Shown here one piece after another: positions 1 to 64,000 of a stretch of DNA of 64,000 nt. The notes beneath the pieces were generated by a model. It was not told the DNA's origin, searched no databases, and was given only the letters and a program-made list of their open reading frames with translations. Each line of letters begins with the position of its first letter. Within the stretch, counting starts at the first letter, position 1. Source of the DNA: a virus; IMG/VR virus record IMGVR_UViG_3300031963_011573, positions 42,061 to 106,060 of that record; one strand, 5' to 3'. The position numbers and the translations under genes were made by a program.

Positions 1-1
1 A

Positions 2-3000
2 GGTTTTAAAGCATCTAGTTCTATAACATATGCTTCTAGTGCTTGGACTAATACTTCTACAAGTTATTTCCCTGTTAGTTTCTCTATTTCAGGTACCATA
101 GGATATGATATATCAGCATATGATGTTGGAGTATATGATGAGGTAGGAAATTTAGCAGGATCATTTATACCATTTGTTGGAGCTTACCAAGAAATTAGAT
201 ATTATACAGTCCCAATAAGTGAAAGTGTATTCATAGACTATACAATGAACCCACATTCAGTTGAGGGAAATTCATTAAATAGCTCTCCAGATGAATTAGC
301 TTTTAGAGCCTCAATTGGAGGAGAACAATACACAGCTTCAATTTCTATACATCCTAAAGTAACTGGATCTTGGCAAACAACTCATTCATTTGCCTCTGAT
401 AGTAATTTTTACTATGATACTTCACCTAATTTTATACCAAATGTTGAATATACTTTTGCTGATCAACCTATAGCAGGTATTAAAAATATTGTAAATGATA
501 AAATTAGAGTAGAAAATAATGTATTACCTGAGGGAGATACTTTATCTCAATATAGATCACTTTCTCAACAAGCTAATATATCCCAAAGTTATACCCCAAG
601 TATTAACTATTTAGAGGTAGCATTTTCACCACAAAATGAAATTAATGAAGATATAGTTGATCAACTTGGATATTTTAACATAGGAGAATTTATTGGAGAC
701 CCTAGATTAAGATCATCATCAGCTGAGTCATACCCTGCGTTAGATCAATTAAGGAATGAGTATTTCACCAAATACGTCAAAAATTATAACTTAAAAGATT
801 TTATACGTTTAATTAAGTTTTTTGACAACTCATTATTTAAAATGATTAGAGATTTTGTACCCGCACGTACAAGTCTTGCCTCTGGTATTGTTATCAAACA
901 ACATTTACTTGAAAGAAACAAATACCCACAACCTCAAATGTCTTGGGAAAACTTAGATATTTCTGGAACTTTAAAACCAACATGGAATGGGTATGAACCT
1001 GGAACAGTAGAAAATTTTGAAGGTGGAACAGGAGGTTCTTTTGAACCATTTAATCTAGCAACTAATGTATCTCAAAGTTGGTATGAAACTATTCAAACCC
1101 TTTCAGGCTCAGTAAATATATTACACAATTCACAAGATGAGTTTTATAATGGAGAATTTAGTGGCTCAACTATTTTAATTTCTGATGGGATTGTAAATGA
1201 AGCTTATCCTATAGAAAATAAAGCATTTGATTACAAACAAATATACTATTATGGGACTTCATCTAAAGAAAGTTCTGTATTTGAAGATAATTTTTTAAAC
1301 CCTAATACCTCCCCAGAGGATGGAGAAATATTGTTTTTTAGTCAAGTTAAAAGAGTAAAAGTTTCTTTAATTTTCATTAATGTTTATACTTTTAAATATT
1401 TAAAAATTGCTAAAACTGATTGTAATGGAAATAATAATGATGTTCCGTTAAGTCAAACAAAGAAAATTTTAGTTAATACTCCACTTTCAACAGGAACTTT
1501 TGTTATAGAATATGATGTTACACTTATAGGTGAAAGTGGTAATTATTACTTATATGAAATAAGTTCTGCTAAAAAACAAGGAATCTTTACACCTTATAGT
1601 CCTTTTGGTTTCCCAAACCAAGTATTAGATTATTACGTATCTGCTTCAAAAACCACCACAGACCCATTTTCCTCACAACCCATTAGAGTAACTAGTTGGC
1701 AATCTGAATCAGGAGATGTTCTTGGATATTTCAACCCAATTTCAGGAATATATAATTTACAAAATACCCCCAACACACCTCTTATAATTTCAGCATCATT
1801 TAATGTATCCCAATCAGGTGCAGGAAGTGCTGGTACATGTTCTATTTCATTTTTTGATAGTATTGCTAATAAAGTATCAACCAATTTAGCTTCAGTAACT
1901 TTCCCATCAACTTTTACTGGAACAAAAACAGTATCAACTACCTACTATGGAGTAGAAGGAGAAAATATTTGTCTTTCAATTAAAGGAGGAACCAATGTTA
2001 AATTAACTGGTTCAAATTTACTTATCACCCAAAGTAGAGCAGTAAGTTCCTCAAATTGTGAAAGTTTAATTCTTGAACCTTACATTTCTCTTCCGAATTT
2101 TTATAATAGCGATGAAAATGCTTTAATTAATAGTGTTGATGGATTAAGAGATAGCTCTTATTATATGGATGTTGATTACACATCAGGTATAACAACCCCA
2201 GTTAATTTTAATCAATTAATAGATGGAAGTGCTACTAGAGCAAAAGTACAAGATTCGAATTATACAACTAAACGCCATATCCTTCCTAGATATGAAGGTT
2301 CAAGATCAACTTCCCAATTTTTAAACAAATGGTCCTTTAATGATGTTGGTACTTTTGGTAAATTACCAACAATTGAAAATGTAAGTTCATTTGTTGCTTA
2401 TGCTCCTAGTATTGGAGGATGGCCTCCTGAACGTATGAATGCATCTGCTATATTTATAAAATATTTAATTGACCAAAACGGAGATGTTTTAATCCCCAAT
2501 ACATCTGAAAATTCACTATCAATTACTCAACAAAATTTTAGATCAGGAGATAAAGTAAGAATCACAGTTCCATCTCAAGGAAGTGGAGAAGTATCTAATT
2601 TAAGAACAATAATTAGAGGGGGTACTCGTATTGAACCTATTTTATATACTCAATTTGGAAGTACTCCAAATGCACAATGGAATACAACAATAAATTTTGA
2701 AGATATTATTCCTTCTGATGCTGGAGTTGTAGGAAACTACACAGCCTTATTTAAAAAAACCAATATCCAATTCCCCATCCCTCAGAATGGTACAACTTTA
2801 ATTATTTTTCAACAATCAATTTATGGAAATTCCTATTATAATACTAATGGGTATCAAATACCTTCTTCAGCTATTATTGATGGAGTTAATTTAATATTTG
2901 AAGCCCAAGTTAAAATAGATGGTGATTTTATTGGTTTTGGTACTTACGTTGTTCAAATATTTAATTCTACTACAGGAAAGGTATTAGGTGAAGTTTCCAA

Positions 3001-3709
3001 TAAAAATAATCCTGCTTATTCATCTCCAAATTTTAACGGAATTTTTTATGTATCTGCAACTTTAAATAACTCCCAACTTCAAACTAATGATATTATAAAA
3101 GTTCAACTTAAAACTAGTACTGTTAATCCTTTAACTTTAATCCAAAGTAATTCCACCTCCTTTAAAATCACTCAATACCCAGCCTATACAACCCCAATAA
3201 CATCTTCAGGGGTTAATTCAATTTGGGGATATGCAGATACAACAAATTATCCATATGTTATAACATCTTCTAATTCAACTTTAGTTGAGTTATATGACTC
3301 AAATGTTAAACAATCCAATATATCAGGATCAGGATTTAATCCTATATCTTTACCTTGGTCTATAAAATATGGGGATGAATTTAGATTTGAGGGAAGAGAA
3401 GACTTTACATTTATTGTAGGACAAGTATTCAACCCTGCTGAAAGTGGCTCAGGACGTTTATTTGAAACAGGATCTATTGAAGTCCATTTTAGTACTAATC
3501 TCCCAGTAAGTGCTAGTTCCTCGATATTTAATTTAGACCATTTTTTAATTAGAAGATATGTTGATGATGCTTCACAAATTTTAATTGAAGGATTCAAACC
3601 AGTAAACACAAATGGACCATACATTATAACCCCAGAATATGTAACTGATTCATTAAACAAAAACGCTGATACATTTATTACGGATCTTACCGAAAGAGGT
3701 TTGCTCTAG
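2..3709 (+). CDS. Large virion structural protein (baseplate wedge/tail-associated), 5'-truncated by the window edge
   Basis: Frame 2 is open from base 2 through the listed ATG at 245 to TAG at 3709. Ser/Thr/Asn-rich; contains a FVPARTSLASGIVIKQHLLERNK segment; upstream of other baseplate-like genes. Confidence 0.65.
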   Translation, partial: GFKASSSITYASSAWTNTSTSYFPVSFSISGTIGYDISAYDVGVYDEVGNLAGSFIPFVGAYQEIRYYTVPISESVFIDYTMNPHSVEGNSLNSSPDELAFRASIGGEQYTASISIHPKVTGSWQTTHSFASDSNFYYDTSPNFIPNVEYTFADQPIAGIKNIVNDKIRVENNVLPEGDTLSQYRSLSQQANISQSYTPSINYLEVAFSPQNEINEDIVDQLGYFNIGEFIGDPRLRSSSAESYPALDQLRNEYFTKYVKNYNLKDFIRLIKFFDNSLFKMIRDFVPARTSLASGIVIKQHLLERNKYPQPQMSWENLDISGTLKPTWNGYEPGTVENFEGGTGGSFEPFNLATNVSQSWYETIQTLSGSVNILHNSQDEFYNGEFSGSTILISDGIVNEAYPIENKAFDYKQIYYYGTSSKESSVFEDNFLNPNTSPEDGEILFFSQVKRVKVSLIFINVYTFKYLKIAKTDCNGNNNDVPLSQTKKILVNTPLSTGTFVIEYDVTLIGESGNYYLYEISSAKKQGIFTPYSPFGFPNQVLDYYVSASKTTTDPFSSQPIRVTSWQSESGDVLGYFNPISGIYNLQNTPNTPLIISASFNVSQSGAGSAGTCSISFFDSIANKVSTNLASVTFPSTFTGTKTVSTTYYGVEGENICLSIKGGTNVKLTGSNLLITQSRAVSSSNCESLILEPYISLPNFYNSDENALINSVDGLRDSSYYMDVDYTSGITTPVNFNQLIDGSATRAKVQDSNYTTKRHILPRYEGSRSTSQFLNKWSFNDVGTFGKLPTIENVSSFVAYAPSIGGWPPERMNASAIFIKYLIDQNGDVLIPNTSENSLSITQQNFRSGDKVRITVPSQGSGEVSNLRTIIRGGTRIEPILYTQFGSTPNAQWNTTINFEDIIPSDAGVVGNYTALFKKTNIQFPIPQNGTTLIIFQQSIYGNSYYNTNGYQIPSSAIIDGVNLIFEAQVKIDGDFIGFGTYVVQIFNSTTGKVLGEVSNKNNPAYSSPNFNGIFYVSATLNNSQLQTNDIIKVQLKTSTVNPLTLIQSNSTSFKITQYPAYTTPITSSGVNSIWGYADTTNYPYVITSSNSTLVELYDSNVKQSNISGSGFNPISLPWSIKYGDEFRFEGREDFTFIVGQVFNPAESGSGRLFETGSIEVHFSTNLPVSASSSIFNLDHFLIRRYVDDASQILIEGFKPVNTNGPYIITPEYVTDSLNKNADTFITDLTERGLL

Positions 3710-3711
3710 CA

Positions 3712-3719
3712 ATATTTAT
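3712..3719 (+). promoter_or_regulatory. Putative late promoter ATATTTAT
   Basis: Recurrent motif directly after a stop codon and before the next start. Confidence 0.55.
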
Positions 3720-3749
3720 TAGTATAATACATTTATATAATATAAAACA

Positions 3750-4409
3750 ATGGGATATTTAAACAATACAGTCGTTACAATTGACGCTATACTAACAACA
3801 AAAGGTAGAGAACTTTTAGCTAAAAATGATGGTTCTTTTAGAATTACACAATTTTCATTAGCAGATGACGAGATAGATTATACCTTATATAATCCAAACC
3901 ACCCATCAGGTTCTTCATTTTATGGAGAAGCAATTGAGAACATGCCTTTACTTGAGGCATTTCCTCTTGAAACTCAAATCATGAAATACAAGTTAGCTAC
4001 TTTACCTCGTGGAACCGCTAAACTACCTGTACTTGATTTAGGTTATTCTGCTATTACTTTAGTTCAAGGAGCTTCACTTGCAATTACTCCACAAACATTG
4101 AATTATTTAGGAAATAACCAAACATATGAAACAAGTGGATATTCAGCTACAATTTCAGATGTTAGATTAATGAGCACATTTACTGGAATAGGAATCAACA
4201 CACCATCAGCTCAATCAGCTAATACTCAAACAACTACATTAGGTACTAATGTTTCTACAACAGTAATAGGTTCTCAAATCAACTTAAGAGCAACCACAGT
4301 AAATACATTATTTGGAACAAACACTCAACTTTCAGCTACATTAACTGTTGTAGGTTTAGACAGTGGAGCTAGATTAACTATTCCTATTACAATCAACAAA
4401 ACCCAATAA
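3750..4409 (+). CDS. Virion structural protein (baseplate-associated)
   Basis: DAILTTKGRELLA...ITQFSLADDEIDY N-terminus resembles baseplate/tail-collar-type proteins; structural context. Confidence 0.55.
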   Translation: MGYLNNTVVTIDAILTTKGRELLAKNDGSFRITQFSLADDEIDYTLYNPNHPSGSSFYGEAIENMPLLEAFPLETQIMKYKLATLPRGTAKLPVLDLGYSAITLVQGASLAITPQTLNYLGNNQTYETSGYSATISDVRLMSTFTGIGINTPSAQSANTQTTTLGTNVSTTVIGSQINLRATTVNTLFGTNTQLSATLTVVGLDSGARLTIPITINKTQ

Positions 4410-4420
4410 AATAATAAACA

Positions 4421-5431
4421 ATGTCATTTAAAAGATTTGATCCCGAAGACTTTTTAGTAAGCAGTGATTCAATTACCTCTACATTATGGTCAAACGGAGT
4501 CCCAACATTATCAACATTTTTTACTAGTTCCCTTCAACAAGCTAGTTCTGCTGGAAATTATTATGCAAGTGTTTATAATACTTCCTCAAACGAACAAGAA
4601 ATTCAATTTGATATAGTATATTGTGATTCTCAAGGGAGTGGTAGTACATGGTTTAATCAAATTGTAGATTTTGCTTCCCCAACAAAAACAATGTATGGTC
4701 AATATCGTGCATTGATTTTAGAAGATGAGAATGCAAATTTCATATTTGGGAAAGGAAATAACGTTATAACAGGCTCGTATTTTTGGGTATTATCTATAGA
4801 ACGTGCACGATATAAACAATCATTGTTTCCTGGGTCTTTAAATTTAACTCTTTTGGGCCCAAACAGTGAGATCATTAATTTAACAGATGACTCCCAAGAC
4901 AACCCAGTAAATACATTTATTGGATCCTCTCGTGTTTACCAATTAATTTCAGGATCAAATGGAACAGCAGGATCTTTACTAAACAGTGGATATGTACCCG
5001 GATCAGGATCATATGGTTTAGTATTCCCTGATTTAGGAACTATTATATTAAACCCATTTGCATTATCTCAATCACTTGAACTTTTTCCAAGCCGCTCAAA
5101 CAATTCAGATGGAGGAAATAATGGAAGATTATTTACAGCTATTAGTGGAGGAGCTTCATTTGCTTTAAACTCAGAAGAAACAATCACCTCAGATTATGTA
5201 TTTGTTAGAGCAAGAAACAGTGAATTTAACTACTCAGAAAATCCTTCATTTATTTCTGGTTCTACTGGTGAGGTAATTTACGATAATTTTATAAATGCCC
5301 CTCAAACATACATCACAACTGTGGGAATGTATAATGATTCAAATGAACTCTTAGCAGTAGCTAAATTATCTAGACCATTATTGAAAGATTTTACAAAAGA
5401 AGCATTGATTAGAGTAAAACTTGATTTTTAA
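4421..5431 (+). CDS. Baseplate/tail-collar-like structural protein
   Basis: C-terminal YITTVGMYNDSNELLAVAKLSRP motif, paralogous to the next gene. Confidence 0.55.
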   Translation: MSFKRFDPEDFLVSSDSITSTLWSNGVPTLSTFFTSSLQQASSAGNYYASVYNTSSNEQEIQFDIVYCDSQGSGSTWFNQIVDFASPTKTMYGQYRALILEDENANFIFGKGNNVITGSYFWVLSIERARYKQSLFPGSLNLTLLGPNSEIINLTDDSQDNPVNTFIGSSRVYQLISGSNGTAGSLLNSGYVPGSGSYGLVFPDLGTIILNPFALSQSLELFPSRSNNSDGGNNGRLFTAISGGASFALNSEETITSDYVFVRARNSEFNYSENPSFISGSTGEVIYDNFINAPQTYITTVGMYNDSNELLAVAKLSRPLLKDFTKEALIRVKLDF

Positions 5432-5437
5432 GAATGA

Positions 5438-6475
5438 ATGAGCGTCTACAAACCATTCATAACTTCTGACGTTATTGTCTCACCTTTTAAGGTAAATAAA
5501 TCATTTACTTTTAAGGGAAATGAACTTACTGGCTCAAACGTAGAAATTGATAGATATATTGGAAGAAATATTACCTCATCTTTATGGGTTTCTGGTTCAT
5601 ACCCTACAGGACATATTACTACTCAAGATGAAATTCTAGTATACCGTTCCATAAAAGAACTATACTATTCCAACTACTTAACAAACCCATCAGGTTCCCC
5701 AGCAGGCACTGCCTCATTTAATACAGATGGAACAATTACAGGACCAGCTTATACTACAAATTACTACAATTATCTTTCAACTACATTACCAACTTATAGA
5801 TATATTCCTACAGAATCAAACGCTGCTATAGGTGTAATATCTATCCCCTCAAATTTATTTGGAGAATACCTTAACCCAGGTACAGTTAGTATTTCAAACG
5901 GAAATATCACCATTACAGATGATGGTTTAGGAAATATGATTTCCGGTTCCTTAAAATTTGGAGATGTAATTTATGAGCATGGGATTATTACTATAACTAG
6001 CACTGGAGTTACTGGTGTTGATGATGGGTATGGTTATATAACTTATGGTTCGGGTTTATATGGTGGTGCTACTTTTAATTTTATAAACGGTTTTATAAAT
6101 GGGAATAACGTAACATGTTCTTTCCAAAGCACAACCACAATATATGAAACCCAATACAAATGCACTATCAGACAAAATGAATTTAATTTTTCACAAAACC
6201 CAACAATTTTAGGTTTACTTGATCAAGGATACGACATAGATTACTATAATGAAGTATTAACCTATGAAGATGATGCTATATATGATGGGTATGATTCACC
6301 AACATCAACAACCGATATTTATCCTTGGGCAACAGGTTCATATTTTACACCTTATATCACAACAGTAGGATTGTACAATAACAACAAAGAACTTTTAGCA
6401 GTAGCTAAACTTGCTCAACCTTTACCAATCTCATCAGTTACCGATACTAACATAATAATCAATTTAGATTTATAA
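5438..6475 (+). CDS. Baseplate/tail-collar-like structural protein (paralog of 4421..5431)
   Basis: Shares EFNFSQNP and YITTVGLYNNNKELLAVAKLAQP with the upstream gene. Confidence 0.55.
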   Translation: MSVYKPFITSDVIVSPFKVNKSFTFKGNELTGSNVEIDRYIGRNITSSLWVSGSYPTGHITTQDEILVYRSIKELYYSNYLTNPSGSPAGTASFNTDGTITGPAYTTNYYNYLSTTLPTYRYIPTESNAAIGVISIPSNLFGEYLNPGTVSISNGNITITDDGLGNMISGSLKFGDVIYEHGIITITSTGVTGVDDGYGYITYGSGLYGGATFNFINGFINGNNVTCSFQSTTTIYETQYKCTIRQNEFNFSQNPTILGLLDQGYDIDYYNEVLTYEDDAIYDGYDSPTSTTDIYPWATGSYFTPYITTVGLYNNNKELLAVAKLAQPLPISSVTDTNIIINLDL

Positions 6476-6483
6476 TATTTATA
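6475..6483 (+). promoter_or_regulatory. Putative late promoter ATATTTATA
   Basis: Motif ends 4 nt before ATG 6488. Confidence 0.55.
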
Positions 6484-6487
6484 ACAT

Positions 6488-7963
6488 ATGGCAAATACAC
6501 TTACTCAAGTAGGAATTGAAACAGGAAATGCAGTTGAGGCATATCATGTTACTCAATCAATTGATGCTTTTACTGGAGCAATAGCATATGATATTACTCT
6601 TTCAGGCTCATTTAATATGACGGGCCCCATTAATGGACAATCAGGATTAATTAACCCATTAACCGCCTCTTATGCCATATCATCATCGCGTGCTATATCG
6701 GCTTCATTTGTAACCAGTGCTTCATATGCTTTAAGTTCTTCACGTGCTATATCGGCTTCATTTGTAACTAGTGCTTCATATGCTTTAAGTTCATCTTACG
6801 CGGTAACAGCTTCTCATGTACCGAACACATTTGTACAGAATGGAAATAGTTTTGGTACAACCGCAACACTTGGAACCAATGATACTCAACCTTTAATATT
6901 TGAAACAAATAATACTCAAAGAATTTACATATCTAGCTCAGGTAACATTGGAATCAACACTATTTTACCTACAGCTCGTCTCTTTATTTCAGAATCTACT
7001 AGCCAAATTGCATTGAGAATTTCCCAAGCAGGTACAGGTAATGCATTGCAAATAGAAGACGCTGCATCAGATACTTCTCCATTTATAGTAGACCAAAATG
7101 GTAATGCTGCTATAGGAAAAACTTCAGTTGATTCTTATGGTACAAATCCTTACAAACTACAAGTTAGTGGAAGTACAAATCTTTCCTCACCCCAATCTTT
7201 TACAACTAGTCAACCTCCAGTATTATCTATTACTAATCTTTTTGATGGTTTTAATAGAATGATTGAATATGCTACTAGAATCTCTGGTTCTGCAACATAT
7301 GTTAAAAGAATAATATCTAATGGTGGGTATCATGCAAATAATCCTGTATTTCATAACTATGCTTGTGATATAATTGGTGAATCTAATAATCCTACTAGCG
7401 GATTAAACAATAATATAGATTATACTCTAGGTTGGAGATGGGGAACATTCAACTCGAGTAATTATCAGATATACATGCAGCTAAATTCTAGTGGATCTAA
7501 AGCTGGAAATTTAGGTTTAGGCTTAGGATCTTTTGGTGATCCTAATTATTTAATTCATTTAGGAGCAGATTCTGCAGGTAAACCAGGTGGAGGAAGCTGG
7601 ACAGATAGTTCAGATGAACGACTTAAAGAAAACATTGAATTAGCAGATTTAGATATATGCTATAATGTTGTTAAAAATTTACCACTTAAAAGATATCGTT
7701 GGAAAAATAATTCATACACAGATGAACAGATAGTAGATAGAAATGTTGTTGGGTGGATAGCACAAGATGTTGCAGATGTCTTTCCAAAAGCTGTTAATTT
7801 AAAACCATTTACTCAAGTAGATGGAACAGTTTTAGAGGATTGTCTATCTCTTAACGAAACAATGATCAACAGAACGTTATATGGTGCTGTACAAAAACTT
7901 ATACAAGAAAATGAAACGTTAAAATCTGAAATAGAGGCAATTAAAACACACTTAGGTTTATAA
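6488..7963 (+). CDS. Tail fibre/spike with C-terminal intramolecular chaperone (peptidase S74-type)
   Basis: SDERLKENI...GWIAQDV...AVQKL plus terminal coiled coil; GNIGINT repeat; N-terminal SIDAFTG anchor shared with 55815 and 59068. Confidence 0.8.
   Translation: MANTLTQVGIETGNAVEAYHVTQSIDAFTGAIAYDITLSGSFNMTGPINGQSGLINPLTASYAISSSRAISASFVTSASYALSSSRAISASFVTSASYALSSSYAVTASHVPNTFVQNGNSFGTTATLGTNDTQPLIFETNNTQRIYISSSGNIGINTILPTARLFISESTSQIALRISQAGTGNALQIEDAASDTSPFIVDQNGNAAIGKTSVDSYGTNPYKLQVSGSTNLSSPQSFTTSQPPVLSITNLFDGFNRMIEYATRISGSATYVKRIISNGGYHANNPVFHNYACDIIGESNNPTSGLNNNIDYTLGWRWGTFNSSNYQIYMQLNSSGSKAGNLGLGLGSFGDPNYLIHLGADSAGKPGGGSWTDSSDERLKENIELADLDICYNVVKNLPLKRYRWKNNSYTDEQIVDRNVVGWIAQDVADVFPKAVNLKPFTQVDGTVLEDCLSLNETMINRTLYGAVQKLIQENETLKSEIEAIKTHLGL
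6689..6792 (+). repeat. 54-nt tandem duplication in the fibre gene (RAISASFVTSASYALSSS x2)
   Basis: cgtgctatatcggcttcatttgtaac.agtgcttcatatgctttaagttc occurs at 6689 and 6743. Confidence 0.9.
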
Positions 7964-7973
7964 TTTACATTTT

Positions 7974-8423
7974 ATGTCAAATTGGTTATACAAAAATAAA
8001 GAGATATCCTCAATAGAGGATATACCTCAAAACACATTCGGTTTCATATATATTACAACTCATACTCCAACCGGTAAAAAATACTTAGGTAAAAAATCTA
8101 TTTACCATAACGTAAAGAAAAAACTTACCAAAAAGGAACTTGCCGAACAACCTGTAACTAGAGGTAGAAAATCTACTACCACTACAATCCAAAAAGAATC
8201 AGATTGGAAAACATATTATGGTTCAGAGGAATTTATCAAACAAAAAATAAAAGATAAAAAACAAGAAGAATTCACTCGAGAAATACTGTTTTTTGTTCCA
8301 AATAAAAAACTTTTAACCTACTACGAGTGTAAATACCAATTTGTTTATGGTGTATTAGAGTCTGATGAATGGCTTAATACTAATATCTTAGGTAAATTCT
8401 ATTCAAAAGACTTTGTTGCTTAA
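7974..8423 (+). CDS. GIY-YIG-like nuclease-fold protein
   Basis: GFIYITT...KKYLGKK...YYGS...E...N pattern; no NUMOD tail. Confidence 0.65.
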   Translation: MSNWLYKNKEISSIEDIPQNTFGFIYITTHTPTGKKYLGKKSIYHNVKKKLTKKELAEQPVTRGRKSTTTTIQKESDWKTYYGSEEFIKQKIKDKKQEEFTREILFFVPNKKLLTYYECKYQFVYGVLESDEWLNTNILGKFYSKDFVA

Positions 8424-8442
8424 GGTTTTTTTCTTATATTAC
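8412..8442 (+). promoter_or_regulatory. Host-type (Bacteroidota -33/-7-like) promoter candidate
   Basis: TTTG at 8412, 19-nt spacer, TATATTAC at 8435; upstream of primase. Confidence 0.45.
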
Positions 8443-8447
8443 CATAT

Positions 8448-9377
8448 ATGGTAAACGAACTGCTAGTTAATTTAGTAAATTCTGTTTTAGGGGTAGGAAA
8501 ACGAACAGCAAGAGGAAATCAAGCATATACATGTCCTTTTTGCCATCATCATAAGCCAAAACTTGAAGTTAATTTTACTGAAAACAAAGAAGGAAATAAT
8601 CCTTGGGCGTGTTGGACTTGTGGTAAAAAAGGCAAAACAGTTAAAAGTTTATTTAAACAAATTCAAGTTGATGCAAGTTATTTTCAAGAATTGAGTAAAC
8701 TTGTAAAAAATGTTTCTATAGAAGACATAGGAGAAATAAAACAATCTTTACTTGAATTACCAAAAGAATTCAAAACCTTTATCAACAACAAAGATATTAT
8801 AGCAAAACATGCTTTAGCATACCTTAAAAAACGAAACCTTACCAAACAAGATATTTTAAAATATAACATTGGTTATTGTGATTCAGGTCAATATAATAAT
8901 ATGGTAGTTATACCTTCATATGATAACAACGGTAAATTAAATTATTTTACCGCGAGATCATTTGAGAAAGATCCTTATGTCAAATACCGCAACCCCGAAA
9001 CGTCTCGCGATATAATACCGTTTGAATTGTTTGTTAATTGGGATTTACCTATTATATTATGTGAGGGCCCATTTGATGCAATAGCAATTAAACGTAATGT
9101 TATACCGTTATTTGGTAAAAATATACAACCAACTTTAATGAAAAAGTTAGTAGAATCAAAAGTTCAAAAAATATACATTGCATTAGATACTGATGCTTTA
9201 AAACAAGCCCTTGGTTTTTGTGAACAGCTTTTAGACATTGGAAAAGAAGTTTATCTTGTAGAAATGCAAGGAAAAGATCCAAGTGAAATGGGTTTTGAAA
9301 ACTTTACTAAACTTATACAAACAGTTTCTCCTTTAACACAATATAATTTAATGGAGAAAAAATTATATACCATATGA
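8448..9377 (+). CDS. DNA primase (Zn finger + Toprim)
   Basis: CPFCHHH...CWTC zinc finger; CEGPFD and ALDTD Toprim motifs; KDP. Confidence 0.9.
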   Translation: MVNELLVNLVNSVLGVGKRTARGNQAYTCPFCHHHKPKLEVNFTENKEGNNPWACWTCGKKGKTVKSLFKQIQVDASYFQELSKLVKNVSIEDIGEIKQSLLELPKEFKTFINNKDIIAKHALAYLKKRNLTKQDILKYNIGYCDSGQYNNMVVIPSYDNNGKLNYFTARSFEKDPYVKYRNPETSRDIIPFELFVNWDLPIILCEGPFDAIAIKRNVIPLFGKNIQPTLMKKLVESKVQKIYIALDTDALKQALGFCEQLLDIGKEVYLVEMQGKDPSEMGFENFTKLIQTVSPLTQYNLMEKKLYTI

Positions 9378-10138
9378 TCATTAAAAAACAATACCAACGT
9401 ATACTCCAAATTTCTGAAGATTCTAAACAAATCACACTCCCTGATTCACGTTATTATTTACGAAATGGAGAATATTACCCCTCAATTACTTATATTTTAC
9501 AGTACTACCCTAAAGGGAAACATTTTGAAGATTGGTTAAAACAAGTAGGTAATAATGCTGATTATATTGTTAGAAAAGCAGCTGATGAAGGAACCCAAGT
9601 ACATAATTTATGTGAATTATACTTAAAAAATGAAGAATTAAACTTCCTCTCCCCGTCAGGTGACCCTAAATATGATGTTAATATTTGGCAAATGTTTTTA
9701 CGTTTTGTTGAATTTTGGGAGACTTTTAATCCTATACTTATAGAAACAGAAGTACTTTTATTTTCTGATGAATGGAAAGTAGCAGGTACTTGTGATTTAG
9801 TAGTTGAAATTGGAGGGAAGATATGGGTATTAGATATTAAAACATCTAATCATTTACATACTATATATGATTTTCAAACAGCAGTATATGGAAAATGTTA
9901 TGAAGAATGTTTTAATAAAAAAATAGATCACCGTGGTATTTTATGGCTTAAATCAGCTAAAAGAGGAGCTAAAAAAGATAAAATGCAAGGAAAAGGATGG
10001 GAAATAGTTGAATCTGCTCGTACATACGAGGAAGATTTAAATTTATTTAAAACAGTAAAAACTATATTTGATTTAGAAAATCCTAACCATTCCCCGTCAT
10101 TTACTGAATTTAGAACCACGGTTAAAAAAGAATCATAA
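9374..10138 (+). CDS. PD-(D/E)xK exonuclease
   Basis: YPSITYIL, GTQVH, AGTCD...LDIKTS, Q..VY motifs. Confidence 0.85.
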   Translation: MIIKKQYQRILQISEDSKQITLPDSRYYLRNGEYYPSITYILQYYPKGKHFEDWLKQVGNNADYIVRKAADEGTQVHNLCELYLKNEELNFLSPSGDPKYDVNIWQMFLRFVEFWETFNPILIETEVLLFSDEWKVAGTCDLVVEIGGKIWVLDIKTSNHLHTIYDFQTAVYGKCYEECFNKKIDHRGILWLKSAKRGAKKDKMQGKGWEIVESARTYEEDLNLFKTVKTIFDLENPNHSPSFTEFRTTVKKES

Positions 10139-10149
10139 TATGTATAATC

Positions 10150-10575
10150 ATGGTAAAATTATCTCAACTACTAAAAGAAATATATGCTGAACCTAATAAA
10201 TTTAATTATCCCCCATTAATTAAATCTCTTACAGAATATATGTTGGGAAAAGGAATGAATATTCGTCCTTTACCTAAAGTAAAATTTGTTGATGATGATA
10301 TTGAAAATTCCCAAAATTTCTTTGGAAAAACAGCATATTATAACCCGAATGAAAAATCAATAGTTTTATACACTTATGGGCGTCACCCAAAAGATATAAT
10401 GCGTTCGTTTGCTCATGAAATGATTCACCATGAACAAAATTGTGAAGGGCGTTTAGGTAATACTCCTACTACTAATATCAATGAAGATGATTATCTATAT
10501 GAATTAGAAAAAGAAGCTAATACATTAGGAACCATGATATTTAGAGAATGGACAGACAAAATAACAAATAATTAA
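10150..10575 (+). CDS. HExxH zinc-metalloprotease-like protein with LxxLLKE leader
   Basis: AHEMIHHEQ and downstream EKEA; N-terminus MVKLSQLLKE; promoter variant ATATGTATA at 10138. Confidence 0.65.
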   Translation: MVKLSQLLKEIYAEPNKFNYPPLIKSLTEYMLGKGMNIRPLPKVKFVDDDIENSQNFFGKTAYYNPNEKSIVLYTYGRHPKDIMRSFAHEMIHHEQNCEGRLGNTPTTNINEDDYLYELEKEANTLGTMIFREWTDKITNN

Positions 10576-10576
10576 T

Positions 10577-11149
10577 ATGTCAGATAACGTTTTAAAAAAA
10601 CAATTCCAAAAAAACGACGTAGAACGCCTACGTAACCTTATTAAAGGTAAACACGGTGACCGAACCACAGTAGGAATTGGTTATAACGGAGAAATAATAG
10701 AAGACCATAAAGAAGGTGATATTTGGGAACAAGGAGGTAAAACTTGGACTATTCGAGATGGAATTAAAGAAAATATCACTAAACTAGATAAATTTAAAAA
10801 AGTAGCAGTTCCTTTATTTTGCCCTGATTGCAAACAAATTATGGATAAACAATTAGATCCACATTATTTTAAATCATATGGTCATTGTCTAGATTGTAGA
10901 ACAAAATTTGAAACTCAACTTAAACTAGAAGGCAAATGGGAGGAATACACTAATTCTACATTCAATGCCGAAATAGATAAACAAATAGAAGAATATAAAG
11001 GTTATTTTGAATCACTCCTTTCAGAAGGAAACCAAGACTATGTTTCCGAAAATGGTGAAATTCAAAAATGGGTTGGTGGAATAGATAAAGAGCGTGCTCA
11101 AAACGCTTTAGATGAGATGGTTAAACACTTAAATTCTTTAAAAAAATAA
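10577..11149 (+). CDS. Hypothetical protein with Zn finger
   Basis: CPDC...CLDC. Confidence 0.55.
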   Translation: MSDNVLKKQFQKNDVERLRNLIKGKHGDRTTVGIGYNGEIIEDHKEGDIWEQGGKTWTIRDGIKENITKLDKFKKVAVPLFCPDCKQIMDKQLDPHYFKSYGHCLDCRTKFETQLKLEGKWEEYTNSTFNAEIDKQIEEYKGYFESLLSEGNQDYVSENGEIQKWVGGIDKERAQNALDEMVKHLNSLKK

Positions 11150-11772
11150 TGGAAACTTTTACAATGATAACAACTGTCTTAGTAGCACTAATTACAGCTG
11201 TTGTAGGACCTATAATTGTTAATTGGTTTAAAATTAAAATGGAAAAAAAAGATACCTCTACTCCAATGAGAGATGCTCTTGAAACCTCTACTTTAATTGA
11301 CACCCAATTAGAACAAATAATGGATGAATTAGAAAGTGATCGTATTTGGATAGCCCAATTCCATAATGGAGGCTATTTTTACCCTACAGGCAGATCAATC
11401 CAAAAATTCTCCATATTTTATGAAAAATGTACCCCAGAAACACCTACCATCCAGAATACATTCCAAAACATTCCTGTATCTTTATTTCCTAGAGTATTAT
11501 CCAAAATATACAAAGATAATGAATTATCAATTGAGGATGTAGATATAGAAGAAGATACATATGGTTTAGAATATATAACAACACAATTTGGTACTAAATC
11601 AATTTGTATGGTTGGTTTACATAGTTTAGATAATCATTTAATAGGTGTATTAGCTATTTCCTTTCAAAACCCACACCATATTACAAAAGATGAATGGATT
11701 TATATAAGACAAAAAGTAGGAGTTGTAGGAACACTACTTTCCGAATATTTATACACGACAACAAAAAAATAA
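11149..11772 (+). CDS. Single-TM protein with GAF-like domain; holin candidate (T4 gpT-like architecture)
   Basis: Hydrophobic N-terminus ITTVLVALITAVVGPIIVNWF, then ESDRIWIAQFHNG...KSICMVGL...LIGVLAISF. Confidence 0.5.
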   Translation: METFTMITTVLVALITAVVGPIIVNWFKIKMEKKDTSTPMRDALETSTLIDTQLEQIMDELESDRIWIAQFHNGGYFYPTGRSIQKFSIFYEKCTPETPTIQNTFQNIPVSLFPRVLSKIYKDNELSIEDVDIEEDTYGLEYITTQFGTKSICMVGLHSLDNHLIGVLAISFQNPHHITKDEWIYIRQKVGVVGTLLSEYLYTTTKK

Positions 11773-11774
11773 AA

Positions 11775-12314
11775 ATGGACAATTTTGACTTAAAAAAATT
11801 CTTAAAAGAAAGTAAAGCTCTAGAGAATTTAAACCCTATACTAAAAAAAGAAAACCTTAGTGAAGGTAACATGCGTGGTAAAATCCGCGAAATGATTTTA
11901 GCTGAATTGGGAAACCCAGATGACTATGATTATGATCCAAATGATGATTACGGGGATGATGAATCTAGTTATTTTCCTCATATGCAAGGTTTAGAAGATG
12001 AACCTGAAAGTGAATTAGAGGAAGCTAAAAAGAAAAAAGACGAAGAAGTAGAAGATGTTGAAACAACTGATACTGAAACAACTGATACAACTGAAGAAAT
12101 GCCTGCTGAGGAAGCGCCTGCTGAAGATGCACCTGCTGATGGAGGTGGTTTAGAAGATGTAGCTGCAAACATGGAAGGTACTGAAGGTGAATTAATGGAC
12201 CATTTAATGAGTGCATTTAAAATTGCTAAAGGTATGAACAATGAAAAACTTGAAACACAAGTTGGAAACACACTTAAATTTTTCGTTAGCGAATATATTG
12301 GTGGAGGAGAATAG
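11775..12314 (+). CDS. Acidic hypothetical protein, putative internal head protein
   Basis: Start better placed at ATG 11775 (after the upstream stop and ATATTTATA at 11745); MDNFDLKKFLKE leader shared with 19353. Confidence 0.65.
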   Translation: MDNFDLKKFLKESKALENLNPILKKENLSEGNMRGKIREMILAELGNPDDYDYDPNDDYGDDESSYFPHMQGLEDEPESELEEAKKKKDEEVEDVETTDTETTDTTEEMPAEEAPAEDAPADGGGLEDVAANMEGTEGELMDHLMSAFKIAKGMNNEKLETQVGNTLKFFVSEYIGGGE

Positions 12315-12345
12315 TAATTAATTAAATCTATATAAAATAAAATCT

Positions 12346-12519
12346 ATGAACACAACAGAAATTTTAGAAGCAATCAAAGTTGCTGTAGCTGATTTAGAGG
12401 CAAACCATGCTAAATCTTCAAAAGCAGCTCGTGGTAGAGCACGTAGTGCAGCTAACACAATTAAAAAACTAGCAGCTGAATTTAAAAAGACTTCAACTGC
12501 AGAAGACAAAGAAGCATAA
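12346..12519 (+). CDS. Histone H1-like (Hc1-type) small DNA-binding protein, 57 aa
   Basis: Below the ORF-track cutoff. MNTTEILEAIKVAVADLEANHAKSSKAARGRARSAANTIKKLAAEFKKTSTAEDKEA; KAAxxRAR...EFKK.S pattern; A-rich leader. Confidence 0.7.
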   Translation: MNTTEILEAIKVAVADLEANHAKSSKAARGRARSAANTIKKLAAEFKKTSTAEDKEA

Positions 12520-12520
12520 A

Positions 12521-13402
12521 ATGCAAAAAAAAAGAACCGAAAATTCAATTGAAAAATCCAACGGAACTTCCGTTGGATCTTTTGGTTCTTTAACTGAAGG
12601 ATTTATCCCAACACCTGAACAATCAAAGGAAATAGTAGATAAATTCAAATCCATTATCAACACTCGTTTAGATAAACTATATGATACTAGAGGAGCAGAT
12701 GGAGAATTATACGCTTATGGCATTGCTGTTAATCAAGTAAAGAAAAAAGCAGAATCGGGTGCTGAAACACCTGAAGAAACACCAACAGAAGAACCAATGG
12801 ATAAAGAAACTAAATTAAAAGAAATGATTCAAGCGGCTTTATCTAAGCCTTTAAATGAAAAGAAAAAATCTTTCCCTGATTTGACAGGTGATGGTAAAGT
12901 AACTCAAGCTGATATTTTAAAAGCACGAGGGGTTGAATTAGAGGAAGACCTTGATTTAGGTCACCAAGATGATGAACCACACATGCTTAAATCTGATTTA
13001 TATGATATTGGGAAATATGCTATAGAACTTTATAAAATAGTTGATCAATTTGAAGGTGAACAAGAAGTTGATTTCCCACACTGGTGGCAAGCAAAAATTG
13101 TTAAAGCCAAAGAACTTATATCTTCAGCAAAACATTATCTTGAATTTGAGATAAAAGAACCTCAAATCGATGCTATGGTAGATGTAGTTTCTGAAGAAGA
13201 TGTAATTGATGAAAAATTAAAACCTTCTATGGGTGCAGGAGCATATGTTAAAGATTTTGAAAAATCTGAAGCACCTCAATTTAAAGGTAAATCTGAAAAG
13301 AAAAAACAAAAAATGGCGGTAGCTGCTTATCTGTCTGCTAAAGATAAAACTAAGAAAAAAATAAAAGAAGCTATTTTAGCTAAATTTAAAAATAAACAAT
13401 GA
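12521..13402 (+). CDS. Modular hypothetical protein, putative internal head polyprotein
   Basis: Modules separated by LTE/LNE/LEE/IDE; EF-hand-like DLTGDGKVTQAD; KSEAPQFKGKS module. Confidence 0.55.
   Translation: MQKKRTENSIEKSNGTSVGSFGSLTEGFIPTPEQSKEIVDKFKSIINTRLDKLYDTRGADGELYAYGIAVNQVKKKAESGAETPEETPTEEPMDKETKLKEMIQAALSKPLNEKKKSFPDLTGDGKVTQADILKARGVELEEDLDLGHQDDEPHMLKSDLYDIGKYAIELYKIVDQFEGEQEVDFPHWWQAKIVKAKELISSAKHYLEFEIKEPQIDAMVDVVSEEDVIDEKLKPSMGAGAYVKDFEKSEAPQFKGKSEKKKQKMAVAAYLSAKDKTKKKIKEAILAKFKNKQ
12531..12591 (+). terminator. Nested stem-loop after the histone-like gene (terminator/attenuator candidate)
   Basis: ATCCAACGGAA-C-TTCCGTTGGAT perfect inverted repeat inside an outer AAAGAACCGAAA/TTTTGGTTCTTT stem. 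Confidence 0.5.
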
Positions 13403-13863
13403 CCCGCAACCAACTAAAAGATAGAATTAGAAACCTAGTAAAACAATCATATTCCCAACAAACTATTACCCCAGAGGAAGCTGTTCAATATGATGAGTTA
13501 ACTAAATTTCCTGAACTGAAAAAAGTTATAGTTGATTTATTGACAAACGAATATGATAATTTTTTGGAATCTATTGATTGGGTTGCTCCACGTCCTACTA
13601 CATTTAGAATTAACTTAAAAAACGGACAAGAATTTTATCTAATTTATGGTAAACGCAGTTGGATTGCCCAAATAGAAGGCAAAAAATATTATCTAAAAAA
13701 CCTCCCAGAAGAACAACGTGCGGCAGAATCTATAGCTCAAATTTTGAGATATGGAACCCCTGAGAAAAAATCTGAAGAAGAATTTGAACCAGAAGCTGGA
13801 GCAGAAACTCCACCTGCTGAAGAAACACCACCAGCTGAAGAAACACCACCAACAGAAGCATAA
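13399..13863 (+). CDS. Hypothetical protein with ETPPAE C-terminal repeat
   Basis: ORF coupled to neighbours; 18-nt repeat x3 near 13804-13857. Confidence 0.6.
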   Translation: MTRNQLKDRIRNLVKQSYSQQTITPEEAVQYDELTKFPELKKVIVDLLTNEYDNFLESIDWVAPRPTTFRINLKNGQEFYLIYGKRSWIAQIEGKKYYLKNLPEEQRAAESIAQILRYGTPEKKSEEEFEPEAGAETPPAEETPPAEETPPTEA

Positions 13864-14750
13864 TGGATATTTTAGAAAAATTTTTAAATAGTATAGCTTA
13901 CAAGTTTCCTAAAGGATATCCTGATATGAAGGATCCTAACGATGTTGAATTGCTTCATAAGTTATTAAATGAAGTAATTGATTTAGAAGAATTAAAAACC
14001 AAACCTCATTGGGATGAACGAATTAAGGAAAGAGGTACTATATTAGATATAATTAGTTTTCCTAAAGATTATCCTTTATCTAAACAAGAAGTTATTAAAC
14101 AAATTGAAGATGAACTTAATAGGAGAGCTATCAATTTAGAAAAACTTAAAGAAGTTCCATTATCTCTTCCATATAAAATAGGATACAAATTATTCAAACC
14201 ACTACTTAATTATAACGGGAAAAATATATCTCTTGATTTAAAAGTTGAATATACTGTTAAAGGTATTAAAAAAATAGGAATAGGGAACTCATTTGTGGCT
14301 GTAATAAATAATGATACATTAATTACTTTACTATTATTACCAAGTGATGATAATCCTACTATAGAATTATCTTTAGAAAAGCACGAAGAAAGAGAATATG
14401 GAAAACCTAAACCAATAAAAATAATTTCTTCAAGTAATTATGAATTTATCATTACTCCTAAACCAGAAAGCTCTCAATTAATTAAAATTACAGATCTACC
14501 ATATAAAGTAAAAACTTCATATCGTCCTGGAACAACTTTTACTCATGACAAATATGGAACTGGAACTATTATAGCAGCAGCCTCCGCTGGGACTAGATCA
14601 GGTGAGCCTGATAGTAGAGGAATAGTCGATTGGGTTGAAGTAGATTTTGGTAAACCATATGTTTTAGGCGGGCAATTTAAAAAAACAAGAACTATAAAAG
14701 ACGTATATACTTCAATTTCTCCTGACTTAGACTCCCCAGCAGCTGAATAA
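13863..14750 (+). CDS. Hypothetical protein with C-terminal Tudor/SH3-like domain
   Basis: PGTTFTHDKYGTGTII...VEVDF; N-terminal FPKGYPD...LLNE leader. Confidence 0.5.
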   Translation: MDILEKFLNSIAYKFPKGYPDMKDPNDVELLHKLLNEVIDLEELKTKPHWDERIKERGTILDIISFPKDYPLSKQEVIKQIEDELNRRAINLEKLKEVPLSLPYKIGYKLFKPLLNYNGKNISLDLKVEYTVKGIKKIGIGNSFVAVINNDTLITLLLLPSDDNPTIELSLEKHEEREYGKPKPIKIISSSNYEFIITPKPESSQLIKITDLPYKVKTSYRPGTTFTHDKYGTGTIIAAASAGTRSGEPDSRGIVDWVEVDFGKPYVLGGQFKKTRTIKDVYTSISPDLDSPAAE

Positions 14751-14753
14751 GTA

Positions 14754-14785
14754 TTTGGTTTTATAAAAAACTTTTCTTATATTTA
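14754..14785 (+). promoter_or_regulatory. Host-type promoter candidate
   Basis: TTTG at 14754, 20-nt spacer, TATATTTA at 14778. Confidence 0.55.
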
Positions 14786-14806
14786 AATCAAACTTCAAAA
14801 TAAATT

Positions 14807-15904
14807 ATGGAAGAAAACTCAAAAGTTATATCATCAGAAATTACTAATCGTGTAATTACAGTAGAAGATCTTTTAAATATATATAATGTATCTTTAGATA
14901 AATGGGAAATTGAAAAACAAATCCTCAACACATGGGAAGTTGGTGCGAAAGGACCAGATAATAAAATTGTTACTACTCCTTTATTTCAAGTAAAAGTTTG
15001 GTTAAAAAATAAACAAACTGAAATATTAAAAAATATTCGAGAAGAATTTATTGAAGATATTAAAAAATTATCTCCTAAAGTTGAAAAAATAAACTATAAA
15101 CAAAAAGTAGATAAATACCCATTATTATTAGAAATTAATATATTTGATTTACATTTAGGTAAAATAGCATGGTCTGAAGAAACTAACCATGATTATAATT
15201 TAGAAATAGCAAGTACTATATTTAACCAATGTATAAATGAATTTATTGAAGAAACATCTAATAAAAATATAGACCGTATAGTTTTCCCTGTAGGAAATGA
15301 TTTTTTTAACTCAGACAGATCTCATCCTTTTAATAGTACAACTAAAGGCACACCACAAGAAGAAGACGCTAGATGGCAAAAAACATTTAGGTTAGGACGT
15401 CAATTATTAGTAGAAGCTATAAATAAACTTCAATATATTGCCCCTGTAGATGTGATTATGATTCCTGGTAATCATGATTTTGAAAGGAATTTTTATTTAG
15501 GTGATTCATTAGAAAGTTGGTTTTACAACAATGAAAATGTAACTGTAGATAATTCTGCAAATCCTAGAAAATATTATAAATACGGTGAAGTATTAATTGG
15601 TTATACGCATGGTAATGAAGAGAAAATAACTGATTTACCTTTAATTATGGCTAATGAAAAACCAACAGATTGGGCATTATCAACTTATAGAGAATTCCAT
15701 TTAGGTCACTTACACCATAAAAAAGAAATTAAATTCAAATCCACAGAAGAATACCAAGGAGTAATCATTAGATATTTCAATTCATTATCAGGTTCCGACT
15801 CATGGCATCATAAAAAAGGATACGTTGGAGCTAAACGTTCTGCTGAAGCATTACTCTGGGATAAAACTAAAGGTTTAAAAAATAATATCTATTTTACTTT
15901 ATGA
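14807..15904 (+). CDS. Calcineurin-like metallophosphoesterase
   Basis: DLHLG, GNDFF, PGNHD, THG, GHLH motifs. Confidence 0.85.
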   Translation: MEENSKVISSEITNRVITVEDLLNIYNVSLDKWEIEKQILNTWEVGAKGPDNKIVTTPLFQVKVWLKNKQTEILKNIREEFIEDIKKLSPKVEKINYKQKVDKYPLLLEINIFDLHLGKIAWSEETNHDYNLEIASTIFNQCINEFIEETSNKNIDRIVFPVGNDFFNSDRSHPFNSTTKGTPQEEDARWQKTFRLGRQLLVEAINKLQYIAPVDVIMIPGNHDFERNFYLGDSLESWFYNNENVTVDNSANPRKYYKYGEVLIGYTHGNEEKITDLPLIMANEKPTDWALSTYREFHLGHLHHKKEIKFKSTEEYQGVIIRYFNSLSGSDSWHHKKGYVGAKRSAEALLWDKTKGLKNNIYFTL

Positions 15905-16413
15905 AACCAGCAGATTTAGTTACACCTGAATTAATTCAATATTGTATTCAATTTAACACAATAGTGGTTTTAGGTTACACTAAAACAGGTAAACTTCCAA
16001 TAGCTAAAAAAATTGCCCAAGAATTAGATCGTCCTTTATTTATTTCTGATGAGTATTTAGAATTAAAAGATCCATTAGATGCTTTTATGAGTGATGTTAC
16101 TTGGCATCAAAGAAGAGGAAATCAAATAGTAATTGAAGGTACTTTATGTTTTAGATTATTAAGAAAAGGTTTAGAATTATCTAATTTTAATACTGATTTA
16201 ATTATCAAAACTAAATGTAATGATGAAACAATAAAACATTTTTATAGAATAGATGGTGAGGAATCTAAAATTAAACGAGCTCTCTCATTTAATCAAGGTT
16301 TAAATAAAATATGGGATGAATATAGAGGAATATTACAAACTAAAACATATAATGAAATCCCTAAATTTATAGAATTAGAAACCACACTCCCTGAATATTC
16401 GTATTTCTCATAA
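15901..16413 (+). CDS. P-loop kinase-like protein (degenerate Walker A)
   Basis: VVLGYTKTGKL..AKKIA...ISDEY...VIEG. Confidence 0.5.
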   Translation: MKPADLVTPELIQYCIQFNTIVVLGYTKTGKLPIAKKIAQELDRPLFISDEYLELKDPLDAFMSDVTWHQRRGNQIVIEGTLCFRLLRKGLELSNFNTDLIIKTKCNDETIKHFYRIDGEESKIKRALSFNQGLNKIWDEYRGILQTKTYNEIPKFIELETTLPEYSYFS

Positions 16414-16429
16414 TATTTATTAACATATT

Positions 16430-16888
16430 ATGATTAAATTAATTAATTTACTCAAAGAAATTACTGGGTTCTCAAATTGGAAAATACCTTCCTCGTCTCA
16501 ACTTAAACAAGAGTTTAAGATAGAACAAGAAATGAAGGGTAATGAATTTTGGGAAGATGAAGAAGCTTTTTTAAATGCTGTTAAAAACGGTAAAATTGTA
16601 ACTGTTACTCCTTCTGAAGATCAAGATATAGATTATAGAAGCGGAACCGAATCATATGAAGAACTTTTAGGTCTTATTAAATCATATCGATCATATCCTG
16701 AATTTAGAAATGAAAAAACATTGCAATCTATTTATGATGGATTTAAAAATAATTCTCCTATGGATTTACCGATAATTATAGAAGACGATAACGGGTATAG
16801 AAGAATTTTTTCTGGGAATACAAGAATGGATATAGCTTTTCAATTAGGTATAAACCCGAAAGTATTACTCATTAAAGGAGATTTATGA
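16430..16888 (+). CDS. ParB/Srx-like domain protein with LxxLLKE leader
   Basis: PIIIEDDNGYRRIFSGNTRMDIAFQLG; MIKLINLLKE; late motif at 16413. Confidence 0.55.
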   Translation: MIKLINLLKEITGFSNWKIPSSSQLKQEFKIEQEMKGNEFWEDEEAFLNAVKNGKIVTVTPSEDQDIDYRSGTESYEELLGLIKSYRSYPEFRNEKTLQSIYDGFKNNSPMDLPIIIEDDNGYRRIFSGNTRMDIAFQLGINPKVLLIKGDL

Positions 16889-17454
16889 TTAGATTAGTAG
16901 ATTTATTAAAAGAAATAAACGAGGCCAAACAAGTAGGAGACATCTATCATTTTACTGATACTGATACTATAACCTCTATGATCAAAGATTATGGAGGCAT
17001 AACCTTAGACCCTTCATTCTCTAGCTTTGCAGCAGATAAGTACTATTCCTTTACCAGAAACCCCAACTTAGGCACTCTTTCAGAAGAAAAACACCACGTT
17101 AGAATAAAACTTAATGGAGATAAAATGTCCAATAAATATAAATTTGAGCCATATGCTGATTTAGAAAGTGGTGAAGATTTATACTCTAAAAACGCTCCTA
17201 ATTATGAATCTGAAGAACGAATTAATTCTAAAAAATATGGAGAAATAAATTTAACTCCATATATTGAAGAAATAACTATCATTAGTCCTGATAGTTTTAA
17301 AGAATATCTTGAAAGTTATCATTCTGGTACTAAATATTATGATGAAATATTAAATGATTATAATTTTGTTTTAGATTGGATTAAATCTAAAAATATACCT
17401 CTTAAATTCTCCCAAGCTAGATCCACATCCTCCATTAGGAGAGCAGCTGAATAA
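16885..17454 (+). CDS. ADP-ribosyltransferase-like protein with LxxLLKE leader
   Basis: YHFT...YSFTR...ESEER order matches the ART core; MIRLVDLLKEINE. Confidence 0.45.
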   Translation: MIRLVDLLKEINEAKQVGDIYHFTDTDTITSMIKDYGGITLDPSFSSFAADKYYSFTRNPNLGTLSEEKHHVRIKLNGDKMSNKYKFEPYADLESGEDLYSKNAPNYESEERINSKKYGEINLTPYIEEITIISPDSFKEYLESYHSGTKYYDEILNDYNFVLDWIKSKNIPLKFSQARSTSSIRRAAE

Positions 17455-17465
17455 TATTTATTAAT

Positions 17466-18575
17466 ATGGAACGTTTACGACAACTTATAAAAGAAGTACT
17501 TTCAACTCCACCTAAAAAAGATAGCTGTAATTGTGGTTGTCATGATTGTGATAATGTAGGTAATACTGGTGTAGTATTAAATGAAAGTTTAGTTAAAAAA
17601 GATATATTGTCGGAAAATCTGCGTTATCACGTGGATAATAAACTACCACTAACTGAAAACACATTCCGTTATGGTTCTCAAGCATTCCTTGATTTATGGT
17701 CGGAAGCTCGTTATTTATATTTACGTGAAATAATTCATGTAAATGATGATGATAAAGAAATTTTACTTGAAACTAATTTAGGTGAATATGGAATGTATGA
17801 AGGTAACAAAGTACCTTTAGATTTACCTATGTTAGAGGAAAACCAATACCAACCTATCTTAGAAGATATTAAGATGTATGGTAAAATATACGAGGCTGTA
17901 AATATAGAAAATTCCTACAAACTAGATGATATTAAATCAAACGAAGTAGGAAATGAATTTATTTTTACAGATAAACATGGTATTAAACGTAAATTGATGT
18001 TTTTAAGAGGAAATAGCGTTAAATTGTTATGGTTTAACCCCACCACTCAAGAATGGACAACAGACGATATTCCTAGTAAATATGAAGATGAAAAAGTAAT
18101 GAATACTTTTGGTATGTTATTAGTTAAAGTAATATTACCAAAATATGGTTCATTTAATTTTCAAGCTTTAAATGCCGCTCGTTACCGTTTATTTAGAGCA
18201 TTAATCTATAATAATTTAGACACTTCAAAATATGAAATGGATTATGACGATGAAAACAAATCAATTGAAGTTCATCAAATAGATACATTAACAGAAGAAG
18301 ATAAAAAGAAAACTCCACCAATTGGAAAACCAAAACGTGGTGGATCTAAAAAATTCTACGTTTATGTTAGAAATAAAGGTAAAGTTAAAAAAGTATCTTT
18401 TGGACAAGTAGGAATGTCTGCTAAAATAAATGACCCTAAAGCACGCAGAGCATTTGCTGCACGTCACGATTGTAAAAATAAAACAGATAGAACTAAACCT
18501 TCATATTGGAGTTGTAGGCTTCCAAGGTACGCATCTTTATTAGGTCTAAAAAGTTCTTTTAGCGGTTTCTGGTAA
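17466..18575 (+). CDS. Modular hypothetical protein, putative internal head polyprotein
   Basis: MERLRQLIKE leader; CNCGCHDC; C-terminal basic KKFYVYV...VSFG...ARHDC...YWSC module. Confidence 0.6.
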   Translation: MERLRQLIKEVLSTPPKKDSCNCGCHDCDNVGNTGVVLNESLVKKDILSENLRYHVDNKLPLTENTFRYGSQAFLDLWSEARYLYLREIIHVNDDDKEILLETNLGEYGMYEGNKVPLDLPMLEENQYQPILEDIKMYGKIYEAVNIENSYKLDDIKSNEVGNEFIFTDKHGIKRKLMFLRGNSVKLLWFNPTTQEWTTDDIPSKYEDEKVMNTFGMLLVKVILPKYGSFNFQALNAARYRLFRALIYNNLDTSKYEMDYDDENKSIEVHQIDTLTEEDKKKTPPIGKPKRGGSKKFYVYVRNKGKVKKVSFGQVGMSAKINDPKARRAFAARHDCKNKTDRTKPSYWSCRLPRYASLLGLKSSFSGFW

Positions 18576-18590
18576 TAAAAAATTAAATTT

Positions 18591-18749
18591 ATGAAAAAAT
18601 CTGAATTAAAACAACTTATCAAAGAAGAAATTATCCAACAAAAACTTTTAGAGGAAAAAAATAAAAAAGCCTCTAAAATTAACCAGAATCTTTCAAATTT
18701 GATAGAAAAAATGAAAAAAGACTTCAATATAGAAGATGAGCGATTTTGA
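18591..18749 (+). CDS. Small protein MKKSELKQLIKEE..., 52 aa
   Basis: Not in the ORF track; ATG 18591 to TGA 18749; leader similar to 20046 and 23668. Confidence 0.6.
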   Translation: MKKSELKQLIKEEIIQQKLLEEKNKKASKINQNLSNLIEKMKKDFNIEDERF

Positions 18750-19350
18750 TAAAATAAAACCTTTACAAAATAAAATAGATACTCTTTTACTAGATATAAA
18801 AGATGTAAAACCTAATCTATATGAAGACTATTCAAACATAGTTGATTATTCTATAAATGGTTTTATTGATTTGGGAGCTGAATATATTAAAAACAACCCA
18901 CAAGAATTTGAAATTTTTCTAAAAAAATTAAATGACATTATTAAAATATTAATATTTATTAAAACTAAAGAAAACATTCAAGAGGAAAAAGAAAAACGCG
19001 ATAGGTGTTTACGTATTGCAGATCGCAAATACGATAAACCATCCGCTTACAAATCTGGTGCTGTTGTTAAGTGTCGTAAAGGTATGATTTGGAAAGGTTT
19101 AAAAGAAGAAGTAATTCTTGAAAAAGTAAAAGAAACCCTCCGCACTTGGTTTTCCCGTAAAGGAACACCTGGTAAAAAAGGTGGATGGGTTGATTGTAAT
19201 GCACCTATTAAAAAAGATGGCAAAATAACAGGATATAAATCATGCGGTAGAGAAGAAGGAGAAAAACGCTCAAAATACCCTTCATGTCGTCCTACACCTT
19301 CACAATGTAAAACACCTGGTAAAGGTACTAAATGGGGTAAAACAAAATAG
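18736..19350 (+). CDS. Hypothetical protein with Cys/Lys-rich C-terminal modules
   Basis: DRC...PSAYKSGAVVKCRK and LRTWF...GGWVDC...CGR...YPSCRP modules after IQEE and ILE. Confidence 0.6.
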   Translation: MSDFDKIKPLQNKIDTLLLDIKDVKPNLYEDYSNIVDYSINGFIDLGAEYIKNNPQEFEIFLKKLNDIIKILIFIKTKENIQEEKEKRDRCLRIADRKYDKPSAYKSGAVVKCRKGMIWKGLKEEVILEKVKETLRTWFSRKGTPGKKGGWVDCNAPIKKDGKITGYKSCGREEGEKRSKYPSCRPTPSQCKTPGKGTKWGKTK

Positions 19351-19352
19351 AT

Positions 19353-19793
19353 ATGGATAACTTTGATTTAAGAAAATATTTAGCTGAAGGTAAATTATAT
19401 GAAGCAGCTATGGCTTGTCCTTTACCTACCCAAGATTTAGAACTTAACACCAAAAATAGAGACTCAGCTATTAAAGCAGATTATATTAAATATGGTCCTT
19501 TAAATGTTGATGAACCTGGAGATTATTGGGACGAATTAGCAGAACATTGGGATACAACAGTTGAAGCTGCTAAACAATCTTTATGTGCAAATTGTGCAGC
19601 ATTTGATATTTCCCCAAGAATGGAAGATTGTATGCCTGGACCATTACAAGATGAAGATGGAAAATTAGGATATTGTTGGATGCATAGTTTTAAGTGCCAT
19701 TCAGCTCGTACTTGTAGGACATGGGCTAAAGGTGGTCCTATTACACAAGATAGTATATCTTATGATTGGCAAGAGCGTAAAGAAAGTGAGTAA
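19353..19793 (+). CDS. Cys-rich metal-binding hypothetical protein
   Basis: CANC...GYC...C...C..W; MDNFDLRKYLAE leader. Confidence 0.6.
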   Translation: MDNFDLRKYLAEGKLYEAAMACPLPTQDLELNTKNRDSAIKADYIKYGPLNVDEPGDYWDELAEHWDTTVEAAKQSLCANCAAFDISPRMEDCMPGPLQDEDGKLGYCWMHSFKCHSARTCRTWAKGGPITQDSISYDWQERKESE

Positions 19794-20049
19794 ACCATAC
19801 ATTGACATAGAAGTTACAGACAAATATATTATTCGTGAGTTTAACGAAAATATAGATCCAATTGAATTAAAATGGCATAGGGATTTAGAGAGTCGTACTG
19901 TTGAAATTTTAGAAGATACAGATTGGAAACTTCAATTAGATAATAGCTTGCCTACCTCACTAAAAGAACATATATTTATACCTGCATTAGAATGGCATCG
20001 TGTAATAAAAGGAACAGGAACATTAAAGTTAAAAATACATAAATTATGA
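19786..20049 (+). CDS. Cupin-like small protein
   Basis: WHRD...FIP..EWHRVIKG; start probably GTG 19786, overlapping the upstream stop. Confidence 0.6.
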   Translation: MSKPYIDIEVTDKYIIREFNENIDPIELKWHRDLESRTVEILEDTDWKLQLDNSLPTSLKEHIFIPALEWHRVIKGTGTLKLKIHKL

Positions 20050-20327
20050 AAAAAACTGATTTAAAAAATACAATCAAAGAGGAAATTAAAAAAGTATTAA
20101 TGGAGGAAACGAGTAGAACATCTATACCTCTTATCCGTGGAGCTCTTAATCAAATAGAAGAGAATGGTAAAATAGAAACTATGAATGCTATGCTTAGAAA
20201 TCTTACAGATGAAGAAGCTAGACAATTCAATTTACTTGTTCAAAAAGGAATAGGAAAAGAAATTAAAAGGATCCCAACTAATTCCCCAGCAGCTGATCCT
20301 CGTTTAACCCCAGGAACAACAGATTAA
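20046..20327 (+). CDS. Small hypothetical protein with MKKTDLKNTIKEE leader
   Basis: ORF track; leader motif. Confidence 0.6.
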   Translation: MKKTDLKNTIKEEIKKVLMEETSRTSIPLIRGALNQIEENGKIETMNAMLRNLTDEEARQFNLLVQKGIGKEIKRIPTNSPAADPRLTPGTTD

Positions 20328-20379
20328 CATTTAGAGCAGATCTATAGCCTGTTCGTTTAAAAAATATTTTTGGAGTTGT

Positions 20380-20408
20380 AGCCCGATCTTTGGATTCGGG
20401 CTTTTTTT
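20380..20408 (+). terminator. Rho-independent terminator
   Basis: AGCCCGA-loop-TCGGGCT followed by a T tract. Confidence 0.75.
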
Positions 20409-20420
20409 ATTATATATTTA
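20389..20420 (+). promoter_or_regulatory. Host-type promoter candidate overlapping the terminator
   Basis: TTTG at 20389, 20-nt spacer, TATATTTA at 20413. Confidence 0.55.
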
Positions 20421-20436
20421 AAACAAAATAAGAGTT

Positions 20437-20910
20437 ATGAATATATTTTATATCAATGAAAATCCGATTATTGCTGCTCGTGAATTAACGGATGATCATA
20501 TTAGAAAAATGCAAATTGAAAGTGCACAAATGTGTAGTACTGCTCATTGGGTAAGTGGTTCAACTGCCCCTTACAAACAATCACATACTAACCACCCATC
20601 AGCAAAATGGACAAGAGAATCTATACAACATTATAGATGGTTAGTTCAACATGGTTTAGAAATATGTGATGAATTTGAAAAACGATATGGTAAAAGACAT
20701 AAAACAAAAGATGTACTTGAATGGTTACAAAATAACGAACCTAATATCCCTGATACCGGATTTGTTAACCCTCCTCAGTGTATGCCCGATCAATATAAAT
20801 TAGAAGATACTGTGGAAGCGTATAAGAATTTTTATGTTAATGACAAGGTAAAAGTAAAAAAATTAGATTGGAAAAAATTAAACAATAAACCAAGATGGAT
20901 AAACGAATAG
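20437..20910 (+). CDS. Pyrimidine-dimer DNA glycosylase family protein (DenV/Pyr_excise-like)
   Basis: MNIFY...DDHIRKMQIESAQM...HTNHPSAKW...PQCMPD.Y...AYKNFY. Confidence 0.75.
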   Translation: MNIFYINENPIIAARELTDDHIRKMQIESAQMCSTAHWVSGSTAPYKQSHTNHPSAKWTRESIQHYRWLVQHGLEICDEFEKRYGKRHKTKDVLEWLQNNEPNIPDTGFVNPPQCMPDQYKLEDTVEAYKNFYVNDKVKVKKLDWKKLNNKPRWINE

Positions 20911-22196
20911 TAATAGTAGGAGCCGGTGTGGCAGGTGTAAATGCTGCAACTAAGTTAGTAGATAATGGATATCCTGGAGAATTAATTACATTAATTGATA
21001 TGGGTAAAGATCCATATAACCGTAAACCTGAAGAAGTAATGACAGGTTTTTTAGGTGCTGGAGGTTGGTCTGATGGTAAATTAACTTACCATACAGCAAT
21101 TGGAGGACAATTATCAAAATACTGTGGTGAGGATAAAGCAATGGAATTAATGGATCAAGTGATTACTAATTTCAAACGTTTTCACCCTAAACCAGAGGAA
21201 GTACAATGCTCAAATCCTGAAGCAGAACCTGAATTTATTAAACCATATTTTGGTTTACGTTTATTTCCTGTATGGCACGTAGGAACAGATTATCTATCTG
21301 AAATTGCTAAAAATTGGTATGATTATTTAGTGTCTAAAGGTGTTAATTTTATTTGGGAAAATAAAGTTCATGATATTAATGCTGAACTTAATTTAGTTCT
21401 TTACTATGATCCAATTACAGCCGTTGGTAAAGGAATTTCATATGATGAACTTATCTTTGCAGTAGGCAAATCAGGCATTGACTTTGCCCAACAATTAGCT
21501 AATAAATATAAACTCCCAGATGAACCAAAATCAGTTCAAATTGGTGTTCGATTTGAGGCACCACAAGAACACTTCCAAAAACTAATCGATATATCATATG
21601 ACTTTAAGTTATATAGAAAATTTGATGATGAAGGTGTTTCGTTACGTTCATTTTGTACAAACAATAATGCAGCTTATGTTGCTGTAGAGGAAACATATGG
21701 AGATCATAGCTACAATGGACATGCAAAGAAAGATGAAGCATATAGAAATAATATGACTAACTTTGGTATCTTAATGGAAATTAATGGTATTGAAGATCCA
21801 TTTAAGTGGTCACGTGATGTAGTAAACAAATTACAATTTAACGGAACAGGTTTATATTATAGTCCATCTCGTACACCTTCAACCACATCAGAAGGTAATA
21901 ACGTAACATCTTTCCAAATTGAATTTTTAGATGGTGTAAGAGAGATAATGGGTGGTTACTTTAAATATGTAGAGGATTTTATTGAAGATATGAAAAAAGT
22001 ATTCCCTACATTAGGAGATGATTGGGGGATTTATATACCTGAGGTAAAATATCTTTCACCTGAGGTTAAAGTAAACTATGAAAACCTTAGTTTGATTGAT
22101 TATCCTAACGTATATTTTGTAGGTGATGCTTTAAGTGCACGTGGTATTACAGTATCAGGAGCCCAAGCGATTTATGTAGCTGAATCATTGCTATAA
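20895..22196 (+). CDS. FAD-dependent oxidoreductase
   Basis: IVGAGVAG Rossmann motif; GAGGWSDGKL; GVRFE; RSFCTN; YFVGD. Confidence 0.85.
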   Translation: MDKRIVIVGAGVAGVNAATKLVDNGYPGELITLIDMGKDPYNRKPEEVMTGFLGAGGWSDGKLTYHTAIGGQLSKYCGEDKAMELMDQVITNFKRFHPKPEEVQCSNPEAEPEFIKPYFGLRLFPVWHVGTDYLSEIAKNWYDYLVSKGVNFIWENKVHDINAELNLVLYYDPITAVGKGISYDELIFAVGKSGIDFAQQLANKYKLPDEPKSVQIGVRFEAPQEHFQKLIDISYDFKLYRKFDDEGVSLRSFCTNNNAAYVAVEETYGDHSYNGHAKKDEAYRNNMTNFGILMEINGIEDPFKWSRDVVNKLQFNGTGLYYSPSRTPSTTSEGNNVTSFQIEFLDGVREIMGGYFKYVEDFIEDMKKVFPTLGDDWGIYIPEVKYLSPEVKVNYENLSLIDYPNVYFVGDALSARGITVSGAQAIYVAESLL

Positions 22197-22214
22197 TATT
22201 TATAATAAAATATA

Positions 22215-22697
22215 ATGGCTAAAATAGTACTTTTAAGTTGCACTAAATCTAAAACACCATATAAAGCACCAGCTCAAGAATTATATTCTGCTTCTCCTAT
22301 GTTTCAAAAAACGTTAGAATATGGGAAAACACTTAAACCTGATAAAATGTTTATTTTATCTGCTAAACATCATTTAGTTAATTTAAACCAAGAGTTAGCT
22401 CCTTATGATTTAACTTTAAAAGATTTTAACAAAGATGAAAAAGAAAGATGGGGTGAAGAAGTTTATAAGGAAATAAAACAACGTGGTATAAATCCTGAAA
22501 AAAATAAATTTATATTTTTAGCTGGAAATGAATATATTAAACCATTATTAAAATATATTCCTGAATCTAATATTGAAAACCCAATGGGTGGTAGAAGATT
22601 TGGTGAGAGACTAAAATGGTTAAACAGCCAATTAAATAAATTACAAGAAGCATTTAATAAAATTAAAAACTACATATATGAAATTCTCCAAAGATAA
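22215..22697 (+). CDS. DUF6884-like protein
   Basis: LLSCTKSK...AQELYS.SPMF...ILSAKH.L....PYD; late motif at 22196. Confidence 0.55.
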   Translation: MAKIVLLSCTKSKTPYKAPAQELYSASPMFQKTLEYGKTLKPDKMFILSAKHHLVNLNQELAPYDLTLKDFNKDEKERWGEEVYKEIKQRGINPEKNKFIFLAGNEYIKPLLKYIPESNIENPMGGRRFGERLKWLNSQLNKLQEAFNKIKNYIYEILQR

Positions 22698-23109
22698 AAT
22701 AAATGAATATATAACATTATATTTAAATGACCTCTCAGATTATGGAGATGATGGAGAACATGAATTAGCAGAGTCTATTTTAAACCCATTTAAATCAACT
22801 ATAGATGAATCCGAAGAGGATGTTTACGGTTTATTAAAAGAAACAGCTAAAAACTCCCCAGAACATAAACAAATTGTAGTAGAATTTTTAGAATATTTAA
22901 AAGAAGTCTCAGGTAATAATAATATTGAAATCAAAAATATAGATTATTATCAACAATTGTTAGATATGAATAGGTATTCTTTATCTCAAAGAAAATATCT
23001 TCAAGGAATTATCAATTATGCTAAAAAACAAAATGGTTTGGTAACTCCAAAACAATTTGATATATTACAACGCCTTAAAACAGGGGATTTCAATTACGGT
23101 AAAAAATAA
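22678..23109 (+). CDS. Hypothetical protein
   Basis: ORF overlapping neighbours, phage-like codon usage. Confidence 0.55.
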   Translation: MKFSKDKINEYITLYLNDLSDYGDDGEHELAESILNPFKSTIDESEEDVYGLLKETAKNSPEHKQIVVEFLEYLKEVSGNNNIEIKNIDYYQQLLDMNRYSLSQRKYLQGIINYAKKQNGLVTPKQFDILQRLKTGDFNYGKK

Positions 23110-23112
23110 TTT

Positions 23113-23643
23113 ATGAAAATAGGTTTTTGTGGAACAATGTCTGTAGGTAAAACCACTTTAGTTAATGCTTTAAAAGAACTACCAGAATTTAACGATTTTT
23201 ATTTTGCAACAGAACGTTCAAAATATTTACGTGATTTAGGTATTCCATTAAATACTGATTCAACAATAAAAGGCCAATTTATATTTTTAGCTGAACGCGC
23301 ATCTGAGTTACTTAGGGATAAAGTCATAACAGATCGCACAGTTATAGATGTAATGGCTTTTACACGTTTAGCTGAATCGATTCCATACTATATAGCAGAT
23401 GAGATATGTCAAGCGGCTTCATATTTAATAGGTGAATATGATTATATATTCTACATTTCCCCTGAAGGTGTAGAAATAGAGGATAATGGTGTTAGAACAA
23501 CAAACTCAGAATATAGAAAAGACGTTGATTTAGAGATTCAAGGTTTGTTAAGAAAATATCCTCATAAAATAAAAAATTTCACAATTTTAACAGGCAATGT
23601 TGAGGAAAGAATACAAAAAGTTAAACAGACGCTATTTTCGTAA
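23113..23643 (+). CDS. NadR/AAA_28-type P-loop nucleotide kinase
   Basis: GTMSVGKTT, ITDRT..D, YDYIFY, EDNGVR. Confidence 0.75.
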   Translation: MKIGFCGTMSVGKTTLVNALKELPEFNDFYFATERSKYLRDLGIPLNTDSTIKGQFIFLAERASELLRDKVITDRTVIDVMAFTRLAESIPYYIADEICQAASYLIGEYDYIFYISPEGVEIEDNGVRTTNSEYRKDVDLEIQGLLRKYPHKIKNFTILTGNVEERIQKVKQTLFS

Positions 23644-23651
23644 TATTTATA
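23643..23651 (+). promoter_or_regulatory. Putative late promoter ATATTTATA
   Basis: Recurrent motif upstream of ATG 23668. Confidence 0.6.
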
Positions 23652-23667
23652 AATAAACTATATTAAA

Positions 23668-24570
23668 ATGAAAAAAACTCGTTTACTTGAAATTATACGT
23701 GAAGAAATATCTAGTGCTCTAAGAGAAGGTGAAGCTGAAGAAAAAGCAGCTAAAGCGGCTGCACTTAAAGCTACTGATTTAGAAATTAAAGCTTTGCAAA
23801 AGAAAAAAGCTGACATGATGAGAACTGGTGTAGCTGAAGCTACACTTGAAGAAGATCTTTTAAATGAAACCCCAATCTATGATGTATCTGACATGGAAGG
23901 TTTTAAATCAGCTTTAGATAAATTTAGAGATGAGAATGTATCAAAAAGTAAAGCTCTTAATCTTTTATTAACTAAATTAGAAGATGAAGGTACAGTTGAT
24001 ACTAATCAATTAAGTAAAGATATGGGGGTTGATACAGCTGCATTCAATAACCAGGAAATTAGAAAATTTTTAAATCGCCCTGAAGATGAATTTTTTGAAA
24101 ATCCTAAAACTGGAGAAGAATTACTTGATTTTACACCATATTTAACTAAAGCAGATAAAAAAAGAGGTAGAGCAGCAGGCGAAAAAACAACTACTGAACC
24201 TAAAATATCAGCTAAATCAAAAAGCACAACATCAACAGGAACTAAAGAACCTAAAAAAGCTACTTTAACTAAAGGGGATGATGGATTTGATGATGTAACT
24301 TACTCTAAACCTGAAACAACTACTAAACCAAAAGCTACAGAAACGGACAAAGCAGATGCTGCTGCTTCTAAAACTCCTAAATTAGATAAATTAGCTAATA
24401 ACCAAGATGCTCTTTTAAAAGCTCAAAAAGAAACCCAAAGTAAAATGAAAGAACTAGCTGGTAAGATTAGAGGAGCTGAAGGGGCTGAAAGAGAAAATTT
24501 AATGGGCGAACTTAAAAAATTAAATAAATTAAATGGAGAAATTCAATCTAAATTGGATAAACTATTTTAA
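23668..24570 (+). CDS. Lys/Glu-rich protein, putative internal head protein
   Basis: MKKTRLLEIIREEI leader; LRE, LEE, LNE sites. Confidence 0.55.
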   Translation: MKKTRLLEIIREEISSALREGEAEEKAAKAAALKATDLEIKALQKKKADMMRTGVAEATLEEDLLNETPIYDVSDMEGFKSALDKFRDENVSKSKALNLLLTKLEDEGTVDTNQLSKDMGVDTAAFNNQEIRKFLNRPEDEFFENPKTGEELLDFTPYLTKADKKRGRAAGEKTTTEPKISAKSKSTTSTGTKEPKKATLTKGDDGFDDVTYSKPETTTKPKATETDKADAAASKTPKLDKLANNQDALLKAQKETQSKMKELAGKIRGAEGAERENLMGELKKLNKLNGEIQSKLDKLF

Positions 24571-24608
24571 TTTATGAAGTTTTTTTACTACTACATTAAC
24601 ATAATCAT

Positions 24609-24643
24609 GTGTCTGCTTTAATATATGGCAGACACTTTTTTTT
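24609..24643 (+). terminator. Rho-independent terminator
   Basis: GTGTCTGC...GCAGACAC followed by T8. Confidence 0.8.
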
Positions 24644-24650
24644 AAAAATT

Positions 24651-25217
24651 ATGACTATAAAAACTAAAATAATACTCGGACTATCAGCTATATTAACAAT
24701 ATGTTTAATAGCATTATATGGTTTATTTAAATTGTATCAACATGAAAAAGAAGAAAGAAAACGATACAATAACAACATGATTGCTCTTGTAGAAGATAAA
24801 AGTAAACAACAATCACTCACGTTAAATGAACTTAAAAAGTTATACCCAAAATATGATTCTTTAGCTAAAGTGCTTAATATCAAAACTAAAAATATTACTG
24901 ATATAGTAGAAACTAGATACCGTTTTAAAGATTCTATTTTAACATCTACTATATTAAAAAAAGATAGTATATCTGAAAAAGCATATTTTGCATTAACTGA
25001 AAAATGTTATAAATTTTCGGGGTTTATTAAAAAAGATTCCATATCATTCACCAATAAAGAATTTAAAGATAATTTAACAACATTTTTATACAAAGATTGG
25101 GAGAAAAAATATTTATGGGGACTGTTAAAATTTAACCCATTTTATACTTCCAAAGTATATAGTGAATGCATGCAAGATACAATTGCAGTCATTAACAATA
25201 TAAAAATTAAAAAATAA
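24651..25217 (+). CDS. N-terminally membrane-anchored coiled-coil protein (spanin-like candidate)
   Basis: Start better placed at ATG 24651 after the terminator; TM segment IILGLSAILTICLIALYGLF followed by a coiled coil. Confidence 0.45.
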   Translation: MTIKTKIILGLSAILTICLIALYGLFKLYQHEKEERKRYNNNMIALVEDKSKQQSLTLNELKKLYPKYDSLAKVLNIKTKNITDIVETRYRFKDSILTSTILKKDSISEKAYFALTEKCYKFSGFIKKDSISFTNKEFKDNLTTFLYKDWEKKYLWGLLKFNPFYTSKVYSECMQDTIAVINNIKIKK

Positions 25218-26809
25218 TGGGCCAAGACCTAAAACAGGCAATAAGAGAAGAATACATAAAATGCGCTTCATCCCCAGCATATTTTATGAAAAGATACTGC
25301 TACATCCAACATCCAAAACGTGGCCGCATTCAATTTAACTTATACCCATTCCAAGAACGCGTTTTAACTTTATTTCAAGAAAATCCATATTCAATTGTTT
25401 TAAAATCTAGACAGCTAGGTATTTCAACACTATCGGCGGGTTATTCTTTATGGTTGATGATGTTTCACCAAGATAAAAATGTACTTTGTATTGCAACAAA
25501 ACAAGAAACTGCTAAAAACATGGTTACAAAGGTTAAGTTTATGTATAATAACTTACCATCTTGGCTTAAATTTCCAAACAAACCAGAAGAAGAAAATAAA
25601 TTAACACTTCGATTACCAAACGGTTCCCAAATTAAAGCAACTTCAGCCTCTAGTGATGCAGGTCGTTCAGAAGCCGTTTCTTTATTGATAATAGATGAGG
25701 CTGCTTTTATTAACAATATAGGTGAGATATGGGCCTCAGCTCAACAAACATTAGCAACTGGTGGTGGTTGTATTGCATTATCTACACCTTATGGTACAGG
25801 TAACTGGTTCCATAAAACATGGGTTGCTGCTGAATTAAGTGAAAATAGCTTTTTACCTATCCGTTTACCCTGGAGTGTGCATCCTGAAAGAGACCAATCA
25901 TGGAGAGACCAGCAAGATGCTGATTTAGGTCCTAAAATGGCTGCTCAAGAATGTGACTGTGATTTTTCCACCTCAGGTGATACTGTATTTTTGGCAGATG
26001 AAATAGAATTTTACGAAAAAACATTTATTACAGACCCAATCGAAAAACGTGGAATTGATCAAAATTTATGGATCTGGGAACCAGCTGATTATTCAAAAAA
26101 CTATTTAATTACAGCGGATGTTGCTCGAGGTGATGGAGCGGATTACTCTACATTTCATATTTTAGATATTGAAACATACAAGCAAGTAGGAGAATATAAA
26201 GGACAAATCAGTACAAAAGATTTTGGACATTTACTGGTTGCAATTGCAACAGAATATAATAATGCTTTACTTGCTCCTGAAAATTCTAGTATAGCTTGGT
26301 CAACTATTCAAACTATCCTTGATAGAGGGTACCATAATTTGTATTATTCACCCAAAAGCAATGCTTTAACAGTTGATAGTTATTTTGACCCATACATGGA
26401 TCATAGTAAAATGACACCTGGATTTACAATGTCCTCAGCTACTAGACCTATTTCAATAGGTAAATTTCAAGAAGCTGTTCGAGATAGAGGTGTTATTATC
26501 CAATCAGCTAGACTGATAGAGGAAATGAAGGTATTTATATGGAGAAATGGCAGACCAGAAGCACAACCTGGATACAATGATGATTTAATTATGGCATTTG
26601 CAATCATGTCTTTTTTACGAGAAACAGCATTTAAACTAAGACAAAATGGTATGGAAATGACCAAAAGTATGCTTAACAGTATCCATACTAATAATACAAC
26701 ATATTCGGGAGGTTATTCAAATGCCCAACCAAATAAATACAATAACAACCCATTTAAAATAGATAACCCTTATTCAAACGGTCAAGAAGATATTTCATGG
26801 CTAATCTAA
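25217..26809 (+). CDS. terL: Terminase large subunit
   Basis: KSRQLGIST Walker A, LIIDEAAF Walker B, STPYG, ADVARG and NDDLIMA nuclease motifs. Confidence 0.95.
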   Translation: MGQDLKQAIREEYIKCASSPAYFMKRYCYIQHPKRGRIQFNLYPFQERVLTLFQENPYSIVLKSRQLGISTLSAGYSLWLMMFHQDKNVLCIATKQETAKNMVTKVKFMYNNLPSWLKFPNKPEEENKLTLRLPNGSQIKATSASSDAGRSEAVSLLIIDEAAFINNIGEIWASAQQTLATGGGCIALSTPYGTGNWFHKTWVAAELSENSFLPIRLPWSVHPERDQSWRDQQDADLGPKMAAQECDCDFSTSGDTVFLADEIEFYEKTFITDPIEKRGIDQNLWIWEPADYSKNYLITADVARGDGADYSTFHILDIETYKQVGEYKGQISTKDFGHLLVAIATEYNNALLAPENSSIAWSTIQTILDRGYHNLYYSPKSNALTVDSYFDPYMDHSKMTPGFTMSSATRPISIGKFQEAVRDRGVIIQSARLIEEMKVFIWRNGRPEAQPGYNDDLIMAFAIMSFLRETAFKLRQNGMEMTKSMLNSIHTNNTTYSGGYSNAQPNKYNNNPFKIDNPYSNGQEDISWLI

Positions 26810-26819
26810 AAATATAAAC

Positions 26820-28712
26820 ATGGCAGATACTAGATTATTCTCAAGATTAAAACGATTGTTTTCAACAGACGTAATCATTCGAAATGAAGGAGGTGAGTTG
26901 AAAGTAATGGATATTAATAAAATCCAACAATCAGGTGATTATGAAACAAATGCCTTAGTTGATAGATTTAACCGAATATACACTAACTCACATACCTCAA
27001 TTTATGGTTACCAAAGCAGCTTTAACTATCAAACTCTACGCCCCACTCTTTACTCAGAATATGATGCTATGGACACAGATGCTATCGTTGCCTCTGCGTT
27101 AGATATTTTAGCTGATGAATGTACTTTACGTAATGATATGGGTGAAGTACTCCAAATTAGAAGTTCAGACGAGGATGTTCAACGTGCTTTATATAATTTG
27201 TTCTATGATGTATTGAACGTTGAATTTAACTTATGGCCTTGGATTCGTAATATGTTGAAATACGGTGATTTCTTTTTAAAACTAGAAATTTCCGAAAAAT
27301 TTGGTGTATATAATGTAATTCCTTACAATGCATTTCATATTGAAAGACAAGACGGATATGATAAAGATCATCCAAATGATATAAGATTCAGATTTGATCC
27401 AGATGGAATTTCATCCCCATCAAATTATGGATACTATAACGTACCAAACTCTGCAAATCAATCAAACGATATATATTTTGACAATTACGAAATGGCTCAT
27501 TTCCGTTTATTAACGGACACTAACTTTTTACCTTATGGTAGATCATATCTTGAACCAGGCCGTAAGTTATTTAAGCAATATACGATGATGGAAGATGCGA
27601 TGTTAATTCACCGTATCGTTAGAGCACCTGAAAAACGTATATTCTCAATTAATGTTGGTAATATTGCTCCTGCTGAAGTAGAAAACTTTATGCAGAAAAC
27701 AATATCCAAAATGAAACGTACTCCATATATTGATCAACAAACAGGTGATTATAACTTAAAGTACAATATGCAAAACTTGCTTGAGGACTTTTACATCCCA
27801 GTTAGAGGAAACGATCAAGCAACCAAAATTGATACTTTAGGTGGTTTACAATACGATGGTATTACAGATGTAGAATATTTAAGAGACAAATTATTTGCTG
27901 CCCTTAAAGTTCCAAAAGCGTTTATGGGGTATGAAAAAGATTTAACTGGTAAGGCAACATTAGCTGCTGAAGACATTCGTTTTGCTCGTACAATTGAACG
28001 CATTCAACGTATTGTTGTATCTGAATTAACTAAAATTGCTCTAGTTCATTTATATACTCAAGGATACACTGATGAGAATTTAACTAATTTTGAACTTTCA
28101 TTAACTACACCTTCAATCATATATGACCAAGAAAGAGTAGCATTGATGAAAGAAAAAACAGAATTAGCTATCTCAATGATAGAAAATAAATTGATGCCTT
28201 CTGATTGGATATATGAAAATTTATTCCATTTAAGTGAAGATCAATACGATGAATATAGAGACTTGATTCTTCAAGATGCTAAACGTAAATTCCGTGTAAC
28301 TCAAATTGAAAACGAAGGTAATGATCCACTTGAAACAGGTAAATCTTACGGTACACCACATGATTTAGCTTCTTTATATGGAAGAGGAAGATATGAAGGC
28401 GAAGTACCTGAAGGATATGATGAAAAAGAACCATTAGGAAGACCAAAAGAAAAAGTAACAGATCGAAACACTCAAGATAGTGTTTTTGGAAAAGATAGAA
28501 TAGGAGCTATAGGAGCTAAAGTAGATGGAGATGAATCAAACTCAACTAAACCAGAATATAAAGGTGGATCTCCATTAGCACTTGAAACTAAAATTAAACG
28601 AAACAAAAATAGTAAAATGTTTAATAACATTAAAAATCAAAAGAAACAAATTATTTTTGAATCGGATATTAGAGGAAATTCATTGTTAGATGAATCACAA
28701 ATACGAGAGTAA
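26820..28712 (+). CDS. gp20: Portal protein (T4 gp20-like)
   Basis: MEDAMLIHRIVRAPEKRIF, EDFYIPVRG, IDTLGG, LFAALKVP. Confidence 0.95.
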   Translation: MADTRLFSRLKRLFSTDVIIRNEGGELKVMDINKIQQSGDYETNALVDRFNRIYTNSHTSIYGYQSSFNYQTLRPTLYSEYDAMDTDAIVASALDILADECTLRNDMGEVLQIRSSDEDVQRALYNLFYDVLNVEFNLWPWIRNMLKYGDFFLKLEISEKFGVYNVIPYNAFHIERQDGYDKDHPNDIRFRFDPDGISSPSNYGYYNVPNSANQSNDIYFDNYEMAHFRLLTDTNFLPYGRSYLEPGRKLFKQYTMMEDAMLIHRIVRAPEKRIFSINVGNIAPAEVENFMQKTISKMKRTPYIDQQTGDYNLKYNMQNLLEDFYIPVRGNDQATKIDTLGGLQYDGITDVEYLRDKLFAALKVPKAFMGYEKDLTGKATLAAEDIRFARTIERIQRIVVSELTKIALVHLYTQGYTDENLTNFELSLTTPSIIYDQERVALMKEKTELAISMIENKLMPSDWIYENLFHLSEDQYDEYRDLILQDAKRKFRVTQIENEGNDPLETGKSYGTPHDLASLYGRGRYEGEVPEGYDEKEPLGRPKEKVTDRNTQDSVFGKDRIGAIGAKVDGDESNSTKPEYKGGSPLALETKIKRNKNSKMFNNIKNQKKQIIFESDIRGNSLLDESQIRE

Positions 28713-28746
28713 CAAATTTTTATATATTTATAAATAAACAAACATT

Positions 28747-28854
28747 ATGGCTTATATTTATAGACATGTTACTTCTGAAAATATTCCTTTTTATATAGGA
28801 ATTGGGAGTGATAAAAAATATAAAAGAGCATACAAATACATTTGGAAAAAATAA
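28747..28854 (+). pseudogene. Collapsed GIY-YIG homing endonuclease remnant (35 aa)
   Basis: MAYIYRHVTSENIPFYIGIGSDKKYKRAYKYIWKK*: the YIY..YIG start is joined to an AYxYxWK end like the NUMOD tails of the intact HEGs. Confidence 0.7.
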
Positions 28855-28857
28855 AAT

Positions 28858-29715
28858 ATGTTAATTCGTCATTCAAAATATAAAAATACGGGTATACTTT
28901 TTGAACTTTTAGTTCGTCAAATTACCACTGATACACTAGACGGTAAAGATTCCCCTGCAAAAGATATACTTAAAAAATATTTCGTTAAAACGGAATTGGG
29001 TCGTGAATATAGGTTATATGAAACGTTACTTAAAAAAACATCCCTTACAGAAACTAAAGCAAATATTGTAGTTTCTACTTTAACTGAATCATCTAAAAGT
29101 TTAAATAGAGGGGTAATTAAAAGACAAAAATATAATTTGATTAGTGAAATTCAAAAACATTATGATTTAAATGAATTTTTTAATCATAAACTTCCTAATT
29201 ACAAAGTATATGCTGCTTTTTATACATTGTTAGAAATTACCCATTCTCAAACCTCTATTAATCCTGAACAAACTATCACAAATAAAGTTACTATTTTAGA
29301 GCATTTAACAGCTGCTCAAATTAAAGAAAGTGCTGTTCGTGATGAAGTTTTAACAGAACTAGACAACTCAGATAAAGATGTTAAGTTTCTTGCATATAAA
29401 ATATTAATGGAGAAATTTAATAACAAATACGATGATTTAAGCCTAAACCAAAAAATCATCCTTAAAGAATACATCAATTCAGTAGATAATACATCTCGCT
29501 TAAAAGAATTTTACACAGATAAAATAAACGAGATTAAAGTTGAATTAAAAAAATTAAACAACAAAACAAACAACCCAGTTACAAAAATTAAAATTAACGA
29601 GATTATCTCTGTTATCAATCCACCAGCAAAAAATGCTAAAATAACAGATAATGATTTAGTTGATTTACTACAGTATTGTGATTTAATCAATGAATTAGAA
29701 ACTGTAAATGGATAA
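28858..29715 (+). CDS. Conserved head-module hypothetical protein
   Basis: HSKYKNTGILFELLVRQ; helical; between portal and protease. Confidence 0.65.
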   Translation: MLIRHSKYKNTGILFELLVRQITTDTLDGKDSPAKDILKKYFVKTELGREYRLYETLLKKTSLTETKANIVVSTLTESSKSLNRGVIKRQKYNLISEIQKHYDLNEFFNHKLPNYKVYAAFYTLLEITHSQTSINPEQTITNKVTILEHLTAAQIKESAVRDEVLTELDNSDKDVKFLAYKILMEKFNNKYDDLSLNQKIILKEYINSVDNTSRLKEFYTDKINEIKVELKKLNNKTNNPVTKIKINEIISVINPPAKNAKITDNDLVDLLQYCDLINELETVNG

Positions 29716-30163
29716 GTTAAAAGAAATAATCCGTAAAAAACTCAAAGAAATGAGTGCTACCAATGTTGGTGGTGCTACTGCTTCCCCTGGTGAAGGTATA
29801 GGAATGGCTACTAAACCCGCGTTTAATAAAAATAAAAACGCTAAAGGTGCTAAAAATATATACTATTACAAGTTAGGATTTAAAAATGTCCCAAACATTA
29901 AACCAAAATCTTACGATAAGAAAAAATTATGGGAAGAAGATAAAGAACCATCCGCAGCAAAAAAATTTCAAAACGAAAGAATTGACGAATTTACTCAAAT
30001 TGAAAATCTTTTAAAAGACTTATCCCCTCTTGTATCAAATGCTAAAAATGATACTTTAGAATACTACGCAGCTAACCCAGGTTCATTTGATATTTATAAA
30101 CCGTCTTCAATGGTTTTAGCATATATTCAAAAAGCAGTAGATTTATTAAAACAAAAACAATGA
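29708..30163 (+). CDS. Hypothetical protein, putative internal head protein
   Basis: MDKLKEIIRKKLKE leader; head module location. Confidence 0.55.
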   Translation: MDKLKEIIRKKLKEMSATNVGGATASPGEGIGMATKPAFNKNKNAKGAKNIYYYKLGFKNVPNIKPKSYDKKKLWEEDKEPSAAKKFQNERIDEFTQIENLLKDLSPLVSNAKNDTLEYYAANPGSFDIYKPSSMVLAYIQKAVDLLKQKQ

Positions 30164-31980
30164 AAAAAACATTACAAGATCAGTATTTATTAATCAAAGA
30201 AGGTAAAGGACATAAAGGTGTTTTTCTTACTGAAGCTAAACGTAATTTTCCTCATATAGTACCAAATTCTGCTACATTTGAGGAAGCAGCTGCATCTCTT
30301 AAAACTAAAAACATAATTTCAGAAAATGTGATTGGTTTGACTGCTGTTGCTGGATATGAGCCTAAGAAAAAAGAGTCATACGAAACTGCGTTTGAGGCAT
30401 TTTTAGTTGAAGCTAAAAAGAAAAAAGAAAATGAAGACGAGAAAGTAAAAGCAGAAGAGAAAAAAGTATCTAAACCTGTTGAAAAAGATCTTGAAAAACA
30501 ATACGATAAAATAGACGATAAAACCCCAGACAATTTGATCTTTGATCAAATTATGATGGGTTATTATGCTGAAATGAAAGATCCTAAAAATGCTGATAAA
30601 ACAATGCAACAATTGAAAGATATTGTGTTGAAAAACTTATCAAAAGATCCAATTCACTATACAAAAGATGGTCAATTTGGTGTAAAAGATTTAGGATATG
30701 TAACTGAACATCCTGGTTTAGGCACCCCAAAAGAAGCTACTGGAAAATACAAATCATCTGGATACGGTAATTTAAATGAAAATAAAGAACTTAACGTTGG
30801 TGATACTGTAAAATATAAAGGAATTAAAGTTACAGTAGAAAAAAAAGACGAAGTAGGTAATTTAGTATTGAAATCTGAAAGTGGTAAAACAATTAGAGCA
30901 AATAAAGCACAATTTAAAGAATATGGTTCTTTAGAAGAAGAAAAACTTCGTAAAGCTATCCGTGAAATGATTGATGCTGAGTTAGAAGAAGTTAAAGGTG
31001 GTGGCAATTATGGAATGATGACCATCAACACTGCTAATATTGAAAAAGGAGAACAAAAAATCCCAACATACTATATTTTAACATCCGAAGTTAGAAAAGA
31101 ATTTAACCTTTTAAATCCAGGCCTTAATGCTCCTTCATATGATGAATCATTAAAAATCCCTCATATCCGAATTACTCCTGACAATACTATCTTTATATCA
31201 GATTTACTTTATGTTACTTTAGGAGGAATGGAAAAAGGTAGAGGCACTAGAGAAAAACAAATTGAAGATAACAAAAACCGCCTTAAAGTTATCACTAATG
31301 AAATTTCAGATAGATATTGGCCAATGGTTAGAGCATTACTTAAAAAATATGCTGAATCAAAGACAACTATATACCCTGTACTAGGAAAAGATGTTTTATA
31401 CCATCAAATTAGATTTAAAGAAAATGGGTATAAAGTAGAAAAATTAGAAGATTGGATTGGGAAAAAAATAAAAGAAATTAATGCTAAACTAGCACAAGCA
31501 TCTTCTGGGGAAGTACGAAGAGGTCGTCCTATAAATGTTGAAGCTTTAATGAGATTTAAGAAGCAATTAGAAGATATGGAACCCAATGCTAAAGGTGGTG
31601 TAGCAATAATTCCTCCTCCGTTTCCGATGGGAGAATCTTTAATGGAAAGTGTAGAAAAAGATCTTGCCGCAATTAACAAAGAAGCAGAACATGAAACTTT
31701 ACAATCTAAATTAGATAAAATCCAAGAATTAATTGATAAAAAACAATCTCAACTTAGTAAACTTGATGAGGATGAAGATATGAAAGCTTTAACTGATACT
31801 AAGAAAGTTAAAGAAATTCAAAAAGATATCAAAGCTTTAGAAAAAGCAAAATCTAAAGTTGAAAAAATGATGTCTAAATTTAAAGGTAAAATTAAAAAAA
31901 CAGAAGTAATTGATGAAACAGACGACATGTTAGAAGACAACATAATGGGTGAAGAAATGTCATATGACGAAAATTACTAA
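30160..31980 (+). CDS. Large prohead-core-like modular protein
   Basis: Charged; modules bounded by LNE/LEE/LME; C-terminal coiled coil; immediately before the protease. Confidence 0.55.
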   Translation: MKKTLQDQYLLIKEGKGHKGVFLTEAKRNFPHIVPNSATFEEAAASLKTKNIISENVIGLTAVAGYEPKKKESYETAFEAFLVEAKKKKENEDEKVKAEEKKVSKPVEKDLEKQYDKIDDKTPDNLIFDQIMMGYYAEMKDPKNADKTMQQLKDIVLKNLSKDPIHYTKDGQFGVKDLGYVTEHPGLGTPKEATGKYKSSGYGNLNENKELNVGDTVKYKGIKVTVEKKDEVGNLVLKSESGKTIRANKAQFKEYGSLEEEKLRKAIREMIDAELEEVKGGGNYGMMTINTANIEKGEQKIPTYYILTSEVRKEFNLLNPGLNAPSYDESLKIPHIRITPDNTIFISDLLYVTLGGMEKGRGTREKQIEDNKNRLKVITNEISDRYWPMVRALLKKYAESKTTIYPVLGKDVLYHQIRFKENGYKVEKLEDWIGKKIKEINAKLAQASSGEVRRGRPINVEALMRFKKQLEDMEPNAKGGVAIIPPPFPMGESLMESVEKDLAAINKEAEHETLQSKLDKIQELIDKKQSQLSKLDEDEDMKALTDTKKVKEIQKDIKALEKAKSKVEKMMSKFKGKIKKTEVIDETDDMLEDNIMGEEMSYDENY

Positions 31981-31982
31981 AC

Positions 31983-32615
31983 ATGAACAAACAACTTTTA
32001 ATAGAAACCAGACATTTTGTTCCCCAACCGGTTCGCCTTTTAGAAGGGCTAAAAGGTAATGGAAACATTTTTGTTGAAGGTATTTTAGCTACCGTTGAGG
32101 TAAAAAATGGTAACGGAAGATACTACAAACGTGAGTTGTGGGAACGTGAAATTAATAATTTCCAACAAAAAATAAACCAAAAAACAACCGAAACATGTGG
32201 TGAATTAGATCATCCTGATTCTCAAGTTATAAACCTAAAAAACGCTTCACATTCTATCCGTAAAATATGGTGGGATGGTGATGAAGTATGGGGCCAAGTA
32301 GAAATATTTTCAGACCTAGGACCAAAAGGAACTGTATCTGGCCGTATAGCAGGTGCTTTAGTTAACAATGGTTTAACAATTGGTATTTCATCTCGCGGAA
32401 TGGGCTCATTAAAACAAATGGGTGAGGTAATGGAAGTACAAGATGATTTTGAATTACTTACTTTTGATTTAGTTTCAAACCCTTCTAATCCTGACTCTTG
32501 GATGCGTAATGGACAATTAAACGAATCTAGAACAACATATCTAGATCCTTACGCACGCACAAACTCAATTATAACTGAAATTTTATGTGCTAAAGGCACA
32601 TGCCCGATATTTTAA
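31983..32615 (+). CDS. gp21: Prohead protease (T4 gp21-like)
   Basis: NGNGRYY, GELDHP, ISSRGMGS, FDLVSNPS. Confidence 0.95.
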   Translation: MNKQLLIETRHFVPQPVRLLEGLKGNGNIFVEGILATVEVKNGNGRYYKRELWEREINNFQQKINQKTTETCGELDHPDSQVINLKNASHSIRKIWWDGDEVWGQVEIFSDLGPKGTVSGRIAGALVNNGLTIGISSRGMGSLKQMGEVMEVQDDFELLTFDLVSNPSNPDSWMRNGQLNESRTTYLDPYARTNSIITEILCAKGTCPIF

Positions 32616-32639
32616 AATATGCAAACCGGTACAAGAATT

Positions 32640-32662
32640 GCTCTCATTTGAGAGCTTTTTTT
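32640..32662 (+). terminator. Rho-independent terminator
   Basis: GCTCTC-ATTT-GAGAGC followed by T7. Confidence 0.75.
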
Positions 32663-32803
32663 GTCTTTTGCGACTTTGACAAAATTTGCATATACATATA
32701 ACAGAATATACCACCACCCTCAATCCATGTGGTATCAATTAAATGAATTCTATTACGTTTTAAAATAAACGTACTTTCCCAACAAAATTAAATTTAGGAA
32801 AAA

Positions 32804-34219
32804 ATGGCAACTAACAGAGAAATGCTTAAAGAAGCAATCGCTGAAGCTAAAGCTGTAAAAGAAATGGCTATAGCAAATGCAAAAGCAGCTCTAGAAGAGT
32901 CCTTTACACCTCAACTTAAATCTATGTTATCTTTAAAACTTCAAGAAATGGAAAAAGAAGATCTTGAAGAAGAAGGATATGGTAAAATGGACGCAGAACC
33001 TGAAACAGGATTCAGCTCAATGGGCGAAAAAGCTCTTGATGAAGAAGAAATGGAAGAAGGAGAAGGCGAAAACATGTACGAAGTTGATTTGGAAGAACTT
33101 TTAGCAGAGCTAGAAATGGAAGAAGGTGAAGTTGAAGAAAACATCAACGAAGCCGAAGAAGGTGAAGAAGAGGAAGGTGAAGAGGAAGAAGAAGGTGAAG
33201 AAGAAAACTCAGAAATGGAAGACCTTTCAGACGACGAATTGAAAGAAATGATTGAAGACGTAATCGCACAAATGATTAAAGACGGTGAGTTACAAGCAGG
33301 ATCTGAATTCGAAGGTGAAGAAGAAGGTGAAGAAATGGAAATGGGTGATGAGGAAGAAGAAGTAGATTTAGCAGAACTTTTAAGAGAAATTGAAGAAATG
33401 GAAGAAGAAAATGAATACTCCACTAATGAAATATTTGATCCATCTGCACCAATAGTATTAGCAGCAGGATTGGGTACTTTAGGAGGTTTAATTGCATTAG
33501 GTACAGCTTATTTCTATAGTAAAGGAGCTGCAAAAGAAGAAGAGTTAAAAAGAAGAATAACTAATTTAATTCTTTCTAAGCAAAAAGGAACATTGGATAA
33601 AGAATGGGAGACTATGAAAAAAGATATGGAAAGTAACCCCCAACTAAAACAAAAAGTCCTAGATAACTTAAATACTATCCAGAAATTAGGTCTTAGCCTT
33701 GATGAAGCAGAAACAACAAGTAATCCTATGTTAGCTGCTTTAAAAAATGTAGCTGCAGACCAAGATATTTCTATAGGTAATATCGTTAAAGCAAGTGAAA
33801 AAGTTGAAGATGAAGTAGAAAAAGTAAAAAAATCAGTTGAAGAAACAGAAGAAACAATGGATGAAATGAAAGCTGAATTAGATGAAGCTCTTTCTACAAT
33901 CGAAACTTTAAAAGCTGAACTTAACGAAATCAACCTTTTAAACGCTAAACTTCTTTATTCAAACAAAATCTTCAAAGCTAAAAATTTGAACGAAAACCAA
34001 AAAGTGAAGGTATTAAGTTCGTTTGACAAAGCTAAAAACGTAGGTGAAGTAAAAATGGTATATGAAACTTTAAACGAGGGAATTAAAGTTAAAAAAGAAA
34101 CCATTAAAGAAAACCTAGGTAGAGCTTCTAAAGCAACTACTACCCCAACTGCAAAACAACCAATCGTAGAGTCAAACGATGTATTTAAAAGAATGCAAAA
34201 ATTGGCTGGAATTATTTAA
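32804..34219 (+). CDS. Prohead scaffold/core protein
   Basis: Very acidic coiled coil between protease and capsid; LNEINLLNAKLLY; ends RMQKLAGII. Confidence 0.8.
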   Translation: MATNREMLKEAIAEAKAVKEMAIANAKAALEESFTPQLKSMLSLKLQEMEKEDLEEEGYGKMDAEPETGFSSMGEKALDEEEMEEGEGENMYEVDLEELLAELEMEEGEVEENINEAEEGEEEEGEEEEEGEEENSEMEDLSDDELKEMIEDVIAQMIKDGELQAGSEFEGEEEGEEMEMGDEEEEVDLAELLREIEEMEEENEYSTNEIFDPSAPIVLAAGLGTLGGLIALGTAYFYSKGAAKEEELKRRITNLILSKQKGTLDKEWETMKKDMESNPQLKQKVLDNLNTIQKLGLSLDEAETTSNPMLAALKNVAADQDISIGNIVKASEKVEDEVEKVKKSVEETEETMDEMKAELDEALSTIETLKAELNEINLLNAKLLYSNKIFKAKNLNENQKVKVLSSFDKAKNVGEVKMVYETLNEGIKVKKETIKENLGRASKATTTPTAKQPIVESNDVFKRMQKLAGII

Positions 34220-34244
34220 TTTAAAAACTAAAAAAAAACAAAAA

Positions 34245-35924
34245 ATGTCAAGTATTAATTCATTACTAGAAAGCTCTGCAAACGGATGGAGAAACATGCA
34301 GAGTGATGCTGCTAGAATGGCATCAAAATGGTCTAAAACAGGCCTATTAGAAGGACTTGGAAGCGAAGTTGAAAAAAACAACATGGCTTTGATCCTTGAA
34401 AACCAAGCAAAACAACTTGTTGTTGAGCAATCTTCTACTCAAGTAGGAGGCTCTAACTTTGTTGTAGGACAAGGTGAGCAATGGGCTGGTGTAGCTCTTC
34501 CATTGGTACGTAAAGTATTTGGTTCTTTATCAACTAAAGAATTCATGTCAGTACAACCAATGAATCTACCTTCAGGTCTTGTATTCTTCTTGGATTTCCA
34601 ATATGGTGCTTCAGCTAAAGCTGGATCTCCAACAACATTTGGTCCAGGTTCAGATGTTTATGCTGCTTCATCTTCAATGTACGGTAACACAAACCCAGGA
34701 GCTAATTTAGATCCATCTAGCGGTTTATACGGTGCTGGTAGATTTGCTTATTCAATCAACCAATTCTCTGCTTCTGTAGGTGTAACTGTAGCAACAGCAT
34801 CTTGGGCTCAATTAGATTACGCAGCTGAATTAGCTTCTACAACAGGTAGCTATACAGCTGTAACTGTAACTGGACAATTAACTCGTCCTGATTATAAAGG
34901 TGTTAGAGCATTTGTATTGGCTTCAGGTTCAACTTTAACTTCAGCTACTGCAGCTAAATTGTTACCACAATACACTTCTACAAACGGTACTAACGCAATC
35001 ACATTTATTTATAGTGGTTCTGTAGGTACATCTGATATCCCAGCTGCAGGTGTTTCTTCATCTGTCTTCTACAACATGCAACCTGCTGATAATTTTAGAG
35101 GTGATTTTGAAGATAACAGCGGTGCTGGTTATCCAAATGCTGAATCAACTTCTGCTGATGCATTAGCTATTCCACAAATCAACATTCAAATGAAATCTGA
35201 AGCTATTGTTGCTAAAACACGTAAGTTAAAAGCACAATGGACACCAGAATTTGCTCAAGATTTGAATGCTTACCAATCATTAGATGCTGAAGCTGAATTG
35301 ACTTCAATCATGTCTGAGTATATTGCTCTAGAAATCGATCTAGAAAACTTAGATATGTTGATCCAAGATGCTTCTGCTGCAGATGAATACTGGTCAGCTA
35401 AAAACAACAATTACTTGAATGCAGGTAAAACAGCTTGGGCTGCTGATTTAGACTTCTACAACACACAAGGTCAGTGGTTCCAAACTTTAGGTACTAAAAT
35501 GCAGAAAGTTTCTAACAAAATCCACCAAAAGACTTTACGTGGTGGAGCTAACTTCTTAGTATGTTCTCCTTCAGTTGCAACTGTCCTTGAATCAATCCCA
35601 GGATTTGCTTCAACTTCTGATGGTGATGTAACTAAAGCAAGCTATGCATTTGGTATCCAAAAATCAGGTAACTTAAACAACCGTTATACAGTATACAAAA
35701 ACCCATACATGACTGAAAACGTTATTTTGATGGGTTATAGAGGATCTCAATTCCTTGAAACTGGTGCTGTATTTGCTCCATATGTGCCTCTAATCATGAC
35801 TCCATTAGTGTACGATCCAGACACTTTCACACCAAGAAAAGGTCTATTGACTCGTTACGCTAAGAAAATGATCCGTCCTGAATTCTACGGTCGTATCTTC
35901 GTTAATGATTTGAACACTCTATAA
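34245..35924 (+). CDS. gp23: Major capsid protein (T4 gp23-like)
   Basis: LPLVRKVF, VQPMNLPSGLVF, AKTRKLKAQWTPEFAQDL, APYVPL, TRYA; start at ATG 34245 after an A-rich leader. Confidence 0.95.
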   Translation: MSSINSLLESSANGWRNMQSDAARMASKWSKTGLLEGLGSEVEKNNMALILENQAKQLVVEQSSTQVGGSNFVVGQGEQWAGVALPLVRKVFGSLSTKEFMSVQPMNLPSGLVFFLDFQYGASAKAGSPTTFGPGSDVYAASSSMYGNTNPGANLDPSSGLYGAGRFAYSINQFSASVGVTVATASWAQLDYAAELASTTGSYTAVTVTGQLTRPDYKGVRAFVLASGSTLTSATAAKLLPQYTSTNGTNAITFIYSGSVGTSDIPAAGVSSSVFYNMQPADNFRGDFEDNSGAGYPNAESTSADALAIPQINIQMKSEAIVAKTRKLKAQWTPEFAQDLNAYQSLDAEAELTSIMSEYIALEIDLENLDMLIQDASAADEYWSAKNNNYLNAGKTAWAADLDFYNTQGQWFQTLGTKMQKVSNKIHQKTLRGGANFLVCSPSVATVLESIPGFASTSDGDVTKASYAFGIQKSGNLNNRYTVYKNPYMTENVILMGYRGSQFLETGAVFAPYVPLIMTPLVYDPDTFTPRKGLLTRYAKKMIRPEFYGRIFVNDLNTL

Positions 35925-35949
35925 GAGTAACGGTCAACCGAAAATAAAG

Positions 35950-35977
35950 AGCCTCGCTTATAAAGCGGGGCTTTTTT
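35950..35977 (+). terminator. Rho-independent terminator after the capsid gene
   Basis: AGCCTCGCTT-ATA-AAGCGGGGCT followed by a T tract. Confidence 0.85.
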
Positions 35978-36015
35978 ATTTTTTTATGATGTGGTAATAT
36001 GTATAATAAAATTAA

Positions 36016-36501
36016 ATGGCTAATTTATATGTAACCATTACTGAAGAAATTACCCTTCCTAACCAAAACCAGGAAAAAACTCATAATCTAGTAACAATCC
36101 CTAACATTAATCAAATAGTTAGACGTATTGATACTATTCCAACCACATTTAGTGGTTCAGGGGTTGAAATTTTACGTTTTGTTGATAGTGAGGAAGAACA
36201 AACAGGTGGGGCATTTGTAAAATCTTCTGTAAAATATGTTAGATTAACTAACTTATCTAAAACAAATAGTGCCCAAATATATCTAATTGTAACTGGACAA
36301 GAAAGTACATTATTTAATTTAGGTGCTGGAAAATCAATCATGCTAAATGATGCAGATATTAATGCATCCTCAGCAAATGATTATGTAGTAGAAAATTATG
36401 TAGATGAAACTTACTATAGTGTATTTCACTCAGTAGATTCAATAAAAGCAAAAGCTAGTGGCTCAAACATTTCTTTAGAATATTTTGTAGCTTCTTTATA
36501 A
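36016..36501 (+). CDS. Virion structural protein (possible head decoration)
   Basis: Beta-rich; directly after the capsid gene; ATATGTATA at 35997. Confidence 0.5.
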   Translation: MANLYVTITEEITLPNQNQEKTHNLVTIPNINQIVRRIDTIPTTFSGSGVEILRFVDSEEEQTGGAFVKSSVKYVRLTNLSKTNSAQIYLIVTGQESTLFNLGAGKSIMLNDADINASSANDYVVENYVDETYYSVFHSVDSIKAKASGSNISLEYFVASL

Positions 36502-36528
36502 TACGTATAATAAAAAAACAAACGACAA

Positions 36529-37143
36529 ATGGCAAATTTAACTTTAAGATCAGTAAAAGGTTCCGCTCTTACTATCGCTGAAATGGACGAAAATTTTGAA
36601 TATTTCACAGGTTCATATACAAACACAGGAACAATTACAGCTACAGGATTTGTAGGTGATGTAACAGGAAGCGTATCTGGTAGTGTAACTGGTAATGCTG
36701 ATACTGCAACAACTGCTTCTTACGTAGCTGGTGCTGATGTAGACGGGTACGTAGCTTTAGCAACAGATGCTGATTTAGCAACAACTGCTTCATATGTTGA
36801 CGGAGCAAACGTTGATGGATATGTAGCTTTAGCAACTAACGCTGACAATGCTGCAACAGCATCTTACGTAGAAAATGCTCAAACAGCATCATATGTTGAA
36901 ACAGCTCAAACTGCTTCTTATGTAGAAAATGCTCAAACTGCTTCATATGTTGCTGGTGCAAATGTAGATGGTGATGTAGCAACTGCAACTACCGCTTATA
37001 ATGTAGATGCAACGTCTGGATCAATAACAATAGGAAGTGGTGTTCTTGTATCACCATTAACAGGTTCAATATATTTTGATGCTACTGTTGCTAAATTTTA
37101 TATTTGGGATGGTAATGCTTGGAGAACAGGATCTTTAAGCTAA
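36529..37143 (+). CDS. Short fibre protein with TASYV repeats (head/neck fibre candidate)
   Basis: LRSVKGSALTIAEMDENF anchor-like N-terminus; TASYVENAQ repeats; IYFD...FYIWDGNAW tip. Confidence 0.6.
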   Translation: MANLTLRSVKGSALTIAEMDENFEYFTGSYTNTGTITATGFVGDVTGSVSGSVTGNADTATTASYVAGADVDGYVALATDADLATTASYVDGANVDGYVALATNADNAATASYVENAQTASYVETAQTASYVENAQTASYVAGANVDGDVATATTAYNVDATSGSITIGSGVLVSPLTGSIYFDATVAKFYIWDGNAWRTGSLS

Positions 37144-37168
37144 TAAGATCGATAATATATTCTAGAAG

Positions 37169-37195
37169 GAGTCTCTTAATGAGACTCTTTTTTTT
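37169..37195 (+). terminator. Rho-independent terminator
   Basis: GAGTCTC-TTAAT-GAGACTC followed by T8. Confidence 0.85.
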
Positions 37196-37196
37196 C

Positions 37197-37205
37197 ATAT
37201 TTATA
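37197..37205 (+). promoter_or_regulatory. Putative late promoter ATATTTATA
   Basis: Directly after the terminator, before ATG 37221. Confidence 0.65.
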
Positions 37206-37220
37206 ATAAACTAAAATACC

Positions 37221-38366
37221 ATGAACATTCCTATTTGGCCTGGTTCAAGCTCTTTTCAACCCGGAGCAACACCGTTTGGATTTTACGATAATGATATTCA
37301 ATTTCAACAAGACGCTGATAAATTTGCTAAATTTGCTGCTCAACGTTTAGGATACCCTTTAACAGAAATTGAACTCCAGGACATAAACTTTTACACAGCA
37401 TTAGAAGATGCAGTAACAACTTACGGAAACGAATTGTATGCTTATCAAGTAGCAGATAATTTACTATCATTCCAAGGAAATCCCACCACAATAGGGTCAG
37501 CTAATGGTGAATTGGTTCAAGAAAATTTAAGTAATATAATTTTACTTTCAAATCAATATGGAACAGAAGCAGGTGTTGGAGGTACAGTTACTTACCACAC
37601 AGGCTCTATCCCTTTACAAGCAGGAGTTCAAAATTATGATATGAACGAATGGGCAGTTTCTCAAAGTATCCAAGGGCGCATTGAAATCAGACGCATATTT
37701 TATGAATCTCCCCCAGCAATAACACGTTATTTTGACCCATATGCTGGAACTGGTGTAGGAATGATGCAAATGCTAGATTCATTTGGGTGGGGTTCATATT
37801 CACCCGCAATTAACTTTATGTTAATGCCCGTAAACTATGATTTGCAAAAAATACAAGCTATAGAATTTAACGATCAAATTAGAAAATCTCAATATACCTT
37901 TGAATTGGTAAATAACCAATTGAGAATATTCCCTATTCCAACTGGTTTAAGATATATGAGATTTGAATATATGATATTGGATGAAAAAAACAATCCATAT
38001 GTTGACAGAAATGGTAGAAGCATAATCACAAACCCTTCAAATGTACCATATGAAAATCCAATTTATACCAATATTAACTCAATTGGACGTTCATGGGTAT
38101 TTGAATATGCTTTAGCCATTGTAAAAGAAATACTAGGATATGTCAGAGGAAAATACCAATCTGTTCCTATCCCAGGTTCTGAAATCACATTAAACCAATC
38201 AGATTTAATTGCTGCTGCAACCTCTGAAAAACAAGCTTTAATTGAGCGTTTAAGAGCATATTTAGATTCAACTTCACGTAAAGCGTTGTTAGAGAAAAAA
38301 GCAGCAGAATCTGAAGCTCAAAGACAAACAATTAGTAATATACCAATGGTTATATACATCGGTTAA
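37221..38366 (+). CDS. Neck protein (T4 gp13-like)
   Basis: RLGYPLTEIEL; WVFEYALAIVKEILGYVRGKY..VPIPG.EITLN; ends PMVIYIG. Confidence 0.8.
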   Translation: MNIPIWPGSSSFQPGATPFGFYDNDIQFQQDADKFAKFAAQRLGYPLTEIELQDINFYTALEDAVTTYGNELYAYQVADNLLSFQGNPTTIGSANGELVQENLSNIILLSNQYGTEAGVGGTVTYHTGSIPLQAGVQNYDMNEWAVSQSIQGRIEIRRIFYESPPAITRYFDPYAGTGVGMMQMLDSFGWGSYSPAINFMLMPVNYDLQKIQAIEFNDQIRKSQYTFELVNNQLRIFPIPTGLRYMRFEYMILDEKNNPYVDRNGRSIITNPSNVPYENPIYTNINSIGRSWVFEYALAIVKEILGYVRGKYQSVPIPGSEITLNQSDLIAAATSEKQALIERLRAYLDSTSRKALLEKKAAESEAQRQTISNIPMVIYIG

Positions 38367-38378
38367 AAAAATAATTTT

Positions 38379-39095
38379 ATGATAGTATATTGTACTACAA
38401 ATTTAATCAATGGGAAAAAATATATTGGTTCAAATTCCACTAATGACCCTAATTATTATGGGTCTGGTACTTATATAAAAAAATCTATAAAAAAATATGG
38501 AAAGAAAAATTTTATTAAAACCATACTGGCAGAAGTAAACGATATTAATTTAATGAAAGAATTAGAAGAGTATTGGATTGATTATTTTGATGCATATGAT
38601 AATCCACTTTTTTACAATGCTACCAAATATTCATCTGGTATATCTTCATTTCCAAAAGAAAAAATAATAAATATTCAAAATGCCAATAAAGGAAATAAAT
38701 ACCATTTAGGTTTTTCTCAAAGTGATTATCAAAAATCTCAAACTAGTAAAGCTAATAAAGGAAGAAAACATTCTGTTGAATCTAACTTAAAAAAAAGACA
38801 ACATAAATTAGGAAATAAATACGCATTAGGTAATAAACTTTCTTTAGAAACCAAACAAAAAATTTCCCAAAAGAAAATAGGCCATGTTTGTTACCAGAAT
38901 GATGAAAGAAACCAGAAAATAAGAGAAAAAAACAGTAAATCTGTCCTTCAATATTCTAAAGAAGGAATATTTATAAAAGAATGGAAAAGTGCTAAAGAAG
39001 CATGTACTTATCTAGGTATAACTAGTATCCATAGATCTTTACAAAATTGGAAAAATAATAGTAAAGGATATAAATGGAAATTTAAAACACAATAA
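38379..39095 (+). mobile_element. Free-standing GIY-YIG homing endonuclease with NUMOD-type tail
   Basis: IVYCTTNLINGKKYIG...YYGSG...EEYWI...YN; KHSVES/LSLETKQKIS; VLQYSKEG.FIKEWKS. Confidence 0.85.
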
Positions 39096-39098
39096 ATT

Positions 39099-39611
39099 AT
39101 GTGCGCATTATTTGGTTCATCACGTGACGTTTCATTATTTAGGCACCTTAACAGGGAACTGCTATGGGATGTTATTACACAACAATGTGTATTTTATCAA
39201 CTCAAAACAGCTGAAACAAAGGTAAACATATATGGTGAAGCAGCTGGTGCAAGATTATATGCAGAACCTGTTCTATTAAACGTATTAATTGATAGAGGAG
39301 ATGCTTCCCAACCAGTTGATGATTTTGGTGTGTCTTATGATAGACCAATGACATTTAAATTTTTACGTGATGATTTAGTTGACGCTAATGTATTACCTGA
39401 ATCAGGAGATATAATAATGTGGTATGAATCATATTGGGAAATTAATAATGTAAATGATAATCAACTTGTAGTTGGAAAAGACCCAGCTTACCCATATAAC
39501 ACAAACCCATTAAACCCAGGACTGGAAAATTTTGGCTCCAATTGGTCAATTATTTGCACAGCACATTATGTACCTGCAGATAAAGTTCAAATCTCAAAAG
39601 AAAGAATATAA
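39099..39611 (+). CDS. Head closure/neck protein (T4 gp14-like)
   Basis: NIYGEA...P.SGDII...YWEI; position after the gp13-like gene. Confidence 0.6.
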   Translation: MCALFGSSRDVSLFRHLNRELLWDVITQQCVFYQLKTAETKVNIYGEAAGARLYAEPVLLNVLIDRGDASQPVDDFGVSYDRPMTFKFLRDDLVDANVLPESGDIIMWYESYWEINNVNDNQLVVGKDPAYPYNTNPLNPGLENFGSNWSIICTAHYVPADKVQISKERI

Positions 39612-40316
39612 ATGGCCGAAAAAATTTCTTCAACCCCAGTATATTTAAACCAATTTAAAAACAGAACTATCATAACTACTGTTGTATCGCAACCAACTGC
39701 TGATATTGATGCTATAACCCAAGCAATAAATCAAATAGCAGGATCTATTACTTTAGTTACACAATCACTTGGGCAAATTTCTCAATCTTTAACAACTCAA
39801 AGTATTCAAATAGATGGTTTATCTTCAACAGCAAATGCTTTAAATGCATCCAAAATATTTGTAAATAAAGAAACCCCATCCGGCTCAATCGATGGTGTAA
39901 ACACAATATATGTTTTAGAACATACTCCAACCTTAGGCAGTGAACATTTATATTTAAATGGTTTGTTAATTGATAGTAGATCATCTACAGACTATTCAAT
40001 TTCGGGTTCAATTATAACGTTTGATCAGCCTTTACTTCCGGGAATGAAATTAAATTGCACATACTATTATGTAGATAACACTCCTGTAAAAGTATTTAAA
40101 GACAAAGAAACTTTATCTGGTGTAATTGATGGGATAAATAAAGTATTTACCCTACAGTATCCCCCAGTAGAGGATAGTGAACATATATATTTGAATGGTT
40201 TGCTTCAAGAAAGTGGGATTAATGGGGATTATCAAGTATCTGACTCAACTATTACATTTAAAGAAGCTCCCCCAACAGATACAAACCTTCGTTGCACCTA
40301 TTACCATTTGTTATAG
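39612..40316 (+). CDS. Structural protein with two tandem YLNGLL beta-domains
   Basis: KETxSGxIDGxN...SEHxYLNGLL...DY...ITF duplicated internally. Confidence 0.65.
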   Translation: MAEKISSTPVYLNQFKNRTIITTVVSQPTADIDAITQAINQIAGSITLVTQSLGQISQSLTTQSIQIDGLSSTANALNASKIFVNKETPSGSIDGVNTIYVLEHTPTLGSEHLYLNGLLIDSRSSTDYSISGSIITFDQPLLPGMKLNCTYYYVDNTPVKVFKDKETLSGVIDGINKVFTLQYPPVEDSEHIYLNGLLQESGINGDYQVSDSTITFKEAPPTDTNLRCTYYHLL

Positions 40317-40390
40317 GATAAAAAAATATTTAGATTTTCCTTTATATTTTTAAAAAATCCTGCATACGTATAATCAAACCCAATATTTAG

Positions 40391-40624
40391 ATGAACTCAG
40401 AGAATTTATATTCAACTTCAGATTTATATTTAACAGCATACCTTAAGATCAAGGGGCATAAATTTACAGTAGAAAAAACTACAAAAAAATCTACGTTTAT
40501 TTTCCCATCTAGCCCCGAACTATTATCCGATGTAGATGCATATTTAACGGAAACGGGTTCATGCGAACCTTTGGCTTACACAAATGCCATAAAGAACTTG
40601 AAAAACCTTTTATTTAACAAGTAA
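40391..40624 (+). CDS. DUF5659-like small protein
   Basis: YSTSDLYLTAYL..KG......FIF; ATACGTATA at 40364. Confidence 0.55.
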   Translation: MNSENLYSTSDLYLTAYLKIKGHKFTVEKTTKKSTFIFPSSPELLSDVDAYLTETGSCEPLAYTNAIKNLKNLLFNK

Positions 40625-40725
40625 AATTCTATTTCTAGAGTAGTAATTGATGTTACTTAAATGGAGACATTCTGGTTCACCCTTATTCATTTATAAACAA
40701 TTTAATTTAATTTAATTTAAAACTT

Positions 40726-43308
40726 ATGTCAACTACAAAAATCGTCTTAAATAGACAATCTGACTTAATTTTAGATAATGCACAAATCACCGCTCCAGTT
40801 GGTATTGTTGTTGCAGATATCGATGGTTTACAATCAGCGATTACCTCAATTGACAATAATATCTCAACTGAAGTTTCAAGTGAAGTTTCTTCACGTGTAT
40901 CTGGTGATGCTTCTGTTGCGGCTAGCCTTTCAACTGAGGTTTCTGCTCGTGAAGCTGCAGTATCTACTGAAATTTCAAACCGCGTTGCTGGTGATGAATC
41001 ACTTGCCGCAAACTTATCTACTGAAGTTGCTAACCGTGAAGCAGACGTTGATGCTGAGGAATCTCGCGCAATGGTAGCTGAAACTTCATTACAAAACAAC
41101 ATCGATGCTGAAGCATCTTTACGTGTTGTTGGTGATGAAAGTTTAGAAGCTGCGATGTCAACTGCTGATGCTTCTTTGGATACTAAAGTATCTAATGAAA
41201 CTGCACGTGCAGAATCAGCTGAATCTTCATTGGAAGACCGAATTGATTACATCGTCTCAAACGTTGATCCTGCAGCTTTAGATTCATTAACTGAAATCGT
41301 TGGTGCATTCCAATCTGCTGATGGTGACTTAAACGGTGCTATCACTTCATTGGCAACAGCTGCTGGTGCTTCTTTAAGCGCTGAGGCATCTCGTGCAACA
41401 TCTGCTGAAGCATCTTTAGCTTCTGATTTATCAACTGAAGTTGCTGATAGAGAAGCTGCTATCTCATTAGAGGAAGCCGCTCGTATTTCAGGTGACGCTT
41501 CTGTTGTTGCTGACTTGTCAACTGAAACTGCAAATCGTCAAGCTGCCGTATCGACCGAAACATCTGCAAGAGTTGCTGGTGATAACAGTTTAGAAACTAA
41601 AATTTCTGCTGACTTATCAACTGCTAATGCTTCTATCGAAGGTGCTTTATCAACTGAAATTTCAGAAAGAATCGCTGACGTTGATGCTGAAGAATCAAGA
41701 GCAATGAGTGTTGAGGTTGTATTAAGTGATGAGTTGTCTTCTGAAACATCTGCAAGACAAGCAGAAGATAATTGGTTATCTGGTGAATTATCCATTGCAG
41801 TTTCAGATCTTAATGCAAATGATGAGGCTGAAGCTTCAGCTCGTTTAGCTGCTGATGAATCATTAGCTGCTGATTTGTCAACTGAAACTTCACAGAGAGT
41901 TGAGGATCAAATCTATTATGATGGAATTATATCATCTGAAGTTTCAAATAGAGAATTAGCAGATAATAGTTTATCAACTGAAATTGAAAATGAAGCTTCA
42001 ACACGTTTAGCTGCTGATGAATCATTAGCTTCTGATTTATCAACAGGACTATCAACAGAAGAATCTAACCGTACTGTAGCAATTGATAACGAAGCTTCTA
42101 TTCGTTTATCTGCTGATGAAAGTTTATCAACAAAAATATCAGGTGAAATTTCTCGAGAAGATGATGCTCGTACATCAGCTGATACATCTTTAGCAACATC
42201 AATTACTAACGAAGCTTCTATCCGTTTGGCTGCTGACCAATCTTTGGCAACTGCAGTATCTGCTGAAGCATCTCGTATTGATGTCATCCTTGATGGTTCA
42301 GATGTTGATTTAGATCAATTTGCTGAAATCGTTGATTTCGTTAACGGAATTGATTTAGAGAACGATAACGCATTGTTGAGTGCTGTAACTTCAATTGGTT
42401 TAGATATCGATGCTGAAGAGTCAAGAGCAACATCTGCTGAAGCATCTTTGAACTCTGCATTGTCAACAGAAACTTCCGCAAGAATCGCTGACGTTGACGC
42501 TGAAGAGTCTGCAAGAGTATCTGCAATTGACAACGAAGCTTCTATTCGTTTGGCTGCTGACCAGTCTTTAGCTACTGATCTATCTACTGAAACTTCAGCT
42601 CGTATTGCTGACGTTGATGCTGAAGAATCTCGTGCAATGAGTGCAGAAGCTTCATTAACAGATGCAATCTCTACAGAAATCTCAAGAGCAGAAGCTGCTG
42701 AAGCATCTTTAGCTACTGAATTGTCTGAAGAAGTATCTTACTTGATTGCAAACACTGACTTAACTTCAATTGACTCATTTGCTGAAGTATCAACAGAATT
42801 GTCAAATGAAATCTCTACAAGAGAATCAGCTGACTTCTCACTTGAAGCATATGTTTCAAGTGAAATTGATGGTTTAGCTGCAACTGATGAAGCAACTATT
42901 GAACTTGACACTGTTGGAAACGTAATTCGTTTGAAAGAAACAATTGCTGCTCCTGCAAGTGGAACAAGAACATTCGAAGGTAATGTTGAAGTATCTGGTG
43001 AATTGACAGTTGATGGTGTGAATGTAATGGATGAAATCAGCACAGAAGTATCTCGTGCAGAATCTGCTGAAGCATCTTTAGCATACGATTTCACTAACAT
43101 TTATTTCAGAAATGCTGGTGTAGTTGAAACTGCTAATGGTTCACGTACTGAATTTACATTCAATAACGAACTTAGAGCTGGTTCACAGGCAGTTTACTTG
43201 AATGGTCTATTACAAGATGCTGGTGATTATTCAATCACTACAACATCTGTAACATTCAACGATGCTCCTTTAGCTGGTGATAAAGTTGCTGTTTACGGTA
43301 TGTATTAA
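40726..43308 (+). CDS. Long coiled-coil fibre protein
   Basis: Ala/Ser/Glu/Asp-rich E.SR/AR repeats (ADVDAEESRAMS, EASIRLAADQSL); LDSLTEIV-type knuckles; C-terminal YLNGLLQ domain. Confidence 0.75.
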   Translation: MSTTKIVLNRQSDLILDNAQITAPVGIVVADIDGLQSAITSIDNNISTEVSSEVSSRVSGDASVAASLSTEVSAREAAVSTEISNRVAGDESLAANLSTEVANREADVDAEESRAMVAETSLQNNIDAEASLRVVGDESLEAAMSTADASLDTKVSNETARAESAESSLEDRIDYIVSNVDPAALDSLTEIVGAFQSADGDLNGAITSLATAAGASLSAEASRATSAEASLASDLSTEVADREAAISLEEAARISGDASVVADLSTETANRQAAVSTETSARVAGDNSLETKISADLSTANASIEGALSTEISERIADVDAEESRAMSVEVVLSDELSSETSARQAEDNWLSGELSIAVSDLNANDEAEASARLAADESLAADLSTETSQRVEDQIYYDGIISSEVSNRELADNSLSTEIENEASTRLAADESLASDLSTGLSTEESNRTVAIDNEASIRLSADESLSTKISGEISREDDARTSADTSLATSITNEASIRLAADQSLATAVSAEASRIDVILDGSDVDLDQFAEIVDFVNGIDLENDNALLSAVTSIGLDIDAEESRATSAEASLNSALSTETSARIADVDAEESARVSAIDNEASIRLAADQSLATDLSTETSARIADVDAEESRAMSAEASLTDAISTEISRAEAAEASLATELSEEVSYLIANTDLTSIDSFAEVSTELSNEISTRESADFSLEAYVSSEIDGLAATDEATIELDTVGNVIRLKETIAAPASGTRTFEGNVEVSGELTVDGVNVMDEISTEVSRAESAEASLAYDFTNIYFRNAGVVETANGSRTEFTFNNELRAGSQAVYLNGLLQDAGDYSITTTSVTFNDAPLAGDKVAVYGMY

Positions 43309-43323
43309 TAGTTAAAATTTATG

Positions 43324-43345
43324 GGGAGGATGAAATACTCCTCCC
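43324..43345 (+). other. Stem-loop after the fibre gene
   Basis: GGGAGGA-TGAAATAC-TCCTCCC with no clear U tract; late motif follows at 43347. Confidence 0.5.
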
Positions 43346-43394
43346 TATATTTATACAAAAACATTTTAATAAACTTTAAAAACAAAATAAAACT

Positions 43395-44108
43395 ATGGCA
43401 ACTTTTATAACATCCAAATCAATAGGAGAAACAATTACAATTAATGTTCCAACATCTACTGGATATTGGAAATATAATCATGATGGAGCAGATTCAAGTG
43501 TATTTGAAAATGGAGAACAAATTATCACAATAACAAATGCAAACGGAGAATTTACTCTGATTTCATGCGATAGTGAAGGTAATGTAAGTGGTGATATAGT
43601 TGATTTAGGTTTAGTTAATAACCAAATAACATCATTTGATGGGACTGGTTTAATTAATCTAACAGGTTTAAATTTAAATTCTAACTTATTAACTTCATTT
43701 GACGGAACAGATTTATCAGCATTAACTTATTTATTTATTTATAATAATCAATTAACTTCATTTAATGGGTCTGGATTATCCACATTAAATGATTTAACTT
43801 TACAAAATAACCAATTAACATCATTTGATGCTACAGGTTTAAATAATCTTCAATTTTTAAATATATCTAATAACCTATTGACAAATCCAACTTCAACTAA
43901 CAATTCACTTCTATCACTTCTAGCAGCAAATGAATTAGCAAACGATTGGGACTCTGGTGAATTTTACACAACTGGAGGAAGAACATCCGCCGGAACTGCA
44001 GATTATGATTACTTGATTGCAAATAATTGGGTAGTTGATGGTGCTGATTTAGTTCCCGTTGTAACAGGTAAATTACGTGTTAAAGGTGTTGGACAGATCA
44101 ATCCATAA
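43395..44108 (+). CDS. Leucine-rich repeat protein (copy 1)
   Basis: 21-aa LxxLxLxNNQLTSFDxTG repeats. Confidence 0.85.
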   Translation: MATFITSKSIGETITINVPTSTGYWKYNHDGADSSVFENGEQIITITNANGEFTLISCDSEGNVSGDIVDLGLVNNQITSFDGTGLINLTGLNLNSNLLTSFDGTDLSALTYLFIYNNQLTSFNGSGLSTLNDLTLQNNQLTSFDATGLNNLQFLNISNNLLTNPTSTNNSLLSLLAANELANDWDSGEFYTTGGRTSAGTADYDYLIANNWVVDGADLVPVVTGKLRVKGVGQINP

Positions 44109-44143
44109 CATAAAATTATAAACTTTAAAAACGAAAAAAAATT

Positions 44144-44857
44144 ATGGCAACTTTTATAACATCCAAATCAGTTGGAGAAACAATTTCAATTTATGCTGAA
44201 ACATCTACTGGATATTGGAAATACAACCACGATGGTACAGATTCAAGCGTATTTGATCAAAATAATGGTGCTCAAACCATAACAGTAGCAAATGCAAATG
44301 GAGAATTTACACTCATTCCATGTTTATCTGATGGTACACCAAGTGGTGATATAACATTATTAGGATTAGGTGGTAACCAACTAACTTCATTTGATGGAAC
44401 AGGTTTAACATCATTGAATGAATTAGGTTTAGGTGACAACCAATTAACATCTTTTGATGCAACCGATTTAACATCTGTTACTAATTTAGTGGTAAGTAGT
44501 AATTTATTAATATCAATTGATGTATCAAGTTTAACCAACTTAAATATTTTAACTTTACAAAATAACCAATTAACATCACTTGACATCACAGGCTTACTAA
44601 ACCTTCAATATTTGAGTGTTGAGAATAACCCATTTACTAACTCAACTTTAACAAACAATTCACTTTTAGCAAAATTAGCAGCAAATGAATTGGCAAATGA
44701 TTGGGATACTGGTGAACTTTACACATCAGGTGGAAGAACATCTGCTGGAACCACAGACTACGATTATTTAATTGCAAATAATTGGGAGATTTTTGGTGCT
44801 GATTTGATTCCAACAGGAACAGGCAAACTACGTGTTAAAGGTATCGGACAATTGTAA
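44144..44857 (+). CDS. Leucine-rich repeat protein (copy 2, tandem paralog)
   Basis: Same length (237 aa) and same termini (MATFITSKS...GKLRVKG) as copy 1; upstream region also duplicated. Confidence 0.85.
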   Translation: MATFITSKSVGETISIYAETSTGYWKYNHDGTDSSVFDQNNGAQTITVANANGEFTLIPCLSDGTPSGDITLLGLGGNQLTSFDGTGLTSLNELGLGDNQLTSFDATDLTSVTNLVVSSNLLISIDVSSLTNLNILTLQNNQLTSLDITGLLNLQYLSVENNPFTNSTLTNNSLLAKLAANELANDWDTGELYTSGGRTSAGTTDYDYLIANNWEIFGADLIPTGTGKLRVKGIGQL

Positions 44858-44882
44858 TCCAATATATTTAACCAAACACAAC

Positions 44883-44910
44883 AAAAGGGACTCAAAAGGT
44901 CCCTTTTTTT
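44883..44910. terminator. Bidirectional terminator between convergent genes
   Basis: AAAAGGGAC-TCAAAAG-GTCCCTTTTTTT. Confidence 0.75.
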
Positions 44911-44927
44911 ATTCCTATAGACAACAT

Positions 44928-46112
44928 TTATTTATATAGGTTAGTAGTAGGATCATATATCAAATCCTTATTTCCACCATTAAATACACCCTCAATCAAA
45001 CGATCATACGTTTCAATAACGTCTGTATTTTCAATATGGTAGCGTTGTAACACAACATCATTGCGTTGATTATATCCGTCAATATCTTTATCGTGTTCTG
45101 TTAATATATGATTTAACATTTTAGCGGCCTCAACTGTATCTGAACCCTCGTAATAGTAACCCAAATCTTTACACATTGGAGCATTATGTAAAACTGGATA
45201 CCCTAAATAAGCGGCATCCAAATACAAATAATTTAATGGATTTAACAACTGGTGGCAAATCAACACATCCAAATGTTGAGTTAACATGTAAGCTGTTTGA
45301 TAACGTGATTCAGCCGATATCTTACCTTCCCTAAACAAATCAAATGTTTGAATTATGGACATAAACTCTCGATGTTTTGAAACTACCGTTCCATTTGTAA
45401 TACGAAGTTTTTCAATGTGTTTTCGGCCTGTAATAGTGCGATATGATTCCTCAGCAATCATAGCTGGAATCAAACAAAACTTAACAATGTTGAGGTTTGG
45501 CTCCATGATACCAATTATCTTTTTTTCTTTGGTATTGTCGTACTGCCAATCTTTTGTGTATTTTCCTGCTTTGAACCCTTTATGTATTTCTCTAACCGCC
45601 TCAAATAAAAACTTTTCAGACCATATAAAAGGAACCGCAAAGGCATTTGTACGATATAGTGTTTTATACAAACCAGAATTTACCTCATCTTGTTGTGGAA
45701 CATACCATATTTCATCATATTGACGTTCATATTGAAACTTCTTATCCTCACTTGGACGAAACAAAATATTTTCCATATGGATCACATAGTTGTTTCCACA
45801 TTTATAAGATACAACTTTTTTATTATCTCCAGAACGTTTAAATGTTTCAAGTTGATAGTCAAATATTTGTGCACCCATTACAATCAACAGATCCATCTCC
45901 AAAAACTTATCGTTAAAGTAGTGAATGTCTATTCCATCAAGATATGAAGGACGTTCTGTAAAATCTACATTCATAGAATTTAAAATACAAACATCGTATT
46001 TTTTCTTTGAATTTTTTAGCAGGTGTACAAGCATCAAAACGTTTTGTTTGATACCGTTTGTCCAAATGGATTCTTTGTTGTCTTTTAAGCCGAGTGTGAT
46101 TCCTATTTTCAT
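44928..46112 (-). CDS. DUF2827-like protein (putative GT-B glycosyltransferase)
   Basis: SIWTNGIKQN, EPNLNIVK..LIP, DVLICHQ..NPLNYLYLD..Y.GYPVLHN...GYYY. Confidence 0.65.
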   Translation of the reverse strand: MKIGITLGLKDNKESIWTNGIKQNVLMLVHLLKNSKKKYDVCILNSMNVDFTERPSYLDGIDIHYFNDKFLEMDLLIVMGAQIFDYQLETFKRSGDNKKVVSYKCGNNYVIHMENILFRPSEDKKFQYERQYDEIWYVPQQDEVNSGLYKTLYRTNAFAVPFIWSEKFLFEAVREIHKGFKAGKYTKDWQYDNTKEKKIIGIMEPNLNIVKFCLIPAMIAEESYRTITGRKHIEKLRITNGTVVSKHREFMSIIQTFDLFREGKISAESRYQTAYMLTQHLDVLICHQLLNPLNYLYLDAAYLGYPVLHNAPMCKDLGYYYEGSDTVEAAKMLNHILTEHDKDIDGYNQRNDVVLQRYHIENTDVIETYDRLIEGVFNGGNKDLIYDPTTNLYK

Positions 46113-46669
46113 ATACTGTTTCCGTGTTTATTTACAAATTGATCTACTAGTTTCTGTTTTTCCTCATCTGTTGCGGCATGCGCATATAACCATATGAATG
46201 AATTTTCAATATTTTTAAGCTTGTCCTTTTTTTCGTTTATACGTATTTTTAAAATATCTTTATCTTCACCATCTATTGAGTGAGATATATTAAGTTGTGA
46301 GCATATTTCATATAAAGTATACAAATCAAATTCCTCAGATGCCGTAGTAGCTTTAACATACAGTTCAGTATGCTCATCTGTTTTTGCTTTATCTGGATGA
46401 GTGATTTTAGCAATTTCCCTATACAACTTTTTAACTTTTTCTCTAGTGGACTTGTCCACTGTGTTTGGGTCTATTTTTTTCTTTGGTAGTTGTTCTTGAG
46501 GGGTTTGAGGGGGAGGTGGAGGTGTCTCACCACGTGCCTCTCTTATTTTATTTAAAAATTCCTCCTTGTTAGAGTCTATAACCTCGTTTTTGTATTCTTC
46601 ATCCAACAATAGAAAACTATATTCTTGCAACAATTTTTTTACTTCAAGTTGTTCTAGTCGTTTACTCAT
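46109..46669 (-). CDS. J-domain (DnaJ-like) protein
   Basis: VKKLYREIAKITHPDK contains the HPD motif. Confidence 0.75.
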   Translation of the reverse strand: MSKRLEQLEVKKLLQEYSFLLLDEEYKNEVIDSNKEEFLNKIREARGETPPPPPQTPQEQLPKKKIDPNTVDKSTREKVKKLYREIAKITHPDKAKTDEHTELYVKATTASEEFDLYTLYEICSQLNISHSIDGEDKDILKIRINEKKDKLKNIENSFIWLYAHAATDEEKQKLVDQFVNKHGNSI

Positions 46670-46673
46670 ACCT

Positions 46674-46703
46674 ATAAATATTTATCATAGACCTATATTT
46701 ATA
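46674..46703. promoter_or_regulatory. Divergent late promoter region
   Basis: Perfect palindrome ATAAATATTTAT (46674-46685) gives ATATTTAT on both strands; second ATATTTATA at 46695. Confidence 0.6.
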
Positions 46704-46708
46704 GAGAC

Positions 46709-47971
46709 ATGCCAAGAACAAGAAAACCAAACCCAAAATCTCAACGTCAAATTTCAAACGAACAAATTGAGCCGTATGTTAACCCTGAAAATGGAGAAAC
46801 TATAGGTAATCCAAACATTCCCTCTAATTTTGATCAATTTACAGCAAATGAACAAAATGGAATTGAATTTAACCGCTCAGAAAAACTTTCATTTAGGGGA
46901 GATACTACAAAACCATTCACTATAGGATTTGAAGATATTGATGAGGCAATCCACTACTATTTTTCAAATGTGATTCGCCCTTCAGTTACACAAAACAACA
47001 TGCGAATCCCTGTTCCCATAATATATGGTTCACCTGAACGTTGGAAATCTACACAAAAGGATGGATATTACAAAGACAAGAATGGTGCAATTATGGCTCC
47101 TCTTATCATGTTCAAACGAGATAGTATAGATAAGAATCGCTCTTTGGGTAATAAAATGGATGCAAATTCTCCAAACTTGTACACAACATGGAAAAAAGTA
47201 TATGATCCAAAAAATGCATATTCAAATTTTAACACCTTAAACAACCGTAAACCAGTAGAGCAATTTATAGTAAATGTAATCCCAGATTATGTTACTATAT
47301 CATATACTTGTGCTATACAAACATATTATGTGTCTCAATTAAACAAAATAGTTGAGGCTATCAACTATGCTTCCGACACATATTGGGGAGAAAAAGATCG
47401 TTTCAAATTCTATGCTACAATTAGCTCATTTGATACTCCAATTGAAATAACAGATAATTCAAACAGAATAGCTAAAGCAACATTTACCTTAACTATTAAA
47501 GGATACGTCATACCTGACAGTATTCAAAAACAATTAACATCTATCAAAAAATATAATAGTAAAGCCCAAGTTATAATTGAAATGGAAGCAGTTAGTTCGC
47601 TAGATGATCCAAAACCAAAACCACTTAAAACCACATCCCCTATATTTATAGACAACCAAAAACCAGTAATAAACTATATCTCTCAAGACGTGCTAGTATA
47701 TTTAAACACCAACATACAAAAACTTGGAACATATGTAAATTCAACAACAGTAACATTTAATTCTGGTTGGATTCAAGCTCCAAATAGTTTACCACCAACT
47801 TCTATCGTAAACTTTACATTCTTTGTAAACGGTACATTGGTAGAAAGTGCAGCTATAGTTTCTTTTACCCAAAATGCAGGCATTTCAACTCTTGTAATTG
47901 ACCCTACCGAATTAGGCTACTCAATCTCCCCTTCAGATGAAATAGTAGCTATTGGGAAATTTAGTAATTGA
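46709..47971 (+). CDS. Tail terminator/completion protein (T4 gp15-like) with C-terminal extension
   Basis: VPIIYGSPERW...PLIMFKR...PDYVTISY...FTLTIKGY. Confidence 0.6.
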   Translation: MPRTRKPNPKSQRQISNEQIEPYVNPENGETIGNPNIPSNFDQFTANEQNGIEFNRSEKLSFRGDTTKPFTIGFEDIDEAIHYYFSNVIRPSVTQNNMRIPVPIIYGSPERWKSTQKDGYYKDKNGAIMAPLIMFKRDSIDKNRSLGNKMDANSPNLYTTWKKVYDPKNAYSNFNTLNNRKPVEQFIVNVIPDYVTISYTCAIQTYYVSQLNKIVEAINYASDTYWGEKDRFKFYATISSFDTPIEITDNSNRIAKATFTLTIKGYVIPDSIQKQLTSIKKYNSKAQVIIEMEAVSSLDDPKPKPLKTTSPIFIDNQKPVINYISQDVLVYLNTNIQKLGTYVNSTTVTFNSGWIQAPNSLPPTSIVNFTFFVNGTLVESAAIVSFTQNAGISTLVIDPTELGYSISPSDEIVAIGKFSN

Positions 47972-47988
47972 TTTATATTTATAATAAA

Positions 47989-48135
47989 ATGGCAGCTAAA
48001 GTAAAAACATCAGCAACTTCATTGTTTAACAAAAAACCTAAAGTTAAACGTCCTGGAGTTCATGCAAAAAGCAAAACAAGCAAAAATAAAACAAGCAAAA
48101 ACTACGTTAAACAATACGTAGCCCAAGGAAAATAA
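47989..48135 (+). CDS. Small very basic protein, 48 aa
   Basis: MAAKVKTSATSLFNKKPKVKRPGVHAKSKTSKNKTSKNYVKQYVAQGK; late motif at 47975; stop is 1 nt before the next ATG. Confidence 0.7.
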   Translation: MAAKVKTSATSLFNKKPKVKRPGVHAKSKTSKNKTSKNYVKQYVAQGK

Positions 48136-48136
48136 A

Positions 48137-50539
48137 ATGGCTCTAATCAAACCCGAACAATTACGCTCAGGGTCCTATAGTATAACGGGTTCCTTTAGTG
48201 GCTCATTTTATGGGGATGGTAGTAATCTGAATAATTTACCTATACCCTCCATTGATACTGGTTCACTTGTTACCACATCCTCTTTCAATAATTTTACATC
48301 TAGCTACTATACTGATAGTAGTTCATTTGAGGGAAGAGTAACAGATCTAGAAAACTTTAGCTCTAGTTTAGATGCTAGCTTTGTATCAGAGGTTGAGTTT
48401 TCATCTTTTACAAGTTCATACAATACTGGATCTTTTACTGGATCTTTTACAGGTGACTTGACAGGAAATGCTAATAGTGCCACAAGTGCCTCATATGCTT
48501 TAACAGCATCTTATGCAGCAAATGTTCCATTAACATCCTCTTATGCTTTAAATGCTGAAAGTTCCTCATATGCTCAAACTGCATCCTACATAGAAAACGC
48601 TCAAACAGCCTCATATGTAGAAAATGCTCAAACAGCTTCTTATGTTGAAACAGCCCAAACAGCCTCATATTATCAAGAAACAGACCCTGTATTTACAGCA
48701 GTATCTGGTACATTTACTACAACTGCTTCATTTAATAGTTTTACAGCTAGTTACTACATTGATAGTGCCTCTATTGTAAATGAATTTGCTGGTTTAGCTG
48801 AAACAGACGAACAAACCATTGAACTTGATACGTTAACTAACAAAATACGTTTAAAAGAAACGGTAGCTGCCCCTATTTCTGGGACACGCACGTTTGAAGG
48901 AAATATTATAGTAACGGGCTCTTTAAATGTTTTAGATTTTATAACAGGCAGTTTAAATGGCACTGCTTCATGGGCAGAAAATTCTATAACTGCTTCGTAT
49001 ATAGAAAACGCTCAAACTGCATCATATGTTGAAAATGCTGTAAGTGCCTCATATTCTTCTACTTCAAGTTATGTAGAAAATGCTCAAACGGCCTCGTACG
49101 TAGAAAACGCACAAACAGCCTCTTATGTAACTTTAGCCCAAACCGCCAGTTATGTTGAAAACGCACAAACAGCATCTTATGTTTTACAGTCGGTAAGTTC
49201 CTCATTTGCCTCAACCGCATCATATGTTAACACATTAAACCAAGATGTTTTAATTACGGGTAGTTTAACAGTATTGCAAGGTGCAACAATTTATGGTTCA
49301 TCTTCATTTACGTATGTTACCGCATCTCAACTTGCAGTTTCTGCTTCATTTATTTCTGTAAATGTATTTGAGCCTGCTCAACGTTTTGGTGGTTTAATAG
49401 TATATGATTCTGGATCTTCTTTAGCAACTGCATCACTTGCTTGGGATTCATTACACAATCATTGGGTTTACCAAAATGTAAGTGGAGCTACTTATACTGG
49501 AGGTATGCTACTTTCAGGTCCTCGTAATACAGGATCTTTAGGTGATGAACCTACTTTAACACAATGGTTTATTCCACGTTCAGATGGTGGAGACCATTTA
49601 GATGACTCACAAATATACAGTTCAGGTTCAATACATATTGTAACAGGGTCTTTAACTGTAACAAATGGTATTACAGGTAGTTTAAGTGGAAGTGCTTTAT
49701 TTGCCACAAGTGCTTCTTATACTTTAACAGCATCGTACGTTGAAAACGCTCAAACCGCATCATTTGTAAGTGGATCTATTGTAGCACCAGGATTACCTAC
49801 TCAAATTTTATATAATAGTGCAAGTATAATTGCAGCTTCTTCTGAATTCGTTTTAAGTGGAAGTAGTGTTGGAATCGGAACTTCAACGCCAACATCATCC
49901 ATGAAATTAGATGTAAGTGGTTCTGCTAGATTTACAACAGCCATCACTATTGGTCAATTAGGTAATAATGGCGAAATAAGCTTAGTTAGGAGTAGTACCG
50001 GTACCGTTACCGCTGGGATTAGAGCATCAGCCGGCGGTGTTGAAATTGGCGCTAACAGCTATATTAATTCTATTATACTTACCAACGGTGCAACTGGTAT
50101 GCAGTTTAATACGTTCACAACAGGCACATCTCGTGCTGAACGAATGCGTATTACTGATGGTGCTTTAGGTGTGGGCGGTAACGTTCTAATTGGTACAACT
50201 GCAGAAACAGGCCATCGTCTTGTGGTAAGCGGTTCTAGTAGCTCCGGCTCAGTTAACCTAGATAACACACTTTATGTAAGTGGAAGTAGAGTTGGAATTG
50301 GAAAAACAATCTTAAATTCTAGTTTAGATATTTCCGGATCTGCAATTATAACGGGTTCGCTTACCGTAACAGATGGTATAACAGGTTCTTTATTTGGTAC
50401 TTCTAGTTGGGCAAATAATGCAACGACTGCTTCATATGTTCAAACAGCTCAAACAGCATCTTATGTTTTAAATGCTATATCTGCTAGTTATTCTACATTT
50501 GCAGTATCTGCATCATATATTGACGGAGGATTTTATTGA
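48137..50539 (+). CDS. Tail fibre-like protein
   Basis: TASYVENAQ and ITGSL repeats; VGIGTSTP; ERMRIT; ends IDGGFY. Confidence 0.75.
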   Translation: MALIKPEQLRSGSYSITGSFSGSFYGDGSNLNNLPIPSIDTGSLVTTSSFNNFTSSYYTDSSSFEGRVTDLENFSSSLDASFVSEVEFSSFTSSYNTGSFTGSFTGDLTGNANSATSASYALTASYAANVPLTSSYALNAESSSYAQTASYIENAQTASYVENAQTASYVETAQTASYYQETDPVFTAVSGTFTTTASFNSFTASYYIDSASIVNEFAGLAETDEQTIELDTLTNKIRLKETVAAPISGTRTFEGNIIVTGSLNVLDFITGSLNGTASWAENSITASYIENAQTASYVENAVSASYSSTSSYVENAQTASYVENAQTASYVTLAQTASYVENAQTASYVLQSVSSSFASTASYVNTLNQDVLITGSLTVLQGATIYGSSSFTYVTASQLAVSASFISVNVFEPAQRFGGLIVYDSGSSLATASLAWDSLHNHWVYQNVSGATYTGGMLLSGPRNTGSLGDEPTLTQWFIPRSDGGDHLDDSQIYSSGSIHIVTGSLTVTNGITGSLSGSALFATSASYTLTASYVENAQTASFVSGSIVAPGLPTQILYNSASIIAASSEFVLSGSSVGIGTSTPTSSMKLDVSGSARFTTAITIGQLGNNGEISLVRSSTGTVTAGIRASAGGVEIGANSYINSIILTNGATGMQFNTFTTGTSRAERMRITDGALGVGGNVLIGTTAETGHRLVVSGSSSSGSVNLDNTLYVSGSRVGIGKTILNSSLDISGSAIITGSLTVTDGITGSLFGTSSWANNATTASYVQTAQTASYVLNAISASYSTFAVSASYIDGGFY

Positions 50540-50568
50540 TGTATATTTATATAAAAATGAAGTAAAAC

Positions 50569-51165
50569 ATGTCTACTAGAACTATACACTGGACTGAAGA
50601 TACTAAAACGATGATGATTCGAACGGATATTCCGAATTTTTTCATCGAGTTTAGCAATCAAATGGTTTATCGTATAAAAAATGAAACAGGTACAACTTTA
50701 TCACCTGGAACAGTTGTGCGATTTGCAGGTTCTGATGTGTTTCCAACTGTTGAACTAGCAGATTACACATCATATATAACTTCTGAAGGTACATTAGGTT
50801 TATGCGGGCATTCAATTCCAAACAACACAGAAGGATATGTAGTAATATCTGGTATACTTAGAAACATAAACTTATCCAGTTTTTCAGACGGTGATGCAAT
50901 TTATCTTCATTCATCTGGCTCATTTACCTCAACACGTCCCACAGCACCTCTACCAGAGGTGTATTTAGGTACAGTAATGAAATCAGGTAGTGCTGGAATA
51001 CTTAACGTAAACATTGAGTTAGGGTTTGAAATAGAGGAACTACACAATGTTAAAATCAACAACCTTACTGATGGTGATGAATTGAGATGGGATTCAACTC
51101 AACAAGTTTGGAGAAATTTACCAAAATCAAACTTTTCCTCTTCAATTGATGGTGGAACATATTAA
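50569..51165 (+). CDS. Fibre-associated beta-domain protein
   Basis: KNETG...GTVVR...EGYVV..G...YL...PTAP...ELHNV domain also found inside 55815; ends IDGGTY. Confidence 0.6.
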   Translation: MSTRTIHWTEDTKTMMIRTDIPNFFIEFSNQMVYRIKNETGTTLSPGTVVRFAGSDVFPTVELADYTSYITSEGTLGLCGHSIPNNTEGYVVISGILRNINLSSFSDGDAIYLHSSGSFTSTRPTAPLPEVYLGTVMKSGSAGILNVNIELGFEIEELHNVKINNLTDGDELRWDSTQQVWRNLPKSNFSSSIDGGTY

Positions 51166-51180
51166 TATTTATAAATAGAA

Positions 51181-52770
51181 ATGGCAGATAAAATATTACA
51201 TAAACGCAGTTTAACCCCAGGAAGCATACCAACAACCTCATCTTTAGATATAGGTGAATTGGCAATTAATGTAAATGATGGTAAACTATATTTACACCAA
51301 TCAGGTAGCATTGCAGAAAAAATAATCACTGTAGGAGAAAGTGCCTCATATGCTAGTACAGCTTCATATGTTGAAACAGCTCAAACGGCTTCATATGTTT
51401 TAAATGCGGTAAGTTCTAGTTTTGCTGCAAGTTCTTCATTTGCTTTAACAGCATCTTATGTAGCGAATGCTTCAAGTTTTCCATTTACAGGAAGTGCTTT
51501 AATTACTGGTTCATTAGGTGTAACTGGTTCATTAACAGCAACCCAAATTGGAGCTGGAGCTGCACCAAGTGGTTCAATTAGATTAGATGTAAGAGCATCA
51601 AGTTCGGCTGCAACTGATGTTGCATTTAGAGTTAGGAATAGTAATGATACTGAGAATATATTTGAGATATTAGGAACTGGGAAAACACAGTTATGCAAAT
51701 TTGGAAATGGTGTAGGATATGCTATGCCTAATACTGCTGGTGTTGAAGGATTTTTAATTACAACAGAAAATACCTCTGTAAATCCAGCTGCATTTACAAG
51801 AAGTCATGTTTTATTAAATTCAACTGAAGTATGGATAAGGGGAGCAACTGATAATACAGCAAGAAATGTTGTTAAATTTGGTGCAGAAAATTATGGAGGA
51901 ACTTTTGTAGATTGGAGTATTAGATCAATAGCTATTAATGATGGTGCTTTATATTTTAATGGCGGAACAAGTACTGTAAGCAGGAGAATGTTTTTAACTG
52001 ATTCTGCAACATTGAACATAGGAAAAGATTCTATGTTAAATGTAAATAGTGGAACAAATCAATTAAGAATATTAAATGGAACTGCCCCAAGTTCATTAGC
52101 AGCAGATACATTTGCTTTATATTCAACAGATAGAAATGGAATAGCCGGCAAAGCATCACCCCATTTCAGAACAGAAGACGGTACAATTGTATGGTTAGGA
52201 GATGAATCACGTTTATTTAACGTAACAGCATCTCGCACAATTATATCAAGTTCACAAAATACTGCATCCGGTTCTTCATTAACCGTTTATGGTTCTGGTT
52301 CAGCCCAACCAGTATTTACAGTACAAGGTTCACAAGGTGAATTGTTCTCTGTAACAGATAGTTTAAGCGGATCTTTATTTTCAGTAAACGATATTTCTGG
52401 TTTACCAATACTAGAGGTATTTTCCGATAATACAACACTCATTGGGAACTATTTAGACCCAATGTTAATCACAACAGCAAAAGTAACCCAAACAAACTCA
52501 GGTTCTTTTGTGATGTACTCTTTACCTACCGCTTCATACGATACAGCATTCTTTGAATACTCAGTTAAATCAGGTTCAAATGCTAGAGCGGGTACAATCA
52601 TGGCTATCCAATCAGGATCTGCGGTTAATTTCACAGAAACTACTACAACAGACTTTGGAAACACAAGTGCTATTTCGTTTACTGTAATAGTGACAGGTTC
52701 AAATATAGCTTTAACTGGATCATCCACAACTGGTTCATGGACTATAAAAACAATTGTAAGAGGTTTATGA
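51181..52770 (+). CDS. Tail fibre-like protein
   Basis: ILHKRS..PG.IP....L..GELAINVNDGKLY N-terminus; VQGSQGELFSVTD..SGSLFSVNDISGLP module. Confidence 0.75.
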   Translation: MADKILHKRSLTPGSIPTTSSLDIGELAINVNDGKLYLHQSGSIAEKIITVGESASYASTASYVETAQTASYVLNAVSSSFAASSSFALTASYVANASSFPFTGSALITGSLGVTGSLTATQIGAGAAPSGSIRLDVRASSSAATDVAFRVRNSNDTENIFEILGTGKTQLCKFGNGVGYAMPNTAGVEGFLITTENTSVNPAAFTRSHVLLNSTEVWIRGATDNTARNVVKFGAENYGGTFVDWSIRSIAINDGALYFNGGTSTVSRRMFLTDSATLNIGKDSMLNVNSGTNQLRILNGTAPSSLAADTFALYSTDRNGIAGKASPHFRTEDGTIVWLGDESRLFNVTASRTIISSSQNTASGSSLTVYGSGSAQPVFTVQGSQGELFSVTDSLSGSLFSVNDISGLPILEVFSDNTTLIGNYLDPMLITTAKVTQTNSGSFVMYSLPTASYDTAFFEYSVKSGSNARAGTIMAIQSGSAVNFTETTTTDFGNTSAISFTVIVTGSNIALTGSSTTGSWTIKTIVRGL

Positions 52771-52771
52771 T

Positions 52772-53470
52772 ATGAGTTTTTCGTTTAGCCCAAAAATAGT
52801 TACAGATGGTTTAGTGTTGTATTTAGATGCAGCAAACACTCGTTCATATCCTGGAAGTGGTACTACTTGGAGTGATTTATCACGTAGTGGAAATAATGGA
52901 ACATTAGTAAATGGACCGACGTTTAATGGTGCAAATGGTGGAAGTATAGTGTTTGATGGAACAAATGATTATGTTGCAACTAATTTAGGAACATTAAGAA
53001 GTTTAACAGGGACTAGAAGTACTTTAAATATTTGGTTTAGAACTGTAAATAGCAGTACTAGACAAGTGTTATTAGCTGATTGGAATTCAGCTGGTGCTCT
53101 AGAAACTGCTCGTTTAGAAATAAGTGGTTTTAATATATCACCAAATAAAGTTGGGGGAACTATTAATGGGATTTCCAACTCAACCCCAGTACAATCAACA
53201 ACTTCCATTCAAAATAACACGTGGTATTGGGTAACAATACTCTATAATGGTACTAATACTCAACTTTACTTAAATGGACAACTAGAACAAAGTTTAGCAA
53301 CAACTGAAAGAGGAAGTGATAGTACAGGCCATGTTGCTATTGGAAGAGCTGGTGATTTTAATGGATTATATTGGAATGGAAACATTGCTAATATTCAAAT
53401 CTACAACCGTGCCCTTTCCGCAACAGAAATCCTACAAAACTATAACGCAACTAAAAACAGATATTTATAA
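52772..53470 (+). CDS. LamG/concanavalin-like lectin domain protein
   Basis: DGLVLYLDA...FDGTNDY...LYLNG...IYNRALSATEILQNYNA. Confidence 0.85.
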   Translation: MSFSFSPKIVTDGLVLYLDAANTRSYPGSGTTWSDLSRSGNNGTLVNGPTFNGANGGSIVFDGTNDYVATNLGTLRSLTGTRSTLNIWFRTVNSSTRQVLLADWNSAGALETARLEISGFNISPNKVGGTINGISNSTPVQSTTSIQNNTWYWVTILYNGTNTQLYLNGQLEQSLATTERGSDSTGHVAIGRAGDFNGLYWNGNIANIQIYNRALSATEILQNYNATKNRYL

Positions 53471-53473
53471 TAT

Positions 53474-53734
53474 ATGGAAACACAATACCCAAACAGAGAA
53501 TTCATGATATTCAACGTATCAGAATTACCACAAATTGATTTCACCCAAGTACATGAAACATCGGTAGACACAGTACGCAAATCCATCGATGAAACTCGTA
53601 CATTTGTAAAATGGGATAGTGAAACACCTTCAAGTGTTGCTGCTTTAACAACTGCAGAAGGTCCTTACACGTACGAGGAAATATTAACTATTTTAGCGGG
53701 TCCTGAGTGGACAAGTAATGAGCCAATGCTATGA
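53474..53734 (+). CDS. Small fibre-associated protein
   Basis: IDFTQV.ETS..TVRKS.D...TFVKW...YTYEEIL; late motif at 53461. Confidence 0.6.
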   Translation: METQYPNREFMIFNVSELPQIDFTQVHETSVDTVRKSIDETRTFVKWDSETPSSVAALTTAEGPYTYEEILTILAGPEWTSNEPML

Positions 53735-54429
53735 GTACAGTACAAGGAAGTTGGAGAGGACCAAACATAGTACGAGATGGTTTAGTTTTATACCTAGATG
53801 CTGGGTCACCAAATTCATTTCCTTTAGTTAATCAAAGTACAACGTGGAAAGATATTTCTGGGAATGCAAATAATGGTACCTTAACAAATGGTCCTACGTT
53901 TAATTCTGCAAATGGAGGTGGAATAGTATTAGATGGAGTTAATGATTATATTGATTCAACTTTTGTTAATCCGTTTGCAGAAACAGTTATGGTATGGGTT
54001 AAATCTAATACAACCAATTGGAATGAAAATGGTTGGATTTCATCATCTAGGAGACAAAATGGTCACATAATACACCCAAATATTTCAACCAAAACAGTTG
54101 CATTCTATGTTTCTAATAGTAGTGGTGGGGCTGTAATAATTGGTTCTACAACATTAACAGATATTACCCTTCCACATTTGTATTGTTTTACAACAAATGG
54201 ATCAAATTCCCACAAAATATACATTGATGATACTTTTATATCTGAAAATACAACATCTATAACTAGAACTTTAACTCCAACATCACAAACATGGTATATA
54301 GGCAGAGATGATACAACTTCTCGATATGGAAATGGCGCATTCTATAATGTATTACGATACAACCGCGCCCTCTCCTCCCAAGAAATCCTCCAAAACTTTA
54401 ATGCAACCCGAGCACGTTTCGGAATTTAA
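53731..54429 (+). CDS. LamG/concanavalin-like lectin domain protein (paralog)
   Basis: DGLVLYLDAG...LTNGPTFNS...YNRALSSQEILQNFNA. Confidence 0.85.
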   Translation: MSTVQGSWRGPNIVRDGLVLYLDAGSPNSFPLVNQSTTWKDISGNANNGTLTNGPTFNSANGGGIVLDGVNDYIDSTFVNPFAETVMVWVKSNTTNWNENGWISSSRRQNGHIIHPNISTKTVAFYVSNSSGGAVIIGSTTLTDITLPHLYCFTTNGSNSHKIYIDDTFISENTTSITRTLTPTSQTWYIGRDDTTSRYGNGAFYNVLRYNRALSSQEILQNFNATRARFGI

Positions 54430-54452
54430 CCATATTTATAAACATATATTAA

Positions 54453-54479
54453 CATAATCTTGGAAAGGGAAAAGATATG
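54453..54479 (+). promoter_or_regulatory. Start-codon-sequestering hairpin with purine loop
   Basis: CAT-a-ATCTT / GGAAAGGGAA loop / AAGAT-ATG. Confidence 0.4.
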
Positions 54480-54962
54480 CCAAACGAATTCATAATTAAA
54501 AATGGATTTTTCTCACAGGGAAATTCCACAATCACAGGTTCACTTAATGTAACAGCAGGTATAACCGGTTCATTGCAAGGAACGGCCTCATACGCTTTAA
54601 CAGCATCTTATGCTATGAATAGTGGAGATGGAGGATCTAGCTTTCCATTTACAGGAAGTGCACAAATTACAGGATCTTTAATTGTAACTGGTTCAATCTA
54701 TACTAATTCTCCAATATATTCTCCATTTATTATTGGGTTAAATTTTGAAACTAATACCCCATATACATTCAATGCTCCATATTCATTTTATATTTCAAGC
54801 TCTGAATCAAACCCTTCAGGTTCAATTACTATAAAATATCAAGCATCTGGATCTGCTACAACAAGCTCATATGTTTACGGAAATACTATTAATAAATTTG
54901 ATAGTTTAATAATTACTCCACCTACAATAAGTTTAATTATTTTAAATAGTGTAAAAATATGA
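54477..54962 (+). CDS. Short fibre-like protein
   Basis: MPNEFIIKNG; ITGSL/TASYA motifs; SSFPFTGSA shared with 51181. Confidence 0.6.
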   Translation: MPNEFIIKNGFFSQGNSTITGSLNVTAGITGSLQGTASYALTASYAMNSGDGGSSFPFTGSAQITGSLIVTGSIYTNSPIYSPFIIGLNFETNTPYTFNAPYSFYISSSESNPSGSITIKYQASGSATTSSYVYGNTINKFDSLIITPPTISLIILNSVKI

Positions 54963-55552
54963 ATGATATCTATATAAATGTAAAAGTACAAACCACAGCT
55001 AAGTTAATGAAAACAGGGCAAACAACTTCTTATAGAACTGGTGATGATGGTGATATTGAAGCTGGCAGAACAACAGATTTCACAACACTTGCTGGAAATA
55101 ATCCATTTGGAAACACGAATAGATTTACAGATGAATTAGGCGGTTCAACTTACACTAATAACATAGTAATAGATTGGAGCACTTATGATGGAGCAACAGT
55201 ATTAGGTTGGAGACGTACAACTAATGGAGTTGACATAAATTGGGATAATTCAATAGATGGAGCTTTGGCAGTAAGCATTGGAAGTTTTACAACAGATTGG
55301 AGGTTGCCAAATGTAGGTGAGTTTTTTTCAATATTGAATTGGAGTAATTTTACAGCATTATTAAATTATTCACCGTTTAATTTAACTTCAACAACCACAA
55401 ATTATTGGACAGGAACTGGCTCAAGCCTTCAAGCCATTAGATGTAATGGACTTGTAACAAATACATTTAATAATGCTTTAAAAACCACAACTACAAATTA
55501 CAGATATATCCCTTGTAGAGTATTCACAGTAACAGGAACAACACTTTCATAA
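54959..55552 (+). CDS. DUF1566/Lcl-like C-type-lectin-fold protein
   Basis: KTGQTTSY..GDDG, DWRLPNVGEF.SI, YWTGT, terminal CR. Confidence 0.65.
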   Translation: MNDIYINVKVQTTAKLMKTGQTTSYRTGDDGDIEAGRTTDFTTLAGNNPFGNTNRFTDELGGSTYTNNIVIDWSTYDGATVLGWRRTTNGVDINWDNSIDGALAVSIGSFTTDWRLPNVGEFFSILNWSNFTALLNYSPFNLTSTTTNYWTGTGSSLQAIRCNGLVTNTFNNALKTTTTNYRYIPCRVFTVTGTTLS

Positions 55553-55553
55553 T

Positions 55554-55790
55554 ATGGCAACTTATAAATTTTCACAGTTTAACGTAGAGATAGTAAATCC
55601 TACAATAACAATAGACCTTAATACGATTAGTGATAAGGCATTAGATCAACTTTTAGCAGTTGATGTATTACTAACAACAGACAATGCATCCTTTGGTGTT
55701 CGTGCGAATGATATGCCGTATGTTGGCACTTGGGAAGATAGTGATGTTCAAGGTATGGTTGATGCTTGGTTAACTCAATTTGAGGCATAA
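55554..55790 (+). CDS. Small fibre-associated protein
   Basis: Coupled ORF in the fibre cluster. Confidence 0.55.
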   Translation: MATYKFSQFNVEIVNPTITIDLNTISDKALDQLLAVDVLLTTDNASFGVRANDMPYVGTWEDSDVQGMVDAWLTQFEA

Positions 55791-55798
55791 AACAATCA

Positions 55799-55807
55799 AT
55801 ATTTATA
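55799..55807 (+). promoter_or_regulatory. Putative late promoter ATATTTATA
   Basis: Recurrent motif before ATG 55815. Confidence 0.6.
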
Positions 55808-55814
55808 ATAAAAA

Positions 55815-58800
55815 ATGGCACAACAATTATCCAAAACAGGAATAACTTCCCTTGGAACCATTAGACCTGGACATGTTTCCCAATCAATAGATGCATTTAC
55901 CGGAATAGAGGCATACGATATTTCCCTTTCAGGTTCATTTAATATGACTGGTTCAATTAATGGACAACCTGGAGTTGTAAATCCATTAACAGCTTCATTT
56001 GCTGTATCATCCTCACGTGCTGTTTCTTCTTCATTTACTGTTTCCTCTTCATTTGCTGTAACAGCTTCATATGCTCCAAACTTTGCAAATACCGACCTAA
56101 CTTTAAATAATGATAGAACACATGATTTAAATGGTTATGATCTTTTCTTTTCTGAAGATGGTAATAATTTTGGTTACACTTCTTTTGGAATTTTTGGTGG
56201 AGGATCTCCTAATAGTGGATTGGGTTCATTTCAAGTTAATGGAGGTACTGATTCTACATTTACTGTAACTAATACATTTTTAAGATTATTACAATTAGAT
56301 AATCAATTTATAGTCAACGGTACTGAAACTACAGTTAATGAACAAGGTTATCCAGTTGATTTTAGAGTAGAAAGTGATAATCAAACCCACATGCTTTTTG
56401 TAAGTGGAAGTGCTAACAGAATAGGTATTGCAAAATCTAATCCAAACTCTACTTTAGATATTAGTGGAAGTGTACTTGTAACAGGTTCATTAACAATATC
56501 TGGTTCAAGCACATTTACAAATATAGGACTTGCCCTATTTACAGGATCTGTACTTATATCAGGTTCTATTACAGGGTCAGAAGGTGTTACAAACCCATTA
56601 ACTGCATCATATGCTATAACAGCTTCATATGCTTTAAATAGTGGAGTAACAATTGATACTGGTTCATTTGTTTTAACATCCTCATTTAACTCATTTACAG
56701 GATCTTACAATACAGGATCATTTACAGGATCATTTAGTGGTTCATTTAATGGTACTTCATCTTGGGCTTTAAATTCAACAACATCATCTTTTATAACAGC
56801 ATCTAATGTTTATGGTCCGTATGGTTCAAATAGTGTAATATCATCTTCATACGCTATAACAGCCTCACACGCTTTAAATGTTGTTTCTTCTCCAATTCAA
56901 ACATCCGGTACAACTTTATATTCTACAAATCCTGGAACTGCTTTTTTCTCAACAAATAATGGAATATTTTTTGGGGGAAATGCTGGTTATGGTGCTTCTA
57001 ATTCAATTCAAGCTGTTTTTATAGGCCCCTCAGCTGGTACTAATGCTCCAAATACACCATATTCTATATTTTTAGGTGCTAATGCTGGTGCTAATGCAGC
57101 CAATTCCTCAAATTCTAACTTTTTAGGTGAATCTGCAGGAAATCAAGCTACCGGAGCTTCAAATTCAAATTTCTTAGGATACAATACAGGATATCAAGCT
57201 ACAGGAGCAACAGGATCAAATTTTTTAGGATACAATACAGGTAATAGGGCAATCAGTGCATCAAATTCAAACTTATTCGGATACCAAACAGGCCGCTCAG
57301 GTTCATGGGGTAGTATAGGTTCAAACAATATTATCATAGGAACTAATATTTCCCTACCAAACGCTAGAAACAACTCAATCAACTTAGGTGGTATCATATT
57401 TGCAACTGGTTCATATTCAACAACTTCCGGAGATACTTACACAGGAAGCCAAGCAAATTCACGCGTAGGTATTGCAAAAGATTATCCAAACTCAACACTA
57501 GATGTAGCAGGTAATACTACCATAACAGGCTCACTTATTGTAACAGGTTCTATAACAGGATCAAATGGGGTCATAAACCCATTAACTGCATCATATGCTA
57601 TAACTGCATCTTATGTTGAAAGTGGTTCATATGCTTTATCAAGTTCATATGCTTTAAGTTCATCTTATGCTTTAACATCATCATATGCAAATGCTGCTTT
57701 GAGTGCATCTTACGCTGAAACTGCATCCTATTCACAAACCGCTTCCGATATTTTAGTTTATGTTAAAAACCAAACAGGATTTAACATTGCAAAAGGTACA
57801 GTAGTTAGAATAGCAAATGTAGGTAATTCAAGTGATATCCCACGTGTTACTACTGCTTCATATGAAAACGATTCAAACTCAGCAAATACATTAGGTATTA
57901 CTACACAACTTATTACAAATGGTAGTGAGGGATACGTAATAACTGAAGGAGTTTTAAAAGGAATAGATACAACAAACTATACCGGAGGTCAACTTCTATA
58001 TTTAGGTGCAACAGGCTCAATTACAGGTTCTGCCCCTTTAGCCCCATTACACTCAGTACGTTTAGGTGAGGTAGTTAGAGATCAAACAAATAACGGTTCA
58101 ATTTATGTTCGTATAGATAATGGAGTTGAACTTGGAGAATTACATGATGTTAGAGATACTACAACAACAGGTTCATATGGTGATTTATTAGTGAAAAGTG
58201 GAAGTGTATGGACCAATTCAAAACAATTAACTGGTTCATATGCTATAACAGGTAGTTTAACTATATCTGGTTCAAGCACATTTACAAATATAGGCCCATC
58301 AATATTTAGTGGTAGCGTTGATATAAGTGGATCCCAAACATTTACAGGCACATCAGCATTTTATGGTAATCACACATTAAGTGGTAGCAATACTATTACA
58401 GGTAATACTATAATGAGTGGTAGTATAACTGTTAGTGGATCTTCTGATTTTAAAAATAGTTTATTTACTGTAACTGGTTCATCCTTTTTTAAAGGAACAC
58501 ATCAAGTTAGTGGAAGTACTACAATAACAGGATCATTAAATGTAACTGGAGACATAAATGTAATAAGTGGATCCTCATTTACAAGATGGGGCAATAAATT
58601 ATTTAATTATGGTCAATTTGCCCATTCATCTTCAATTTCAGTAACAGCAAACACCTCAGCATCATTTGCATTTACAACAACTAATTTTAACGAAGGTATA
58701 AGTGTAGTTAGTGGTAGTAGATTAACATTTGAAAATACAGGATTATACGATATACAATTTACAGCTATAGCTAACCAAGGAATAGGAACACCTAATTTAC

Positions 58801-59036
58801 ATGTATGGTTTAGAAAAACAGGATCCAACATTGATAATTCTGATACAGTTGTACAATTACAAAATAACTCACAAACTGTATTAGCTTGGGATTTTTCACA
58901 CCCTTTTACCGCAGGTGAATATGCAGAGATATGGTACCATTCCTCCACTACAAATACCTCTTTCCCTGCAGCAGTAGCCGGAAGTGGTTTCCCTTCCTCT
59001 CCTTCAGTTAGGGTAACAGTAACACAAATAGCATAA
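55815..59036 (+). CDS. Large modular tail fibre
   Basis: SIDAFTG anchor; VDFRVESD module; about 7 16-aa SNFLG.NxG repeats; KNQTG domain; C-terminal GLYDIQF jelly-roll-like tip. Confidence 0.75.
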   Translation: MAQQLSKTGITSLGTIRPGHVSQSIDAFTGIEAYDISLSGSFNMTGSINGQPGVVNPLTASFAVSSSRAVSSSFTVSSSFAVTASYAPNFANTDLTLNNDRTHDLNGYDLFFSEDGNNFGYTSFGIFGGGSPNSGLGSFQVNGGTDSTFTVTNTFLRLLQLDNQFIVNGTETTVNEQGYPVDFRVESDNQTHMLFVSGSANRIGIAKSNPNSTLDISGSVLVTGSLTISGSSTFTNIGLALFTGSVLISGSITGSEGVTNPLTASYAITASYALNSGVTIDTGSFVLTSSFNSFTGSYNTGSFTGSFSGSFNGTSSWALNSTTSSFITASNVYGPYGSNSVISSSYAITASHALNVVSSPIQTSGTTLYSTNPGTAFFSTNNGIFFGGNAGYGASNSIQAVFIGPSAGTNAPNTPYSIFLGANAGANAANSSNSNFLGESAGNQATGASNSNFLGYNTGYQATGATGSNFLGYNTGNRAISASNSNLFGYQTGRSGSWGSIGSNNIIIGTNISLPNARNNSINLGGIIFATGSYSTTSGDTYTGSQANSRVGIAKDYPNSTLDVAGNTTITGSLIVTGSITGSNGVINPLTASYAITASYVESGSYALSSSYALSSSYALTSSYANAALSASYAETASYSQTASDILVYVKNQTGFNIAKGTVVRIANVGNSSDIPRVTTASYENDSNSANTLGITTQLITNGSEGYVITEGVLKGIDTTNYTGGQLLYLGATGSITGSAPLAPLHSVRLGEVVRDQTNNGSIYVRIDNGVELGELHDVRDTTTTGSYGDLLVKSGSVWTNSKQLTGSYAITGSLTISGSSTFTNIGPSIFSGSVDISGSQTFTGTSAFYGNHTLSGSNTITGNTIMSGSITVSGSSDFKNSLFTVTGSSFFKGTHQVSGSTTITGSLNVTGDINVISGSSFTRWGNKLFNYGQFAHSSSISVTANTSASFAFTTTNFNEGISVVSGSRLTFENTGLYDIQFTAIANQGIGTPNLHVWFRKTGSNIDNSDTVVQLQNNSQTVLAWDFSHPFTAGEYAEIWYHSSTTNTSFPAAVAGSGFPSSPSVRVTVTQIA

Positions 59037-59067
59037 TTGAAATAAACAACCATATTTATAATAAAAA

Positions 59068-59532
59068 ATGGCAAAACAATTAAGCAAACAAGATATAGTA
59101 ACCCGTAAAGTAGTTAGACCTTGGCATGTTTCCCAATCCGTAGATGCTTTTACAGGTATAGAAGCATATGATATTACAATATCTGGTTCATTAACTTTAA
59201 CAGGTTCTCTTGCCATTAATGGGTTAACCACTGCATCTCAAGCAAATGTATTAACAATTGATTCCTCAACTGGCCAAGTATATTATACTGCTTCTTCAGC
59301 TGTTGGTGGAGGTGGAGGTGGTGGAGGTGGAGGATTAGATATCGAAACTATCACTATTGATATTTATGCTGGATATTATGAAGAAATTTCATATGATTCC
59401 CCAGATTCACTTAATTATATGTTTGCTGGAGAAAACTTAATTTTATATGGTGGAAATACTTCAATATCAGCTATAAATCTTTCGGATGGTAGTTATTTAA
59501 TTTACCCTAGATCAAGTGCAGTTCCTGCATAA
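59068..59532 (+). CDS. Short fibre protein with SVDAFTG anchor and Gly10 linker
   Basis: N-terminus paralogous to 55815 and 6488; late motif at 59052. Confidence 0.6.
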   Translation: MAKQLSKQDIVTRKVVRPWHVSQSVDAFTGIEAYDITISGSLTLTGSLAINGLTTASQANVLTIDSSTGQVYYTASSAVGGGGGGGGGGLDIETITIDIYAGYYEEISYDSPDSLNYMFAGENLILYGGNTSISAINLSDGSYLIYPRSSAVPA

Positions 59533-59561
59533 AACTTATTAATTTTTAATATATTTAAAAA

Positions 59562-59906
59562 ATGGCCATAAAAAAATCATACCCAGAAGATATTTTTTTA
59601 CCAACAGGCACCCAAATAGTTGCAAATACATATCAAATTAGATATGGTACTGTTGGTTCTTATTCTTCATTAATGAGTGCAGCAACTTTAGAAACAATGC
59701 ATGGGATTAGAATAACTCCAAGTAATTATACATTTGCTGGAAACCCTGAAATTGAATATACAGATTTTTTACTTGAAACAGGATTAAATAGTGTTACATA
59801 TACTATCAATCAACGAGTATTTATAAAATTTAAAGTTTTATATCCAAATTCTAAAGAAGTTAATATAGTATTTGTTATTAAAACTGGAATTCCACCATCA
59901 CCATAA
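59562..59906 (+). CDS. Hypothetical protein
   Basis: ORF with A-rich leader. Confidence 0.5.
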   Translation: MAIKKSYPEDIFLPTGTQIVANTYQIRYGTVGSYSSLMSAATLETMHGIRITPSNYTFAGNPEIEYTDFLLETGLNSVTYTINQRVFIKFKVLYPNSKEVNIVFVIKTGIPPSP

Positions 59907-59913
59907 ATTTACA

Positions 59914-59945
59914 TTTGGAAAATTATATTTTCTTTCATAAATTAT
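59914..59945 (+). promoter_or_regulatory. Host-type promoter candidate
   Basis: TTTG at 59914, 20-nt spacer, TAAATTAT at 59938. Confidence 0.35.
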
Positions 59946-59969
59946 AAACCAATTTAAAATAAATAAATT

Positions 59970-60233
59970 ATGTCAATAGTTACAGAAAAACAGTTTTTAA
60001 CCCAAGAAGAGTTACAAACACTTAAAACCATTCAAAATGGTACGCAATCCCTAATTTTAGAGTTAGGTGAAATAGAAATGATAAAAATTCAAATTGAAAA
60101 TCGCTACAACAGCGCAAAAGAATTTTTACAAAATCTTTCAAACCAAGAGATAGAATTCACAAAATCTATTTCTGACAAATATGGAAAAGCCTCAATCAAC
60201 CCAGAAACTGGTGAAATTACCAAAATGGATTAA
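59970..60233 (+). CDS. Small coiled-coil protein
   Basis: LTQEEL...LGEIE...KYG..SINPETGEI. Confidence 0.6.
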   Translation: MSIVTEKQFLTQEELQTLKTIQNGTQSLILELGEIEMIKIQIENRYNSAKEFLQNLSNQEIEFTKSISDKYGKASINPETGEITKMD

Positions 60234-60264
60234 TTTGAGAATATTTATACCATATTTATAATAG

Positions 60265-60918
60265 ATGAACATTACTTACATTTATTTAATAGAATTATCT
60301 TCTGGTGAGGTTTATATTGGTAAAACAGTTAATCCAAAATCAAGAAAATATGGCCATATTTTAAAATATGGGAAAGATATTAAATATTGGGTAATAGATG
60401 AAATTTCCTCAATCGATTCTAAAAATTGGAAACCTCTTGAATCCTATTGGATAGAACAATTTAGACAATGGGGTTTTAAAATAGCAAATAAAAATAATGG
60501 AGGAGGCGGCCCATCAAAAAAATCCCCAGAATCTATTAGAAAAATGGTAAGTAAACTTAAAAAAAATATCTACCAATATGATTTAAAAGGAAATTTGATT
60601 AAAACATGGGATAGTATAAAAGAAGCTAAAATAGCAACTGGAGTAGATATTGATGGTTGTTTAAAAGGTAAAACAAAAATTGCAGGAAATTCAATTTGGA
60701 AATATAACCTAGAAACAAATTTTTCCTATCATTTAACCCCAAAACAAGGAAATACAGTATACCAGTATTCATTAGATAACAAATTTGTTAAAATTTGGAA
60801 AAGTGCTAATGAAGCTGAAAAATTTTTAAATAATAAAATAGGAGATAACATAGCAGCATGTTGTAGAGGAAAACAAAAAACAGCTTATGGGTATCTATGG
60901 ACTTATAAAATAAATTAA
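60265..60918 (+). mobile_element. Free-standing GIY-YIG homing endonuclease with two NUMOD1-type domains
   Basis: YIYLI...VYIGKT...R...ESYWI...N; IYQYDLKGNLIKTWDS and VYQYSLDNKFVKIWKS. Confidence 0.85.
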
Positions 60919-60931
60919 AATAAAATAAATA

Positions 60932-62932
60932 ATGGCTGAAGTAATTGTCTCACCTGGCGTATTAGCTATAGAAAATGATCAATCCTTTATCACTGAAGGA
61001 CCTATACAAGCGGGTGCCGCTATTATAGGACCTACTGTAAAAGGTAAAGTAGGTATCCCTGTATTATGTACAACATATAGTGATTATCTGAACAAATTTG
61101 GTTCTACTTTTTTAAGCGGTAGCCAAACATATTCATATTTTACCTCTATTTCAGCATACAACTACTTTAATAATGGAGGGAATACACTATTGGTAACAAG
61201 AGTAGTAAGTGGAACATTTTCTCCTGCTACATCTTCTGTTATTCCTTCATCAAATGCTGCTACATTTGCTTCTGCTTCTTTAGACTTAACAGATGCAGTA
61301 ACAACATCATATTCAGCCTCTATTAACGGTGTAAATATCTTACTTTCAGGTTCATCTACTTTAGATGTATTTAACAATGCTTCTGCTTCTATAAATAGCA
61401 ATGTTACAATAGATTCTACCGCATCTTATTCTGCTCCAAATTTAGTATTAACTGCTCTTAACTCAAATGGATTAGCAGGTAATTCATATTATTATATTTC
61501 TGGAAGTACAACAACATATTTTTCTGGAGGTTCAAACACTGAAGTATTTGCTTTAGAGACATTATCTGAAGGTGAAATCATGAACAGTTCAGGTTCATTA
61601 TATGCTAATGGAACTTTAGAAAACGGAACAGCAGATAATCTAAGATGGCAAATTGTTTCACCAAACGTAAACAACGGAACATTTACCTTACTTATTCGTC
61701 AAGGTAATGATTCAACCAATTCCCCATCTATTTTAGAAACATGGTCAAATTTATCACTTGATCCATTTGCCTCAAACTACATAGAAAGAGTAATAGGAAA
61801 CCAATACGAACAAGTTCAACAAGATAATGGCGAATACTATGTTCAACTAAATGGAGAATATAGAAACCAATCTCGATATGTTCGTATTAAACAAGTTAAT
61901 TTAACCACCCCAAATTATTTTGACAATACAGGTAACCCAAAACCACAATATACTGGTTCTTTACCTACAGCCTCTTTAGGTGTATTTGGTGGAGCTGAAG
62001 GTAAAAATGTTGCCCCAAGTGGTGCATATTATGAAAATATTTCAGATTTAAATATTCAAGGCCTACAAGCAAGTGCCTATACAGAATCTATTTCATTGTT
62101 AGCTAACCAAGATGCTTACCAATACAATTTGATTACAGCACCTGGTTTAATTGCAGATGGTACAAATTTCCCATCACATGCCTCCGCTGTATCGCAATTA
62201 CTTAGTGTAGTGCAAAGTAGAGGAGATTCAATGACCATACTTGATTTAGTAGGATATGGCTCAAACATTTTACCTGTTACAACAAATGCAATAACATATG
62301 ATACTTCATATGCTGCTGCTTATTGGCCTTGGGTTCAAACAATTGACCCAAACTCGGGAAGACAAGTTTGGGTACCTGCCTCTGTTATGATACCTGGGGT
62401 ATATGCATTTAATGATAGTGTAGCAGAACCTTGGTTTGCTCCTGCTGGAACTAACCGTGGAGTAATGTCTACTGTTATTAGGGCAGAACGTTACCTAACT
62501 CAAGGAAATAGAGATTTATTATATGAAAGTAATGTTAACTCAATTGCAACTTTTCCTAATACAGGAGTAACAGTATTTGGTCAAAAGACATTGCAAAAGA
62601 AATCAAGTGCTCTTGATCGTGTGAATGTAAGAAGATTACTTATTGAGTTGAAAAATTATATTTCACAAGTAGCAGATACTTTAGTATTTGAACAAAACAC
62701 AGTAACTACAAGAAATAATTTCTTAGCTCAAGTAAACCCATATTTGGCTTCTGTTCAACAAAGAGAAGGTTTAACAGCATTTAAAGTAGTAATGGATGAA
62801 TCAAATAATACTCCTACTACAATAGACAACAACCAGCTGATAGGACAAATATATTTACAACCAACAAGAACAGCAGAATTTATTCTATTAGACTTTAACA
62901 TACTTCCCACAGGAGCTACTTTTCCTGCTTAA
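60932..62932 (+). CDS. gp18: Tail sheath protein (T4 gp18-like), copy 1
   Basis: SPGV...E.D, YAAAYWPW, WFAPAG..RG, FGQKTL, DRVNVRRL, DESNNT, PTRTAEFI. Confidence 0.95.
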   Translation: MAEVIVSPGVLAIENDQSFITEGPIQAGAAIIGPTVKGKVGIPVLCTTYSDYLNKFGSTFLSGSQTYSYFTSISAYNYFNNGGNTLLVTRVVSGTFSPATSSVIPSSNAATFASASLDLTDAVTTSYSASINGVNILLSGSSTLDVFNNASASINSNVTIDSTASYSAPNLVLTALNSNGLAGNSYYYISGSTTTYFSGGSNTEVFALETLSEGEIMNSSGSLYANGTLENGTADNLRWQIVSPNVNNGTFTLLIRQGNDSTNSPSILETWSNLSLDPFASNYIERVIGNQYEQVQQDNGEYYVQLNGEYRNQSRYVRIKQVNLTTPNYFDNTGNPKPQYTGSLPTASLGVFGGAEGKNVAPSGAYYENISDLNIQGLQASAYTESISLLANQDAYQYNLITAPGLIADGTNFPSHASAVSQLLSVVQSRGDSMTILDLVGYGSNILPVTTNAITYDTSYAAAYWPWVQTIDPNSGRQVWVPASVMIPGVYAFNDSVAEPWFAPAGTNRGVMSTVIRAERYLTQGNRDLLYESNVNSIATFPNTGVTVFGQKTLQKKSSALDRVNVRRLLIELKNYISQVADTLVFEQNTVTTRNNFLAQVNPYLASVQQREGLTAFKVVMDESNNTPTTIDNNQLIGQIYLQPTRTAEFILLDFNILPTGATFPA

Positions 62933-62956
62933 TAATGGATTTTAACAAGAAAATTA

Positions 62957-62965
62957 ATATTTATA
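62957..62965 (+). promoter_or_regulatory. Putative late promoter ATATTTATA
   Basis: Recurrent motif before ATG 62979. Confidence 0.6.
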
Positions 62966-62978
62966 ATAAAAAAATAAA

Positions 62979-64000
62979 ATGGCAAATTTTTCAATTTCCC
63001 CAGGGGTAACAATAAGTGAAATAGACAACACGTTTTTAACAGGCCAACCAGTACAAGCTGGTGCAGCTATTATAGGCCCTACAGTTAAAGGACCTGTAAA
63101 TGTTCCTACATTAGTTACATCATATTCTGATTATCAAAATTATTTTGGTGATACATTTACAAGTGGTGGTTTAGCTAATTCTTATTTTACTTCATTGGCA
63201 GCTTACAATTATTTTAATTATGGTGGTACTTCATTGCTTGTAACACGTGTAGTTAGTGGTTCTTATACCTCTGCAACTTCATCTATAGTAACAAATGATA
63301 TTTTATATGTTACTGGAGGATATGTAGATCCTGGATATGTAGGTGATAATATTTTTGAACTTGAAACCATTTCTGAAGGTGTAATCATGAACAATAATAT
63401 TACAGGAAGTGCAGGTGCATTACTTTCAGGAACTAAAGATAATGTAAGATTTGAAATCATCACCCCAAACACATCTTCAGGTACATTTACAGTATTGATA
63501 GAAGAGGAGATGATAGAACAAACAAGAAAATAATCCTTGAAACATGGAACAACGTAAGTTTAGATCCATATTCATCTCGTTATATTGCTAAAGTAATTGG
63601 TGATCAAAAACTCGTATATGATCAAGCAAACGAACAAATTGATGTAACTGGTGAATATCCAAACCAATCACGTTACGTTCGTGTCGCCGCAGTTAATAAC
63701 CCAACACCATTCTATTTAGACGCAAACGGACAACCAAAATCCCAATACACTGGTTCTATTCCTGTTGCCCAAAATGGTTTATTTGGAGGTGCTACAGGAG
63801 ATGTAATTGGTGGAGCAAATTTATACGAAAATATTACAGCAGGTAATACACAAGGTGTTAGCCCATCTGATTATGATGATGCAATTACAATCCTAAAAAA
63901 TAGAGATGCATACCAATTTAATGTATTATTTACTCCTGGTTTAACGAATGATTTACATACATCACAAATTTCAGAAATTATTCAAAACACACAAGATAGA
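62979..64000 (+). CDS. Tail sheath protein copy 2, with a frameshift near 63500; runs off the window
   Basis: N-terminus paralogous to copy 1. Homology continues in the -1 frame from 63500 (RRGDD...ILETWNNVSLDP...NQSRYVR) and stays open to 64000. Confidence 0.85.

What the first reader, a model, noticed from the sequence alone, without database searches (positions are those of the whole stretch)
10150..30200. Shared N-terminal 'LxxL[LI][KR]E' leader on about 12 unrelated proteins: candidate capsid-targeting and cargo-injection system
Seen in sequence: MVKLSQLLKE (10150), MDNFDLKKFLKE (11775), MTRNQLKDRIR (13399, weaker), MIKLINLLKE (16430), MIRLVDLLKEINE (16885), MERLRQLIKE (17466), MKKSELKQLIKEE (18591), MDNFDLRKYLAE (19353), MKKTDLKNTIKEE (20046), MKKTRLLEIIREE (23668), MDKLKEIIRKKLKE (29708) and MKKTLQDQYLLIKE (30160). 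The protease (MNKQLLIE), scaffold (MATNREMLKE) and capsid (MSSINSLLE) begin similarly. The bodies behind the leaders are unrelated. Several of these genes follow the late motif, while interspersed enzymes (primase, phosphoesterase, glycosylase, oxidoreductase, kinase) lack the leader. Established: T4 internal proteins carry a short N-terminal capsid-targeting sequence removed by gp21, which cuts after (L/I)-X-E. Inference: a portable amphipathic tag loads diverse effectors into the prohead for release on maturation and delivery at infection.
Basis: partly seen in the sequence, partly recalled or inferred. Interest (0 to 1): 0.85.

Follow-up and report, generated by a model that had tools for sequence, protein, structure and literature searches.

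The report
Capsid-targeting leader peptides, T4-like flavophage
A T4-type phage of flavobacteria puts the same 10-14-residue N-terminal peptide, which looks like its head-scaffold cleavage sites and like T4's known capsid-targeting sequence, on about ten unrelated proteins. These are most likely loaded into the head and trimmed by the head protease, which extends a system known from T4 to environmental phages, but this has not been tested at the bench.

Summary
The motif L-x-x-[LI]-[LI]-[KR]-E starts 7 proteins of this 106-kb phage contig, against 0.07-0.09 expected. Its only internal copy in 31,600 residues lies in the scaffold protein.

The head module is T4-type: gp20 portal, gp21-family S77 protease with a conserved His/Ser/Asp triad, and gp23 capsid protein. 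The conserved leader positions (hydrophobic 4, 7 and 8; Glu 10, or shifted by 2) match T4's IPIII capsid-targeting sequence and the gp24 propeptide. They end in the gp21 site (L/I)-x-E.

Eight genomes of the clade give 58 N-terminal against 18 internal copies, and 7 of the internal ones are in scaffold or core proteins. Four Bacteroidota phages without an S77 protease have none.

One protein body can carry different leader classes, or no leader, in different phages. Relatives hold variable tandem arrays of leader-bearing small genes. A second tag, RMQKLAGII, is the scaffold's C-terminal tail and sits at the termini of other proteins in relatives.

One leader-bearing protein has a DarT/Tpt1-like ADP-ribosyltransferase fold, which recalls T4 Alt.

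Best reading (about 0.7): these are gp21-processed, scaffold-mimicking capsid-targeting propeptides. Packaging, cleavage and injection are inferred, not shown. It is a new variant of a known kind.

The parts
10150..10575 (+). Class I leader (MVKLSQLLKE, nt 10150-10179) followed by a minimal zincin-like HEMIHH domain
   Evidence: Strict motif. AF2 model pLDDT 86.9, with the leader block at 66. Fold matches to SPRTN and IrrE/ImmA are weak. Homologues exist with the leader (141 aa), without it (129-130 aa), or as an inner domain of 565-907 aa enzymes.
11775..12314 (+). Class III leader (MDNFDLKKFLKE, nt 11775-11810) followed by an acidic low-complexity protein
   Evidence: The start lies directly after the stop at 11772. 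Orthologues in G001, G002 and G005 start the same way.
13399..13863 (+). Doubtful member (MTRNQLKDRIR)
   Evidence: It does not fit the motif. Its body matches residues 705-790 of an 841-aa immuto protein, which has SKSELKEIMLE just upstream.
16430..16888 (+). Class I leader (MIKLINLLKE) followed by a possible ParB/sulfiredoxin-like protein
   Evidence: Strict motif, with TATTTATTA 8 nt upstream. The ParB/Srx assignment is only an ESM Atlas lead. It is fused to the next gene's body in P0044, with no second leader at the join.
16885..17454 (+). Class I leader (MIRLVDLLKE) followed by a DarT/Tpt1-like ADP-ribosyltransferase fold
   Evidence: AF2 pLDDT 78.2, with residues 1-14 below 50. Foldseek hits: Tpt1 7yw4 at E 1.7e-4, DarT at probability 0.8-0.95. 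Invariant YHFT, Y.SFTR and ExEERI. Homologues carry class I, class II, RMQMLAGIITE or other N-termini.
17466..18575 (+). Class I-like leader (MERLRQLIKE) followed by a Cys-rich N-terminal part and a basic C-terminal domain
   Evidence: Strict motif, with TATTTATTA 3 nt upstream. The leader is kept in 5 orthologues. The C-terminus matches phrog_7595.
18591..18749 (+). Class II leader (MKKSELKQLIKEE) on a 52-aa protein
   Evidence: Strict motif. No homologous body found.
19353..19793 (+). Class III leader (MDNFDLRKYLAE) followed by a Cys-rich protein
   Evidence: The same body in G001 starts MIKLLEILSEAE, so the leader class has been swapped.
20046..20327 (+). Class II leader (MKKTDLKNTIKEE) on a 93-aa protein
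   Evidence: Relaxed motif.
23668..24570 (+). Class II leader (MKKTRLLEIIREE) followed by a fast-evolving Lys/Glu/Thr-rich protein
   Evidence: Exact TATTTATAA 16 nt upstream. In 16 orthologues the first 14 residues are mostly 81-94% conserved (mean 84% over the first ten), while much of the body falls to 3-25%.
29708..30163 (+). Basic 151-aa protein between portal and protease, with leader MDKLKEIIRKKLKE (Glu 14); probably a prohead core protein
   Evidence: It occupies the position of T4 gp67/gp68. Its N-terminal 20 residues are its most conserved part.
30160..31980 (+). 606-aa putative core protein with leader MKKTLQDQYLLIKE (Glu 14) and an internal site KLRKAIRE (nt 30946-30966)
   Evidence: The leader is 97-100% conserved in 30 orthologues. 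The internal site fits the strict motif in relatives (KLRKIIRE).
31983..32615 (+). gp21-family prohead protease with N-terminus MNKQLLIE
   Evidence: Pfam Peptidase_S77 at 1.6e-26. PDB 5jbl (T4 gp21) at 2e-18. His, Ser and Asp align with T4 gp21, and the N-terminus aligns with T4's MNEPQLLIE.
32804..34219 (+). Acidic scaffold protein carrying MATNREMLKE at the N-terminus, internal DLEELLAE (33089-33109) and LAELLRE (33368-33388), and the C-terminal tail RMQKLAGII (34190-34216)
   Evidence: It holds the only internal strict motif in the genome. That site is conserved in about 70 related loci. The C-terminal tail recurs at the termini of other proteins in relatives.
34245..35924 (+). gp23-type major capsid protein with N-terminus MSSINSLLE
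   Evidence: Pfam Gp23 at 1.5e-73. The propeptide region aligns with that of T4 gp23.
26820..28712 (+). gp20-type portal protein
   Evidence: Pfam Portal_T4 at 1.2e-67.

Best explanation
The leaders are short N-terminal propeptides that address proteins to the assembling prohead core and are then cut off by the phage's gp21-family protease. This is how the capsid-targeting sequence (CTS) of T4 internal proteins, gp24 and Alt works.

The core of the tag is an amphipathic heptad: hydrophobic-x-x-hydrophobic-[L/I]-x-Glu. The first two hydrophobic residues would make the contact with the scaffold core. The last three residues form the protease site, with cleavage after Glu 10, 12 or 14.

The scaffold carries the same heptad at its N-terminus and at internal sites, so the tags work by imitating the scaffold.

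Shown by sequence:
- the tag, its portability and its register;
- its restriction to this clade of S77-protease phages;
- its presence in scaffold, protease and capsid protein.

Inferred:
- binding to the core;
- cleavage;
- retention of the mature proteins in the DNA-filled head;
- ejection into the host, where enzymes such as the DarT/Tpt1-like protein would act early.
For: 1. Enrichment. There are 7 N-terminal copies against 0.07-0.09 expected. Eight clade genomes give 58 N-terminal against 18 internal copies in 394,449 residues, with Glu at residue 12 (32 times), 10 (12 times) or 9 (5 times).

2. Location of internal copies. Seven of the 18 are in the scaffold or the 30160-type core protein. 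The scaffold site recurs in about 70 related loci.

3. T4-type head module. The protease is S77 with a conserved triad and a conserved LLIE N-terminus.

4. Match to T4. gp24 starts MAKINELLRE, IPII and IPIII start MKTYQEFIAE, gp22 starts MLKEQLIAE and gp21 has LLIE. Mutagenesis of the IPIII CTS put targeting at residues 4 and 7 and processing at residues 8 and 10 (PMC9026906). Class I leaders conserve exactly positions 4, 7, 8 and 10. gp21 cuts after I/L-x-E (PMC12991175, PMC5694885).

5. Profile within families. P7 Leu and P1 Glu are invariant or nearly so. P3 and P4 are L/I, though the search anchor partly imposes this. P2, P5, P6 and P8 vary freely.

6. Portability. The same body carries class I, II or III or other N-termini, or none. 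In a fusion of two tagged genes only the first tag is kept. The leader is the best-conserved part of fast-evolving proteins.

7. Specificity. No copies occur in four Bacteroidota phages without S77 that have similar GC content. Of 26 IMG/VR contigs of at least 30 kb that carry a class II leader pattern, 18 encode S77 on the same contig; all 5 that are at least 55% complete do so.

8. Variable arrays. Tandem arrays of 2-11 leader-bearing small genes sit at a fixed locus in relatives, like the T-even IP loci (PMC3012670).

9. Second tag. The scaffold tail RMQKLAGII is reused at protein termini in relatives.

10. Structure. The leader is detached or of low confidence in AF2 models.

11. Cargo type. 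One tagged protein has an ADP-ribosyltransferase fold, and T4 Alt is a packaged ADP-ribosyltransferase (PMC5694885).

12. Timing. Late-type promoter motifs lie directly upstream of several tagged genes.
Against: - There is no virion proteome or N-terminal sequencing for any member of the clade, so packaging, cleavage and ejection are unproven.
- Many tagged genes lie among replication and repair genes, not in the head module. Only some have the late-type motif.
- Some tagged bodies in relatives are ordinary metabolic enzymes (P-loop kinase, nucleotidyltransferase, HAD nucleotidase) with no known need to be in the virion.
- The nucleotidyltransferase-zincin fusion also occurs without a leader in other S77 phages.
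- The leaders are not homologous to T4's MKTYQEFIAE; the likeness is one of pattern only.
- More distant S77 phages (Mel-JY01, RM378, Colly) lack this motif.
- Look-alikes that are surely not tags exist, such as the TerL N-terminus.
- The motif was defined post hoc.
Confidence: 0.7

Rival explanations
1. The leaders are protease-removable propeptides that keep the proteins inactive, or time their activation to late infection. The S77 protease cuts them, but the proteins are not packaged as cargo or injected.
For: The P3-P1 part fits the gp21 site. T4 gp21 can cut a cytoplasmic host protein outside the head (PMC12991175). Several bodies are enzymes that could be harmful if active early.
Against: This does not explain why the positions upstream of the cleavage site (P7, P4) are as conserved as in the T4 targeting determinants. 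It does not explain why the scaffold tail RMQKLAGII, which is not a protease site, is also reused at termini. It does not explain the hypervariable arrays of tiny tagged proteins. In the AF2 models the leader does not pack onto the body.
Confidence: 0.12
2. The leader is a general N-terminal amphipathic helix with some other role: oligomerisation, binding to a phage chaperone or another hub protein, or a membrane contact. Its likeness to scaffold sites reflects shared Leu/Lys/Glu helix composition.
For: The heptad is a plain amphipathic helix. Immuto-type phages encode GroEL/GroES. One tagged gene (6.3 kb upstream of the window) lies next to baseplate genes rather than head genes.
Against: Composition does not produce it: shuffles give 0.09, and four AT-rich Bacteroidota phages have none. 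Glu sits at a fixed residue. P1 Glu is invariant while P2 is free. The same ends occur on protease, scaffold and capsid protein, as in T4.
Confidence: 0.1
3. It is a DNA- or RNA-level gene-start cassette: a translation-initiation context in a host without Shine-Dalgarno pairing, or a recombination site that shuffles genes. The peptide would be a by-product.
For: The phage uses short A-rich leaders without Shine-Dalgarno sequences. Promoter-like motifs abut many starts. Modular gene shuffling is evident.
Against: Conserved residues use varied synonymous codons, with 74-202 synonymous codon differences per leader class. Upstream sequences differ. The motif also occurs deep inside the scaffold gene. 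About 75 early genes of the same contig lack it.
Confidence: 0.04

Closest known systems
T4 capsid-targeting sequence of internal proteins IPI, IPII and IPIII (Mullaney and Black 1996; reviewed in PMC9026906 and PMC3012670)
   Same: Both are 10-19-residue N-terminal peptides on otherwise unrelated proteins, in a phage with a gp21 protease, and both end in (L/I)-x-E. Hydrophobic residues sit at positions 4, 7 and 8 and Glu at 10. The cargo genes are hypervariable and the tag is conserved. The tag resembles the scaffold N-terminus: T4 gp22 MLKEQLIAE against the CTS ending FIAE.
   Different: The consensus differs (LxxLL[KR]E against YQEFIAE), and there are at least three leader classes plus a separate scaffold-tail tag. 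There are more tagged genes per genome (4-14). The bodies are often enzymes of 140-370 aa with mixed pI, not only small basic proteins. The host phylum is Bacteroidota. There is no experimental proof.
T4 gp24 vertex-protein propeptide (MAKINELLRE)
   Same: It has nearly the same sequence pattern as the class I leaders (MIKLINLLKE), at the same length. gp21 removes it (PMC5694885).
   Different: gp24 is a capsid-shell paralogue. Here the tag sits on non-shell proteins, and no gp24 paralogue was found.
T4 Alt, a packaged and injected ADP-ribosyltransferase
   Same: It is an enzyme cargo with a short N-terminal propeptide cut by gp21 (ITE-6) (PMC5694885). Window gene 16885 has an ADP-ribosyltransferase-superfamily fold behind its leader.
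   Different: Gene 16885 resembles the DarT/Tpt1 (H-Y-E) branch, not the Alt R-S-E type. It is 189 aa against 682 aa. Its activity and target are unknown.
Propeptide processing of head and ejection proteins in giant phages phiKZ, 201phi2-1 and SPN3US
   Same: A gp21-related protease cuts many head proteins after Glu in a short motif. Identical N-terminal stretches occur on diverged paralogues (PMC5694885).
   Different: Those motifs are (S/A/G)-x-E, the propeptides are often longer than 100 residues, and the substrates are mostly paralogue families rather than unrelated bodies.
Encapsulin cargo-loading peptides, and the coat-binding C-terminal helix of the P22 scaffold (from my own knowledge, not tested here)
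   Same: A short terminal peptide suffices to place foreign proteins inside an HK97-fold shell. The RMQKLAGII tail of the scaffold, reused at the termini of other proteins, would work this way.
   Different: Binding of RMQKLAGII to the capsid protein is not shown. Encapsulins have no protease step and no ejection.

Membership tests
T4-type CTS / gp21-processed propeptide system | The phage encodes a gp21-family (Peptidase_S77) prohead protease with the catalytic His, Ser and Asp | tested here: met
   Pfam PF03420 at 1.6e-26. PDB 5jbl at 2e-18. GELDHP, SSRG and FD..NPS.PD align with T4 gp21.
T4-type CTS / gp21-processed propeptide system | T4-type head module: gp20 portal, acidic scaffold and gp23 capsid protein next to the protease | tested here: met
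   Portal_T4 at 1.2e-67 and Gp23 at 1.5e-73. The gene order is portal, core genes, protease, scaffold, capsid protein.
T4-type CTS / gp21-processed propeptide system | A short (10-19 aa) N-terminal peptide ending in (L/I)-x-Glu | tested here: met
   Glu lies at residue 9-14 in most cases. P3 is L/I (partly imposed by the search anchor), P2 is free, and P1 is Glu in 51 of 52 distinct leaders of two families.
T4-type CTS / gp21-processed propeptide system | Determinants at CTS positions 4 and 7 (targeting) and 8 and 10 (processing), as mapped in IPIII | tested here: met
   Class I leaders conserve Leu 4, Leu 7, Leu 8 and Glu 10. The mapping is taken from PMC9026906. This is agreement of pattern only, not of function.
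T4-type CTS / gp21-processed propeptide system | The same tag on proteins with unrelated mature parts | tested here: met
   No BLASTP relation between the bodies. The relaxed leader pattern marks 46 body families in six genomes, including some look-alikes such as TerL.
T4-type CTS / gp21-processed propeptide system | Sequence homology of the tag to T4's MKTYQEFIAE | tested here: not met
   Only the hydrophobic/Glu register is shared. The nearest T4 sequence is the gp24 propeptide MAKINELLRE.
T4-type CTS / gp21-processed propeptide system | The tag is cut off by the protease inside the prohead | not testable with these tools
   This needs N-terminal proteomics or an in vitro cleavage assay.
T4-type CTS / gp21-processed propeptide system | The mature proteins are present in virions and are ejected into the host | not testable with these tools
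   No proteome for this clade was found in the held literature.
T-even internal proteins (IP) | Small, basic, DNA-associated proteins | tested here: not met
   The bodies range from 52 to 606 aa. Array members in relatives have pI 4.4-9.4. Several bodies have enzyme folds.
ADP-ribosyltransferase superfamily, DarT/Tpt1 branch (gene 16885) | ADP-ribosyltransferase fold with conserved His, Tyr and Glu positions | tested here: inconclusive
   Foldseek: Tpt1 at E 1.7e-4, TM 0.44-0.64; DarT at probability 0.8-0.95 but E about 0.01. H22, Y53 and E108/E110/E111 are invariant. No Pfam hit. The residues were not superposed.
Zincin metallopeptidases (gene 10150) | HExxH plus a third ligand on a zincin fold | tested here: inconclusive
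   HEMxH is invariant and a downstream Glu is conserved. Fold matches are weak only: SPRTN at E 0.056, IrrE and selecase. Pfam hits are below the cut-off.

The most novel reading that the evidence does not exclude
This clade of environmental T4-type phages may run a modular protein-delivery system with several interchangeable address tags, all copied from its own scaffold. The tags are the N-terminal heptad classes I-III and the terminal RMQKLAGII tail. They would let almost any gene become an injected effector. The result would be a large, fast-turning repertoire of enzymes delivered with the DNA, including a DarT/Tpt1-like ADP-ribosyltransferase, a zincin, a ParB/Srx-like protein, kinases and NAD-related enzymes. 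That would be far broader than the T-even internal proteins.
Probability: 0.35. Interest if true: 0.8.

Novelty: new variant of a known kind. Interest (0 to 1): 0.62.

Why it matters
If confirmed, this would show that capsid targeting by a short propeptide is an old and general trait of gp21-protease phages, not a peculiarity of T-even coliphages.

It would give a simple sequence rule for listing the injected proteins of uncultured aquatic phages. Those proteins are the first phage products to meet host defences, and they include candidate counter-defence enzymes.

The tags could also be used to load foreign proteins into heads of flavobacterial phages, as the T4 CTS is used.

The reuse of the scaffold's own N-terminal, internal and C-terminal motifs suggests how such tags arise.

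Tried and rejected
- **Megablast** of 24 kb against the phage collection found nothing.
- **Pfam, PHROGs and PADLOC** gave no function for most leader proteins.
- **PDB sequence searches** of 10150 and 16430 gave only chance hits.
- **A generic pattern** (hydrophobic-xx-hydrophobic-[LIVFM]-x-E with Glu at residues 8-16) is too loose. It is enriched 2-4 fold in the clade and in T4, where it recovers IPII, IPIII, gp24 and Alt, but also in phage 11b, which lacks S77. I did not use it as evidence.
- **Leader presence against S77 presence.** I tested whether a leader on the nucleotidyltransferase-zincin fusions tracks the S77 protease. It does not separate them: leaderless forms occur in other S77 phages, and most contigs are small fragments.
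- **Chance composition** is rejected by shuffles and by control phages.
- **A DNA-level repeat** is rejected by synonymous variation.
- **Paralogy of the bodies** is rejected.
- **TerL** was dropped as a false positive.
- **A leader-scaffold complex** could not be modelled, because the tools fold single chains only.

Full report
**What the window is**

The window is bases 42061-106060 of a 106-kb IMG/VR viral contig, about 63% complete. It has 31% GC and no Shine-Dalgarno sequences, and almost all genes are on one strand. Its head module is of T4 type:
- large terminase at 25217;
- Portal_T4 at 26820;
- three unassigned genes;
- Peptidase_S77 (gp21 family) at 31983;
- an acidic scaffold at 32804;
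- Gp23 capsid protein at 34245.

The protease matches the solved T4 gp21 structure (5jbl, E 2e-18). It keeps the catalytic His, Ser and Asp and the N-terminal LLIE. The nearest cultured relative is Flavobacterium phage vB_FspM_immuto, with 58% capsid-protein identity. Next come Microcystis phage Mel-JY01 and Rhodothermus phage RM378.

**Check of the observation**

All listed N-termini are present. The strict pattern L..[LI][LI][KR]E lies in the first 16 residues of 7 of 151 plus-strand ORFs of the whole contig, and once in the remaining ~30,000 residues. That gives 0.07 expected at N-termini (P 1e-12). Shuffling each N-terminus, or pooling all N-terminal residues, gives a mean of 0.07-0.09 and never more than 2. 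None of the ~75 early genes on the left of the contig has it.

The bodies are unrelated to each other. The interspersed primase, nuclease, glycosylase, oxidoreductase and kinase have no leader. Conservation is in the protein, not the DNA: conserved Leu, Ile, Arg and Glu use several synonymous codons, and the upstream sequences differ.

The leaders fall into classes:
- Class I: M-[IV]-[KR]-L-x-x-L-L-K-E, with Glu 10 (genes 10150, 16430, 16885, 17466).
- Class II: M-K-K-[ST]-x-L-x-x-[LI]-I-[KR]-E-E, with Glu 12 (genes 18591, 20046, 23668, and one gene 6.3 kb upstream of the window).
- Class III: M-D-N-F-D-L-K-K-[YF]-L-[AK]-E, with Glu 12 (genes 11775, 19353).
- Two longer leaders with Glu 14 (genes 29708, 30160).

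Gene 13399 does not fit.

**The key result: where else the motif occurs**

The only internal strict copy in the contig is in the scaffold protein (EVDLAELLREIEE, residue 189). A near copy lies at residue 96. In 80 related loci fetched with the protease (81-96% identity), nearly all of the 84 internal copies are these scaffold sites. The rest lie in the 30160-type protein between portal and protease.

The scaffold also starts MATNREMLKE, the protease MNKQLLIE and the capsid protein MSSINSLLE. So the heptad marks exactly the set of proteins that gp21 cuts in T4, plus the N-termini of a dozen others.

**Comparison with T4, read from the T4 record**

The relevant T4 N-termini are:

| T4 protein | N-terminus |
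|---|---|
| gp24 | MAKINELLRE |
| gp21 | MNEPQLLIE |
| gp22 | MLKEQLIAE |
| IPII, IPIII | MKTYQEFIAE |
| IPI | a 19-residue leader ending ITE |

The literature states the following:
- T4 head proteins carry 10-20-residue N-terminal propeptides called capsid-targeting sequences.
- In IPIII, targeting depends mainly on residues 4 and 7, and processing on residues 8 and 10.
- gp21 cuts after Glu in I/L-x-E.
- T-even internal proteins are a diverse set sharing only the CTS (PMC9026906, PMC5694885, PMC3012670, PMC12991175).

Class I leaders conserve exactly positions 4, 7, 8 and 10. Classes II and III have the same heptad shifted by two residues.

Within two large families of homologues, P7 Leu and P1 Glu are invariant or nearly so, although the search anchor did not require them. 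P2, P5, P6 and P8 vary freely.

**Generality and specificity**

I fetched whole genomes of relatives: G001, G002, G003, G005, G015, G022 and immuto. Each has 4-13 N-terminal strict copies against 0.06-0.25 expected. The eight clade genomes together have 58 N-terminal and 18 internal copies in 394,449 residues. Seven of the internal copies are in scaffold or core proteins, and one is a mis-called start.

Four Bacteroidota phages without an S77 protease and with similar GC content (phi38:1, 11b, crAss001, phi14:2) have none in 397 ORFs. More distant S77 phages (Mel-JY01, RM378, Colly) have 0-1.

A degenerate DNA pattern for the class II leader hit 87 IMG/VR stretches. Of the 26 contigs of at least 30 kb, 18 encode S77 on the same contig, including all 5 that are at least 55% complete.

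**Portability**

- The zincin-like body of 10150 exists with the leader (141 aa), without it (129-130 aa, starting at the body), and as an inner domain of 565-907-aa nucleotidyltransferase fusions.
- Homologues of 16885 carry class I, class II (MKKLQLKQLIKEE), MNKETLRMQMLAGIITESEY, or the N-terminal module of window gene 13863.
- A natural fusion of 16430 and 16885 keeps only the first leader.
- The body of 19353 has a class III leader here and a class I-like leader in G001. Two G001 paralogues carry class III and class II leaders.
- In the 23668 family, the first 14 residues are mostly 81-94% conserved, while much of the body falls to 3-25%.
- Relatives have a locus, between a conserved 87-aa gene and the clamp-loader gene, that holds 2 to 11 small genes. 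Nearly every one starts with a class II, class III or related leader, and the bodies are unrelated. A late-type promoter motif stands at the head of the array. This is the pattern of the T-even IP loci. The locus is not on the present, incomplete contig.

**A second tag**

The scaffold ends in RMQKLAGII (window 34190-34216). The Mel-JY01 scaffold ends likewise. In relatives the same motif sits within 20 residues of the N-terminus of unrelated proteins (M..E.LRMQ.LAG[IV]ITE). It also forms the C-terminal end of the MKLTDILRE protein. Of 24 copies, 23 are terminal, and the control phages have none. Two different pieces of the scaffold have therefore been reused as terminal peptides on other proteins. 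That is hard to explain unless the peptides bring those proteins to where the scaffold goes.

**What the cargo may be**

- Gene 16885 folds confidently (pLDDT 78, pTM 0.75), with residues 1-14 below pLDDT 50. It matches tRNA 2'-phosphotransferase (Tpt1) and DarT, both in the ADP-ribosyltransferase superfamily, and has invariant His, Tyr and Glu-rich motifs. An ESM Atlas lead agrees. T4's Alt is a packaged, gp21-trimmed ADP-ribosyltransferase (PMC5694885).
- Gene 10150 is a minimal HEMxH zincin-like domain (model pLDDT 86.9). Its matches to SPRTN, IrrE/ImmA and selecase are weak.
- Gene 16430 may be ParB/Srx-like, on an Atlas lead only.
- Genes 29708 (basic) and 30160 sit where T4 has the core proteins gp67 and gp68.

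**Timing**

TATTTATAA occurs 22 times in the window against 5.7 expected, and 18 copies are on the coding strand. It lies 3-16 nt before the starts of tail-fibre, baseplate and neck genes. It also lies before tagged genes 23668 and the one upstream of the window (exact), and before 10150, 16430 and 17466 (one mismatch). The other tagged genes follow these in the same operons. This fits late co-expression with the head genes, but expression was not measured.

**Verdict**

The best explanation (about 0.7) is a T4-like capsid-targeting and propeptide system in which the tags imitate scaffold motifs and end in the protease site. Delivery into the host is a further inference, which I put at about 0.45.

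The rivals are protease-timed zymogens without packaging (0.12), another role for an amphipathic helix (0.10) and a nucleic-acid-level start cassette (0.04).

The principle has been known from T4 since the 1990s, and reviews already suggest that T4-like phages use it widely, so this is a new variant of a known kind. The new points are:
- the different consensus;
- the several interchangeable tag classes;
- the scaffold-tail tag;
- the number and enzymatic nature of the tagged proteins;
- the host group.

Another first-stage note on this genome (e1-6044979) made the same proposal from sequence alone. It is not independent evidence.

Noticed in passing
window 34190-34216 (scaffold C-terminus); G001, G002, G003, G005, G022, immuto: The scaffold's C-terminal tail RMQKLAGII recurs within 20 residues of the N-terminus of unrelated proteins in relatives, and at the C-terminus of the MKLTDILRE protein. 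It may be a second capsid-address tag. The Mel-JY01 scaffold has the same tail.
   Followed up: partly
window, e.g. 6476, 22197, 23644, 37198, 51166, 53462, 55800, 59053, 60253, 62958: TATTTATAA occurs 22 times against 5.7 expected, and 18 copies are on the plus strand. It lies 3-16 nt before the start codons of structural genes. It is probably a late promoter giving almost leaderless mRNAs, and it recalls T4's TATAAATA. I did not look for a gp55-like factor.
   Followed up: partly
relatives: G003 53778-57943, G001 138667-140790, G002 58835-60179, G005 101792-103715: A hypervariable locus lies between a conserved 87-aa gene and the clamp-loader gene. It holds 2-11 small genes, nearly all with class II, class III or related leaders and unrelated bodies. 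It is absent from the present, incomplete contig.
   Followed up: partly
window 13863-14750: The N-terminus MDILEKFLNSIAYKFPKGYPDM is a separate portable module. The same 22 residues head a homologue of gene 16885 in another metagenomic phage (P0031).
   Followed up: no
window 12521-13402 and 13399-13863; immuto 114006-116531: Two adjacent window genes match different parts of one 841-aa immuto protein. Likewise, 10150 matches the middle of the 907-aa immuto gp088. Genes are split or fused between relatives at leader positions.
   Followed up: partly
window 12346-12519: A 57-aa gene matches the chlamydial histone H1-like protein Hc1 (Pfam PF07432, E 1.9e-6). It may be a DNA-condensing protein in a phage.
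   Followed up: no
window 16430-17454; proteins P0042-P0044: Natural fusions link the bodies of 16430 and 16885, and of 16885 and the 10150-type zincin domain. This suggests that the three tagged proteins act together.
   Followed up: no
window 25217-25260 (TerL N-terminus): MGQDLKQAIREEYIKC looks like a class II leader, but it is a conserved terminase helix present in all relatives. It is a false positive for any leader search.
   Followed up: yes
window 43395-44108 and 44144-44857: These are two tandem 237-aa paralogues with nearly identical N-termini (MATFITSKS[IV]GETI).
   Followed up: no
window 7974-8423: A SegE-type GIY-YIG homing endonuclease (Pfam, E 1e-24) lies between the tail-fibre genes and the primase.
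   Followed up: no
T4 record NC_000866, minus strand, ORF at about 18966: A 54-aa T4 ORF starts MKTFKEFIKE, which is very like the IPI and IPIII capsid-targeting sequences. I did not check whether this is already described.
   Followed up: no
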